Assembly: GCA_030704615.1 (NCBI GenBank)
Contig: CM060733.1
Location: 3,658,001-3,722,000, forward strand
Length of the DNA stretch: 64,000 bases
Reading direction: 5' to 3'
Origin: Takakia lepidozioides
Lineage: Eukaryota > Plantae > Bryophyta
The notes under the pieces were generated by a model, which saw only the letters and a program-made list of their open reading frames with translations, did not search any database and had not been told where the DNA came from. Both the position numbers and the translations under genes were made by a program. Shown here in pieces: positions 1 through 64,000 of this stretch. Each line of letters starts with the position of its first letter. The first letter of the stretch is position 1.

Positions 1-3
1 TAT

Positions 4-513
4 GTGGGTGTTGTAAGAGAAATAATTCAACTGGATTACGGAATTCTTCACCCAATTCTGTTCTTGTGTACATGGGTGAGGTCACACATGGTGGGCCGGA
101 ATGCCACCATGAAACGAGATGATTATGGCTTTCTCTTGGTTGACTTCAGTCGCATGTTGCCTGGGATGGAGCAGCCCTGGACATTCCCTAGTCAGGTGGA
201 GCAAGTTTTTTTCTCGGATGAAAAAAGTTCACGAGGGAACTGGAAGGTGGTCCTTCACAAGGACCCTCGATCCCGACGAGTGGTTCACGATATTACAGAA
301 GTGGCACTGGGTGAGGGAGACATTTATGTAGGCATGGTGCCTCCTGAAATTCCTCATAACATCATGACTGAGCTTGCTGTTTGTGTTCCTTTGAGTGAGG
401 CAGATGAATTGGCCATTGCCAACTTGAATGCACCTGCAAGGCAGAGGCGAAATGGTAGAAGGCGGAGGCAAGCTCCACATGGGAGGTACCAAGCCAGTTG
501 TGCTATGGTGTAG
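4..513 (+). mobile_element. CACTA/En-Spm transposase C-terminal (DUF4216-like) fragment, 5'-truncated by the window
   Basis: GVVREIIQLDYG...DDYGFLLVD...QPWTFPSQVEQVFF...WKVVL matches the DUF4216 region of CACTA TNP2-like proteins. Confidence 0.75.
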
Positions 514-1998
514 AGTTGGTTTCTGCTATTGCATGTACTTTTCCAGGGTTTAGACTTGATACAACATGGTACCTTCCATGGGTGGGAGTGACTGAGCTGT
601 TGGGGTGGGCAAAATTCTGACAAACACACTTTCATTTGTGACAGTGAACCCTAAACAGTCATGAAGCTGTGGCATGAATACTTTTCTGACCCTAATCAAT
701 GGTGGCCCAATTGTGGGAAAAAGGTGAATGCATGTTGGATTATAGAGAGTAGCAGATGCAATTGAGCATAGGAACTAGTGTGAGAAGTTGAGTTGGGTGT
801 TTCCTTGAACAAATGTAGGCTGTTATTGTCAGTTGCTACCAGCAAGGCAAAGATGTATGCATGATTTGTGAGAGGCATGGATAGCTGAAGGAGCAGGGAT
901 AGAGTGTGGGTCCAGATTCATCCAAGAGGGCCACATTTCAAGCACAACATTGCCTATGATTCCTTGTGGAAGGATTGGTACAAGAAACCTGCATGGGTAG
1001 ATGGTCAACTGGAAGCCGCAGCAGCAGCGGCACAATTGGTAAAATCAGGCGATGAGGGCACCTTCTTCAACACATTTCAGCCTGTTTTTCCCCCTTATCA
1101 CAATCGGCCCTAAATTTCCATGTTGAATTATGCAAGTTAGCTGGTTGACTGAATCTTTGATAGATTGGAGTGACTTTGACATGATACTGCCAATGTGACA
1201 ACAGGAAAGTATCCAGAAACAGGTACAAGAGATGAGGAGAAGGTGTGGAATGAATACTTTTCTGATTTGGTCAAGTTTAGGGAGTGTTCAACACCATGGC
1301 TGAATAAGATGTGGTGTGGGATGGAGCCTTTGAATTGCTGAATTGGCCATTGCCAACTTGAATGCACCTGCAAGGCAGAGGCGAAATGGTAGAAGGCGGA
1401 GGCAAGCTCCACATGGGAGGTACCAAGCCAGTTGTGCTATGGTGTAGAGTTGGTTTCTGCTATTGCATGTACTTTTCCAGGGTTTATACTTGATACAGCA
1501 TGGTACCTTACATGGGTAGTGACTGAGCTGTTGGGGTGGGCAGAATTCTGACAAACACACTTTCATTTGTGACAGTGAACCCTAAACAGTCATGAAGCTG
1601 TGGCATGAATACTTTTCTGACCCTAATCAATGGTGGCCCAATTGTGGCAAAAAGGTGAATGTCTGTTGGATTACATAGAGTAGCAGATGCAATTGAGCAT
1701 ATGAACTAGTGTGAGAAGTTGAGTTGGGTGTTTCCTAGAACAAATGTAGGCTGTTATTGTCAGCTGCTACCAGCAAGGCAAGGATGTATGCATGATTTGT
1801 GCAGAGGCATGGTTCCTTGTGGGAGAATAGCTACAAGAAACCTGCATGGGTAGATGGTCAACTGGAAGCCGCAGCAGCAGCGACACAATTGGTAAAATCA
1901 GGCAATGAGGGCACCTTCTTCAACACATTTCACCCTGTTTTTCCCTCTTATTAGAATCGGCCCTAAATTTCCATGTTGAATTCTGCAAGTTAGCTGGT
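405..1998. repeat. Local direct duplication (405-1146 vs 1339-1998)
   Basis: Near-identical sequence starts TGAATTGGCCATTGCCAAC at 405 and 1339. The second copy lacks about 80 bp. The unit contains the end of the CACTA ORF plus a PDF exon pair. Confidence 0.9.
664..1050 (+). pseudogene. PDF-motif exon pair (type B), relic of a PDF-PPR gene
   Basis: KLWHEYFSDPNQWWPNCGKK|gtgaat (664-723), then ccag|IHPRGPHFKHNIAYDSLWKDWYKKPAWVDGQL (from 916). Repeated at about 1594-1880. Confidence 0.75.
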
Positions 1999-1999
1999 G

Positions 2000-2365
2000 G
2001 TGGACACATGTATAGCAAATGTGGGAGCACTGAGGATGAGTGTTCAACACTATGGCTGAACGAGATTGTGCGTTTGCAGTGCGTGTGCAAGTCTGGCAGC
2101 TTTGGATGCATCACCAAAGTTGGAATTGTAATAGATGCGATCCAAATGTGGGGAGCATCAAGGGTATGCCAAATGCCTCGTATGCCAAATGTGGGAGCAT
2201 CAAGGGCAAACCTGGCAGCTCTGGAAAAAGGGAAGAGGTCCATGGCTTCATTGTCAAAGCTGGAATTCTACCTGATGTGATTCTGAACAATGCCCTCGTG
2301 GACATGTATGCCAAATGTGGGAGCATCAAGGATGCGAAGGCAGTTTTCCAACACTATGGCTCTTG
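2000..2365 (+). pseudogene. Scrambled PLS-PPR fragments
   Basis: Pieces such as [19 protein letters not shown] and IVKAGILPDVILNNALVDMYAKCGSIKDAKAVF occur in different frames. Confidence 0.85.
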
Positions 2366-3904
2366 GAGTGATTTTGACATGTACCAGCGAAGGGGAGAAA
2401 GTGGGGCCCTCAGTAGACGAGTTGAAAAGCACTAGTTAAAAAGCACTGGCGCTTGATAGGGTGGGGCAAAATTCAGGCTGGGGTGATCATTGATATCCCG
2501 GACGCAATGTAAAAAAGACGGTTGTGAGTGAAGGACACCCGTAGCAAAAAAAACCCTGCTGTCTCAAAAAAGGAGGCAGTCACAAAGAACAAGGCACTTT
2601 GTCCAAGCTTCTCGAATCTAGCAACAATGTGGACAGGGATTGAGTCATTGGGAACAATTTATGTAAGGTGGCGAAGAAAACCTTGTCTGAGGATCACTGG
2701 ATATTTCTCTAGTACGGTTGGACTAGTAGAGATTGAAATCCGTGCTCAGCTCAGCTTCAGACTGTCTCATTGTGAAGGGTCACGGTTGACTGGACAGAAA
2801 TGGGATTGACATTGCCGGGCTCCCAAATCTCTGAGACGACATGTGGTAGTTTTATCTATAGCTTCTCAAAGCAATTGTTTTACATTGTTCATTATAGTGT
2901 GACATTCTCATAACGATATTGTCGTCAGCTGCATGAGCAGTGCATCTTTTTGGATTGTTGGTCCCCATAACCCTAATAACCTTTTGAACTTTTTAAATTC
3001 TCTAAACAAAAGTCTATGTGTTATGTCGTCCAGGGCATGTTGAATAGAGGTGGAAGTCATTTTATCCATCCATCTTCCACCTGGATGGTCAATGGGCCAA
3101 GTCATATCCACCTTGATGGTCAATGTGCCACGCCACATAGTTGCCCCAAATTCCTGTAGGACATCTGACACTCACCTCACACTCCATGACTCATTTGACA
3201 CTCATGTCAAATGCCCCATATGAATTATCTTGGTCAACATCTGTTGACCGTATGGGTGTCATTCGAGTGTGAAATTTGTAACACCATGTGGCTTTTCCTA
3301 CAATGATCCAAATCACACCTTGCCTCGTCTCACATGGGTGTAAGAAGAGCCGTTCAAAGTGCCAGGTGTGAACTATGGGTGGTGTTGGAAAAACCGGTTT
3401 CTGTAGTAGTGCAATTGCACTTGACTGAAGGGGTGATTTTTGACTGATTTTGGTGACAGTGGATGGAAATCAGAGTGCTGTCCTAATTCTGGGTTTGGGT
3501 GGTGGAGCTTCTCCAAAGCTTGAAGATGGAAGTGAATACGAATTTTAATGAGCTTGATGAGAGGGGCAGTCATGTGCACAAGTTTGTTCAGCATCTTAAA
3601 TTTGGACATGTTTGTTTGTTTCTCGTGGTGTGGCTTTGGATGGAGCCCTTGACGAACTTGCATGAATATTGTCAAAAGCTAGCCTTAACCCACCAAGATC
3701 CAATCCCACGGTGGATGCTTGAAAGTTCATATATAGTGAATGTAAGGGTATTTGGTTATGTTGTTATTGATTGATGCGGTTTGTGAAAATTGAACATTGA
3801 AATGCAGATCCGCCATTTTTCTTCCAGAAAAAAAAAAACACGGGATCTGCATGTAACACCGTGGGGATGACCCACCCCTTTTTTTTGTGAAAAATTGAAC
3901 ATAG

Positions 3905-3980
3905 TTCTCAGAATTCGTCGCTAGTAGTGCGGAGCAACGCGAAGCCCTAGTTCTAGCGACGACCGAAGGTCGAGAGCTAG
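3905..3980 (+). mobile_element. Helitron-like 3' terminus (stacked hairpin + CTAG ends)
   Basis: GGAGCAACGCGAAGCCCTAG|T and the hairpin CGACC-GAA-GGTCG followed by CTAG|T. The 48 bp at 3905-3952 match 22542-22589 at 47/48 positions. Confidence 0.5.
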
Positions 3981-4094
3981 TTTAGCGTAGAGCAGGAATA
4001 GGGTGCCATAGTGCCACATCATCGTCGCCACCTGTTGTAGCCACGTTTCGTATGTCGTCAATTTCTTTCTATCTGCCCGGATTGCCCGAAAAAT

Positions 4095-4875
4095 CCGAAA
4101 ATAACTTCTTGAACGGTACTTCGTCGAGACTGACCCATTTCCTCCCTGCTTCTGTTTGATGTTCAAAGGAGAGAGAGAGAGCGCGAGCGCAATGGCTACA
4201 TAGGTTGATAAGGCCTGGCCACAAGATCGAGAACAGTATGGTGATGGAAGAGTTCAAAGTGCGGTTCTGGTGTAGAAGGTGGAGCTCCTTTGGAGCTTGC
4301 AGATGAAAGTGAGTATGACTCACAGTGACGCAGCCTTGTCATGCACAAGCTTGTTTAGCCTCTTGGACATGTTGAAATATTCCTCATTGTGTAGTGTCCA
4401 ATGAGCTCACAGTGACTCGCGTGAATGCTGTTGAAAACTAAACTAGAACTCCTTCAAAAAAGAACCTGTCACAGTTTTGATTGTGTCCGATTTTCGGGCA
4501 CAAACGTCTACAGTGCTGCCATGAAGTTTTGAAAGATCTCTATAATGGTGGGACAGCCGTAAAAGCAAAGTGTAGCTTTCGAAGTGTACAATGTGAAGAA
4601 GTTTGTCCGTTGTGCAAAAGTGGGCCCTTCATGATTTGTTCTTTGCCGTGTTGTTTACAATGTACTTGGGAGGGTCGGCTCGGTTTTTCAGGTGGTGCTT
4701 CAATCTATTGTGCCTCAGCTGCACCGTGGTGGTCCTCAGAGACCAATCAGTTATCACCCAACTACAGACACAAGCAGCGCACACAAGAAGTCCTTTGGGT
4801 TGGTGGTTGGTTGAATCCCCCTTCGGTGAAAGAAAAGCTAGCTGCCTTTATGACACAAGGTGAAGGACAATGTGG
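4095..4875 (+). pseudogene. 5' region and type A PDF exons of a PDF-PPR gene copy later interrupted by a LINE
   Basis: 4095-4220 is homologous to 10787-10912. Degenerate WWDSRKSK at about 4545-4570. TNQLSPNYRHKQRTQEVLWVGGWLNPPSVKEKL at about 4740-4840, followed by the donor G|GTGAGG. Confidence 0.65.
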
Positions 4876-5022
4876 TGAGGGCACCTTCTTCTTCAACACA
4901 TTTAAGCCTGCTTTGTCCTCTTATCAGAATCTTATCAGACAATCGAGGCGAAAAGGAGAATGCTTGTTAAACTTCAGAGAAGTAGACAACAAGATGCATC
5001 ACAAAGCTTTCTTGGAAATTGT

Positions 5023-5026
<4 letters not shown>

Positions 5027-5064
<38 letters not shown>
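5027..5064. repeat. (CT)n microsatellite at the LINE insertion site
   Basis: Direct reading of the sequence. Confidence 0.95.
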
Positions 5065-5067
<3 letters not shown>

Positions 5068-5074
5068 CAGCACA

Positions 5075-8000
5075 ATAAAAAATTTAGCTCCTATCAACAT
5101 CAACACTCCTCAGGGTGATCCCTGGGAATTGGTTACTTATGCCAAATCTAGGGCTTCATGTGTAGTTTTTGGGGTGAATCCCAGGATGGACGATGTGTCC
5201 TTTAAAACTACATGCTCTAGCTTAGGCTTGGATTTCATGGCTAATGGTACCATCTCGAGACTTGATAACAGGGGTACGTTGAAGGTTGCAATGACCAAAA
5301 GTGCTTCTAATAGAGTCCCGCATCAATTCAATCTCAAAGAAGTTCGTCCCTTGACTGGCTGGAGAGCGGTCTTAGACATTGGTGATTCAAACGGGCGCTC
5401 TAGGAAGACAACCAAGGGCAACAACTTCAACTTGAGAGTTTCTAATCGGTTTGATGCTCTGGATGAGGTTGAATCCAAACAGCCAGAAAGACAAGATGCC
5501 CCTAAGTGTACGGAACCTGAAGGATTTGGTACTCTGAATGGCTTACCAATCCTCAAGGTTTACACAAGACGAACAAATTCTATACACGGGGTAATTGTCC
5601 CCAAGCCGTCAGATGGACAGTCTGTCCTAAGTGTGCAGAGCCTGAACGTCGTGTAACTGAAGGATTTGGTACTCTAAATGGTTTACCAATCCTCAAAGTC
5701 TACACAAGACGAGCAAAATCTATACACGGGGTAATTGTCCCCAAGCAGTCTGACGGACAATCTGCCCCTATGTGTGCGGAGCCTGTGCGTCGTGTAACTG
5801 AAAGATTTGGTACCCTGAATGGTTTACCAATTCTCAAAGTTTACACAAGACGAGCAAAATCTACACATGGGGTAACTGTCCCCCCTTTGCAGAACGGTTG
5901 GCCGTCCAGGAGCAATCACAAGCTACCTAGACGACAAACAATTCACACGCAAAGGGCTGGCTTGCGGCTGGCCACTTTCAACTTCTCAGGGTTGACCAAC
6001 CAAAGGAAACAACTTGAAGTGGGACAAGTTCTTCGGACTAATGATATTCATATCTGTGCTGGGCAAGAAACATGGGAAACGTCGGATAAACTGGTTGGAG
6101 ATGTCATTGGTTATAAATGGGCAGGTAAGATGTGTACTCTCAAGGCAGCCTCTGCCAAACGCGGTCAAAAAGGGGTCGGATTCTTTGTCCGTGATTTCTT
6201 GTTTACCAATTGTGAAATTATCAACAAGGGTTTGAGGTACGAGCATAGTATCTGGCTAAAACTGAATTTGAAGGGCGGCATGAGTACAAAGGACCTCTTT
6301 GTTGGTTGTGTTTACATGCCCACAGAGGGGACCCTTAGTGCTGACGCAGACAAGGCCTTCGAAGATGTAAAGCTGGACTGTGCTTCGTTCCTTGCCAAAG
6401 GTCAGGTGGTACTATTGGGGGACTTCAATGCCCGGGTGGGCAAAGGGATCCATCAGGACGATATCATTGGACCTTTTGGTGAGGACGAGCTGAATTCTAA
6501 TGGCAGACGGTTAATTAACTGTCTAGAAGAGCTTCAGCTTTTGACCTTGAATAACAGGACAAGTGGTGACCAAGTGCAGTGGACTCGTGAGAAATCCCAA
6601 ACTGGGGAACGTTCCATTGTGGACTATATCATAATGGACAAAATTTTGTTCCCCCAGTGTGCCAATGTGTTGATCGACAGAACTGATTATTGGTACCTCT
6701 GACCACTTCCTGGTTTGGACTGAGATCAAAAGGTGTTTTCCCACCACCAAGAGATCTGTGAAACGTTCGATTTGGAAGTGGCGCATAGAAGAATTCCACA
6801 ATGAGGAGGTCAAGGCTGAGTACGTCCAGGCCTTGCAAGAGGCTCTCCCTCATTTTGTCCAATCGCTCCAAGAACTTCAGTCACGCTCTGTTAACGCAAG
6901 AAATGAAGTCGAAAGAGCAGTGGACTCTTGGGAGAGTTTCGTTTCCTCCGTGGCTGACAAGATCATTGGGAGGAAACTAATTGTCTGCGGTAGAGCAGTT
7001 AATTGGTGGACCAATGAGATTAAACTCAAGATAGCTGAGAGACGAGCCCTCTATAAAGAGTGCTGCAATTTGGAAACCAATAAAGAATTGTGGGCGAGGA
7101 GCTCCGTAAAGATATCAATCAGCTTGTTAGGTCTCAGAAGAAATTATACTGGGACAAGTTATACAGTGAAATAAACTCAAACCACCATGGTGGTAATGAC
7201 AAGAAATTTTGGTTGGCCCTTCAACGTTTGTACAAGCCGAAAAACGGTCAGCAAGTACAAGCGCTGAAGACTACTAAAGGTGCAGTGGTGACTTCATCGG
7301 TTGACATTGTCAAAACCTTTGAAACTCACTACAGTATCCTTGGCAGAACTTCTAGGTCTAACAGTGAGGGGTCTTCTGCTGAATGGAGGGACACAGTTGG
7401 AAAAACTGTTCCTATGATTCAAAACAGCCCTGATGAACTGGAGTATATTTCAATGGCTTATAATGCTCCCATTAGTTCTTCTGAGATTGTGGAAGCAATT
7501 GAACATTTAAATGGATATAAAGCTAGTGGACCTGATGGTATTGTCAACGAACTTATCCAGCACGGTGGCGATCCCATGATAGAGGCCCTAGTTCTCCTCT
7601 TTAACCTTATCTGGAAGACTGAAATGATCCCCTTTCGCTGGCGACAGGGGGTCATTGTCAGTCTATACAAGAAGGGTGACAGAGAAGAACCTGGGAACTA
7701 CCATGGCATCACGCTCCTCAATGCTGTTGGCAAGACATTATGCAAAGTTATAAGTACTCGTCTCGAGGTTGATCTAGAGTCTAGAGGTTGTTTCCACGAA
7801 GGCCAAGCTGGCTTTCGGCGAAACAGGGGCTGTGTGGATCATATCTTCACTCTAAGCCAGATTATCCAGGGAAGGAAAAAAGAAGGGAAACCCACTTATG
7901 TTTTTTTCCTGGATGTCAAAAAGGCTTATGACACAGTGTGGAGAGATGGCCTATGGTTCCGCCTTTGGTCTTGTGGGATCAAGGGAAAGATGTGGAGAGT

Positions 8001-9555
8001 TGTCCACAACTTGTATGCTCACACCAAAAGTTGTGTCACTGTTAACGGACAGAAGTCCAACTTCTTTGACATAGACCAAGGTGTAGCTCAAGGATGTACT
8101 CTCTCCCCTTTGCTCTTCAATGTTTTCATCAATCAACTCCTCGAGGATGTGGAAAGTGAGGGATTTGGGTTAAGGGTGGGTGATACCACCATACCAGCCC
8201 TTATGTTTGCGGATGACTTCGCAGGCATAGGGGAGACTCCAACCAATCTCCAGGAGTTGATTGATTGCGCGAAGAGATACTTTGATCTTTGGGGGCTAGA
8301 GGCTAATGTCAGCAAATGTGCAGTGGTAGCATTCAACGACAGAGGAGAGGGAGGAAGTGATCTTAAGTGGCAGTGGGGTAGCCAAGAGATCCCGGTCCTC
8401 CCTTCCTAAACTTACCTGGGCGTTGAGTTCTCCTCCAATTGTAATTGGGATGCACATATCCGGAAAGTTGTTCAAATTGGCAAGGGCAAAGCTCTGGGGC
8501 TCACTAAATTTGTCCACTGCAGAGGGGTCAACTCTGAGGTTAAGAAAACCATGCTTTGTCGCGTTATTAGACCTGCCTTGGAGTACAGATCTGCTATATG
8601 GGTTGATAACTCCAACCAGGCTAAGTCTCTAGAATCCATTCAAGTGGGGGTGCTTAAGGAGTGTATGTCAGCATGCTCCAAAACAGCCAATGTGGCTGTT
8701 CGGGGTGAGTTTGGCATTCCGTCCTTAAGCTCCCGACGAGATGAATTCAAGGTCAGATGGTGGGGTCAACTGCAACATATGCCCAACACCAGATATCCTA
8801 AGTTAATCGACTCTATATCTTGGAAACAGGACCGCCCTGTCAAACAAGCTAAGTCCTGGCAGAAGAGAGTAGAAGAGATCCTCAAGGACCTGGACCTGGA
8901 TCCGCAAGTCTTGACCCTGCTGGATAAATCTGACTTAGAGGCTGTAGTGTCCTCAGCCATGTCTGTTGCCATGATATTGTCTGATGAAAATGAAGTTAGG
9001 CAGAAAACTTCCCTGAACTTGTTTCCAGTCTGTGACATGGGGGAGGACATCTTGGATGACCTCAAGGGTCTACCCACTCTCGGCACTAGACTGAAATTTA
9101 AACTCAGGGCAGGAAGCCTACCTTTGAACAGCAAACTGAAGTAGAGAGGAAAGGGAGAGTGCAATTGCCCGTTGTGTGGGCAATCTGAAGACAGTATTCA
9201 TTTTCTGATACATTGTCCGGGGTTCTCTCACCAAAGAGACGCTCTCTTCAAATCTATCAAGGGAATTGTGCCTGTACCCCTGTTTACCAACTTTGAAAGT
9301 CTCAAGGCTGAGCCAAAAGCCCAGGCCCTCCTGAGGCCTAGTTTTTGGGCAAATCACACACAGCAGATTGATGCTTGTGTGAAGGGATTTCTAGAGGATA
9401 TCTGGAAAACCCGGATTAATTCTTTATATGGAGGTAAGTCTTACTACCAACGTCAGCCCCTGACAGAGGTAGGTTCTGTCCCTTTTGTTCCCGCTCAAAT
9501 TGGGCGTGGGGTCAATGGCCACAAGGCTACGGCAAACAACGTCTTATGAGTACAA
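5075..9555 (+). mobile_element. Non-LTR retrotransposon (LINE; APE-RT-CCHC), frameshifted, with a 15-bp TSD
   Basis: APE motifs (QETW, VYMP, LLGDFNARVG, IVDYI) in 5770-6702. RT motifs (KASGPDG, QAGFR, FLDVKKAYD, QGCTLSPLLF, FADD) in 7090-8409. CPLC...H...C near 9165-9215. TSD TCTCTCCCCAGCACA at 5060-5074 and 9556-9570. Frameshifts near 6690, 7095 and 8405, and a stop at 9142. Confidence 0.93.
5517..5885 (+). repeat. About 2.6 tandem copies of a 141-bp (47-codon) unit in the LINE 5' coding region
   Basis: Units start CTGAAGGATTTGGTAC at 5517 and 5657, and CTGAAAGATTTGGTAC at 5798. Each encodes FGTLNGLPILKVYTRR. The first unit is 140 bp, causing a frameshift. Confidence 0.9.
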
Positions 9556-9750
9556 TCTCTCCCCAGCACATTTTTAAAGTCTTGGGACCAATTCAGAGTA
9601 GGAGCTAGTGTGTGATCAGTAGGGTTTGGGTGTTTGCTAGAAAAAATTCAGCTGTCATTGTCAGCTTCTAGCAGCAAGGGCAAGGTCTATGCATTAATGG
9701 TGCTGAGGAAGGGATAGCTGAAGGAGAGCAGGGATAGAGTGTGGGTCCAG

Positions 9751-10735
9751 ATTCATCCAAGAGGGATGGATATCAGGCACAATAGTGCCCATGATTCCAT
9801 GTGGATTGATAGCTATAGGAAACCTGCATGGGTAGATGGTCAACTGGAAACAGCGGCAGCGACATATTTGAAATCAGATGCTCCACCATGGCCACAGCTT
9901 CCAAGGGAGGACCAAGAGAGGGAGTCCACAATACCGCTTCTGGCACTTCTGGGCACGTGAGGATGCTATGTGAGGCAGGGCAACTGAAAGAGGCTCTACA
10001 GATTTTGAAGGGTTTCAGCAGATTCAGCAGATTCAGATACTTATGTTTGTCTCTTGCATAAGTGCATCAAGATGAAAGGCCTAGAAGCCGGAAAACAGGT
10101 GCATGCTCACATTATCCAAAGTGGATTCAAGCCCAACGTTTTTCTATGCAACACCCTTGTTAACATGTATGTGAAGTGTGGGAGCATTGTGGATGCACAC
10201 TGAGTGTTCAACAAAATGCCTGAACAAGGTGTGATCACGTGGAATATAATGATGGCTGAACGAGATGTGATCTCGTGGAACGCAATGATCACTGGATATG
10301 CTCAGCGTGGGTGCGGGATGAAGGCTTTGGAGACCTATGAGCAAATGATTCAGGAAGGGTTGAACCCAGACCAGGTCACATTCGTTTCCATTTTCAATGT
10401 GTGTGCAAGCCTGGAAAAGGGCAAAGAGGTCCATGGTGATATTGTCAAAGCTGGAATTGTACCAGATGTCATTCTAAACAATGCCCTTATTGACATGTAT
10501 GCCACAGGCGGAAGCACTGAAGATGCAAAGGGAGTGTTCGTCAGGATGGCTGAACGAAATGTGGTATCATGGAGTGCTATGATTGCAGGATATGCACAAC
10601 ATGCGTGTGGGATTGATACTGCCAATGTGACAACAAGAAAGTATCCCGAAACAGGTAACATAGACGAGGAGAAGCTGTGGAATGAATACTTTTCTGACCC
10701 CAGTCAATGGTGGGACAATCGAGGCAAGAAGATGA
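9751..10735 (+). pseudogene. PDF-PPR pseudogene (PDF 3' half, linker, PLS motifs, then another PDF 5' half)
   Basis: IHPRGMDIRH...MWIDSYRKPAWVDGQL runs into the linker ...GHVRMLCEAGQLKEALQIL and L/S/P motifs with stops and frameshifts. It then joins EEKLWNEYFSDPSQWWDNRGKK. Confidence 0.85.
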
Positions 10736-10786
10736 ATGTCTGTTAGATTACAGAGAGTAGCAGGCGCAATTGAGCATAGGAACTGT

Positions 10787-13570
10787 GGAAAATAACTTCT
10801 TGAACGAAGTAACCCTTCGTCGAGACTGACCCTTTTCTTCCCTGCTTCTGTTTGATGTTCAAAGGAGAGAGAGAGAGAGCACAATGGCTACATAGGTTGA
10901 TAAGGCCTGGCATTTAGAACAGGTTTAGATAGGTTTGGCTTGCCGAGGCGATCTATAATATACAGCCATGAAGTGTCAAGAAGGGTTAGAAAGAGCTCAA
11001 CTGTGCAGAGGGCATTTCTTCAAACGGCGCATCCAGGAGAGCGTTCTCCAGTGAGAATCCCAGGGAAAAAGGTGAGCATATTTATACTTCACAATGGTGG
11101 GACAACCTACATATCAAGGTTTAGAGGGTTTACCCCTAGGACGCCTCTCTTTCTTCTTACATGACGTGAAGAAGGTTTTCTGTTCTGCAAAAGTGGCTGT
11201 CCCTGTCTGTATCATAGGTTGTTGTTCCTAAACAGGCCATGAAATTGCATTGCGCAAGGGTTTTTCTTGGTGTTTACAAGGTACTTGGGAGGGTCTTCTT
11301 GGTTTTGGGAGGCCGTCTTATTGATAGCTACAAGAAACCTGCATGAGTAGATGGTCAACTGCAAGCAGCAGCAGGGGCACAATTGATAAAATCAGGCACT
11401 CTCACAATGACCACAGCCTCCAAAAGAGGACCAAGAGAGGGAGTCCACAAGACCTCTTCTGGAAATTCCGGGTATATGAGGACACTATGTGAGGCAGGGA
11501 AACTGAAAGAGGCTCTTCAAATTTTGAACCAATTAAGGAAGCATTTCAGCAGGTACAGATACTTATGTCTGTCTCTTGCATGCGTGCGTCAAGATGAAAG
11601 GCCTGGAAATGGGAAAGCAGGTGCATTCTCACATTACCCAAAGTGGATTCAAACCAAATGTTTTTCTACAGAACACCCTTGTGAACATGTATGTTTAATG
11701 CGGGAGCATCATGGCTGCACACCAAGTGTTCAACAAAATGCCTGAACGAGGTTTGTTCACATGGAATACAATGATGGTAGGATTTACCAAGTATGGGTGT
11801 GGTAAGAATGCCTTGGAGACATATGAGCAAATGATGCAGGAAGGGGTGAAGCCCAACCGGGTCACATTCGTTTGCGTTTGCAATGCATGTGCAAGCCTGG
11901 CAGCTCTGGAAAATGGCAAAGAGATCATGGTGACATCATCAAAGCTGGAATTGTACCAGGTGTCATTCTGAACAAAACCCTCATGGGAATGTATGACAAA
12001 TGCGGCAGCATCAAAGATGCAAAGGGGGTGTTCGACAATATGGCTGCACAGGATGTGGTGTCCTGGAATGCAATAATCGCAGGATATGCTAGGTATGGGT
12101 GTGGCATAGAGGCTTTGGAGACCTATGAGCAAATGATGCAGGAAGGAGTGAAGCCCAACCGGATCACATTTGTGTGTGTCTGCAATGCGTGTGTGAGCCT
12201 GGCAGCCCTGGAAAAGGGCAAAGAGGTCCATGGTGATGTAATCAAAGCTGGACTTGTACCAGATGTCATTCTGAACACTACCCTCGTGGACATGTATGCC
12301 AAATGTGGCAGCATCGAAGATGCAAAGGGAGTGTTCAAAAATATGACTGAACGAGATGTGGTGTCCTGGAATGCGATGATTGCAGGATATGTGCAGCATG
12401 GGTGTGGCATGGAGGCTTTGGAGACCTATGAGCAAATGATGCAGGAAGGGTGAAGCCCAACCGGGCCACATTTGTTTGTATTTGCAATGCATGTGTGAGC
12501 CTGGCAGCCCTGGAAAAGGGCAAAGAGGTCCATGGTGACATTATCAAAGCTGGAATTGTACCAGATGTCATTCTGAACACTGCCCTCATGGACATGTATG
12601 CCAAATGTGGCAGCATCGGAGATGCAAAGGGAGTGTTCGAGAATATGGCTGAACGGGATGTAGTGTCCTGGAATATAATGATTGCAGGATATGCCCAGCA
12701 TGGATATGAGCTGGAGGCTTTGGAGACCTATGAGCAAATGATGCAGGAAGGGGTGAAGCCCAACTGGGTCACATTCACTTGCATTTGCAATGCATGCGCG
12801 AGCCTGTCAGCCTTGGAAAAAGACAAAGAGGTCCATGAAGACATCATCAAAGCTGGAATCGTACCAGATCTGATTCTGAACAATACCCTTGTGGACATGT
12901 ATGCCAAATGCAGCAACATCAGAGGTGCAAAGGGAGAGTTTGACAATATGGCTGAACGAGATGTAGTGTCCTGGAGTTCGATGATTGCAGGATATGTGCA
13001 GCATGGGTGTGGGATGGAGGCTTTAGAGACTTATGAGCAAATGATGCAGGAAGGTGTGAAGCCCAACCGGGTCACATTTGTTTGTGTTTGCAATGCGTGT
13101 GCGGGCCTGGCAACCTTGGAAAAGGGTAGGAAGGTCCATGGTGACATCATCAAAGCTGGGATTGTACCAGATGTCATTCTGAACAATACCCTCCTGGACA
13201 TGTATGCCAAATGTGGCAGCATTGAAGATGCAAAGGCAATGTTCGAAAGTATGGCTGAGCGAACTGTGGTGTCCTGGAATGTGATGATTGCAGGATATGC
13301 CCAGCATGGTTGTCATAGGGAGGCCCTGCAACTATTTGAAGGAATGCAAAAGGAAGGCTTGAAGCTAGACAATATCACCTTCATATGTGTTACTGTTCTC
13401 TCCGCATGCAGCCATGTTGGCCTAGTGGATGAAGCACGACACTACTTTAATTCCCTGAGTCAAGATCACGCTCACTACAACAGATTGCGGCTTTTATTAC
13501 TCCCATGGGTGCGCAGTCATGACAGATTTGTGGCAGAAATGCCATTTGCAGTCGTAAAATGCTTTTGAAG
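10787..13570 (+). pseudogene. PDF-PLS-PPR pseudogene with five near-identical PLS triplets, truncated after L2
   Basis: RRAFSS...SQWWDNLHIK|gt at about 11030-11118. IDSYKKPA*VDGQL is in frame with the linker and TLCEAGKLKEAL at 11320-11530. The 303-bp PLS units lie at 11851-13360 with 1-bp deletions near 11920 and 12450. Ends ...LSACSHVGLVDEA; no E/DYW. Confidence 0.9.
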
Positions 13571-13931
13571 TCATAATGCAGGTCTGGAGAAGGCGTATAT
13601 GCGACTGCATGGCTTCGGACTCTGCGCAACACAGGTCAAACATGTTTGACCACGAATATTGGCATGGCAGATATGACTACCAGTCACGGTCATGGCTACA
13701 CTAGAATGACGTGTGCATATTGCAAGACAGACATATGACTTCATGACTCTCACTCTAATGCATTATGCCAGATCATCACATGGATGAATCACTACATGAC
13801 TACACGTGTCGACACATGCTTTTTTGGTTATATATATAATATATGAGTATTTATATCTTTAAAAAACGGAGACTCTTACCACTAGAATGAATTAAAAAAA
13901 CCCAAAAAAAACAAAGATTTAAAAAAAATCA

Positions 13932-14116
13932 CATCGGCTGGTAAGTGCACAGTGTGTCGCCCTTGTGGTTTGGGGTTCAAACCCGCTGCCCTTATCCCGT
14001 GTGTGGGATTGTTCGAGACGGTATGTCTTGACGTTGATCGTCCTGTAGGTCTTATGGCCCATAAATGAAGGCGGGTGAATTTTCCCCCTCCTCAAGGGCT
14101 TGTGGTTTCCTTTAAG

Positions 14117-14149
<33 letters not shown>
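13932..14149 (+). mobile_element. tRNA-derived SINE with poly(A) tail
   Basis: A-box-like GGCTGGTAAGTG, B-box GGTTCAAACCC (about 13974-13984), a 3' A-run of about 30 nt, and a probable TSD AAAAAAAATCA on both sides. Confidence 0.7.
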
Positions 14150-14152
<3 letters not shown>

Positions 14153-14424
14153 AAAAGGGGCTTTTAGGGTTTACAAAAAGGTTAAAAACTTAAAAAGTTG
14201 CCCATCACAGTAGCGTGAACAGACTTAGAGCGAGCGGGAGGGAGAGAGAGAGAGGGTTGGGACTTAGAGCGAGCGAGCGGGAGAGAGGGCAAACATGCAT
14301 GGGAGACAAACATGCATGGCAGTTGGATCAACCTTCGTATCTGGAGCAAGCAAAACGCTAGGGTATGTTTGCGAGGAGGTTTCGGCTGGGAGCCCGCCGT
14401 TCTTGGGAGAGTCGGCTTCGTCTT

Positions 14425-15320
14425 AGCAGGCCGTGTTTCAATCTCTACCCGCTCGGCCCTGATTTTATAGCACGGAGCAGAGCTGGCATGAGTTTCTGAA
14501 AGATCCTTCACGATGGTGGGACAACCGCAATCGCAAGGTGTGGCTTTTTCTTAATGTACGATGTGAAGAAGTTTGTCCATCCTGCAAATGTGGGTTGGCT
14601 CTCCTGTTAGTACCATGATTTGGTATTATTCCTGATGTTTACAAGGTTCTTGGGAGAGTTAGCTTGGTCTTAGTAGGCCGTGTTTCAATCTCTGCCCACT
14701 CAGCTGCACCGTGGTGGTTCTCACTGACCAATCCGACATTACCTAACTACAGACACAAGCAGCACACACTAGAGGTCATCTTGGGTTCATGTTCAGTCAA
14801 ATCCTCCATGGGTCATGACACAAGGTCGAGGACAATGTGGTGAGGGCACCTTCTTCTTCGACCTATTTCAGCCTCTTTTGCCCTCTCATCAGACTCGGCC
14901 CTGAATTTGAATCATGGAGCAGAGCTGGCATGAGTTTTCTTAAGATCCTTCACGAGGGTGCGACCGCAATCGCAAGGTGTGGTTTTTTTTTAATGTACGA
15001 TGTGCAGAATTTTGTCCATCCTGCAAATGTGGGTTGTTGGCTCCTGTTAGTACCATGATTTGATATTCTTCCTGATGTTTACAAGGTTCTTGGGAGAGTC
15101 AGCTTGGTCTTAGCAGACCGTGTTTCAAAGTCTGCCTGCTCAGCTGCACCGTGGTGCAGGTTCTCATTGACCAATCCGACATTACCTGACTACAGACACA
15201 AGCATCACACACAAGGTCAAATCCTCCATGGGTCATGACACAAGGTCAAGGACAGTGTGGTGAGGGCACCTTCTTCTTCGACCTATTTCAGCATGTTTTG
15301 CCCTCTCATCAGACGCCCTG
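14425..15320 (+). pseudogene. Tandemly duplicated type A PDF exon pairs
   Basis: TEQSWHEFLKDPSRWWDNRNRK|gt at about 14472-14537 and TNPTLPNYRHKQ...NPPWV at about 14727-14815. The whole unit of about 430 bp is repeated at about 14895-15315. Confidence 0.8.
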
Positions 15321-17311
15321 AGATGCATATTGAATTTTGTAAGTTAGCTCATTGCTCGTTGATAAGTAGGGTTGGGGGTGTTTGCTGGAACAATTCTAGG
15401 CTGTCATTGTCAGCTGCTAGCAGGAAGGCAAGGATGTATGCATAGATAGCTGAAGGAGCAGGGATAGAGTGTGGGCCCAAATTCGTCCAAGAGGGCGGGA
15501 TTTCAAGCTCCATTATTTCAGTGTCATCCATTCAGCCAGGGATTTCCTGGTGACATTGCCAAGGCTTTACTCGCAACATGATGCTTGTAAAGCTTCCTTA
15601 GCTTGAATGCTGATTATGCTTGAATTATTAGGTTTGTAAAGCTAGTTTTGAAATTTTCATGGTAATCAGCTCTCTTGAAAATCTGTAGGTTGCAAGCCAT
15701 TTACAGCGGGCCGTGGGTGGACTGGAAGACAGCCATTGAAAGTCCTGGTGCAAGTTAATACCAGTGGAGAGCAGAATAAGCTTCATATGCCCTTTTGGTG
15801 CTAGTTATCTTCATGTATGGTACTGTTGAACACCAACAATCTTTTGGTGAGATTCTGTCTTGGTGCACATATCTGATAAAGAAAGACGGTAATGTTTGTT
15901 CTGAAACCTGAAGGCGTGAAATGATTCAACACAACAAGAGCATTACGCGTGTCACAGTACAAGCTGTAAGAAAGCAAGAGATACATAGTTATACAGTCAA
16001 ACAGACAACTATCAGTTTCTGTGGAATCTCTTGCCAATGGCAGGATGGGTTGGGAATAGCCAAGTCAGGAGGTGAATGCCTGTCAAATTACCACATGTCC
16101 TTTTGAACACTGCCCCTGCCCTGGTGGACATGTACGCCAATTGTGGGTGCATTGAGGATGCAAAGGGAGTGTTCAACACTGTGGCTGAACGAGATGTGGT
16201 GTCGTGGAGTGCGATGCTTGCTGGGTATGCACAGCTGGGGTGCGGGGTGGAGGCTCCAACCTTTGAGAAAATGATGGGGGAAGGGGTGAAGGCCGCCGAC
16301 ATAACGTTTGTGTGCATTTGCAGTGCGTCTGCAGCCCTGGAAAAGGGCAAAGAGATCCCTGGTGACATCATCAAATCTGCAATTGTACCAGATGTCATCC
16401 TGAACATGGCTCTGGTGGCCATGTATGCTAAATGTGGGAGCATTGAGGATGCCAAGGGAGTGTTCAACACTATGGCTGAACTAGATGTGGTGTCATGGAA
16501 TGCGATGCTTGAAGGGTGTGCAGAGCAGGAGCGCGGGATGGGGCTTTGGACACCTGAAAGCAAATGATGGAGAAAAGGATGAAGGTACCTTCTTCAACAT
16601 ATTTCACCCTGTTTTCCCTGCTAGTGTTTGCTTTGACAATTCTAGGCTGTCATTGTCAGCTGCTAGCAGCAAGGCGAGGATGTATGCATGATTTGTGCAG
16701 AGGCATGGATAGCTGAAGGAGCAGGGATTTCGTGTGGGTCCAGATTCATCCAAGAAGGCCAGATTTCAAGCACAAGATTACCTGTGATTCCCTGTGGATC
16801 AATAGCTACAAGAAACCTGCATGGGTAGATGGTCAACTGGGAGCAGCGGCACAAGTGATAAAATCAGGCACTGCTAATGAAGGCATCTTCTTCAACACAT
16901 TTCACCCTGTTTTTCCCTCTTATCAGAATCGGCCCTAAATTTACATGTTCAATTCTGCAAGTTAGCTGGTTGAGTGAATCTAGTTTGGAGTGACTTTGAC
17001 ATGATACTGCCAATGTGACAACAGGAAAGTGTCAAAAAATAGGTAACAGAGATGAGGAGAAGCTGTGGAATGAATACTTATCTGAGCCCAGTCACTGATG
17101 GGTCAACCGGGGCAGAAAGGTGAATGCCTGCAAAAACATTTCAGAGAGTAGCAGATGCAATTCAGCATAGGAACTAGTGTGCTACGCTGAGTTGGGTGTT
17201 TCCTAGAACAAATGTAGGCTGTCATTGTCAGCTGCTAGCAGCAAGGCAAGGATGAATGCTTGATTTGTGCAGAGGCATGGATAGCTGAAGGAATAGAGAT
17301 AGAGTGTGGGT

Positions 17312-17565
17312 GACGCAGGGTGCTGGGCAATGGGCAAGATGTCTTTGTATAAACGTGAGTGACCTTCCTATCATCCTGGGTTTCATTTTTAGTGCATGTT
17401 TCTTTGTGAAGTATCTGACGACTTCGCCAATACACACCAACCTTTTTGCTTTGGTTTGTTTAGGACATGGGATAGAAGTTACCATAAACAACACTGGCAT
17501 TGGTTTTTCATATATGGTATTAGATAATTCTCTTAATTGTTTCCGCCTTGGCAGACGTGCGGCAA
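17312..17565 (-). mobile_element. Possible GIY-YIG (Penelope-like) endonuclease relic
   Basis: Minus-strand SIPCPK...VCIGEVVRYF...HLAHC resembles the IPC...YIGETxR pattern. Inserted between PDF and E2 relics. Confidence 0.3.
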
Positions 17566-17569
17566 CATC

Positions 17570-18091
17570 TATTTTCAAGTTGGATGAACAGGACGCTGCA
17601 ACTTACGTATTGTTATCAAACATCTATGCTGCAGCTGGCAGGTGGGACGAGACTGCAAAGGTGATGAAAATGATGAAGGTCAGAGGGGTTAGAAAGGAGT
17701 GAGGTCAGTGCTGCATTAAGATAGTGCACACCTTCATTGTAGATGACACATTCCATCCAAAATTCAAGGAAATCTATGCTGAGTTGGGAAATTGTCTGGG
17801 CAGATGAAGGAGGCAGGGTATGTGCCTGACACTCTTGCTTTGTATTGCATGATATGGAGGAGGAGCAAAAGGAATTTTCTCTTTGCTACCACAGTGAGAA
17901 GCTAGCCATTGCTTTTGGGCTGATCAGCACGCCCCCTGGGACGTGTCATCAAAAATCTTCGGGTGTGTGGTCACTGCCACACCGCCACCAAGTTCATCTC
18001 CAAGATTGTTGGCTCAGCAATTGTTGTACAAGATGCCAATCGCTTTCACCACTTTGATGGCTGGGTGTGTTCTTGTGGAGACTATTGGTGA
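17570..18091 (+). pseudogene. E2-DYW deaminase relic
   Basis: DAATYVLLSNIYAAAGRWD...[20 protein letters not shown]...[14 protein letters not shown]...CSCGDYW* with a stop and frameshifts. Confidence 0.9.
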
Positions 18092-21000
18092 AACAGCAGC
18101 ATCCATGAAAAGAAAGTGCACCACTTAAACATGAAGGGTGAAAGGTATCATGTTTTGTAACTGAATAGTAAAGCGACAGGAAGAGCAGAGCTGACAAACC
18201 GTTTGCTGTCGCATTTTTTGTGAGCTTTCCACCATGGATGAAGGATCATCCAACACCAGCAGTGAAGTCCCGGGAAAAAACAGTTCCATCATCGTCTTTC
18301 TTCTATAGATTTGTATGTTTTCCTGACTCCAACATTTATTTCTCTGTGCACCTCGATGTGTTTTATTGTTCTCTCCTTCTGTTTCTCTCCGTAATAGAGT
18401 ATCCAAAGATTTTAACATCTACCGTTGTTGTAAGGTACTAGCTTTGATAACACTTGGGGAAAAGGAGGGCAGCTGTGCTCAAGATCAACTGAATCAACGA
18501 TTATCTGGAACGACCGCTTCCCGCCATGTTGGTAGCTCTTGTAGTGTAGCTCTCGTAGTGCTAGACAGTTAGAAGAGCCTCAGGAATCTGATGTTAATTG
18601 GCGCCACAAGCGCTCTCTTAGGAATGGCAAATCTAAGGCCCATCTTTCTTTCTTTTCTTCTAGGCATTAGAACCGTGAACGCCAGCTTCTAGTCCTTCAC
18701 AGCTCCATACCCTCGCTGCGGAATCTTCTTGTCCTAAGCTTCCTGCAGCTCTTCCTGTTTTTAGGTTGGGGCGGTGTCCCCGTGTCCCCTTTCTCATCCT
18801 CATGGTCTGTACTCCGAGGTTATTTTTTCCTCGCTTATTTCAATACATTTCCCTGGCCCACAATACCCTCGTGGACATGTATGCCAATTAATGTTGGAGG
18901 CATTTCAGCAGATTCAGATACGTTTGTTTGTCTCTTGCTTAAGTGCATCAAGATGAAAGGTCTGGAAGCTGGAAAGCAGGTGCACACTCACATTATCCAA
19001 AGTGGATTCATGCCAAGGATGCGAAGGGAGTTTTCAACACTATGGCTGAACAAGATGTGGTGTCGTGGCACGCTATGCTTGCAGGGTATGCACAGCAGGG
19101 ACGTGGGTTGGTGGCTTTGGAAACCTATGATCAATCGATGGGGGAAGGGGTGAAGCCCAACCACATCACGTTTGTTTGTGATTCCAATGCCTGCAAGCCT
19201 GACAGCCCTGGAAAAGGGTAAAGAGGTCCATGGTGACATTGTCAAAGCTGGGATTGTACCAGATGTCATTCTGAACTCTGCCCTGGTGGACATGTATGCC
19301 AAATATGGGTGCATTGAGGATGCAAAGCAAGGAACTTATGTGTACTCTGCGAAGGGGTGAAGCCCAACCACATCATCTTAGTTTGTGTTTGCAATGCGTA
19401 TGCAAGCTTGGGAGCCCTGGAAAAGGGGAAAGAGGTCCATGGTGACATCGTCAAAGCTGGAATTGTACCCGATGTTATTCTGAACAATGCCCTCGTGGAC
19501 ATGTGGGAGCATCGAGGATGCGAAGGCAGTGTTCAACTATATCGCTGAATGAAATGTGGTGTCGTGGAACGCAATGCTTGCAGGGTATGCACAGCAGGGG
19601 CGTGGGATGGAGGCTTTGGAGACCTATGAGCAAATGATAGGGGAAGGGGTGAAGCCCGACCACATCACGTCTGTGTGTTTGCAAGCCTGGCAGCCCTGGA
19701 AATGAGCGAAGGGGTGCATGGTTGCATCGCAAAAGCAGGAGTTGGTGAGAAGAATGATGAAGGTCAGAGGGGTTAGAAAGGAGCCAGGTCGTTGCTGCAT
19801 TGAGATTTGCAACAGGGTGCACACCTTCGCTGTAGATGACAGGTTGCATCCCAGAATTAAGGAAATCCATGCTGAGCTGAGAAGATTGTCTGGGCAGATG
19901 AAAGGAGGCGGGGTATGTGCCTGACATGTGCTTTGTATTTCATGATGTGGGGAAGGAGGAAAAGGAATTTTCTCTTTGCCACCACAGTGAGAAGCTGGCC
20001 ATTGGTTTTGGGCTGATCAGGTTTGTGTGTGTTTGCAGTGCGTGTGCAAGCCTGGCAGCCCTGGAGAAGGGCAAAAAGGTGCATGGTTGCATTGCCAAAG
20101 CTGGAATTGTACCAGATGTGATTCTGAACAATACCCTCATGGACATGGATGCCAAATGTGGGAGCATTGAGGATGCGGAGGGAGTGTTCTTGCTTGCAGG
20201 ATATGCCAGCAGGGGCGCAGGATGGAGGCCTTGGAGAACAAATGCTGGGGAAAAGGTGAAGTGCAACCACATCACGTTTGTGTGCGTTGGCAATGCTTGT
20301 GCAAGCCTGGCAGCCCTGGAAAAGGGAAAAGTGTGAGTCCAGATTCAGCAGCAGCGGCACAATTCATAAAATCAGGCACTGCTAATGAAGACACCTTCTT
20401 CAAAACATTTCACCCTGTTTTCCCCTCTTATCGACATCGTCCTTAAATTTTCATGTTCATTTCTGCAAGTTACTGGTTGAGTAAACCTTTGATAGTTTGC
20501 TGAGATGTGGTATCGTGGAACTCGATGCTTGCAGGGTATGCACAGCAGGGGCACTGGATGAGGCTTTGGCACCAGATGTTGTGTTTGGTACACTATGTAA
20601 ATCCACTAAGACCAGGGAGTAGTTGAGCAGCTCAGTCTGAACCCTTTCCTAGTGCCAACAAACTCTGATGTGGATTCACGCCAAGAAAGGTCTGGAAGCT
20701 GGAAAGCAGGTGCACACTCACAAACATCGCAGGGTATGCACAGCAGGGACGTGGGATGGTGGACTTGGAGACCTATGATCAAATTATGGGGGAAGGGGTG
20801 AAGCCCAACCACATCATGTTTTTGTGTGATTGCAATGCTTGTGCAAGCCTGGCAGCCCTGGAAAAGGTCAAAAGAGGTCTATGGTGACATTGTCAAAGCT
20901 GGAATTGTACCAGATGTCATTCTGAACTCTGCCCTGGTGGACATGTATGCCCAATGTGGGTGCATTGAGGATGCAAAGCAAGGAACTTATGTGTACTCTG

Positions 21001-21542
21001 TTTATGTACTGGGTGTGGCAGGGAGGCTTTGGAGATTGTGAATGGGTGATGCCTGGTAGGTGAACGTCATGTGTATTCTGATGCCTTTGCTAGTCTTTGA
21101 GCACTGAAAAAGTGCAGAGGATCTGTATGTATTTGTAAGCCTATACGTTCTGATGTGAGGTTCTCTGGTTTTATGACAGGAACAAAACAATTGTGATCAG
21201 GAAGTGAAGGGCCATCTCCTATTGGAATTCCTCAATCAACATAGTTGGGCCTGAATAAAACATCAATGGACTAGGCCTTTCGTCTTCACTAGGTGTTGCT
21301 GCTAAAAAAATAACCGATTGTGAGAGGGTCCCTAATCGAATGATGCTTCCAAGTACAGGTGAAGCAGAGGAATATAGCATACTGTTACATCGCACCTTGC
21401 ACCTAACTTCCCAACAAAGCGGTGTAGCATCAACCTCGGTCTGAGAGAGAAAGCCACAGTTCTATAGATTAGCGTGATTAATTTTAAAGTCGCACTCTTA
21501 GGGTTTAATTCTCCTAAAAAACCCTACTTTCATCTGCCCCTG

Positions 21543-21592
<50 letters not shown>

Positions 21593-21606
21593 CCATACAA
21601 ACAACC

Positions 21607-22330
21607 ATGTCAACGTCGGAAATAGCCGACACAATAGACACTGAAACGGACCAACAAATCCAGGAAATAACCCACCAGGACATGACAAACGTGATATACG
21701 ACAGTTTTACGTCCAATGACCATCATACCTTAAAGGTGGGGAACACATGGAAGCGCCTGCCCTACAGGACAAACTCCCATAGTGCCTTGTGGAACGTCCC
21801 TTCGGACCGTGAAGAAATAGCAATCTTCGTAGGTATTGGCAAAACCGGGAATTACAGATTCGTGACTTTCGCCAAAGAACTAAAAGACGCAAAATTCACA
21901 ATATTGATAGAAGACAGCCATTTCTTGTTCGACTATGCAAATACAATACAAAATGGTTTGATAATTGAAGGAGGAGAGGCGAGGACATGACGTGGTTAGG
22001 TGGAAACAACATAAGCTTCACGAAAAGCTCCTAAAAATTAACGCAAACAACTCTGGCTCGACGTCCGGTAACAACAAACGTCAAAAAACAAACAACGACG
22101 AGATGTCCAATACAATAGAAGTCCTTAACGAAAATGGCCAAAAAATGGATGGAGAATCCGTACGTTCAGGGGATCTCGTTGCAGTCAAGTGTAACATCCG
22201 ATCTTGGATGAATTTTCGTCAAAAGAAACACGGGCTTTCATTCCAACTAGAAGGGGTCAAACTGTTGGCCAAAGCACGAGAGGAGACAAAGTCGAATGAC
22301 GACAACTGGAGCAAAAGCATAGCTTGGTAG
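21607..22330 (+). CDS. Putative OB-fold ssDNA-binding protein, T7 gp2.5-like (about 240 aa, one frameshift near 21980)
   Basis: The C-terminal half IEVLNENGQKMDGESVRSGDLVAVKCNI...GLSFQLEGVKLL...NDDNW resembles gp2.5 VVDSKGKKMED..IGGGSKLKVKY...VKLQLESVMLV...EDDW (recalled from memory). The ATG is in an ACAACCATG context after a (CT)n tract. Confidence 0.5.
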
Positions 22331-22541
22331 AGCTTAAATTAGACATACCATATTTTATAAAGACCATCCTCCTTCTCCTTTTCAAAAAGTCTATCATGTC
22401 CCAATGCATGCTCACAACGGATAATAAAAAAATACTGATTTATCATAGTCCAAATCTACTTGTTGTACCAAGACGACCCATGGAAAACCCCTCCAACTCT
22501 CTCTCAAGTTCCTCCAGTATGGCCCATCCGTCCGGACGTCC

Positions 22542-22589
22542 TTCTCAGAAGTCGTCGCTAGTAGTGCGGAGCAACGCGAAGCCCTAGTT
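22542..22589 (+). mobile_element. Helitron-like 3' terminus
   Basis: TTCTCAGAAGTCGTCGCTAGTAGTGCGGAGCAACGCGAAGCCCTAG|TT, nearly identical to 3905-3952 with unrelated flanks. Confidence 0.5.
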
Positions 22590-22622
22590 TTATAATAACA
22601 CGCTACAACCCAAAGCATATCT

Positions 22623-22696
22623 GCTGGAGTAGCTCAGTTGGTTAGAGCGTGTGGCTGTTAACCTCAAGGTCGGAGGTTCGAACCCTCCTTCTAGCG
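22623..22696 (+). tRNA. trnN-GUU: tRNA-Asn (GTT)
   Basis: GCTGGAGTAGCTCAGTTGGTTAGAGC...CTGTTAA...GGTTCGAACCC...TTCTAGCG forms a cloverleaf. One T-T mismatch in the anticodon stem (TGTGG/CCTCA). Confidence 0.92.
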
Positions 22697-23959
22697 TCTC
22701 CTGTGACAGGACTTTTGGTTAATATCTGTATGTCCATGGTGTTTAGTACATGCTGGGCCTACATGCTACAAACCAAACCTCAGTTGTATGTAGTATGTCC
22801 AAGCCAGTCTATTATGAAACTAGCTAGCAACTATAAGAGGTTAGGAGGTGAACCAGGAAGATGCAGTTTTCTCTTTTCTTTTTGGGAAAGGAGAGTAAGC
22901 CCCTTGATCCTACAAATGGTGACTGACAATCATTCTTTGTACCATATCCTTCCTTTCCAAGCACTTGTCTACTTCTGATACGAGCCGAAAACGTTGTTCA
23001 CTCTTGTGCGAGTATAGATGCTTCATCATGTTCTGTTACTGTGCTGCATTTGAATGCTTGAGCTGCGTTGGGTGTCTACGTGCAAGTACTATGTATCGCC
23101 AGCTCAAAGTGTATTGTCATAACTCTTTTGCAGTTGCTCAGTAGAAAACGAAATAATCGGGTTTGTATAATCTACATGTATAGCACTATCACCTAATCAG
23201 TGTGGTTTGTAAAACATGCCAAAGCAAGCTGCGTAACTTATGTGAGAGACTTCCAAGTTTGGGAAGCTGGTTCAAGAATCTTATGAGCACGTCACATACA
23301 TATCAAACAATCACTGTTTGCATGAGAGATTGCATGCCTCACTCACCCTCATTCCAACGAAATTTCATGGTGAGACTACCAAGTTCAACCAACTCCAGTT
23401 GTTGGGTGCAAGCATGTCATGACAGGCATGCAATGTTCGATACCTGCCTTTCTGAAATGTTGTTGATTTCCAAGTTTACTGAGCAATGGTTGGCATGATC
23501 AGTGATGCTGCCATAGGGGTGGTTGGACGATGATGCTACAGGATTTCGATTTTAAAATTGTTCAGGAAGCAAACACTCTCTCCCTCTAATGTTGAATAGG
23601 TCATACTAGATACACTGTGGGAAAGGCAGAACTCTAGGAGAACTGCAGTGCTCCCTGGGTTGGTTTTGGCTCATGTCATTGGCCCTTAAGTAATCTTCTT
23701 CTTTCTTTGACAATCCCTGGAGCAGCAAGGTGAATATCTGTACTCTTGCAGAAGAAGCAGACGAAAAAATAGTATGAAGTAGTTCTCCTGCTTACAAATT
23801 GTCACCCTCCCTCTCCCCCCAACATTTTGAAAGGCTTAGTGTAGTAGGTAGGTTTGGGGTAAGTTGCTAGCAGCATGGGAAAGGATCTACGCATTATTTG
23901 CCGAGGTAGGGATAGCTGAAGGATGCAGGGAGGGATTGTCAGTTCAGATTCAGGGCCTA

Positions 23960-24610
23960 CGACCAAATGATGTGGGAAGAGGCGAAGCCAGACCAGGTCA
24001 CGTTGGTTCGCCTTTACAAAAACAAATGAGTGTGCAGGCCTGGCAGCCCTGGAAAGGGGCAAGGAGGTCCATAGTCCATACTGACATCATGAAAACTGGA
24101 ACTGTACCAAGTGCCATTCTAAGGAGATTCTAAGCACTGCCCTTGCAAACATGTAAGCTAAGTGCAGGAGCATCAGCAAAGCGAGTGTTTAACAATATGG
24201 CTGAACGAAATGTGGTGAGCTGGAGTGCGATGATCGCAGAACATGCCCAGCGTCTGATCAGAACAATAAAAAAATTGTGCACTACCGGAGCTTTCATTCA
24301 GTTCCAGATATTTAAGTTTGCGTACGTTGATCTAGAGGGCCATCCTCTAAAGGGGGCAGTAGCTGTTCGGCGAAGTCAGTCTGAGTTACGCAGGCTACAG
24401 CCGGAGTCACTCTCTGTCTCCCTTTCTATAGATCTCTTTGATCTCTTGAAACTCATCTCCTTAGGAAAGTTTTATAAGAACGAGATCGGGCACAATGCCA
24501 GCTTTCTGCATGATGTCATGATGGGTCACCTGTTTTCCCTTTAAAAGCTGGCACATGCATTGCGAATACAAACAAAGGTGACCTGGTCAGGCTTAACCCC
24601 TTCCCAACAT
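23960..24610. pseudogene. Degenerate PPR fragments, including an inverted one at about 24545-24610
   Basis: Plus strand AKRVFNNMAERNVVSWSAMIA. Minus strand KPDQVTFVCIRNACAS. Confidence 0.7.
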
Positions 24611-25554
24611 TCTTCCCATCTCACATTACCTCTGCATCTCTTGGAGCTCGCAGGGCGGAATCCAAAACTGCCTGATCTTCTGCCACCAGCACTGCTCTGT
24701 AAGCACGCAATTTATGTCAAAGAGGAAGGAAAGACTATACGTGTTGAGATAATAAAAAATAGTGGAAACTTACATGTTCTCCCTCGAACATCTAGTCAAT
24801 TTTCTCTTCACCTCACTGCTTCCTGTGTTCCACGCGCAGAATGTGGCTAGAAAACTCTCGGCCATCACTAGACAACAGCCCATTGTAGCTTGGAAAGTAT
24901 TAGAGCTATCAGGTTCTTTTAATCTACAATATATCACACTGTCGTAACTCGTTAACCTTGCTTTGATTCCAATTCAAAGATGGTCATATTACTTGCTGTC
25001 AGCCTTCACTAGGATGAGCTAATGTCAGAGTGTTGCTTCACACTGGCAGAAGACAGTAGAAACACTTACGTTGACAGGCCTTCGAATGGCCAAAACCCAT
25101 GTGGGAATTGAACCCACTGGCGTGCCCAGCCAGAAGTGGGCTTGCATGTGGGCCAAAGTTGGGCAAAGTGCAAGTGCTTAGCTGGGCCAAACACCTGCCA
25201 CCAACTGCTCCCTGATGAACAAAATACTTAATGCTTCTGCAGGAAGGGAGATTGGGGAAACTCTAGCAAGTGATCTCGAATGCAATGCCATTCTATGATC
25301 TACTTTGGCTGCTCTTAAACTCCACCTTCAGCGCTTGGCCAGTTCCCAAGCCAGACAACCTGCACGCAAGAGACCAACCACGTCTCATCAATAGTTGGGC
25401 AAAGTATGATCGCAATGACACTACTTGAAATGGTCCATACTTGATCAATTTATTGAACTTGATATATATATATATGATGATCCATACTTGATGTGCACGC
25501 AGCAAAAGAGAGCAAAAGTTCAAGGCATCACACTCTCTAATCAACACAAACACT

Positions 25555-25655
25555 GCCCTCTCATCAGACTCGGCCCTGAATTTGCAGCACGGAACAGAGC
25601 TGGCATGAGTTTTTTAAAGATCCTTCACGATGGTGGGACAACCGCAAAAATCTTT
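25555..25655 (+). pseudogene. Isolated type A PDF 5' exon relic
   Basis: TEQSWHEFFKDPSRWWDNRK, homologous to 14472-14537. Confidence 0.75.
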
Positions 25656-25910
25656 ACTTCGAATCTTTAAAGATCAACCCAAAAGCAGGTGTTGCATTCC
25701 TTTGACCTGGCTAAATCCTGCTGCAGGTTTAGCCAGGGCGGCTGGGCATGGCAAGAACACATGTATGCAACTACAGAAAGAAACGAGCAAGAAATATGAT
25801 TCTCAGTCCACGCATCTGCACAGAGCTCCTCAGATCTACCCAGACCCGGATAGGAGACGATGTCTGTGAAAGGCAAGCAATTTCAAGAATTTTGATCAGA
25901 GACAACAGGA

Positions 25911-28900
25911 ATGCCGCGCGAGATAATCACACTGCAATGTGGTCAGTGCGGGAACCAGGCACGTCCCTCCTTCCGGCCTCCTTCGCATACCCAACTTCTC
26001 TGTTTTTTCATCTTCTTGTCCACAGGCTTTTCAACAATGTGAATACTGTAGAGTAGAATGGGTTGACAAGGACATAGTGGCCTCGTATCATGTCCAGGAG
26101 GACTGACAGTGTTGCTGTCGGTAGAAAGGTTCAAAATCTCTCATTAAAAAGTAATCGAGAGATGAGTTATTATACCTGTGCGTAAACAACAACTCGAGGG
26201 TCTTATCAAGAGGGTGAGTCTTGCGCGTGGTGGGCAGATAGGGTGGCGATTTTGGGACATGGCTCTCAGAGAACATGCAGCTTGCAACCCTTACGCCACT
26301 TACGATCATGCCCTCAGCAGGTCAGCAGTGTCTTACAAGCAGACCTGTGGTTCGCACTTCTACTTGTTCAGATTGAACCCCCAGCCACAAAATTCTCAGT
26401 ACGCGGGAATCCAATTGGTCGCCTATTTCTGTTCTACAAGTTTAAGTAGACAGTAGAGTGATTGCAGGTACAGTTCACGCTTCATAAATGTCCAGAGGAA
26501 CAGATGGTCTCAACTCAGAAATTGCATTTGATTATTCTCTTTCAATCATGCTGTTGCTATTGCCTCACACGGGTGCAGCCACGATTCCAGCTCTCACCAC
26601 ACATTATAGAGCACATAGACATGCTACTAATTGAACTCATGTGTACATATTACAGCTTCTTCCACAATGTGGACACACGCTACAGCCCACCAATGGAGCT
26701 TTCTGTGGGCACCGGCAGGTCCCCTATCCGTTGCTTAAAGGTTTGGGCTTGCACATGATCTGGTGTCTGCTATGTTTGTGGCGGGGAAGTCTCTCTCTAT
26801 GGCTTGGCGGTCTCTGTCACGTTCTTTCTTTGTTTCTCTCAATTCATTTCATTTGTTTCTCTCAGAATTTGGAGCCATTACAGTCATCTTTTCTCCAAGC
26901 AATGCTTGGCGCCAGGAGCACAACTCCATCTCAGATCCTAGGGGCAGAGTTCGCATGTGTACCATTGCAATCCGAGGCCCTCTTCCGGCTTACAATCTTT
27001 CTCCATAGATTACAGGCCCTTCCACCCAAGGGGCTCGTGGCAAGGGCCCTCTGGCAAGGGCCCTCACAACATCTATGAGGCTCAAAGCTGCAGGTTTCAG
27101 GAACTCCTGGTATGCTCGAGTGGACAGTTTATTTCAACGTAATGGACTTTCTACTGCTTTACAATTACCAATGAATCCAGATGAGGTGGACATCACGTCC
27201 AGACATGACCGCAACAGACTCATTAGGAGAGAGCTTATGGAATTACATGTCCAGAGAACTTGGACGCTACCCAATCTCACAACAAAGCTCCACTTCTATC
27301 GAGAGACATTCTTGGTGCTCCGCGACAATAGAATCTTGAGACCAAATTACCTTTCAGCATCCTTATCTCCTTCCCTCCTGAGGGCATTGGGGCGGTTCAG
27401 GGTGGGTTCCCACAACCTACGGATAGAGACTGGCAGATGGGAAAACCTGCAACGGGAGGACCGCCTATGTCCAGCTTGCATAGGGCGCAGCCAGGAAATC
27501 GAAACTGAAGAACACTTCTTCTTCTACTGCCCTCTATACTACGAGATCGTGGGAGATTTCACTGTTTATTCAGTGGAACCCAAACTCTCACTGATGTCTT
27601 CCACTATGAGGATAAAAAATGCTTGGCAGCCTACCTGCACGAGGCCTTCACCCGTCGACATTCGCTAGAACATTAATTGTGGTTTCTGGACTTGTTCCTC
27701 TCTCATGTTTCCATTTTGTCCCATAAGCTCTATGAGCTTTCCGCGGACGTTATAAAGTACCATTTCATTTCATTTCATTTCATTTCTCAGAATGTCTGCT
27801 ATGGCGGACTGTCTGTGCCACTCCCTAGGTAAGTACAGTAAGTTATAACTGCTTCAGACTCTTGCGGGTGGCAGGCAAGGGCGGTGCTGATAGACATGGA
27901 AGAGGGCGCTGTCAACCAGCTTCGCAAAGTACGACCTTCTCGTGATTTCGATACAGTATTTTCACAGTCATAATACCGGAAGAGGGCTTAGTAACTTGAT
28001 CCGTGTCATGTTTGACGTCTTGTAACGTGGTCTCTGATGGACCATCAAGTTCAGCAATCGATCATCCTCAAGCAATATAGGCGAGAGTGAGGAAAGGGAA
28101 TGTAACGCAAGACATCGACCAAAGTTTTCTTGTCATTTTCCAGGGATCTCTTTCAGATCTGTTTGACACAAAGCAATACATCACCGGAAGTTCGGGTTCT
28201 GGTAACAATTGGTACTGACCCCCATTCAGACAAGAACTTAGTGAGCCACAGTCCTTTTGTTTTCACCTTGATTGTTTGGTAATCTCCTCATCCTAAAATG
28301 TCAGACTAGAATTGAGTGCCATGGTCTTATGGGAAATAAATGCTGCTTACAACCGCCCTGTATCAGTAAATTTTCTGTGACACAAGTTGTGGGGGGTGGG
28401 TTTGGTCAGGGCACATGGTCATGAGTTGTATGGACCACAATATGCTGACACCATTCTTGAGAAGATTCAGCGGGAGGTATATTGACTTTGACACAATCAG
28501 GTTCTTATAGTTTGAGTGAAAGTTGCCAACTTCTAGCCCCAAGGGAAAAGAAGGTTCTTCATTCTCCTGAACACATCCCTGTCCAGTGGATTGTGTTCAG
28601 TGAATTCAGTTCCACTTCTCTTCTCTTCTCCCAAAGTTTGACATCAGGATGCTGCTGTTATTCAAACACTTCCACTAGCCTCTCCATGCCACATTAAAGT
28701 TTGGTTCAGCTTGTGTAAAAGCGATCATGATTTTGGCTGTGAGAACTCTTGACATTCTGAGATTGTCTACCTGGAGGTGTATTCTGAAGGTCCCTGGGAA
28801 AAGAGGTAGACTGTCAATTTGTTCATTCCTTCCACTTCCTTCCTTGTTGGTCCTCCCTTCATGTTGAGTAGGCCAATTGCAGGCCATTGCGGAATAGTGT

Positions 28901-31900
28901 GGCCTGGGAGAAATTAAGCATTTGTGCTGGAGAAATATGGCAGGTGGAGTTATGTGATTCGCTGCAGAGTTTTGTTATGCTGCATTCACTGGGGGGTGGC
29001 ACAGGCTCTGGTGTGGGCAGCTACATTCTGGAGCTACTCCATGTAAGTTAAGCTGAAAGGGTAAGGAGCTCCACAATTACAAGGGGTGCAGTAAACAGCT
29101 ACCTGCAGGGTCACTCTTCTTATTCTTGCAGCTACAATTCCAGTGACTCATTTTTATCACTGCATCCCAAACTGCAGCATGTTCAAAGGTGTATGGTAAA
29201 AATAGCTCAGCAACTTCCTCCTGCTAGCATTCTATTGGCAGGATAATGAGTTTCCAGTTTTCAGTAGGATAGACTTGCAGAAGTCCTGAAACAAGTTGCA
29301 GATGGATTCAAGAAAAGTAGAGCTGAGGAGTATATGCTATCACAGGGGTTCAACTTCGACAGGAAATCCTAGTTACTTTGGCAATAGACACCCCTCTAGA
29401 GATATTGTTATTTAACGTGGAGGTTTCAAAATCATTTCACTGTGCCAAAATGTCAAAGCATATAGGATTTGAGTTAATGGCCTCAAACCTCAAAGTATGC
29501 TCAAGTTCAAGGACAAACTGGAAAGATATGCAGATAAGTATTGTTGCTGAAGTGCCCTTGCGCAGAGGTTATGGGTTATCACCCAGCTGGGTATATAACT
29601 CAGCTTGCGTATCAGCTATGATGCTCATCTATAGCCAATAAAATCTAGCTCTAGGCTTGATGGAGTATTGGGATAGTAAGGCGTGCATTAATACCTTAGA
29701 AAATTCTGCTCTGCCACATAATGCTGGCACTTGGTTTGGCTGTGATTGCACTGCCAAGCAAACTGTACTGAGAGGAGAGCTGGGACAGAAAGCAAGAAAG
29801 AGAGTATTCCAGGTGAACAGTCTGCTTGACAGATGAATATGCTCCGTGTAGGATACATACCCCGAGGTCTATCGTTTCTCAACAAGCATCTTCCCATCGG
29901 TTGATGATGATGTTGTGACCTCTCCTTACAACAGGTAAGGCAATTTCCATGTGCGATGATGCAGACGATGTAATTCAGGGGATAACAGAGTAATTCAGGG
30001 GATAACAGAGTTGGAATATACGCAGTTTGTTTGTAGATGTGTGAACACATTGGAATACAGTCTTATGGGTACTTGGCATGTTCACGTAGCTCGGACAAAT
30101 TGCATGGTTGTGTGCAGTCTTCTTTCAACAGCCGTGTTGGCAGAGCATGCTGATTGTGTCTTACCCATTGAGAATCAGGCCCTACTTGACATCTTGAGGT
30201 CTCTCTCTCCCTCCCTTTGGTGACAGCAATCTGTGACATGCCACAACTGAATTAACCCAATGACTTAGTCGGCGAAACTGCTTGATTGCACATCTGGTAG
30301 TTTTGTACCCAAACAACTTGTGTAATCTGGGTGTTGGTTACTATTCCCAGCAAGAGAGTGAACTCCAGTTCCCGTGGAGGAGCCAAACAGAGTCCAGCCA
30401 CAGCTGGGACAAGAGGCCACGGGAATGTGACAGAAGGCAAACCCTTTGATGAGATGAATGCAATTGCTGCCAACCTTCTTCTCAATTTGACGAGCTCCAT
30501 GCGCTTTGAGGGGTCTCTCAATGGTACGAATGATAACGGACTTGCACTGTTACCTTGACTTAAAATCCCAAGTTTGGAAGTTGGTCATGCAAGTGCTCTG
30601 TTCTCACTGAGATTAGAAATGATGTCCATCAATCATGTTAAAGGATGGAGAATATTCACCCCATGGCATGATGCGACCAGTAAAGTTTACTGAAGATATT
30701 CCACATTGGATCTGCCACATTGTTGAGTAACTCTCCAGGAAGAAATTGGTACTCAGTTTGTTATATATGTGTTGGGTGATACAAACTGCAGTGGATTTGA
30801 ACGAGATTACAACAAATTTGGTCCCTTTCCCTCGCCTCCACTTTTTGGTGTCAAGCATGGCCCCACATTCAGCCCTCTCTCTTTCTGGTTGGACTTTCTT
30901 TCTTGCTGTATCACTGTTGCTGTAGGGATGTGGAGGAACTTAATATCACTCATAATTGCTAACCAGATTCTATGTTAGTCTGAAACTTCATGGGATCAAA
31001 TCTTCTGATAGGTGCTCTCTAGGTGCTGTCTATAGAGCCTCATTGCAAAAATATTGTTTCATGTTTTCACTCAGTCCAAAGTTGAACTTCGGGATTCCGT
31101 TTATTTAGTCCACAGCTGGGACTGAGCAGTAGCAGGGTCAAGTAACAAATTGACCTTCTTTGGGGTGTTCAGATACATCAGCCCAGCAGCACCGTGCAAT
31201 CAATCAGGTGCCTTTAAAAGCGTTCTGAAGGACACAGACACATACTATGTCAAGTATAATACTAGGTGTCTTTTAGATCAACGAACCAGCCAAAAGAGAG
31301 ACATTCGGGGGAGAGGAAGGAAGGGTTAGAGAGGGGAGTTGGGGCTTGTTTGACAGCGAATAATGGAGTGTGTTTGCCACAGCCTTGTGGCCATCCATCA
31401 GTTGCCTTTGTCTGATCTTTCTCTACGGCTTTCCAGCTTTCTGTTTGTGGGTGGTTGGTTCTTGAGGAACTTGGTTTGATGCTCTCAGAGCGTTTTTAGG
31501 TGGTCATGCAGGTAGGCATTGGCACACATATGCTGGAATCTTCAATATCATTAGAGATAACGGAAAAGAAAGAAACTTCATGATGCCCTGGCCAGAAAGC
31601 CAGATCATGTCTTGGTCAGCATTTCTTGGCTCGTGGAATTTTTACTCTTTGCGTAAGAAAAAAAAGAATTAGATAGAATGGATTTTGCCTAGAATCTTTC
31701 GTGATGGCTCATATTGCCTGATGCAGCTATTTACGGAGGTTTTCTTGAGGGATAATCAGCTCATCAAAGTGAATCCCACTGGCTCCACGTACTTGGCTTG
31801 TGCTCTCCTGATGAGGGGCAATGCCTGTACAATCTCTGACCTTCATCAAAATGTGGCACGCATCAAACACCGCCTCACCATGGTTTGTTATCCATATTCC

Positions 31901-34824
31901 CATATTTTTGGATATAATTGGCACACCCTCTCTCTCTCTTTTCATACGCTCGCTTCTAACTTGTCTCTTCTTACTTCTCTCTTTCCTTTGTCCCATAAGC
32001 TCTTTGAGCTTCCTGTGGATGTTGGATAGTTCTTTTCTTCCTTTCTTTCTTTGGAACAGTTCTGCAAAGACTATGGGATGCAGGTCAATCTTAGCAAGAC
32101 CAAGATCATGGTCTTCAATGGCCAGGCTGATCGTAGATTCATCTTCAACCAGCAGGAAATTGAGATTGTGAAATCATACCGGTACCTAGGTCTGGTTATC
32201 CACTCCCCCAAGTTTCACTTTGCAGCCACTGCCTTGGACAGGTTGACTAAAGGTAAGGCGGCCTCCGTCCGCCTTCAGGCCAAATGCAAGCAAATACATC
32301 TGCGGCATCCCCCGACCAAAAAGTGGCTGTTTGACACCGTCGTCAGCCCTGCTACCATCTATGGTTGTGAGTTCTGGGCACCTGGTGTCCCTGTCTCCTG
32401 GTGGGAAAAGAATTTGGAACCATTACAGTCATCTTTTCTCCAAGCAATGCTTGGCGCCAGGAGCACAACTCCATCTCAGATCCTAGGTGCAGAGTTCGCA
32501 TGTACCATTGCAATCCGAGGCCCTCTTCAGGCTTACAATCTTTCTCCATAGATTGCAGGCCCTTCCACCCAAAGGGCTAGTGGCAAGGGCCCTCACAACA
32601 TCTATGAGGCTCAAAGCTGCAGGTTTCAGGAACTCCTGGTATGCTCGAGTGGACAGTTTATTTCAACGTAACGGACTTTCTACTGCTTTCCTATTACCAA
32701 TGAACACAGATGAGGTGGACATCACATCCAGACATGACCGCAACAGACTCATTCGGAGAGAGCTTATGGAATTACATGTCAAGAGAACTTGGATGCTACC
32801 CAATCTCACGACAAAGCTCCACTTCTATCGAGAGACATTCTTGGTGCTCCGCGATGATAGAATCTTGAGACCAAATTACCTTTCAGCACCCTTATCTCCT
32901 TCCCTCTTGAGGGCATTGGGGCGGTTCAGGGTGGGTTCCCACAACCTACGGATAGAGACTGGCAGATGGGAAAACCTGCAACGGGAGGACCGCCTATGTC
33001 CAGCTTGCCCCGGGCGCGACCCGGAAAGTGAAACTGAAGAACGCTACTTCTTTTATTGCCCTCTATATTATGAGATCCGTGGGAGATTCCACTGTCTATT
33101 CCGTGGAACTCAATCTCTCACTGAAGTCTACCACTATGAGGGTCAGAAATGCTTGGCAGCTTACCTGCACGAGGCTTTGACCCTTAGACAATCCATTGAG
33201 CAGTAGTTGCTTTTGGGCTGTTTTTTGGCTCCGATTTTGTTTCGTCTCTTATGTTTTTCCCATTTGGTCTCATAAGCTCTTTGTGCTCTCCCCGGACGTT
33301 ATAAAGTACCATTTCATTTCATTTCATATCGTTTCTTTCATTTGTCTTTCCCATAAGCTTGGGCTTTCTGTGGAGAATGTACCAGCTCTTGATCTGCCCT
33401 CAGATGTCATTCTGAAAAATGGGACAGGAACAGACTGACGAGAGGATCTGAGGGAAATGCATGTGCAACAGGACATGGGAACCAGTGAGCCAGCTCAACA
33501 AAATTGGCCACAAAGACACCTCGTAGTCACCAGAGATCACTTCACCATCATACCCTCCTACCTTTGCAGATAAGCAGATGGAATCATAGGCCTCATGAGG
33601 CTAGGTTTGTCTAGTATGTATCCCCCAAGAAGTGTAGACAGAATATCACTGGTTGCTTCCGGTGTTCCAGATACTATGAGATCAGGGGAAAAAAACGATA
33701 GTATTTTGAGAAAGTCCCTGGCAGTGGGGTTCAGGTACAAGGATCAAAGTGACTAGCACTCTACCTGCATGAGGCACTCCATCTCCAAGCAATGTTTGGG
33801 TTTCTGCTCATTGTTCTCTGTTGTCGTGTAGCACTTGTCGCACTCCTGCGGTCGCAATAAACTTCTTCTTTCTCTTTTCTTCTTTCCTCGTCTTGTTGAC
33901 ATTGTAATTCACTTTGTTTCCTGATTATTGCAGGCTCATTGGAATGTAGAAGGGTTCAAAGTCGGGCTTTGCAACCAGCCTGCAGTTAACATGCCTAACT
34001 CCCTCCTCTGCCTTGCCAACAACACCTGCATTGGGTGAGTATGTCCCCACACTTCGGAAGTCAATTTGGGGAAAATGCACCTTTAACATGATGCTTGGCC
34101 GCTACACATGCTATGCCCACATGTCTAACTGCCCTTCAGGACTAGCTTGTCCAAGTTGGTGGAGCTGAAGCCAAATGACCTGACCTTGACAGTCGGAGCA
34201 ACTTTGCTTTCAGGAGCCGATTCATTGGAATGAGGGAGAGCTTCAAACAGCTGTATAAGCGACGCGTGTATGTGCATCACTATGCTGAATATATGGACGT
34301 TTCTATGTTTGACACCTGCTGCAGTAAGCTCCCTCTCCATGCAATTCTTGGGGTTTGAGGTGCTCTTCTGGTTACTTCTTGTTCTCGTATGTTCATAGGC
34401 CCCTCTGGGCTTATTGTGGACTTCAATTTCTGAGAACCTGTACGTCTGCACAATAGAAATTATAATGTTGAGTACACTAATGCACATGGAGTCTGTCTGG
34501 AGTCTCTCTTGTTGTGGGAGATACCCAAGGCAGGAAATGATTGAGTTGAGGGTAGGAGAGAATCACAGGCCAGACACAGGAAAGCTGGAGGCACACAGAT
34601 AACTTGGGATGGAGTATTTTCAATCAGAGCAAAGGTTGGATTCAGGAAGGTGAGAAGTGGGTTTTATCTCATAAGGGGGAGATCTTCATGAGCAGGGCTA
34701 ATACAGGGAAGTGGGTGACATTGCAGACACGCTGGAGGACTTGATTGCAGACTATGAAGCATTGGAGTGTGCAACTCCTCCACAGTACATGGCACGGCTG
34801 CAGCCTGTGGTTCCTTGCCTCTAG
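25911..34824 (+). CDS. TUBE1: Epsilon-tubulin, 16 exons, 478 aa
   Basis: Exons: 25911-25958 (GC donor), 26238-26320, 26656-26740, 27875-27928, 28144-28211, 28410-28476, 28944-29042, 29852-29934, 30118-30198, 30351-30523, 30792-30887, 31173-31207, 31727-31882, 33934-34034, 34214-34323, 34727-34824. They join with compatible phases into 1437 nt. Motifs: [87 protein letters not shown]. Confidence 0.93.
26869..27784 (+). mobile_element. 5'-truncated RTE-like LINE with (CATTT)n tail in tubulin intron 3
   Basis: [16 protein letters not shown]...RLCPAC...[10 protein letters not shown]. The tail is CATTT repeats. Probable TSD TCTCAGAAT at 26860-26868 and 27785-27793. Confidence 0.88.
32051..33327 (+). 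mobile_element. Second, longer copy of the same LINE family in tubulin intron 13
   Basis: RT C-terminal motifs ([23 protein letters not shown]) and the same [11 protein letters not shown] region. Highly similar to 26869-27784 and has the same tail. Confidence 0.88.
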
Positions 34825-35569
34825 CATCTCCTCTGCCTCCTTTTTACTTGGAAGACTATCTATACACATGTATCCACTACATGACTTTCCATGGCTTTGG
34901 CCAAAGCAGCAACTGTATTCCGTATTCGGATCTGTAACATTGATATTGATGTTGCAATTCGTTGGATATTGATGCCCAATGTAGTTTCGAGTGATATTAC
35001 TTAAATGAAGCCAGCTTTGTCGAAATGTGTTCTCCTTCATCTTTTTCAAACCTTCCATAAAAGAGGTCATTTCAGTACTCCTCGTGGTCACTTCCAGGAC
35101 CCACTGAATTTGTATCAGGTAGTAGACACTAAAGACGTTTGGAAGAAACTTGCAGGACCAGCTTTTTGCTAAATTGGCAGCATGATAGCCACCTCCAACA
35201 ATTACACATGTTGTAGGAGATGACAACCAAGTTGTAGCCCAGTGTTTGTGGGTTCAATCCACCTATTGGTGTCACAAAGGTGGTCCACCTTCCAGCCAGA
35301 AGCAGGAGTCCTTCAAGATCAAGAGACACCATAATTTACGCTTCCTTCATGAGGCATCGAACTATTTTTTTTTGGTAGTAGGAGATAGGCCTAGTCCGCA
35401 AGTTGCGACTTTTGCGTACCTCCTCTTGTATTGCTACATTATTTTCATCATCCATCAATGGCACCTTATTTGGTGGTCCTCTACGACCATTTTGGATGTA
35501 CCCGATCCCACTTGATGCTTCCAACGTCTTGTAGTAAGCTTCATCTTCTACTACCATTGTAGCCTATAT

Positions 35570-38350
35570 ATATAACGCCAACCGAAGTCAGCGTAAATAA
35601 GAGCCTCCTCCCCTTGCGGGTACTAACTCCTTTCAGGGGTGGGTTCTATCCGCACCGTAACCTATCACAATGTGGCTAGATGGCCACTTTCAATCTTACG
35701 TTTATTGAGGATTAGGGATGTGAGTGATGTAATAGTTGTGAAGTGCAAGGCTCGTAGTAGAGGTGTAGTGTATTTGGGTGGTAGGTTGAGATTATCTTTT
35801 AAACCTTGGATATTATGGGTATGAGCACTGCCGACACCGGCAGTGATGACGGTCAAAGGTGTCGTGTTCCATCCTCGCTGACGGAGGGCATGTATGATTG
35901 GGCCATATTTTTCGTGTTTGTACATAATTGATTGATTTGGATTTCGATCATGGCAAGATGCGAATTCCAACAAATGTATTTTGAGAATCGGAAGCGGTTC
36001 CGTCGGCAGCAATGCCAGTACAAGAAGTCCCTGGACTAGTAAAATATCTGGGCATAGCCTTGTCAGGCAAAGGCACGAGGGAGCATACACAAGTAGTAGC
36101 CATGGGGGTATAGTGTGGTCCGGTGGGTGACCTTGAAACGTGTCTGCATTGATGAGGTTAAACCATCTGGATTTCGGATGTGAAGTGACATTTTGTGGAG
36201 TTGTCTAATCCATTGGCAACCCATGAATTATGGGGTGGTTGCAATGGAGAAGTAAGTGTGGCCATGAATCTATTTAGGGATTTTGGGATGAACATAACAT
36301 GCAATATTTATTAGGATATAATAATGGCCAAAACAAGGTCTGTCATTGATTGCCCATGTAGTGACCATACCGAAATTTCAGAGTGTGTTTGATTTGTGGA
36401 TCAGTAACCCTGGGGGATGTCCAAAAATGATTGGACATACTATGTAGCAGGTGCGGGGACGAGACCCACTTAGATATGTAGGAATTTCTGTAGGTACGGG
36501 ATTCTTGTACGAGTAGTTTGGTCTCGCCTTGAATGTGTGTGTGCAGGTTCTGTATATGTGCTATGGTCGGGGATCTAGCTCTTGTTGATCCGAGCTAGGG
36601 GTATGTGTGCGTCCGGTGGATAGGGCTGGTCGAGGGGTTGGTGATATGCTGAATGGCACCAAGTTGAGCAAGATGGTCTGCTATGTCACTACCTATTATG
36701 TTTGTGTGAGATCGAACTTTATGTATATGGATTTGCAGCGGTAAAAATGATACAACATCGACGATTCCTTTTATAAGTGTAATATCATGATGGTGGATTT
36801 GTGACGATGGCTTGCAGATTTGATTGGTGAGAAGGTGTAGGGAGACCAAGCTGTCTGTAAATAAATAGTATGTTGAAGTAGGTTGGTAGGGGAGAGACTT
36901 GAGAGCATCATGTATAGCCATAAGTTCCACTCGCAAGATATTCTGGCGACCAGGGAGACGGCTATATATTTTGGTGTTGGTGCCAACCAAATATATATCA
37001 TAACTCGCCTTGGCATCTTTTAAGGAGCCATCATTAAATATGCATTTTTGTGGTGGAAATTTGAAGGTTGTGGGTTCCGTGAAATCCGGGAGTGGTATAG
37101 CAAAGGTTTTTTTGTCTCGTTGCCCTAAGAGACTTGGGGGTCACGTATCTCCATGGTTAGTCCGGGTTGATTCGGGAAAATTTGTTGGGTGTTTGGGTAG
37201 GCGGGTGGACCGTGGCTGTGTGACCAAATAAATGTTTTAGAATCTAGTCCAGTTGATGGTAGAAAGTAGTAGGTATTTGCGGGTTTTGTGAGTGGTATAC
37301 ACATACCAGTTTAGTTAGTAAAGGTTCTGGCTATTGCATGTAATAACGTCACGGCGGTGGGGGTTGATAAGCGATTGAGCGAGGCTCAAATGTAATTAGC
37401 ACGAATACTCCAAGGGGGTCGTTTAGTATTGGGTGTTTAGAGTTTGTATGGTTAGTATTAGGTGAATGATTCTGGAGACATATGTGCAGCAATGCGCGCC
37501 CAATGAAACGCTTTACTGGTGGAAACGGCATTGGGGGGGTGTGCAAACCCTCGCCCTTGCCACCGGTGGGACCTTGCAGTCCCCAAGGATCCAAAGTACT
37601 GATCTATGTCGTGTAAACTCGAGTAAGTAAATAAACCCAATGGGCATATGAGAAGGTTAGAGTAGTATGAGTGAGTGAGTTGCAGCTCCGTGATGAGGAG
37701 TCTAGAAGGAGCATGGGGAGGGTCGATTGAGAGTGTGCAAGTGAAAGTTTGTTTGTTGTTGTGGGTGTTTTGGGTGGCAGATCTTGTGCATAACGTTGGA
37801 CGAGTCTGGAGACGTGTATCGCAAATGTTGATGGTATGTGCGGGTCTGTGAGGTGGAGTGGGTTAGAATGAAACATTTCCCATAACCGCTCCAATCTTTG
37901 GAGTGTAATGCTACCAATGTAGTACCATACTTGTCCATATATGTGTGTCAAATTATTGTGAATGTGAATGTGGGGCTGAGACTTCAGGATGTCTTTATCT
38001 GGTTTACATTCAGCTATAGAGATGTATAGATTTGGGATACTTCTTTGGCGAGTTGATGAAGCGTCTATTGCTGCTTGTGGTTCATCCGCGTGTGGCGTAT
38101 GAATACATGCGACAAGTAGTGGGTACTAATTCGTCAGTGGTGTTCGGGAACCATCTAAATATTATGGTGTAGATTGGGGTTTGGACAGTGGGTGCTAAAA
38201 AAATGATCTTTGTTTTCCCAGGTGTTACGTTTGAGAGTTGTTCCCTTCCATTGACAGTTGTACAATGTTTTAACACGTGTGGTTCCATATTGATCCAAAG
38301 ACATTTTTTGTTCCTCCGATAACCACCATGATATCATCAATGACAAACAT
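35570..38350 (-). mobile_element. Dualen/RandI-like RLE LINE, 3' relic (chromo-like, PCIF1-like MTase, RNase H, CCHC, RLE)
   Basis: Minus strand, in order: YNCQWKG...NTWE (about 38270-38215); YSSLHDIDQYFGSLG...GFAHPP (37640-37540); FNDGS...ELMAIHDAL...FTDSL...HKVRSH...ADHLA (37045-36660); CMLC...HLLLHC (36303-36240); PDI...IHLLEF...K..KY (36090-35665). Many stops. Confidence 0.7.
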
Positions 38351-39458
38351 TCGTGTCTCTATAAATTCAATATAAGAGTTCATGTCCTGCAAGGATGTAT
38401 CTTTCCCCTTGTAGGAATGTCTAGTGCATACCCTCAAATCAAGATCATCTGTCTCACTTTCTTTATTTGTCGTTGGTTTAACCACTAAAGCTTTTGGATA
38501 GCCGACTTTGTCAATGGAACCTACTCGGACTTGAATACATTCCCCAAAGCATCAAAGACTTCATCGTTTTCTCACTTCTCGAACGTCTCCTCCCACAACT
38601 TCCAAACATCGTCATCAGAATGGATCAACACCAAAGCTTCATTCACTGAGTTCTTTTCCAATATAACCAATGTCGCTTGCATAAACTCCTTGAGTCAAGA
38701 GCACAATTGTTTTTAGAACCAACCCTGCAACGATGATATTTTTTCAAATCCCCTGTCCAGAAATTGTATACATAAATAAAGAACAGGGTTATAAGAAGAA
38801 TGTATACCTTCCACATGATAGTCATGAGGTCGTGTAAGCCTTACGTTTGTGTTTAAGTATTGAACGTCTGTCAGTGTTGCCGAATGTTTTGTTACATTTC
38901 AGAGTAGTTTACATAGGTGTGATAGTCTAGTTGAGCTAGTAACAACCTTTTGAAGTATTCTTTTCTTTATGACATTTGTTTCACGATAACGAGAGTACTG
39001 TCCAAAGACATGTTTACAAACCTTACATGGATTCATTTCAGAATTCATAACCACCTCTGCAGTCGATCAGTACTGGCTGATCTATCGCTGGAATGGTTTT
39101 GACGTAGAGTTGCGCCCTTAATTACCTCCGTGGCGGGGCTTACTGGGTCTGCAGTCAAAGAACATATTTTTATTCTTGCGATGTACACATTTGGAGTGGG
39201 TATGAATCTTAGTTCTGGGCTGGATATGTGTGCGTGCTCACGTGTTTATATATAACAAGCTTAGCAATTCATCGTTGTTCGTCTTAGACTGTGGTAATTT
39301 CTTGCATACTCTACTTTCTTTGAAGTCAGAAATTCGGTCTGCAATGACCATTTGTGGGTGAAGAGACACCAGCAGTTGTGCTTCTTCCTATCCTTGTCAA
39401 ATTTTGGAGAACCTGTATAAGTAGTTATGACACTACTGCTGTTTCAAGAAGTGGACAT

Positions 39459-39522
39459 GGGGTCAATGGTTAGAGTAGTTAGTGGGAGGCCATGTGGTCG
39501 GGGGTTCAACTCCCACTGTGGA
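39459..39522 (+). mobile_element. tRNA-derived SINE head or tRNA pseudogene
   Basis: A-box-like CAATGGTTAGAG and B-box GGTTCAACTCCC with tRNA-like spacing, but no complete cloverleaf. Confidence 0.4.
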
Positions 39523-41619
39523 AATGCACGAAAATAGGTGATATATCGCGGTTATGGGGTCCCCTTCTTAGGCCAGGCTCACATGAGCTTATGAGTAGCC
39601 TCACGAATTAACATTCCTCGTCTTAGGACTTTACTGCACATTTCCCTCATATCTTTGCGATGAAACCAGGGGGTCAGTTCCTTGTGTATGGATCTCGTAT
39701 GGATTATGCAATTTCATCTGAAGTTGTCCACTCCACCTCCTTGAAATGTATGTTGTATTGGGGAATGTAAACCGTAGCCATATTTTCGACGTTGACAGCT
39801 TTCCATGACAAGCTCAATTGCACGCATAAATGGTGTGCTTGAAATGGTTGTGCACATCTTGGACAATTTGCAATAACAGATCTTTAGGAGAAGGTATACC
39901 AATGGAGCTCAAACATTATATGACATTGTGATGAATATTTGAAGGGCTACAACAACATCCCTACATTGAGGTGTCATTGAGTAAGGAGACCACAGGAGTG
40001 ATGGCTGACGACACTAATATCAAAAGCAACATTGTTTGTGAAGAAGTAGAATGTAGACAAAGCGCATAAATCTACATTCAAATAACTAATATATATATAA
40101 ATGTGGAGCATATCTATAGGAGCAGCGAAGTATGAGCGACTTATGTCTACAAGAAGACGATTCAAATCAATGAAAAAGAGAAGTGTTTCTACTATACTAA
40201 AGAAGAATTTGTGAATGATATGGAAGATCTGCGGAAGATTGTGGATCATGGCAATTCTAACGTACCCATTGAAGACCTATGTCCTCTCATGTTTCGATGT
40301 TGGAAATGTAGCACCCAACTTGTATCCATGAAAACCAATAAAAACATACCGCTAAAGAAACCACAATTAAACGTGACTATGATCGCTATCAGATTTCAGT
40401 TCATACCGGAAAACCGTTACCTGACAGTATGTTTTTGATGAATCCTGAGGCGGAGGCCTTACTACTCTCTGAAGACACACTCAATTACTCAAGACGCAAA
40501 CAGAAATGCGAATTTGCAATGTATGTTGTAATATCATTATACATATATGTTATTTATTTTCATTATGTTTAGTCTGTTTGACGATCCTTCTATTGAAATG
40601 TTTGTTTACTATTTATGTGATTGTGTGGAACGTTATTGTACAGTTGAGGCTACAACAAGATAAACAAAACAGTACCGTTTCCTCGAGTATGGGTATCCGA
40701 AGCAAATCCAGCTTCATGTTCAGATGTTATTTTGTGTATTGAAAGACATGGTACGATCGTGCAACCTTTACCTCATGCTAACGAGTCCTCAAACTTTACC
40801 TTTCATTCCACAATTAGAAGAGAACTTGAAAACTTTGAGAAACCAGTAAAAAAAAATTTCTAAGCGTTTGAAAGAAGCAGAGAATCGACTCCATTGGTCC
40901 GAGATTCTCTTGAGATTGTACAAGCCAATCCAAGAACTACATGTGTTGCAATAAGAAGTACTGTATATTGAACAGTCAAGAATTGATAAGTCTTCTGTTG
41001 TCTTGAAATATGTGACATGATTTGCTTCATATGTAGATATTTGGATTTCAAAAAAATGTTGGTTCTCCTGTTAATCATATGGTATGGATAATTTAACAAT
41101 AATGAATTAAATCGTTGTGGACGCAAGTGATAGCCACTATGCTCCAGAAATGGAAATTTTGGATGAAGACTACATGTACGTACACATGGTATGCCTACAC
41201 CGTACATTGAGTCAATGTTCTTTCGTTTGTTGGTTTGTTTGAATCTAACACTTACTTTCTTTGTTTTATTATACAGTGATATGTGCTCACCCTCTTTAAT
41301 AGACTTCCACATCCAATATCGTAAAGAACCAGATAAAGCAGTATATTTGACACGTTATTTGGAGTTAAAAGATAAAAATAAGATGCATTGTGACTGGTCA
41401 ATTGATGATGGTGGGGTCTTAAAGAATAACTGTAGTATAAACACCAACGAACTGTAGTAATGAAGACATTTTATGAACCTAACAAAATATCGTATATACA
41501 AAACATCTTAAAATACCATTACCAAAAGAATTTGTATGATCATGCGACGTCTGAATCTATGTGCTCAGTTTCAGAGGGGTGTTTGAATGAACATATGCTA
41601 CATACTACCACATTTTCTA

Positions 41620-43051
41620 GATTAAATAGTGTAGAGTCGGAATTCAAGCATTTTCTACAACATTGGCGTTTGAAAGAACCTATGATAATAATCGATGTAT
41701 CTATTTCATCTAGGGTAGATTAGAGTCTCGAAGGAATGAAAACGTGTGTGAAAAGGGTTAATGTACATATTATCTCTATTAATCATACAATCATTAGATA
41801 TTCTACTTGGGAGTCAAGTCCAAAGTTAACTTTAGGAGCATTTATTGATGGATATAATTCGAAGGTCGGAAGGAATTATTAAACAAAAAATTGGCATTCT
41901 CACAACATTTTGAAGAAGTGTTTCACATTCATTATAGAGAATTTGTAGATCTTTTACCAGTTTCAAAGTATACCCATCCGGAAGGGATTCTAAACCTAAC
42001 TAGATATTTCCCTATTAACCTTAAGAAAACCGACATGGGACCAAAAGGCGTACATTGCATATGGACAATAAAAAGAGAGGGAAGATGGTGATTCAATTAC
42101 CTATATCCACATGGACTTTTTTGATGCGGTATGTACTATCACGAGCTCATCACCCGCATGTTTTACATTTCTCCAATTATAGTTCTTTGATTATGTTCCT
42201 AAAGTTGTTTTTAGTAATTAGCTCATTTGCTTCATTGTACTGATATAAGTTTGTCTTTTAGATTAACATCATGGTGCATACTCCAACAACGATTGTTCCT
42301 TCCGAAACTGCATTGTTGTGGCATATATTCCCTGCCAACACAGTTGACACTCTGAATGACTTCTTGAATAAACACAAGAAAAAATTATTGGGTATTTGAA
42401 AGAGCGACAATCCAGATCTATCTACTATTCCTCCAGCATTATCTTTTAAGTTCTACTTGAAAAAATCCATGTTAAAACTTTTGTAGGATAAAACGTGTAC
42501 ACATTTTCCTTATGCATGTATATTTTTCTCAAGTGAATATTAAGCTTTGTGTGTTATTATGTTACGCGTTATTATAGATATCACCGATATATTTTTCTAA
42601 TACATATAGGTGTAAAGCCATCGGAGCACATTAAAAAAATGGATGAAGCAGTACTTCTCCTAGGAGGTTGTCCACATCAAGTTCGGAAATCTGTCGATAT
42701 GGATCCATTGCAATCCCATGATGTCAGTGTTGTGTATATTCAAGTGAAAGACGAATACATTGTTCTTTAAAATAAGGTATGATGCGGAAATGTATATGTG
42801 ATTATCCATAGAGATGCTAAAAGCATATGCACACTAATATGTGTAGCTTACATTGTTTTTGCTCGAAAATTTGTTATGTGCAGGCATATGTGAAATTAGC
42901 CAAGTATTTCATCTCCTATGAACATGTTGAAGACTGTTTGACATTGTCCAAATTATTTTTGAAATGCGGTCAAAGAGATAAATGTCAAGTTATGAAAGTT
43001 GCACTACATGCCGCTGATTATGCAGTTCAACGTTTAATACAACTCGCATGA
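41620..43051 (+). pseudogene. KDM3/JHDM2 (IBM1/JMJ25-like) JmjC histone demethylase relic with introns
   Basis: HFLQHWRLKEPMII; FEE...EFVDLLP..KYTHPEGILNL...DMGPK(A)YIAYG; GDSITYIHMDFFDA|INIMVHT; LLWHIF; EAVLLLGGCPHQVR; FISYEHVEDCL...DKCQVMK. Contains stops and frameshifts. Confidence 0.75.
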
Positions 43052-43488
43052 CATCTATGAGCACTGTAAGTACATTCCAGGTGATCTATACATTTTCGAA
43101 AGTGGTAGTGTGCAATATGTAACTTGGAATGAGACGGTGTGTTGGCTGATGCAAGGGTGACGATAATTGTAGTGGACAGGCAATGAATTGGTAAATATTG
43201 CCATTGGAAATCCTTTACATGATCTAGAAAGTAAATCCATTGGTATGGCAGCTGCTGACTTTGATAGTGATGGCTAAGAGGAGGTACTACTCTCTTTCCG
43301 AAGAATGTTTTTCCCGTTCCCTTTCCACTTTTCCAACAACCACTAATAAAATGTGTTCATCATGTGAATGTTGAAAAAACAAGTCATAGTGGTGCCAGTG
43401 CTTTTCCAAGATTGAGGTCTTGATTGTATTGTCGTTTTAAATTGCAACACGTGTATTTGTCAAAATACATTTTATTTTATTTAGTAAG

Positions 43489-43524
<36 letters not shown>

Positions 43525-46500
43525 ACCGCTTAGCTTGGCGGTCCCAAGTTGTTTTTTAAAGATATCCTGGATTAAATCTGACCGTTTACTCTGGACTTGA
43601 CGTTTTTTTAAGAGTAAAATGATAAAATCAGGATCGCTAGTTTTGGTGTCGATGTGCTTTAATATTTTGTAATTAATCTTACGAATGAAATCGGAACCGC
43701 CAGGATTGGGGGTCCCAATTTTATTTAAATATTTTCAGTGAGAGCGTTAGTACTGGTGTCTAAATTTTATTTAAATAAAATTTAATTATATATATATATA
43801 TATAAATAAAAGCTAGCGTGACACTTTTTTGTTGTTTTTTTAGGCTCCGTGACTATTTTCATATTTTTTAAACTATGTGGCATATGGTTTTTATCTCTTA
43901 TATTTTTAACTTATTATTATATAAAATTGACGTGCGCAGGTCTGTGTCACGACCTGATGTCATGTCAATGTGCAACCCTACCTTAAATTACAAATAGCTC
44001 ACCAGAAAATCTTCAAGCAAGAGGACAATGTATCTTTAATCTTGTATCTTTAATAGGGAGCCACTATTCCCGCTATATGTCTAGAATTTTGGACCATAGT
44101 GGTAAATATAGAGATAGAAATTGCCGCAACCATAGTGGTAGAGATAGAAATAGAAATTCATATAGTGCGAATTCAGATGGTAGATCAGACTTGGTGTTTA
44201 CAGTTGAATAAATATTGATTGAATTGATACATTTAAAAATAAATAAAAATTTAAACCATCGTTGTCCGGCAGTCTCTCTTTGCTAGAAGGTCGCTAAAGG
44301 TCGCCCAATTATAGCCCGGCCGTTACCATCTTCCAACGATCGTCCAAAGCTAAAAAAATAATTAAATAAATAAAAACGTTTAGCCATTGTCGTCGGACAG
44401 TCGCTCGGCCGTCATGGTTGTTGAATCAAACAAACAAACAAAAATAAAACAGCATAGCTACAGTCGCCTTGCGGTCTCTCGTCGCCGAAAGGTCACCCAA
44501 ATATCGTCCTGCCATTACCGGCGCCTGGTGGTCCTCCGAACCTGGGAAACAAAATTTAAAAAAAAAAAAACGTAACCACCGTCGCTCGTCGCTCCATGCG
44601 ATGCTGCCACGGTCGTGCAGTACAGATTGGCGCCAAAATACAAAACCTAATAAATATAAAAATATAAAAATAAATTGAGTTTTATATTCTTCCACGTGAC
44701 GTTCCGTGCAATGCTGCACGGATAGGTGCCGTTCATATATATATATATATGTTGTCACGTGTAGCAGCGTCGATAGATACCGCTGCCGCTGCCCCTGAAA
44801 ACATCATTTCTTTGTATGTTAGCACGTCACAGCGTCACGCAATTTCGCCACGTGGAGCAACACAGATAGGCGTCGCGAAAAAATAAAAATAAAAATAAAA
44901 TAATCTTTGGTATGTCGGTGTGATAGGAAGGTGTCTATGTGACGACACATGAAATCAATAAATATTGGTTTATGGTATGTCCAATATGCTTTTGTTTGAT
45001 ACAATATAAGTAATATCGGTGAGACACATTAGTCCAAACGTAATCCAATTGAGAGCCATAAATTGTGCTGCTTAAATTTTGAAATTGTAGTTGCAATGAA
45101 ATGAATTCATAAATACTTACAATTGTTTTCTTGGCACAGAGTTATTTTGTAAAATATCTACACTAAAAATTTTAATACTATTGTCGGATAAAATAAATAT
45201 AAAACTTGTTTCTATTTTGTATTTTATGTTTTGAAAACCATTGAAGGATGAAGCACTTGAACTGAATTAAAAAAGGTTGATGGCAAAGAAACATACAAAC
45301 TAAATAATTGATTGTAGTAGGTGAGTGCAGTTTGGACGTCAAACTCCAGTTTTTCAGTGAGTGTTCTTCATATGATCTGTAACATTGTGCAAATAAGTTT
45401 ATCTTCATCCCAAATGAGATTGAATGTTGCTAGCCATCTACCATATTTACATGTTGGTATGATTATTTTGCAAGTTAGATGATTTTTCATGGAGCTATGG
45501 ACTTTTTAGGATTTGCACTCTGGGCTATCACATTCCCAGTTTGTCCACAATTGGACTCTCAAATACTAACTTGCACTTAGCCATTTTACACATAGAGTCC
45601 GAATATATATTACTGTTGAGGAATAAGAGACATGGATGAATTTGTAGACAATTTCATTCATTTGTTACTGTGCTATGGACTTTTATATACCTCCAAATAT
45701 CCCCAAAATTTCAAAAGTCCATGGTGTTCAAAAAAATTCATATTTGGGTAGAACTCTTCAATGCCAATATAAAGATTGTCATTATCTACAATTTCTTAAA
45801 ACTAGATGGACAAATGTCATATGGAATCGGACACCTATAAATTAGCTATTTGTTTTAATTATGGAATAATATTTTTAATAAAATATTTCTCAAATATTTA
45901 GGATGGACCCATTTACTAAAAGTGTTAGCCATATCATTATCTATCAATGTAAAAATATATTTGAACAAAAAATATAAATTAGTTTTTTGCCCATGGATTT
46001 TCATGAAGGTAACATCTGCCGTTTTTGAGCCACCTGATCATGCATTCACCCTAGTGGATAGGTGAAAGCCATCGAGCATTTCCTACGAATGGCTCATAAT
46101 TCGAATATATTTTTACTACCACCCGCCACACCACAACGGGCGTTTGAGTTCATATTTGTAAGATGCCTAAGGCTCTAGTTTATTTTGTCATCAGGATGTG
46201 CAAAAGAATCCACAAATTATGAGAGCCTCTAGCAGTTGAGAAAGTTGAAGGACCATCCTGTGTACGAATCATAATGTCACATGCAAAGGATGTTGCAGGA
46301 AGAGTTTAACAAGCATATAAGCAAAAATCATATGCAAAGTAGCCTTAGCCGTGGTTGGTGGATCTTATATGGGATTAGACACGCTTACAACGGCTTTTCC
46401 ATAAGTACTAGAGAGCTAGAGTTTTGTGACAAGTCCAGACAACGCAAGAACAAGTAGATGCAACTCCATGCTAGCAACGTACACTACCTTCCAAGCGACA

Positions 46501-47699
46501 TCGAAAAAACGGACCTTATCCCATATGAAATATGCAAAATTGTAATCATAATTTAAGCAAACCTCAATGGACTCTGGAGCATTTGCTTGACAAGTCAAAC
46601 AAACCTGCAAAGTGACAGAAACAAATTCCACCAATTCAATCATATTGACAATATGCAGTTTCCACAAGAAAATGGATTGTTTTGCAGTCTCAATGTGATA
46701 ATTTTAGATTCTTGATCATATAGTGGATATAAAACAATAAGTAACTTGATGGATCTAAAGGGATCTGAGAGGACTTGAGATCTGAGAAAAATTTAAGATT
46801 GTGGAAAGTGGAAAAAATGTGGATACTAATGCACTTGCCCATGTTTGTGTTGTGATGAGCAAATAACCGATTTTAAGGGTGACTCCCCAAAAAAAACAAC
46901 AAAACATCTATCAGCTAAAATGTTGAAGGTAACCAACTAGAGAGAGAAAGAGAGAATATAAGCTTTTGAACCAAAGGAGGTGCATTCAGTATAGGTTTTA
47001 TATGGGGAAGTTATAATAGGTATTAGGATTCACCATTTATCGACAATGATGTGTGGTCTCTTCTTTAGTGAGGAGCCAACAAACGGCCAATGGCTTCTCC
47101 TTGTGAATATTGAAATATACTTTCATCCATAATAAACTTGAAATTCATCGATTTTTTTTTCTTCATAAGTTGTTCAATAACATAGCTTGCTAAGCATGAG
47201 CGCATGGTATTGTTAATAAAGAAAGAGGACACATACCCGGGGATATAGATCTGAGGGCCTATTACCGCGAAAAGTTATGGAACCCTTCGATTTTTCTGTC
47301 CAGAATGCATGCATCTATCGATGGATGTAACAACGCTCACGATGGCGGCATTACGAATGATAGTAGCTACAAAACGATGAATGTCCTTCATTATTGACTT
47401 GCACGAGCAATGCGCTCTAGATTTCACGAGTGTATCATATAGTTGGTGAAACCAACACTATTATTGGCGAAACCGATGATGAGTATGGTTGTGCGTATGG
47501 TTGTGCGCATGCTTGTGCCCTATTTCTCTTATATATGGGAAAAACAACAATCTATTGGCATGGTGGAGGGTGTGTAGGTGGATGGTGATAGTGATGCAGG
47601 TTTGGGGTTTCCTCCCTGGTGGCTGGTGCTGACTATAACTACCTCCATGGAGGTTGTTTGTGACTACTCTCATGCAGGTAGTTTGCAACTATCTTCATG

Positions 47700-48420
47700 T
47701 AAGTCTACCTGCATGGAGCTATAGCTTACAAAGCGCGGGGGCATCACCATCATGGTCGCAGCAGTGGTACCAGGGATGGCTGTCCAGGGCTGTGTTGTTT
47801 GGAAGGCACAAAATTAGCAGAAGATCCTGTGTTGTTGCACTTGTTGCCATCGGATTTCTGGGAGCTGGCCTGTATGTGGTGCTTGCGGATGGCGGTACCG
47901 ATGGAAATTCCAAGGAGGTGGAGGCGCCCCAAAGTACGGCAGATCCGGCAAAGAAGAGAGTGGTGGTCCTTGGAAAGGAATGAGTTTCGTCAAGAATCTA
48001 GACTGTACAGAGCTGGATGTACGTGTTGTATCACCCCGGAACTACTTCGTCTTCACTCCATTACTCCCTAGTGTGACCTCGGGCAATGTGGGGGCGGCCA
48101 GCAACTGAGCCATTCCGCAAGATCATCGGTAAGAAGCACGATGTGCAGTTGTACGAGACAGAATGCGTGAAAATTGACGTGGAAAACAAGCAGGTTATCT
48201 GTGAGGATGTCTCGGAGGTCAAACCGAAGGGGAAAGAGAAGTTTTCTCTCGAGTATGATTACTGGGTTATCGCTGTCGGGGCCTTGCCGAACACATTTGG
48301 CACTCCAGGTGTGGAGAAGCATTGCCATTTTCTCAAGGACATCGAAGATGCCCAAAAAATTCACCAGAATGTCGTGGACTGATTCGAGAGTGCAAGCCTT
48401 CCCCATTTATCGGATGACGA
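47700..48420 (+). pseudogene. Type II NAD(P)H dehydrogenase (NDB-like) N-terminal relic, intronless
   Basis: KKRVVVLG...VVSPRNYFVFTPLLPSVTSG...EPFRKI...YDYWVIAVGALPNTFGTPGVEKHCHFLKDIEDAQKI. The GxGxxG motif is deleted; two frameshifts and one stop. Confidence 0.85.
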
Positions 48421-48651
48421 CAGGTTACCCCAGACAGGTCACACATGGGCTATGGAGGAAGGTGAATGTGAATGTTATATTAGAACTCCTCTACCCAAAG
48501 TAGATGACTGCAGTGCTCTGATAAGCCTGTCAACATACTAATGTCGCAGAAGCCTATCCTCGTGAAGCTTTCTTTCTTGGAAGTGTGTAGCTTGGAGATG
48601 CGCTACACGAGTTTGAGAAGATTTGTAATTAACTGTTTTGAGTCACGCAGG

Positions 48652-50958
48652 ATGGGAGGGGTCAATCAGTTTGTGGGACATGATACTGGCAGCAGGGGTG
48701 ACTCCTCCACGGTTACTAGTAATTTAGAAAGAGTACCAAATGGGGAAGCCAACAAGGACTCTTTTGGCACTGGAGGGGGTGTGAGAACAGTACGTAAGGC
48801 AGCTCAACTAAAGGAAGCGCTGCGCATGTTGGACCAACAAGGTGTTCGGGCAGACTCTCGCACTTACGTCTGCATCTTGCAGGAGTGCATCAACATGAAG
48901 GACCTAGCAGAGGGAAAGCAGGTGCACTCCCATATCGTCCAAAGTGGATTCAAACCAAACATCTTTCTCCTAAACACTCTTGTCAACATGTATGCCAGTT
49001 GCGGGAGCTTGGAGGATGCACGCCAGGTTTTTGATAAAATGTCTGAACGAGATGTGTTTACATGGACTATAATGATTGCAGGATATGCCAAGAATGGGTG
49101 TGGCATGGAGGCTTTCACAATCTATGAACAAATGCAACAGGAAGGGGTGACACCCAACAGGGTTACATTCATATGTGTTCTCAATGTGTGTGCCAGCCTG
49201 GGAGCCCTGGAAAAGGGAATACAGGCCCATGCTGACATTATGGAACTTGGACTTCCGTCTTATATTAATTTGGAGAATACCCTCATCAACATGTATGCCA
49301 AATGCAGGAGGATGATGGATGCACATCAAGTGTTCAATAATATGGCTCAACGGAATGTGGTCTCGTGGAGTGCGATGATCACAGGTTATACTCAGCTTGG
49401 GTGCATTGGGGAAGCTTTTGACTTGTTTGAGCAAATGCAACGGGAAGGGGTTATGCCTAACAGGGTCACGTTTATTTGCATTCTCAATGCGTGTGCCACC
49501 CTAGGGGACCTGGAGAAGGGCAAAGGAGTCCATGCTGACATCATCAAAGCTGGACTAGGATCTTATATTAACTTGGAGAATACCCTTGTAGACATGTATT
49601 GCAAATGCGGGAGCATGCAGGATGCCCGTCAAGTGTTTGACGACATGGCTCAACGAGATGTGGTATCATGGAATGCCGTGATTGCAGGATACGCTCAGCG
49701 TGGGTGTGGTGGGGCGGCTTTGGAGTTCTATCAGCAAATGCAACGCAAATGGGTGATGCCTGACAGGATCACGTTCATTTGTGTTCTCAATGCATGCGCC
49801 AGCCTAGGAGCCCTCGAAATAGGAAAAGAGGTACATTCCGACATCATCAAAGCTGGAATTGTGTCATATATCACTTTGGATAATGCTCTTGTTGACATGT
49901 ATGCCAAATGTGGGAGCATGAAGGATGCAAGGCATGTGTTTGACAATATGGCTCAACGAAATGTGGTTTCATGGAACACGATGATCACAGGATACGCTCA
50001 CCATGGTTGTGGCAGGGAGGCTTTTGAAATCTATGAGCGAATTCAACGGGAACAGCTGACAGCTGACAGGGTTACATTCATATGCGTTCTCAATGCGTGT
50101 GCCAGCCTAGGAGCCCTGGAAAAGGGGAAAGAGATCCATGCTGACATCATTAAAGCTGGAATTGCTTCAGATATCATCCTGGAGACTGCCCTTGCTGGCA
50201 TGTATGCCAGATGCGGCAACATGAAGGATGCACGCCAAGTGTTTGACAACATGAGTAAGCGGAATGTGGTCTCATGGAGTGCCATGATTGCAGGATATGC
50301 TCAGCATGGGTGTGGTAGGGAAGCCCTGCAATTATTGAAGCAAATGCAAAAAGAAGGCTTGAAGCCAAACAGTATCACCTTTATATCTCTTCTCTCTGCA
50401 TGTAGCCATGTGGGCCTGTTGGATGAAGGGCGTCAGTACTTTGTTTCCATGAGTCGAGATCATGACCTCACACCAACCTTGGAGCATTTTGGCTGCATTG
50501 TGGACCTTCTTGGCCGGGCAGGGAAATTGGACGATGCAGAGGAATTCATTAATAGAATGCCGATTGAACCTGGTGCTCTGGTATGGGGGGCCTTGCTTAG
50601 TGCCTGCAGAATGCATGGTGACGTGGAGCGAGCAGAACGTGCAGCAAAGAGCCTTCTCAAGAGTGATCCACAGCATGCTGGAGCTTATTTGCTGCTATCA
50701 AACATCTATGGTGCTGCTGGGAGTGGGGAAGATAAAGCAATGTTGAGGAAAAGGATGGAGGACAGAGGAATCAGAAAGGAGCTGGGGAGCAGTTGTATCG
50801 AGGTTGGGAACCAGGTGCATACATTTGCTGTAGAAGACGAATTCCATCCACAAATTGAGGACATCCATGCTGAGTTAGATAGATTGTCTGAGCAAATGAA
50901 GAAGTCAGGGTGTGTACCTAGGACATGCTTTGTGTTGGATGACTTGGAAGAGGAGTAA
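48652..50958 (+). CDS. PLS-class PPR protein (17 PPRs, E1, E2, E+); DYW domain cut off by an in-frame stop (remainder intact to 51189)
   Basis: Architecture L-S-(P-L-S)x4-P2-L2-S2-E1-E2. TAA at 50956-50958 is followed in frame by [12 protein letters not shown]...CGDCH...CSCGDYW*. The 5' junction cag|G-ATG matches the paralog, so upstream exons are possible. Confidence 0.88.
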   Translation: MGGVNQFVGHDTGSRGDSSTVTSNLERVPNGEANKDSFGTGGGVRTVRKAAQLKEALRMLDQQGVRADSRTYVCILQECINMKDLAEGKQVHSHIVQSGFKPNIFLLNTLVNMYASCGSLEDARQVFDKMSERDVFTWTIMIAGYAKNGCGMEAFTIYEQMQQEGVTPNRVTFICVLNVCASLGALEKGIQAHADIMELGLPSYINLENTLINMYAKCRRMMDAHQVFNNMAQRNVVSWSAMITGYTQLGCIGEAFDLFEQMQREGVMPNRVTFICILNACATLGDLEKGKGVHADIIKAGLGSYINLENTLVDMYCKCGSMQDARQVFDDMAQRDVVSWNAVIAGYAQRGCGGAALEFYQQMQRKWVMPDRITFICVLNACASLGALEIGKEVHSDIIKAGIVSYITLDNALVDMYAKCGSMKDARHVFDNMAQRNVVSWNTMITGYAHHGCGREAFEIYERIQREQLTADRVTFICVLNACASLGALEKGKEIHADIIKAGIASDIILETALAGMYARCGNMKDARQVFDNMSKRNVVSWSAMIAGYAQHGCGREALQLLKQMQKEGLKPNSITFISLLSACSHVGLLDEGRQYFVSMSRDHDLTPTLEHFGCIVDLLGRAGKLDDAEEFINRMPIEPGALVWGALLSACRMHGDVERAERAAKSLLKSDPQHAGAYLLLSNIYGAAGSGEDKAMLRKRMEDRGIRKELGSSCIEVGNQVHTFAVEDEFHPQIEDIHAELDRLSEQMKKSGCVPRTCFVLDDLEEE

Positions 50959-52547
50959 AATGAAGCTTCTCTATGCCACCACAGCGAGAAGCTGGCGATT
51001 GCTTTTGGGCTGATCAGCACCACCCCTGGAACACCTATCCGTGTCATCAAGAACGTGCAGGTGTGTGGTGACTGCCACACCACAACAAAGTTCCTCTCAA
51101 AGATTGTTGGGCGAGCAATTGTTGTGCGGGATGCCAATTGCTTTCACCGCTTTCAAGAGGGGGTTTGTTCGTGTGGGGATTATTGGTGAAGTAAGCAACT
51201 ACATAAAAGAGAGGGCAGCATGAAATGTGCAGTTGAAAGGCTGGTGTGTCATGGAATGCAGTAGTCAAATTGCACTTTCTCTGATGCTCAAATCGGAGTA
51301 TGGTTGTTGCCTACCAAGCTTTCAATTCGTCTCCTCCAATCTGACCCTCATGTTGTTGTATTCACCTTCTTTTCATCTGAGTGAGAGAGCGTTGGAGTAA
51401 GTTTGATGTGTGTGAAGCTATCATCTTCATTGTAAAATACAAAGATTGTTCAATACGGCCAACACTACAATATTACACAGAGAGCTCGCACCATCAAGAA
51501 CCGTGGTTGAACTGATCCTTACATGTAAATAATGTAGTGCGATGAGAGGACTGGCCACTTCACTCTTAAATTAATCCAGTTCCAACAGATAACAGTCCTC
51601 TCTCATGGAAGCATTTGATCCCTTAGCAGCCCTCACATGACTAGAATTATGGCCTATGCAACCTTCAAGCTTACTCCATGGCCACAGTGACCTGGAGCCA
51701 ACGTGACCGACCGTGTCCTTGCACCCATGTCAGCCCTTTCACAGACGATCCAAGTTAGTTGAGCGAGGGCCTTCCAAATCCAATGAGCTGATACGTCAAG
51801 TTTCAAGGAGCCAATTTCCATCCTCTATCTTCTCCCTTGATCACACCCAAGGCCATGCAGGTCAATCTTGTCAGCTTAAGGGAAGCCACAAGTGTGCCCG
51901 GTTCTGACGTTCTGACACTAGGCGCTAGGATTCACTTTGGTGTCGAGGTCGTTTTCGTTCGGTCCACAGTTGCTTCAACGACCGCTGAAAGTGAGAGGAG
52001 CCTCATGTCACGAAGACTAACGGGCCTGGCTGTGAATTGGGTTTCCAACTTGGCAATTCCAGCCCCAGGACATCGCGAATGATGGCTGTGACGGCTCCCC
52101 GGCCTCCAGGGATAAAGAAGAGAGGTATGGACTTGCAAATCTTTCATACCAGCATTCAGGTCTCTAAACTGCGTGCGGACAGAGCAGACCAGATATTGTA
52201 TAGAACCCATCTCAGCAAAATCTACACCCGTCTTGTGCTATGGTCAAGGAGAAGTATAATCGAAAAGCCTGTCCTCCTTCCAATAGCACCTCAGTTGCTT
52301 CCGGGCATGACTCCTGGTGGAAATTCAGCAAGAGTCGCAAGAGGATTACACCTTATTTTGTTGAGCCAGTTGCCACAGATGCGAGCCACATTGCTACGGG
52401 CGGTGCAGAGCGACAATCGCCAATCATCCCTATTGATATACGGGTCCACATAGATAGGTAGAGAGTACTGATTCTAGCACTCCAGCTCTAACAAACAAAC
52501 ATGTGGCTGCGATTGAGTTTACAGTCACACAATGCTTGAGAAAGGGC

Positions 52548-55500
52548 ATGGCCGGGGCGCAGCCAGAGAGAGAGAGAGTGTTTTATTCTTTGGAAAACCA
52601 ACACAAGCATTCCCAGATAAGATCAGGGTGGATAGGAGCTCCAAAAGATCTAATTTTAGAGGCCAGGCAACCAGACACAGATGTGGTTCTCATGTTCTTG
52701 TACTCCTTGCATGCAGGTCAAGCAGTGAGCAGAGAACAGCTCTGGCAGGATTTCTTCTCAGATCCTTCACAGTGGTGGGACAACACGTTCGACAAGGTGA
52801 GGCTATATTCCTTCATGATGTAAAAGAGTTTTGACTAATGGACTGGAGTGTAGCTCCGGTTACTTCCAGCAATGACAAGTTTGCTAATAGTCACTAAAAC
52901 CGGTATAGGTGTTCCTTTCCATCGCTATGAGTTGGTTTGTCAAGGTTGTTGTCTGCTATATGATGCTCGGACTCTTAGTTTTTTAGCCTGGTTGTGTGTT
53001 GAGCTATCCTCAGCTGCCCACTGGTGGTTTTTGCAGGAAAGTCCAGGATTTCCAGACTTGAGACATAAGCACACAAACGAGGTCCTTTGGCTTGATGGTT
53101 GGTCAAACCCTCCTTGGGTGAAAGCAAAGCTATTTGCCATCCTTCAAGGTCAAGCACAGTCTTGGAGCGGTTCTAATGTTGATGTACACCATGATGCTTC
53201 AGGCCAAGCATACGACAGGTATTATTTTGATGATATTTTGAGGATTTCAACTGAAACACAGGCTGGTGCAGTTTATACTGAATGTAAAACGATTTGAGTA
53301 ATATTTTGTAAACCTGTTATTATGGAACAATGAGTCCTTCTCATGAATATATACTTTCTGAAGTATATAGCAGCTTTGACATGTACCTATTATGTAGTAT
53401 AGTATAAAAGTCTTGTAAGAGTTTTGAATTATGCAGGATGGCAGGGTTGAATCATGCACAGTTGTTTGAACCAGGCACCTTCACTATCACCACCTCTTTT
53501 GAAAGAGAAGCAAAACAAGGGATCGACAAGAAGTCTTCTTGTGCTAGTGGGGATGTGAGGACACTATGTAAGACAGGACAACTGACAGAGGCGCTGCACA
53601 TATTGAACCAACAAGGGATTTCGACAGATTCTGAGACCTATGTCTGTCTCTTGCAGGAGTGCATCAAAGTTAAAGGCCTAGCAGAGGGAAAGCAGGTGCA
53701 CAACCACATCATCAAAAGTGGATTCAAGCCAAACGTTTTTCTCCTTAACACCGTTTTAATCATGTACTCCAAGTGCGGGAGTGTGGTAGATGCACATCAG
53801 CTGTTTGGCAAGATGCTTGAACGCACTGTCTCTACGTGGACGATACTGATATCAGCATATGCGAAGCATGGGCGTGGTAGGGAGGCTTTCCAAATGTATG
53901 AGCAAATGATAAGGGAAGGGTTGACACCCGACAAGGTCACATTCACCTGTGTTCTCAATGCATGTGCAAGCCTAGGCGCCCTGGAAAAGGGCAAAAAGGT
54001 CCATGCTGACATCATCAAAGCTGGAATTGCGCCAGATATCATTCTTGAGACTGCCCTTGCTGACATGTATGCCAAATGCGGTAGCATGAATGATGCTCGT
54101 CGAGTGTTCGACAATATGGCTGAACGAAATGTGTTTGTATGGAGCTCTATGATCACCGGATATGCTCAGCATGGGTGTGGTAGGGAGGCTTTCAAGACAT
54201 ATGAGCAAATGACACAGGAAGGAGTGATGCCGAACAAGGTGACCTACATTTGCATTCTCAACGCGTGTGCCGGCCTAGCTGCCCTGGAGAAAGGCAAACA
54301 AGTCCATACTGACATCATGAAAGCTGGAATTGCACCTGATACCATTTTGGAAACTGCCCTTGCTGATATGTATGCCAAATGTGGGAGCATGAAGGATGCG
54401 CGTCAAATTTTCGACGATATGGCCAAACGGAATGTGGTCTCATGGAGTGCCATGATCGCAGGATATGTACAGCATGGGTCTGGTAGGGAGGCTTTGGAGA
54501 TGTATGAGCAGATGACACTGGAAGGGGTGATGCCCGACAAGGTTACATTCATTTGTGCTCTCAATGCATGTGCCAGCCTAGCTGCTCTGGAAAAGGGCAA
54601 AGAGGTCCATGCTGACATCATCACAGCTGGTGTTGCATCATATATTAATTTAGAGAATACCCTTGTTTACATGTACGCCAAATGTGGGAGCATGAAGGAT
54701 GCACATCAGGTGTTTGCCAATATGTCTAAACGAGATGTGGTCTCATGGAGTCCGATGATAGCAGGATATGGACAGCAAGGGTGTGGTAGGGAGGCCGTCC
54801 AAGTATTTGAACAAATGCAGCAGGAAGGCTTTAAGCCAGATGGAATCACCTTTGTATGTCTTCTCTCTGCATGTAGCCATGTGGGCCTGGTGGACGAAGG
54901 CCATCACTACTTTCATTCCATGAGTCGAGATCATGGCCTCACTCCTACAGCAGAGCATTTTGGCTGCATGGTGGACCTACTTGGCCGTGGAGGGCGATTG
55001 GATGATGCAGAGGATTTCATTGACAAAATGCCTATTGAACCAGGTGCTGCTGTGTGGGGAGCATTGCTTGGTGCCTGCAGAATTCACGGTGATGTGGAGC
55101 GAGCAGAACGTACGGCGAAGTGCCTTCTCAAGTGGCATCCACTGGACGCCACAACTTATGTGTTGCTATCCAATATCTATGCAGCAGCTGGCAGGTGGGC
55201 TGATCAAGCAATGGTGCGGAAAATGATGGAAGACAGAGGTGTCAGAAAAGAGGCAGGCCGCAGCTGCATTGAGATGGAAAATCGGGTGCATACCTTTGTT
55301 GTAGATGACAACTTGCATCCACAAATTAAGGAAATCCATGCTGAGCTTGAGAGACTCTCTGGGCAGATGAAGGAGGCTGGGTATGTGCCTGACACACGCT
55401 TTGTATTGCAAGATGTCGAGGAGGAGCAAAAGGAATTCTCTCTTTGCTACCATAGTGAGAAGCTGGCAATTGCTTTTGGGCTGATCAGCACACCCCCTGG

Positions 55501-55660
55501 GACACCCATCCGTGTCATCAAGAACCTTCGGGTATGTGGTGACTGCCACACAGCGACCAAGTTCATCTCCAAGATTGTTGGTCGAGCAGTTATTGTGCGG
55601 GATGCCAACCGCTTTCACCACTTCCATGATGGAATTTGTTCTTGTGGGGATTACTGGTGA
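52548..55660 (+). CDS. PDF(OSB-type)-PLS-PPR-E-DYW editing-factor-like protein
   Basis: Exons (52548 or 52717)-52796, 53037-53218 and 53437-55660 join in frame. They give LWQDFFSDPSQWWDNTFDK|ESPGFPDLRHKHTNEVLWLDGWSNPPWVKAKL, then 14 PPRs, E1, E2, HSEKLA...CGDCH...DYW. The start codon is uncertain. Confidence 0.85.
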
Positions 55661-57309
55661 AGACAAATGACACGCATGAAAAAATGTGCTCTGCTTGAAA
55701 CTTGAGGGTGGAGGAATAGTTCACTTTTCTTCCAATGCAACAATCAGTATCGCACGTTCTGTGAACTGCTTATGGTGACAAGAGTGATTCACGTCACTTT
55801 ATCTAACATCTGTAATGAAGTCACATAATACTTCTGTGCAGATGGCAGTGTACAGGAGGTATGAAGAAAACCCTCCAAAAAGGTTGCTATGGGGGTTCAA
55901 AGTTTTGCTTCCTTCTATTGGTCAAATCCTCCAAGAGATTTCAAAGTTCACTAGCGGATTTTATAGTTACAAACAAGAGAGTTGAGCTTCCAGCCTTGCA
56001 GTCACAATTAATCCAAAGAAAGAAATAAGATAAGATAAAGCTGACGTCCAAAGAACTGCTATTTGTTGTGGGTACTTCATTAAACACTCAGATTAAGATG
56101 CACTCAACAGAGACTGTTCAGATTTCATTGTCAGCCATGTTGCTCAGCCTGTTCTGGTCTAGTGAGGCCTACGTGCAATTATGAGGACCAGAAGTTGGAC
56201 ACACCGATCCGTTCCGAAGACCCAAGAGGTAGGAAAGGCTCGACTCTGTCAGTGATACTGTGCAGTTCGAACAGGCTCCTCCCTGTCAGTCTGAGACAGC
56301 CAACACAGTGCCGTGCCCACAACAATATAAAACCTTTCAGTCAATCCAGGGGTTTGTGCCTCGGTATATCCAGTGTCATTACTACTCGGTTGGACTGCAC
56401 TTACACGCCCGAACAATCTGCAGTTCAAATTCCTCAGCTAAGATCACACAACATAGATATAGACATTGCCTTCCTTCAAAGGCAATCCTTGTCTTCACGG
56501 AGGCGTCTTCGTTACTGGAAGGTACAAAGGAAGATAGGAAACCATCTAAGCAAAGGATCGAATGTCTTGTTGCTCTCAAAATTTACAGGCTAACATGTTG
56601 GTGTACGGGTTTTTTCGCTGGAGTAAGAGGTATGTTTCTCAGACGGTGGGCAGGGCGAATGTGAGCGAGCGAGGCAGAGGCAGCTTACCTCCCCCCTCGG
56701 CACGCGTCCAGTCTGCGCTCGATCGGTCCCTGCACACCGCAGATTCTGATCTGGCACTCGGGGATCCTTGTAAGTTAGAGTCTTTTTGGGTGTTGGATAC
56801 GGGAAAGTTGTTTTTTCTGAAGTTTGCCTACCTGGGCTGGCTTCAGGGGATCTGTATATAAATGAGTCGATTAGAGTCCTTGGTCTCACATTCTAGAGTC
56901 CTCGTTCTCTTTGGGGTGCTTGTAAGGGAGTATCTGGAGGTTTACAAGTCGGTTGCTCATTCTTCGGGATACTCACAGTTGCTTGATGTTCAATTGCTGT
57001 CGTCATTTCGCAGGTGTTTGATTGTCCAGATTATCACAAGCTAGAACTGCCTGTTGTTGAACCTCACAGACCAGAGTTCCTTCATTTTTCGAGAGTTTCA
57101 GCAGTCTTAAGGGTGCTTTCCATCAGTTTGTGACCCGCTAGATTTGCGTGTTGGATATTTTCACAGCCTAGAGTGAATCTCCACAGCAATCTAACGAGCC
57201 AAGCGGCTTATTCTCGTAGGAAGAAGTGTTGTTGCTCAGACTCTGACAAATTCTGCAGTTGTCTAATCCTTGTGTTTGTGACAGTGGGCAGTATCGTGAT
57301 AATTATTTT

Positions 57310-57831
57310 ATGATGGAGAGGGTAGAGGCTTCATCTGTCCCTCAGCGGGATCGAAGAATTCTGCAAGGGCCAGTCTCACTGTGCGTCCTCGCCGCAGCCT
57401 TTGTGTTGATCACTTTGTCCAGCGCGAAGCAGGTCCTGGCAGACTCGGACGCGTACGAGCGGCTGGAAGGTTACGGTTTTCCTCAAGGCCTGTTGCCACA
57501 CACCGTAACAGGTTACATCTTTGATGCAAATGGCCAGTTCACCCTCTACCTCGAAGCCGAATGCAAGGTCACTATTCAAAACAAGTACCCGTTGCAATAT
57601 GCCAAGGTGATTACTGGCAATTTGTCGTATGGAAAGTTATCTAAGCTGTCCGGTATTACAGTGAATGCGTACTTCGTCTGGTGGAGTATCACTGCCATTT
57701 CTGTTAATAACAATACCTTGGAGTTTGATGTCGGGATCCTCAGTGCGACGTATCCTGTATCGAATTTTGACGAGGCTCCTGTGTGTGAGGCGTCAAAGCT
57801 CCTCAACTCATCATCACTTTTGGACCAGTAG
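57310..57831 (+). CDS. DUF538 family protein with a hydrophobic signal-like segment
   Basis: AYERLEGYGFPQGLLP..V..Y...GQFTLYL...Y...ITGNLSYGKL..LSGI...W..I..I...LEFDVG..SA.YPVSNFDEAPVC is the DUF538 pattern. Confidence 0.88.
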   Translation: MMERVEASSVPQRDRRILQGPVSLCVLAAAFVLITLSSAKQVLADSDAYERLEGYGFPQGLLPHTVTGYIFDANGQFTLYLEAECKVTIQNKYPLQYAKVITGNLSYGKLSKLSGITVNAYFVWWSITAISVNNNTLEFDVGILSATYPVSNFDEAPVCEASKLLNSSSLLDQ

Positions 57832-58352
57832 AAGCTCTCAGGAGTTCTAATTTCGCTTCGCACATTGAAGGTGAAATTATGATCATCTGCTACGCACTTG
57901 AGGTGTGGGCAGATGAGGTGGATTCTGGTTCTGGTTCATATTGTTGATCTATCATTCAGTGATGTAGATAAATTGTTTCTGTAGATGGTCTCACGTATAG
58001 ATTTAAAGCTGTGGATAATTTTTGTAATCGGTGTGTAAGGTTATGGACTTTTGGGAGGATTCCACTACTCGATGGCTGGATGGGGGATTAAACACCTGAG
58101 GTGTGCAATTGATTTCCTTGGTTACAGTCGTTGTGAAAAGCGTGCAAGTTTGATGTGTTCTGTGGAGTTTTAGCTCTTGCAATTTAGGTTTTAGGATCTG
58201 AAAACTTTCTATCAGGAAATGTAGCGCAGGGTTTACGTGAGTCAAAGATTGGTTCCAGGGACTTTGTTGCAGCGTCCCATGTTTGGAGGGAGGAAAAGGT
58301 GCGTAGTTGGTGACTGGTGTGAGACCAAGGTGCAGCAAAAGTTTGATAAGAC

Positions 58353-59258
58353 CAGTGTTGGCGGGTATTACTTTTTCTAATACCAGCCGGGTCCGGGTAT
58401 TGAAAAGAAATTAATTTGCAATACCAGCCGGTTCCATAGTATTGAAAGATTCCCTTAATTTTAATGCCCGCCGGTTCTCAATAGTAGTATGATTTTCGAT
58501 TTGCGGACGGGTATCAATAGGATGGGTATTCCAATCTAATACCAGCCGGTTATCAACCCGGGTGTAAATAATAAAACTAAAAAATAAAAACAACCACTAA
58601 ATCATTAATATGTATTGAATTTAGAAGATTTTAGTTGATTTCACAAAGAAATTAATTATTATGTTGCAAAATTCAGTCTTTGCATTACATAATAACACCG
58701 TTGCAGTATCCAAATTGAAGCAAGCTTAGTTAAAAGAAGACTGATTGCAACCCTCGTCGTCAAATAAACCGGCATCTGCAATGAGGTCCTCATATTCATC
58801 AATCAAATTGTCTTCTGACAAAAAAAAATCCTTGATCCCGCGCAAAACCACCTTGCAATCCATCCGCACATCATCCGGCCAAATCTTCAAAATAAAGAAT
58901 AGGGGCGGGGTTGCCCTACATGTGGTAAGAAATGAAGCATAGTGGCGGTCCTTTGGGGCTGGACATGCCTTCCATGACATGTGCACCCTCTTACCTGACC
59001 CCTATGACATATTGTGCACCTAGCCAATTTCCTATTCATACCACGGTATAGTCCTTGTTTTTGCCCATAATATAGGTATGCACCCGGGTATTGCCTTGGC
59101 AATACCAGCCCGTCCGGTTATCAACCATAGTATTGGAATTGCCAATACCAGCCGGGTCGGTTATTAACCATAGTATTACAAAAGCCAATACCAGCCGGGT
59201 CGGTTATTCAATACCCTGGTTGATACACAGCCAGACCCTATATACCAGTCCAACATTG
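58353..59258. mobile_element. Non-autonomous hAT-like DNA transposon
   Basis: Imperfect TIRs CAGTGTTGG...CCAACATTG. The 8-bp flanks GATAAGAC and GTTTAGAC match at 6/8. Multiple subterminal AATACCAGCCGG repeats. Minus-strand IWPDDVRMDC...LIDEYEDLI may be a transposase C-terminal relic. Confidence 0.7.
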
Positions 59259-60279
59259 GTTTAGACTCAGCATTCCCTCAGGCCCACTGCACACAGATGG
59301 CAACCCATATCTCTCTCTCAAGTAATATTTGGAATTTGCACGTCAAGCAGGTTGATTCAGATTGCTTTGGTAATTTGTTCCTTGTGGTGTATGCAGCATG
59401 TGAATTTCAAATAAAGTTGCCATGTTGGATCCAAGAAATGAATGAAGGCAAGCTCTACCTTACTTATGGCACACAACCCTTTTCTATACTCTCTACGTCG
59501 TATAGAATTACTCTACTACAATACTCCCATTCAGCACGGTGCTGATACTTGCTACTCATAGTTGTGAAGCCCAATGAGGTGTCTCATTCGCTCGAACTTA
59601 TCACGTGGGAGGAGCTTTGTGAAAATATCTGCAATCTGACCGGCGGTACAAACATAGGTGATGCTCAGCTGTCTAGTCTATGGCCGGAAACAGGCGCCAT
59701 GGGCTAAGATTATTACACCTCGCCACGCGGCATGCAGTAAGCACCTATGGTTAGTGTATAAAGCGGCGGCCTAACTTGTGTCAGACAGCTTGGTGTACTC
59801 TGGTGAGCATATGTGTAAAGAACCCTATTTTAATTAATTTTGGATTTTTGGCTTAAATCCGGACTAAACTTAATATATATTTATATTAAATTTAATTGAA
59901 ATATTAATAATATCATGGTGTAATGTGTGATTGAACTTTGTGAAATTTCAGGTGATGTCATACTTGTTTCAAAATGTGTCATAGAAGAGGTCCATTTGAC
60001 ATTGAAGTGCTCAATGTGAAGTAGCAGTATTGAACAATTCATTGAACGTCCACTGGGAAGTCGAATAAAGTAATATTCCATTGCAGGTCATCATGATAAA
60101 CAAATGGGTCGCATCGAACATGGGCCAAACTCGTACTCTACCATACTCGATACAACTTGCTAGTAATTTTATTGATTGAATCTTCATATGAAGCACAATG
60201 TTCACATACCACGCCATTGGAATGAATCATGTTTTGGATGTGACAAGGGCAGTAAAATATTAGAACAGCATGAAACATT

Positions 60280-61890
60280 CGGAAGAGGGACTAGGGTAGT
60301 ACAATAAGGTTTGGGGTGTAACTAGAGAGAAGTGTAATAAGGTTTGGGTTTACAGTAAGGGTAAGAGTTTAGGGTTTGGATTTCGGGTACAAAAAGACAA
60401 ACAAATATGATGGACTCACACTCGATAGAATTAAGAAATGGTTGAGGAATTTGATATCCCTGTAATCATGCTATCATACCTTATCCAACAAAAGAAAATA
60501 TTAAAAGAGCATGAAACATTGAGAAGATGTAACGTGGTAGTACAATAAGATTTGGAGCGTAACTAGGGTAGTACACTAAAGTTATTGGTTAATGGTAAGA
60601 TTAATGGTTTAGGGGTGATGATAAAGGTAGGGTTTTCGGTTTGGATTTAAGAACACTATTGGACAAACAAATATGTAAGACTCACAGTCGCTAGAACTTG
60701 GTGTGTGTTAGAAGGATAAAAAATAAAATAAAAAATGGATAAACAAATATTATGGAAGAGTCATTGGGCCGGAGAAGTATTTAGATTGAGGATTCGTCCT
60801 TGGAACCTGGTATTAAGATACATATGGTTATGGTATGGATACTTCATTCCCATTTGCAAGGGAAGGGTAAGGGTTTAGACGTAACAATGGCGTAGGGTTT
60901 TGTTTAGGGTTCCCGACGAGGGTTTAGGATTTGGGTTGAAGGCAGAAATGGTGAGCATACATGCCGGAAGACTTGCACTCGCTACAACTTAGTGTTGTTA
61001 GTAAGGTAGTACTAAGCAAAATAAAAATGAAGAACCTAATATTATGGAAGTGTAGTCATTGCATCGGTATTTAAATGAAAGACTCGTCCTTGGAACCTGG
61101 TATTAAGATACATAGAAAGCAAAGTTCGATAAAAAAAAGGTAAGTGCATGTCAATCCAAACCAAAGGCAAAACCTTGCGCAAGGTGAAGGGCGAAGAGAT
61201 TTGAATAACCATAAATAGTTATGGTTATGGTATAGATACTTCATTCCCAGTTGTTGCAAGGGAAGGGTAAGGGTTTAGACGTAACAATGGCGTAGGGTTT
61301 TCCTTAGGGTTTTCGACGAGGGTTTAGGGCCTGGGTTGAAGGCAGAAATGGTGAGCATATATGTCGGAAGACTCGCACTCGCTACAACTTAGTGTGTGTT
61401 AGTATGGTACAAAATGGAAATTTGGTTACATTGAAGAGATTTGGATAACCAAAATGGTTATAATTATGGTATGGATAGTTGATTCCCATTTGCAAAGGGA
61501 AGGGAAGAGGTTCTGGGGTATTGGGTTAAGGGTAAATGTTTAGGGTTTTCTAGTAAGGGTTTAGGGTAAGGGTTTAGGGTTTCTGTTGAAGTTACAAAAT
61601 AGACAAACACTAAGTCTTATGGAAAACTCCAAACTTCACTAGAACTTAGTATTGTTAGTAGGATACTAGTAAGCAAAAAATAAATAAAGAACCTAATATT
61701 ATGGACAAGTATTTAAATGAAAGACTCGTCGTTGGAACCTGGACCTAGTATTAAGATGTAACATAGAAAGCAAACTGTAACATGCCTAAATGCATGTCAA
61801 TCCAAAACAAAGAAAAAAGCTAGCGCAAATGTGAAGGGAGAAGACATTTCAATAACCATAATGGTTATGGTTATGGTTATGGTATGAATA
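60280..61890. repeat. Diverged direct repeats rich in (T)TAGGGTTT
   Basis: 60795-61005 is repeated at about 61083-61405, and 61070-61235 at about 61708-61885. Many AGGGTTT motifs. Confidence 0.75.
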
Positions 61891-62592
61891 GATTTGGAAA
61901 GAAAATGACGTTATATAACGACTTTTGGGAAGCGCCTGGATCTCATGGGAGAAAATGGATCTGAAGAAAACATGAGAGAGGATAAAAAGTCAGACCACCA
62001 AATAAAAACTATGAGAAATAAAAATTGCTTAAAATTTGAACAACGGAAAAGGACATGTGAAATTCCCTCTTAAACCAAGGCCAAAGATGAGAAGTATGAA
62101 AATGAAATGAAATGAAAATTTGGTGCAGAAAGTTGTAGAGCTTAGAGGAAAAATGGAGGAAAACCTCATAGAAAAAATTTGAGGACTGGCAAATTGAAAA
62201 ATTGTATGTCAACAACGATTGAGTAAGGCTCCTCCTAGTGGGAGACTTCAGTGGGAGAATTGGTTATGCGAACAGCAAGTCCAATGTTTCAGAGAATGAC
62301 TGGAAATGGGCTATTTTCTTCCGTTGTTAAAAACCTCTTTGACCGAATTTGAAGACTCCAGTGGTCGTGCCCGCCCATTTTGTTCTTGTGATCTATATGT
62401 TATGTAGGCGAAACTCCCCCACAGGGTCATCTTTGTTGACCAGGACGTACAGCAGGCCAACATCCAGCAAACCAGAAACAAAGGACAAGAACGTCCACTG
62501 GACATTCGAGGTTCAGTGCGACATAAGAAGATAACAAAAATGATTCCCCAACGCAAACAAGAAGGGCCATATCGAGAAGAAAAATTTCTTTC

Positions 62593-64000
62593 TTAAATCG
62601 AAGTACTGGAGTTGACCTCAATAATATGTCCTTGGTCTGGAACTCGTTCGCACGACTCGTTTTCTGACTGACGATTAGCCTCCTCCAAATTAGCGCGCGT
62701 CTTCACTGCTTCGGCGGCAGTAATTCTCTTAGTGCTATTCCTTGTCGTATTTTTTCGTGGAGGCATTGTCCACACAACATTGTTCACGTGGATCCATTGA
62801 GGAGGATCTGACGAGTTATACTCCCAAAGTTTTGACCAACAGTCCCTGTACCTTTCCAAGTCTGTTGGGTTACCACATTTTCTCGGTCTCCACCACTTCA
62901 CCTTCACCTTCTTAAAATTAGGATCCTCCCTTTCGCTGATCACGTCAGATATTGCCACCCCCATCCAGACCGGGCACGTACTTGGGTCATAAGGGCTAAC
63001 GAGCACAAAAAACCCTTTCTCAATATCCTTGAATGGATTCAGGGATATTCTTGGTCGCTCACACCTCGGGCCACAGTAAGGTTCTAGGATTTCATCCTCT
63101 TCTTCCACATCTGGCAATATATGTGGATGGATTCCATCTCTGTGATGATTCTTGGACCAATTTGTTTTCGGCCATAATCCCTCAAGAAGCTGAATACGGT
63201 CGGGAGCTTCTAGAATTGGCTTATCCAGCTCGGCGAGAATGTTTCCCCAGTACTGGTCGTATTGTTCCATTCGAGCTCTGTAATGATCGTCAAGCATCAT
63301 TCCTTTCGTCCAAAAATCCCTGTATTTTTTTATTCCATTCTTAATGAATGACTGTTTTTCGGAGGAGTCGTCCCCGACTCCCCAGATAGGTCTCCTTGGA
63401 ACGGCGTCTGGGTCTCCTTCAGGGAGCTTCGGAGTCCCGTCAGGATTGGACTTCCACATCTTCACGCTATTGTTTGTTGGAAGCCAATCCGAATCAGTAG
63501 CAGACTTCTTGTACTTCATGACGGGCCAGCCCTCCGCATCCTCAAAAAACTGGAAGACGTGCATCTCCGAAATCTTGACCAACGCCTCCTTTCCATCCAA
63601 AATACAGCCCTTGACAAAATTCTTGAAGTTGGGAACCTCCTGAATAATCTGTGGAATGAACTGCAGATCTTGCGAGGTCATAAAAGACCTCATCAAATTA
63701 GAAAGAATGTAGGTGCTCGTTCCTTCAGCTTCTTCGATAGGTAGCTGAAGAACCCGTCGATGTCCTCATGGGTGTGTCCGACCATTAAGAACCCTAGCTA
63801 GATTTCTTCATAAACATCTTTGGCGGTCAGGAGGGATAGAAAAACAAGCATCCATCTGTTCTTATTGTCATTCGCAGAGTTGTCCATTTGCAAGTACAGT
63901 CTTCTCGGAAGTGGACGAGCACCACGTTTGTCTTCCGGCTTGCAGGGTTTAAGAGCATCCAAACATCTCGATTTACCTCTTAAAAGTGATTCGAAAAACT
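62593..64000 (-). mobile_element. Sola-like (DUF7869-type) DNA transposase pseudogene, continuing beyond the window
   Basis: Minus strand PRRLYLQMDNSANDNKN...EI*LGFLMVGHTHEDIDGFFS, then a frameshift into the 367-aa ORF 63696-62593. Confidence 0.7.

Follow-up and report, generated by a model that had tools for sequence, protein, structure and literature searches.

The region between 0.6 and 25.7 kb of the window, the whole 64,000-nucleotide stretch of Takakia lepidozioides DNA that was analysed, is probably a decayed array of genes in the same orientation that combined one or more OSB-type PDF modules, a PLS-class PPR array and the E and DYW parts. In plant organelle RNA editing, PPR-DYW proteins both recognise the site and catalyse the reaction. 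The gene type would be a C-to-U editing factor for organelles that bears an accessory module at its N-terminus. Every PDF-PPR copy within 664-25655 is dead pseudogene debris. The features are collected in Table 1.

The PDF pieces were detected by hmmsearch over all six frames of the window, using a profile built from eight Diphasiastrum PDF segments only. This foreign profile recovered half-motifs at all of the positions that a preliminary description of the sequence had named as 5′ and 3′ halves, on one strand and in the right half of the motif, together with two extra pieces. A second route, tblastn against the window with the best of its halves as queries, gave identical places. Against 3118 six-frame segments, the nine good pieces have domain E-values of 5e-10 to 5.5e-6 and the decayed pieces of 0.02 to 1. 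The 5′ pieces match profile positions 3-23 and the 3′ pieces about 18-60, each being the correct half. All 20 pieces lie on the + strand, in between PPR, E and DYW fragments that have the same orientation, and the same six-frame search found no comparable PDF match on the minus strand of the window. The PDF signature, of roughly 50 residues with P-D-F, a WW pair and distal LW and P.W, is present in the window halves, with single conserved residues replaced in several relics. The exon halves were searched and compared apart, none being joined into a spliced protein. The number of modules had been put at about ten; the pieces are real, but two of them are recent local duplicates.

Table 1. Relics of PDF modules, PPR arrays and associated features in the window, with the intact comparator gene; a slash marks an exon border.
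Feature	Position	Strand	Remarks
B-type PDF 5′-half exon relic	661-723	+	Conserved D and R replaced; donor AAG/GTGAAT; E 1.4e-6
B-type PDF 3′-half exon relic	916-1050 (profile match 916-1011)	+	CAG/ acceptor; signature PHF
Inter-module spacer, probable intron, 3′ half to next 5′ half	1052-1206	+	Exon structure of Diphasiastrum two-PDF gene
B-type 5′-half fragment	1207-1278	+	Truncated by edge of 931-bp duplication; absent from preliminary description
B-type 5′ half	1592-1654	+	96% duplicate of 661-723 (405-880 = 1339-1812)
B-type 3′ half, partial	1808-1876	+	First part missing
Short PPR fragments	2060-2423	+	
A-type 5′ half	4511-4569	+	One frameshift; donor AAA/GTGTAG
A-type 3′-half exon, best A copy	4742-4874 (match 4742-4858)	+	Acceptor CAGAG/; strong downstream donor G/GTGAGG; E 1.3e-8
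LINE insertion (endonuclease and reverse transcriptase ORFs)	5770-9549	+	Parts A module from next B 3′ half
B-type 3′ half	9751-9858	+	One frameshift, into linker and PPR fragment 9846-10611
B-type 5′ half	10636-10731	+	In frame behind truncated PPR fragment; donor now AAG/AT; E 3e-9
Partial 5′ half	11089-11118	+	A-type intron tail at 11261-11319 follows
B-type 3′ half, C-terminal part	11320-11373	+	TGA 11344-11346; from 11347 reads into linker
Largest PPR relic: linker and PLS array	11377-13544	+	Three reading frames, without E or DYW part
A-type 5′ half	14469-14537	+	Donor AAG/GTGTGG
A-type 3′ half	14727-14850 (match 14727-14765)	+	Acceptor lost (TG); frameshift after about 19 codons
A-type 5′ half with stop	14914-14976	+	In 442-bp tandem duplicate
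A-type 3′ half	15170-15267 (match 15170-15217)	+	Acceptor lost, frameshifted
B-type 3′-half fragment	15481-15520	+	Behind B intron tail 15360-15480; absent from preliminary description
PPR fragment, about 150 codons	16091-16537	+	
B-type 3′ half, best B copy	16744-16875 (match 16744-16848)	+	CAG/ acceptor; E 5e-10
B-type 5′ half with stop	17027-17119	+	Intron 17120-17311 joined directly to E-motif relic
E and DYW deaminase relic with stops	17550-18088	+	
More PPR, E, DYW fragments with stops	18887-20411	+	Others at 20726-20981 and 23949-24253
A-type 5′ half	25586-25645	+	Truncated before exon end; E 2.9e-8
Only intact PDF-PPR-DYW gene, comparator	52722-55660	+	5′ half ends 52796; 3′ half starts 53037 (predicted splicing)

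The two halves of the PDF are separate exons, with a phase-0 intron (AAG/GT...AG/) placed directly after the WWDNRxxK codon, and the window copies have canonical AAG/GT and AG/ sites at this fixed codon boundary. An intron at the identical boundary is found in every PDF-PPR gene examined, from Selaginella, Sphagnum and Diphasiastrum (two genes), and in Nymphaea OSB1. Since Euphorbia OSB3 is without the PDF intron and has both of its PDFs in one exon, the age of the intron rests on one OSB gene, that of Nymphaea. Each module of the two-PDF genes of Diphasiastrum has a 5′ exon of 78 nt and a 3′ exon of 126-162 nt, and successive modules are separated by an intron. The recurrent 151-nt spacer of the window agrees with this arrangement, and copies or parts of the spacer are also found at 1904, 4887, 10614, 14852, 16579, 16876, 20384 and 25556. 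For the intact gene, a further intron is predicted at 53219-53436, followed by the PPR-E-DYW exon at 53437-55660, which by Pfam is the only place where the array, E and DYW share an open frame.

A profile built only from PPR-linked PDFs retrieves named OSB1 and OSB3 proteins with E-values of 1e-22 to 1e-25, the matches including Euphorbia OSB3 (E 4.5e-25), Anthurium OSB3 and a cluster with Phtheirospermum OSB1. It reaches 1064 representatives at E<=1e-3, and one Psilotum match bears the Pfam SSB domain PF00436. These named matches, and the intron at the same boundary in Nymphaea OSB1, support the initial assignment of the motif as the PDF of OSB proteins. It is hardly credible that the resemblance is convergence or chance in the W- and K-rich leader of lycophyte-type PPR genes, unrelated to OSB. 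The motif is short, the domain tree leaves relationships unsettled and Pfam has no model for the PDF, so that the PDF-bearing ORFs are assigned 0 families; such a reading would nevertheless have to account for the profile matches, for nine nearly invariant positions common to PPR-linked and OSB PDFs, and for an intron identical in codon boundary and phase. The AlphaFold model of the motif has a pLDDT of 91.8. A PDB sequence search with the PDF profile found nothing among solved structures, and Foldseek and VIA-align with the model returned noise only (best Z 2.6), so the fold gives no functional lead.

The loci of the window are not themselves OSB genes, as the ORFs around the PDF pieces have no Pfam match to an SSB or OB fold and their neighbours are PPR fragments. 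The fusion of PDF and PPR proposed from the sequence recurs in Diphasiastrum, Sphagnum, Selaginella and Adiantum, where annotated PPR proteins have one to three PDFs at their N-terminus. The usual gene structure in Selaginella, in Sphagnum and in one gene of Diphasiastrum has the 3′ half and the PPR exon in one piece, in agreement with the preliminary description, which took the B-type 3′ half that runs into PPR sequence as support for the fusion. At this junction, 11377-11589 aligns to residues 7-77 of the PPR exon of the intact gene (45%, E 1.6e-12). The claim of continuity holds from 11347, from where the frame stays open across the linker and into the first motif of the PPR array, but not for the part before it, where a TGA occupies 11344-11346 and the first half of the 3′ half is deleted.

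The division of the PDFs into two subtypes, A and B, is borne out by the identities. The 5′ halves are 71-81% identical within a subtype and 38-57% between subtypes, and the B 3′ halves are 61-71% identical among themselves. Subtype B of the window (IHPRRPDF, KKPAWVDGQL) is more diverged than the annotated PDF-PPR proteins; its nearest sequences are the three PDFs of P0042, a protein derived from Logan, and a few PDFs of OSB type. Nearest-neighbour scores for B point both ways, to OSB PDFs and to PPR PDFs. The domain tree, which is weak, gives a support of 0.76 to a clade with nearly all PPR-linked PDFs and none to the position of B.

An A piece upstream of a B 3′ half that leads straight into a PPR array occurs three times: as 4511/4742, then 9751, then 9846; as 11089 with its A-type intron tail, then 11320, then 11377; and as 14469-15267, then 15481, then 16091. 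With the living genes of two and three PDFs, this repeated order supports the suggestion of ancestors with several tandem PDFs. As all four B 3′ halves that precede the spacer carry AT where a GT donor is expected, the B-B arrangement may descend from a single dead template. The A-B-PPR order is pieced together from broken parts, the window holding no intact example.

The decay comprises stops, frameshifts, lost splice sites, a GT>AT donor, AG>TG acceptors, deletions and the insertion of a LINE carrying APE and RT domains. The tandem P, L and S motifs of a PLS-class array are borne out by Pfam PPR families on the ORF at 10204-10746 and on the intact neighbour, and by tblastn fragments that extend across 2-24 kb. 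No PPR array within 664-25655 is joined in frame to E or DYW, nor do E and DYW share one open frame there, the stop-bearing relics (17550-18088, 19667-20018) being all that is present. The DNA duplications have identities of 96%, 85%, 84-86% and 77-80%, with introns retained; they include the 442-bp tandem duplicate (14452-14904 = 14894-15321, 85%).

It has been considered that some modules, such as 661-723 with 916-1050, are still in a live gene of a complex locus and are spliced over a long distance to downstream PPR sequence. This module is without a stop and keeps its GT-AG, ORFs of 372 and 265 codons remain in the PPR array, and contigs of two public runs of the same organism cover many parts. 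However, the module has lost conserved positions (WWPNC for WWDNR, PHF for PDF), the PPR fragments downstream are of about 120 codons with no in-frame E or DYW, the largest array, which would have to be read with two frameshifts, has no deaminase at its end, and the only E-DYW relics carry stops, which makes a live gene very improbable. In the public runs, contigs that match the PDF and PPR parts at 95% or more number in the thousands, but there are almost none for the unique spacer at 13.6-14.4 kb. Most contig joints are alignments switching between paralogues, and the runs were used only for this contrast of repeat and unique sequence and for direct joins. In some contigs, a 5′ half is followed immediately by a 3′ half, at the predicted junction of 14537 with 15170; the runs being of unrecorded kind, RNA or DNA, these joins may reflect either spliced RNA or processed copies. 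The contigs were not taken as proof of expression.

The thousands of near-identical contigs are also what a mobile element would give. The PDF pieces would then be gene fragments carried in repeatedly by a transposon (Pack-MULE, Helitron or similar), with no bearing on PPR architecture. They are scrambled and numerous, TEs are abundant in the window, and a first reading of the sequence alone placed a Helitron-like end at 21.5-22.6 kb. Against this, all 20 pieces point the same way and alternate with fragments of editing-factor genes of that orientation, and the same exon-intron structure occurs in annotated Selaginella and Sphagnum genes that look single-copy and lie beside unrelated genes. 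The flanks of the pieces are homologous gene introns as opposed to foreign sequence, and no unit is surrounded by inverted terminal repeats, the matches being to microsatellites only. On these last two grounds the transposon reading was rejected, and it is considered very improbable. Unlinked PDF hits or repeated transposon insertion had been named at the outset as what would speak against the fusion; in the window, each PDF piece adjoins PPR fragments of the same orientation and lacks flanking inverted terminal repeats.

In the preferred reading, that of a decayed gene array, each PDF module would consist of two small exons, with a further intron between successive modules. Such a unit, being of two exons and separated by introns, could be duplicated or lost in frame. 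In the local ancestor, an A-type module was probably distal and one or two B-type modules proximal, with the last B 3′ exon leading directly into the PPR array. At least three gene copies would have arisen by tandem duplication, at the DNA level because introns were kept. The later wreckage would comprise deletions between paralogous parts, re-duplications of 931 bp and 442 bp, the LINE, a small repeat and point decay. As the intron is shared by an OSB gene and by moss and two lycophyte PDF-PPR genes, the module appears to have been transferred between the OSB and PPR genes in the form of genomic exons, at an early stage of land-plant evolution.

In intact members, the PDF modules may add a sequence-unspecific grip on single-stranded nucleic acid, which would anchor the editor to organellar DNA and nascent transcripts, or else raise its affinity for RNA. 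Studies have shown that the PDF is responsible for ssDNA binding in OSB proteins (PMC4166229, PMC6963530). OSB1 and OSB2 prefer ssDNA over RNA (PMC4166229), and an RNA-binding role is therefore not the obvious reading. A broader proposal, which is regarded as rather unlikely, is that the modules are a functional, lineage-wide addition to the PPR-DYW editors of seed-free plants that tethers the deaminase to organellar ssDNA or R-loops at transcribed genes and so couples editing to transcription or DNA maintenance. A and B would be specialised, position-specific modules (distal and proximal) as opposed to mere duplicates, and seed plants would have lost the modules at the time when the MORF/RIP helpers arose.

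These findings point to a PPR subfamily, conserved between mosses and ferns, with one to three ssDNA-binding modules that were taken over, together with their intron, from the OSB proteins of genome maintenance, and suggest a link of RNA editing with organellar DNA or nascent transcripts. The window presents the PDF module as a two-exon cassette that changes in copy number by tandem duplication and has two subtypes in fixed order. Turnover of the family is fast, and a single intact gene is accompanied by numerous dead copies. For annotation, the small exons of the PDF are easily overlooked where they precede “intronless” PPR genes.

The window genes resemble the OSB family in the conserved PDF motif of roughly 50-60 residues (W..F..P..WWDNR..K...PDFKHK...LW...P.W), in its one to three tandem copies, in the organellar context and, for Nymphaea OSB1, in the phase-0 intron inside the motif. 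They differ in that OSB PDFs are C-terminal and follow an SSB-like OB fold, whereas those of the window are N-terminal to PPR-E-DYW with no OB fold nearby. With the PLS-class PPR-DYW editing factors they have in common the PLS triplets, the E motifs and the DYW cytidine deaminase domain, in the intact neighbour and as relics. In described editing factors, a transit peptide is followed directly by PPR motifs, whereas the window genes have PDF modules before the PPR array. A review of Physcomitrium lists RRM, LAGLIDADG, SMR, NYN, CBS and SAP as PPR accessory domains, the PDF not being among them (PMC9459714). Literature searches for PDF with DYW or PPR gave no description of the fusion, and the architecture is apparently undescribed. 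The same architecture is seen in annotated but unnamed PDF-PPR proteins of Diphasiastrum complanatum (KAJ7568884 and KAJ7535625 among others), Selaginella moellendorffii (XP_024517303), Sphagnum fallax (KAH8950714) and Adiantum capillus-veneris (KAI5061374). These have one to three N-terminal PDFs and then a PPR array, the same intron position, and a 3′ half that is either continuous with the PPR exon or set off by an extra intron; they are intact gene models, in contrast to the dead copies at 664-25655.

The preliminary description read the stretch at 664-25655 as an expanded family in which an OSB-type PDF motif, split into a 5′ half and a 3′ half and present as two subtypes (A and B), is fused to PPR arrays. 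PDF pieces were sought by tblastn of the window with its own best-kept halves and by hmmsearch of the six-frame translation, using a profile made only from eight PDF segments of Diphasiastrum PPR proteins. The two methods agree: all of the halves first listed were re-found, together with extra pieces at 1207 and 15481, and every piece lies on the + strand. The 5′ pieces align to profile positions 3-23 and the 3′ pieces to about 18-60, with E-values of 5e-10 to 5.5e-6 for well-kept pieces and 0.02 to 1 for decayed ones; the weak-scoring decayed pieces are located within homologous DNA. The subtypes A and B form real clusters when the halves are compared by identity. Models were treated exon by exon with no exons joined, and comparisons were made on half-motifs or database-returned proteins. 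The PDF pieces at 664-25655 are confirmed and the PDF-PPR reading is supported.

Features of the window, with strand where recorded
Feature	Position	Strand	Remarks
PDF 5′ halves	661, 1207, 1592, 4511, 10636, 11089, 14469, 14914, 17027, 25586	+	tblastn, hmmsearch
PDF 3′ halves	916, 1808, 4742, 9751, 11320, 14727, 15170, 15481, 16744	+	tblastn, hmmsearch
PDF pair of intact gene	52722 and 53037	+	
Duplication	405-880 = 1339-1812		96%
Duplication	14452-14904 = 14894-15321		85%
Duplication	797-1265 = 16624-17085		86%
Duplication	9805-10616 = 11320-12110		77%
Junction, PPR fragment to spacer	16579, 10614		
Junction, spacer to PPR fragment	1998		
Junction, A-type intron tail to middle of B 3′ exon	11319/11320		
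Junction, B intron to E motif	17311		
LINE / non-LTR retrotransposon	5770-9549		endonuclease (Exo_endo_phos) and reverse transcriptase (RVT_1) ORFs
Small repeat	10788-10911 = 4097-4219		91% identical, GA microsatellite at end
Second long PPR ORF	48541-50958		805 codons, E motifs; DYW part only after frame change near 50.7-51.2 kb
DUF538 protein ORF	57259-57831		ordinary plant gene beside cluster
Exon of Pyr_redox_2 (type II NAD(P)H dehydrogenase-like)	48086-48382		ordinary plant gene beside cluster

The DNA of the window is nuclear and comes from a seed-free land plant. For the intact PDF-PPR-DYW gene (52722-55660), which lies outside the cluster, the best protein matches are PPR proteins of Diphasiastrum complanatum, and the window also includes LINEs, microsatellites and ordinary plant genes. 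The second long PPR ORF has no PDF upstream, showing that the module is not carried by every PPR gene of the cluster. At 21474-22589, two ORFs of 127 and 121 codons, which overlap each other and lack a Pfam match, follow a CT microsatellite.

The cluster at 664-25655 is dead, with no intact copy. Its largest PPR relic (11377-13544) is spread over three frames and lacks both the E and the DYW parts; E-DYW relics occur only at 17550-18088 and 19667-20018, both with stops. The PDF pieces bear stops or frameshifts, have lost splice sites or are truncated. The cluster is valuable as evidence of how the modules of the PDF-PPR-DYW family are built, in what order the subtypes stand and how the family turns over. 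The PLS triplets repeat with a DNA period of 303 nt at 80-83% identity (11603-13021 against 11906-13324), indicating that the PPR array was enlarged when whole triplets were recently duplicated in tandem within it. The same triplet repetition, at about 74%, is seen in the intact genes at 49-50 kb and 54-55 kb.

DNA self-comparison of the window revealed duplications of several ages in which introns are kept. This identifies the copies as genomic duplicates and rules out their origin as retrocopies. The junctions look as expected from deletions inside a tandem array of co-oriented copies. Later insertions are the LINE, which separates an A-type PDF module from the B 3′ half that comes next, and the small repeat, of which one copy is in the intron following the B 5′ half at 10636. 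A partial repeat of the 5′ region of the LINE is seen at about 5560-5700. The alternative of a transposon that inserted here repeatedly is not borne out, as no inverted terminal repeats flank any PDF-PPR unit in the window.

It had also been suggested that the ancestral genes carried several tandem PDFs ahead of the PPR array. In three places in the window an A piece precedes a B 3′ half that leads into PPR, and in two places a B 5′ half comes after a B 3′ half. This arrangement supports the suggestion, pointing to ancestral genes in which an A module was followed by one or two B modules and then by PPR. Each of the four B 3′ halves with the spacer (the probable intron before the next 5′ half) directly downstream has AT at the position of the A copy's GT donor, so the B-B units may descend from a single, already dead template.

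Contigs from two public runs of the same organism (RNA or DNA), at least 95% alike, were placed on 9601-15600. The PDF and PPR parts attracted 3179 and 1836 contigs in the two runs, with almost none at 13.6-14.4 kb; the organism therefore has many near-identical relatives of these parts. Both runs also contain contigs in which 14537 is joined directly to 15170, the exact 5′-half end to the first 3′-half codon; such contigs derive either from a processed copy or from the spliced RNA of a paralogue.

A profile of PPR-linked PDFs, searched against 1.84 billion proteins, matched 1064 representative proteins at E<=1e-3. Multi-PDF proteins top the list, which includes named OSB3 proteins (Euphorbia, Anthurium), a cluster with OSB1 (Phtheirospermum) and one Psilotum match with Pfam SSB. 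PPR arrays also occur in 15 of the 150 best representatives, from Diphasiastrum, several Sphagnum species, Selaginella and Adiantum. The fusion is therefore real elsewhere, with one to three PDFs, always N-terminal. The Ginkgo, Cryptomeria and angiosperm PPR matches of the intact-gene search have no PDFs. In the domain tree, one clade (support 0.76) comprises the window's A, B and intact 3′ halves along with almost every PPR-linked PDF; the tree gives no resolution inside it, and its placing of B-type next to a few OSB-type PDFs is unsupported.

C-to-U editing in organelles is carried out by PPR-DYW proteins. The AlphaFold model obtained for the PDF module is confident (pLDDT 91.8) and has three short strands between two helices, and no solved relative was found by PDB profile search or structure searches with the model. 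In OSB proteins the PDF is responsible for binding ssDNA, which is preferred over dsDNA and RNA (PMC4166229, PMC6963530). N-terminal PDFs could provide the editor with an additional, unspecific hold on single-stranded nucleic acid, and we infer that the target would most simply be organellar ssDNA near transcribed genes. The PDF-PPR-DYW family is apparently undescribed: in the literature searched, no paper mentions a PDF motif and DYW together, and the single paper that names both the motif and pentatricopeptide deals with each in a separate, unrelated section. A review of Physcomitrium PPR proteins gives six accessory domains, PDF not among them (PMC9459714).

The intron splitting the PDF is in phase 0, immediately 3′ of the codon for K in WWDNRxxK. 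The 5′-half exon ends in AAG followed by GT in all copies except at 4569 (AAA/GT), 10731 (AAG/AT) and 25645 (truncated). B-type and intact 3′ halves start directly after CAG and the A-type 3′ half at 4742 after CAGAG; at 14727 and 15170 (A-type) TG replaces AG. In A-type and intact copies (4715-4741, 14700-14726, 53013-53036), the last intron codons, read in the 3′-exon frame, give S-A-A-P/H-W-W, which the Diphasiastrum profile aligns to the WW of the motif; this may be chance or a trace of the intron's origin.

Annotated proteins were mapped onto their own genomic DNA for comparison. The same boundary and phase occur in Selaginella XP_024517303, Sphagnum fallax KAH8950714, both PDFs of Diphasiastrum KAJ7535625 and PDF2 of KAJ7568884. 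In the Diphasiastrum two-PDF genes, the module comprises a 78-nt exon and a 126-162-nt exon, with a further intron between modules; in the window, a 151-nt spacer recurs at the equivalent place, between a 3′ half and the following 5′ half. In KAJ7535625, Selaginella and Sphagnum, the last 3′ half and the PPR exon form one uninterrupted exon. The B 3′ half at 11320 likewise runs straight into a linker and the first PPR motif, as first described, and so does that at 9751. KAJ7568884 has one more intron between these parts; like it, the intact gene has a frame-compatible predicted splice pair (CAG/GTATTA ... TGCAG/) at 53219 and 53437. Among OSB genes, Nymphaea thermarum OSB1 (locus L006, 2513-2915) shares the phase-0 intron inside the PDF at the same boundary as the PDF-PPR genes, whereas Euphorbia OSB3 (locus L001, 3056-3574) carries two PDFs in one exon, indicating that some angiosperm OSB genes have lost the intron.
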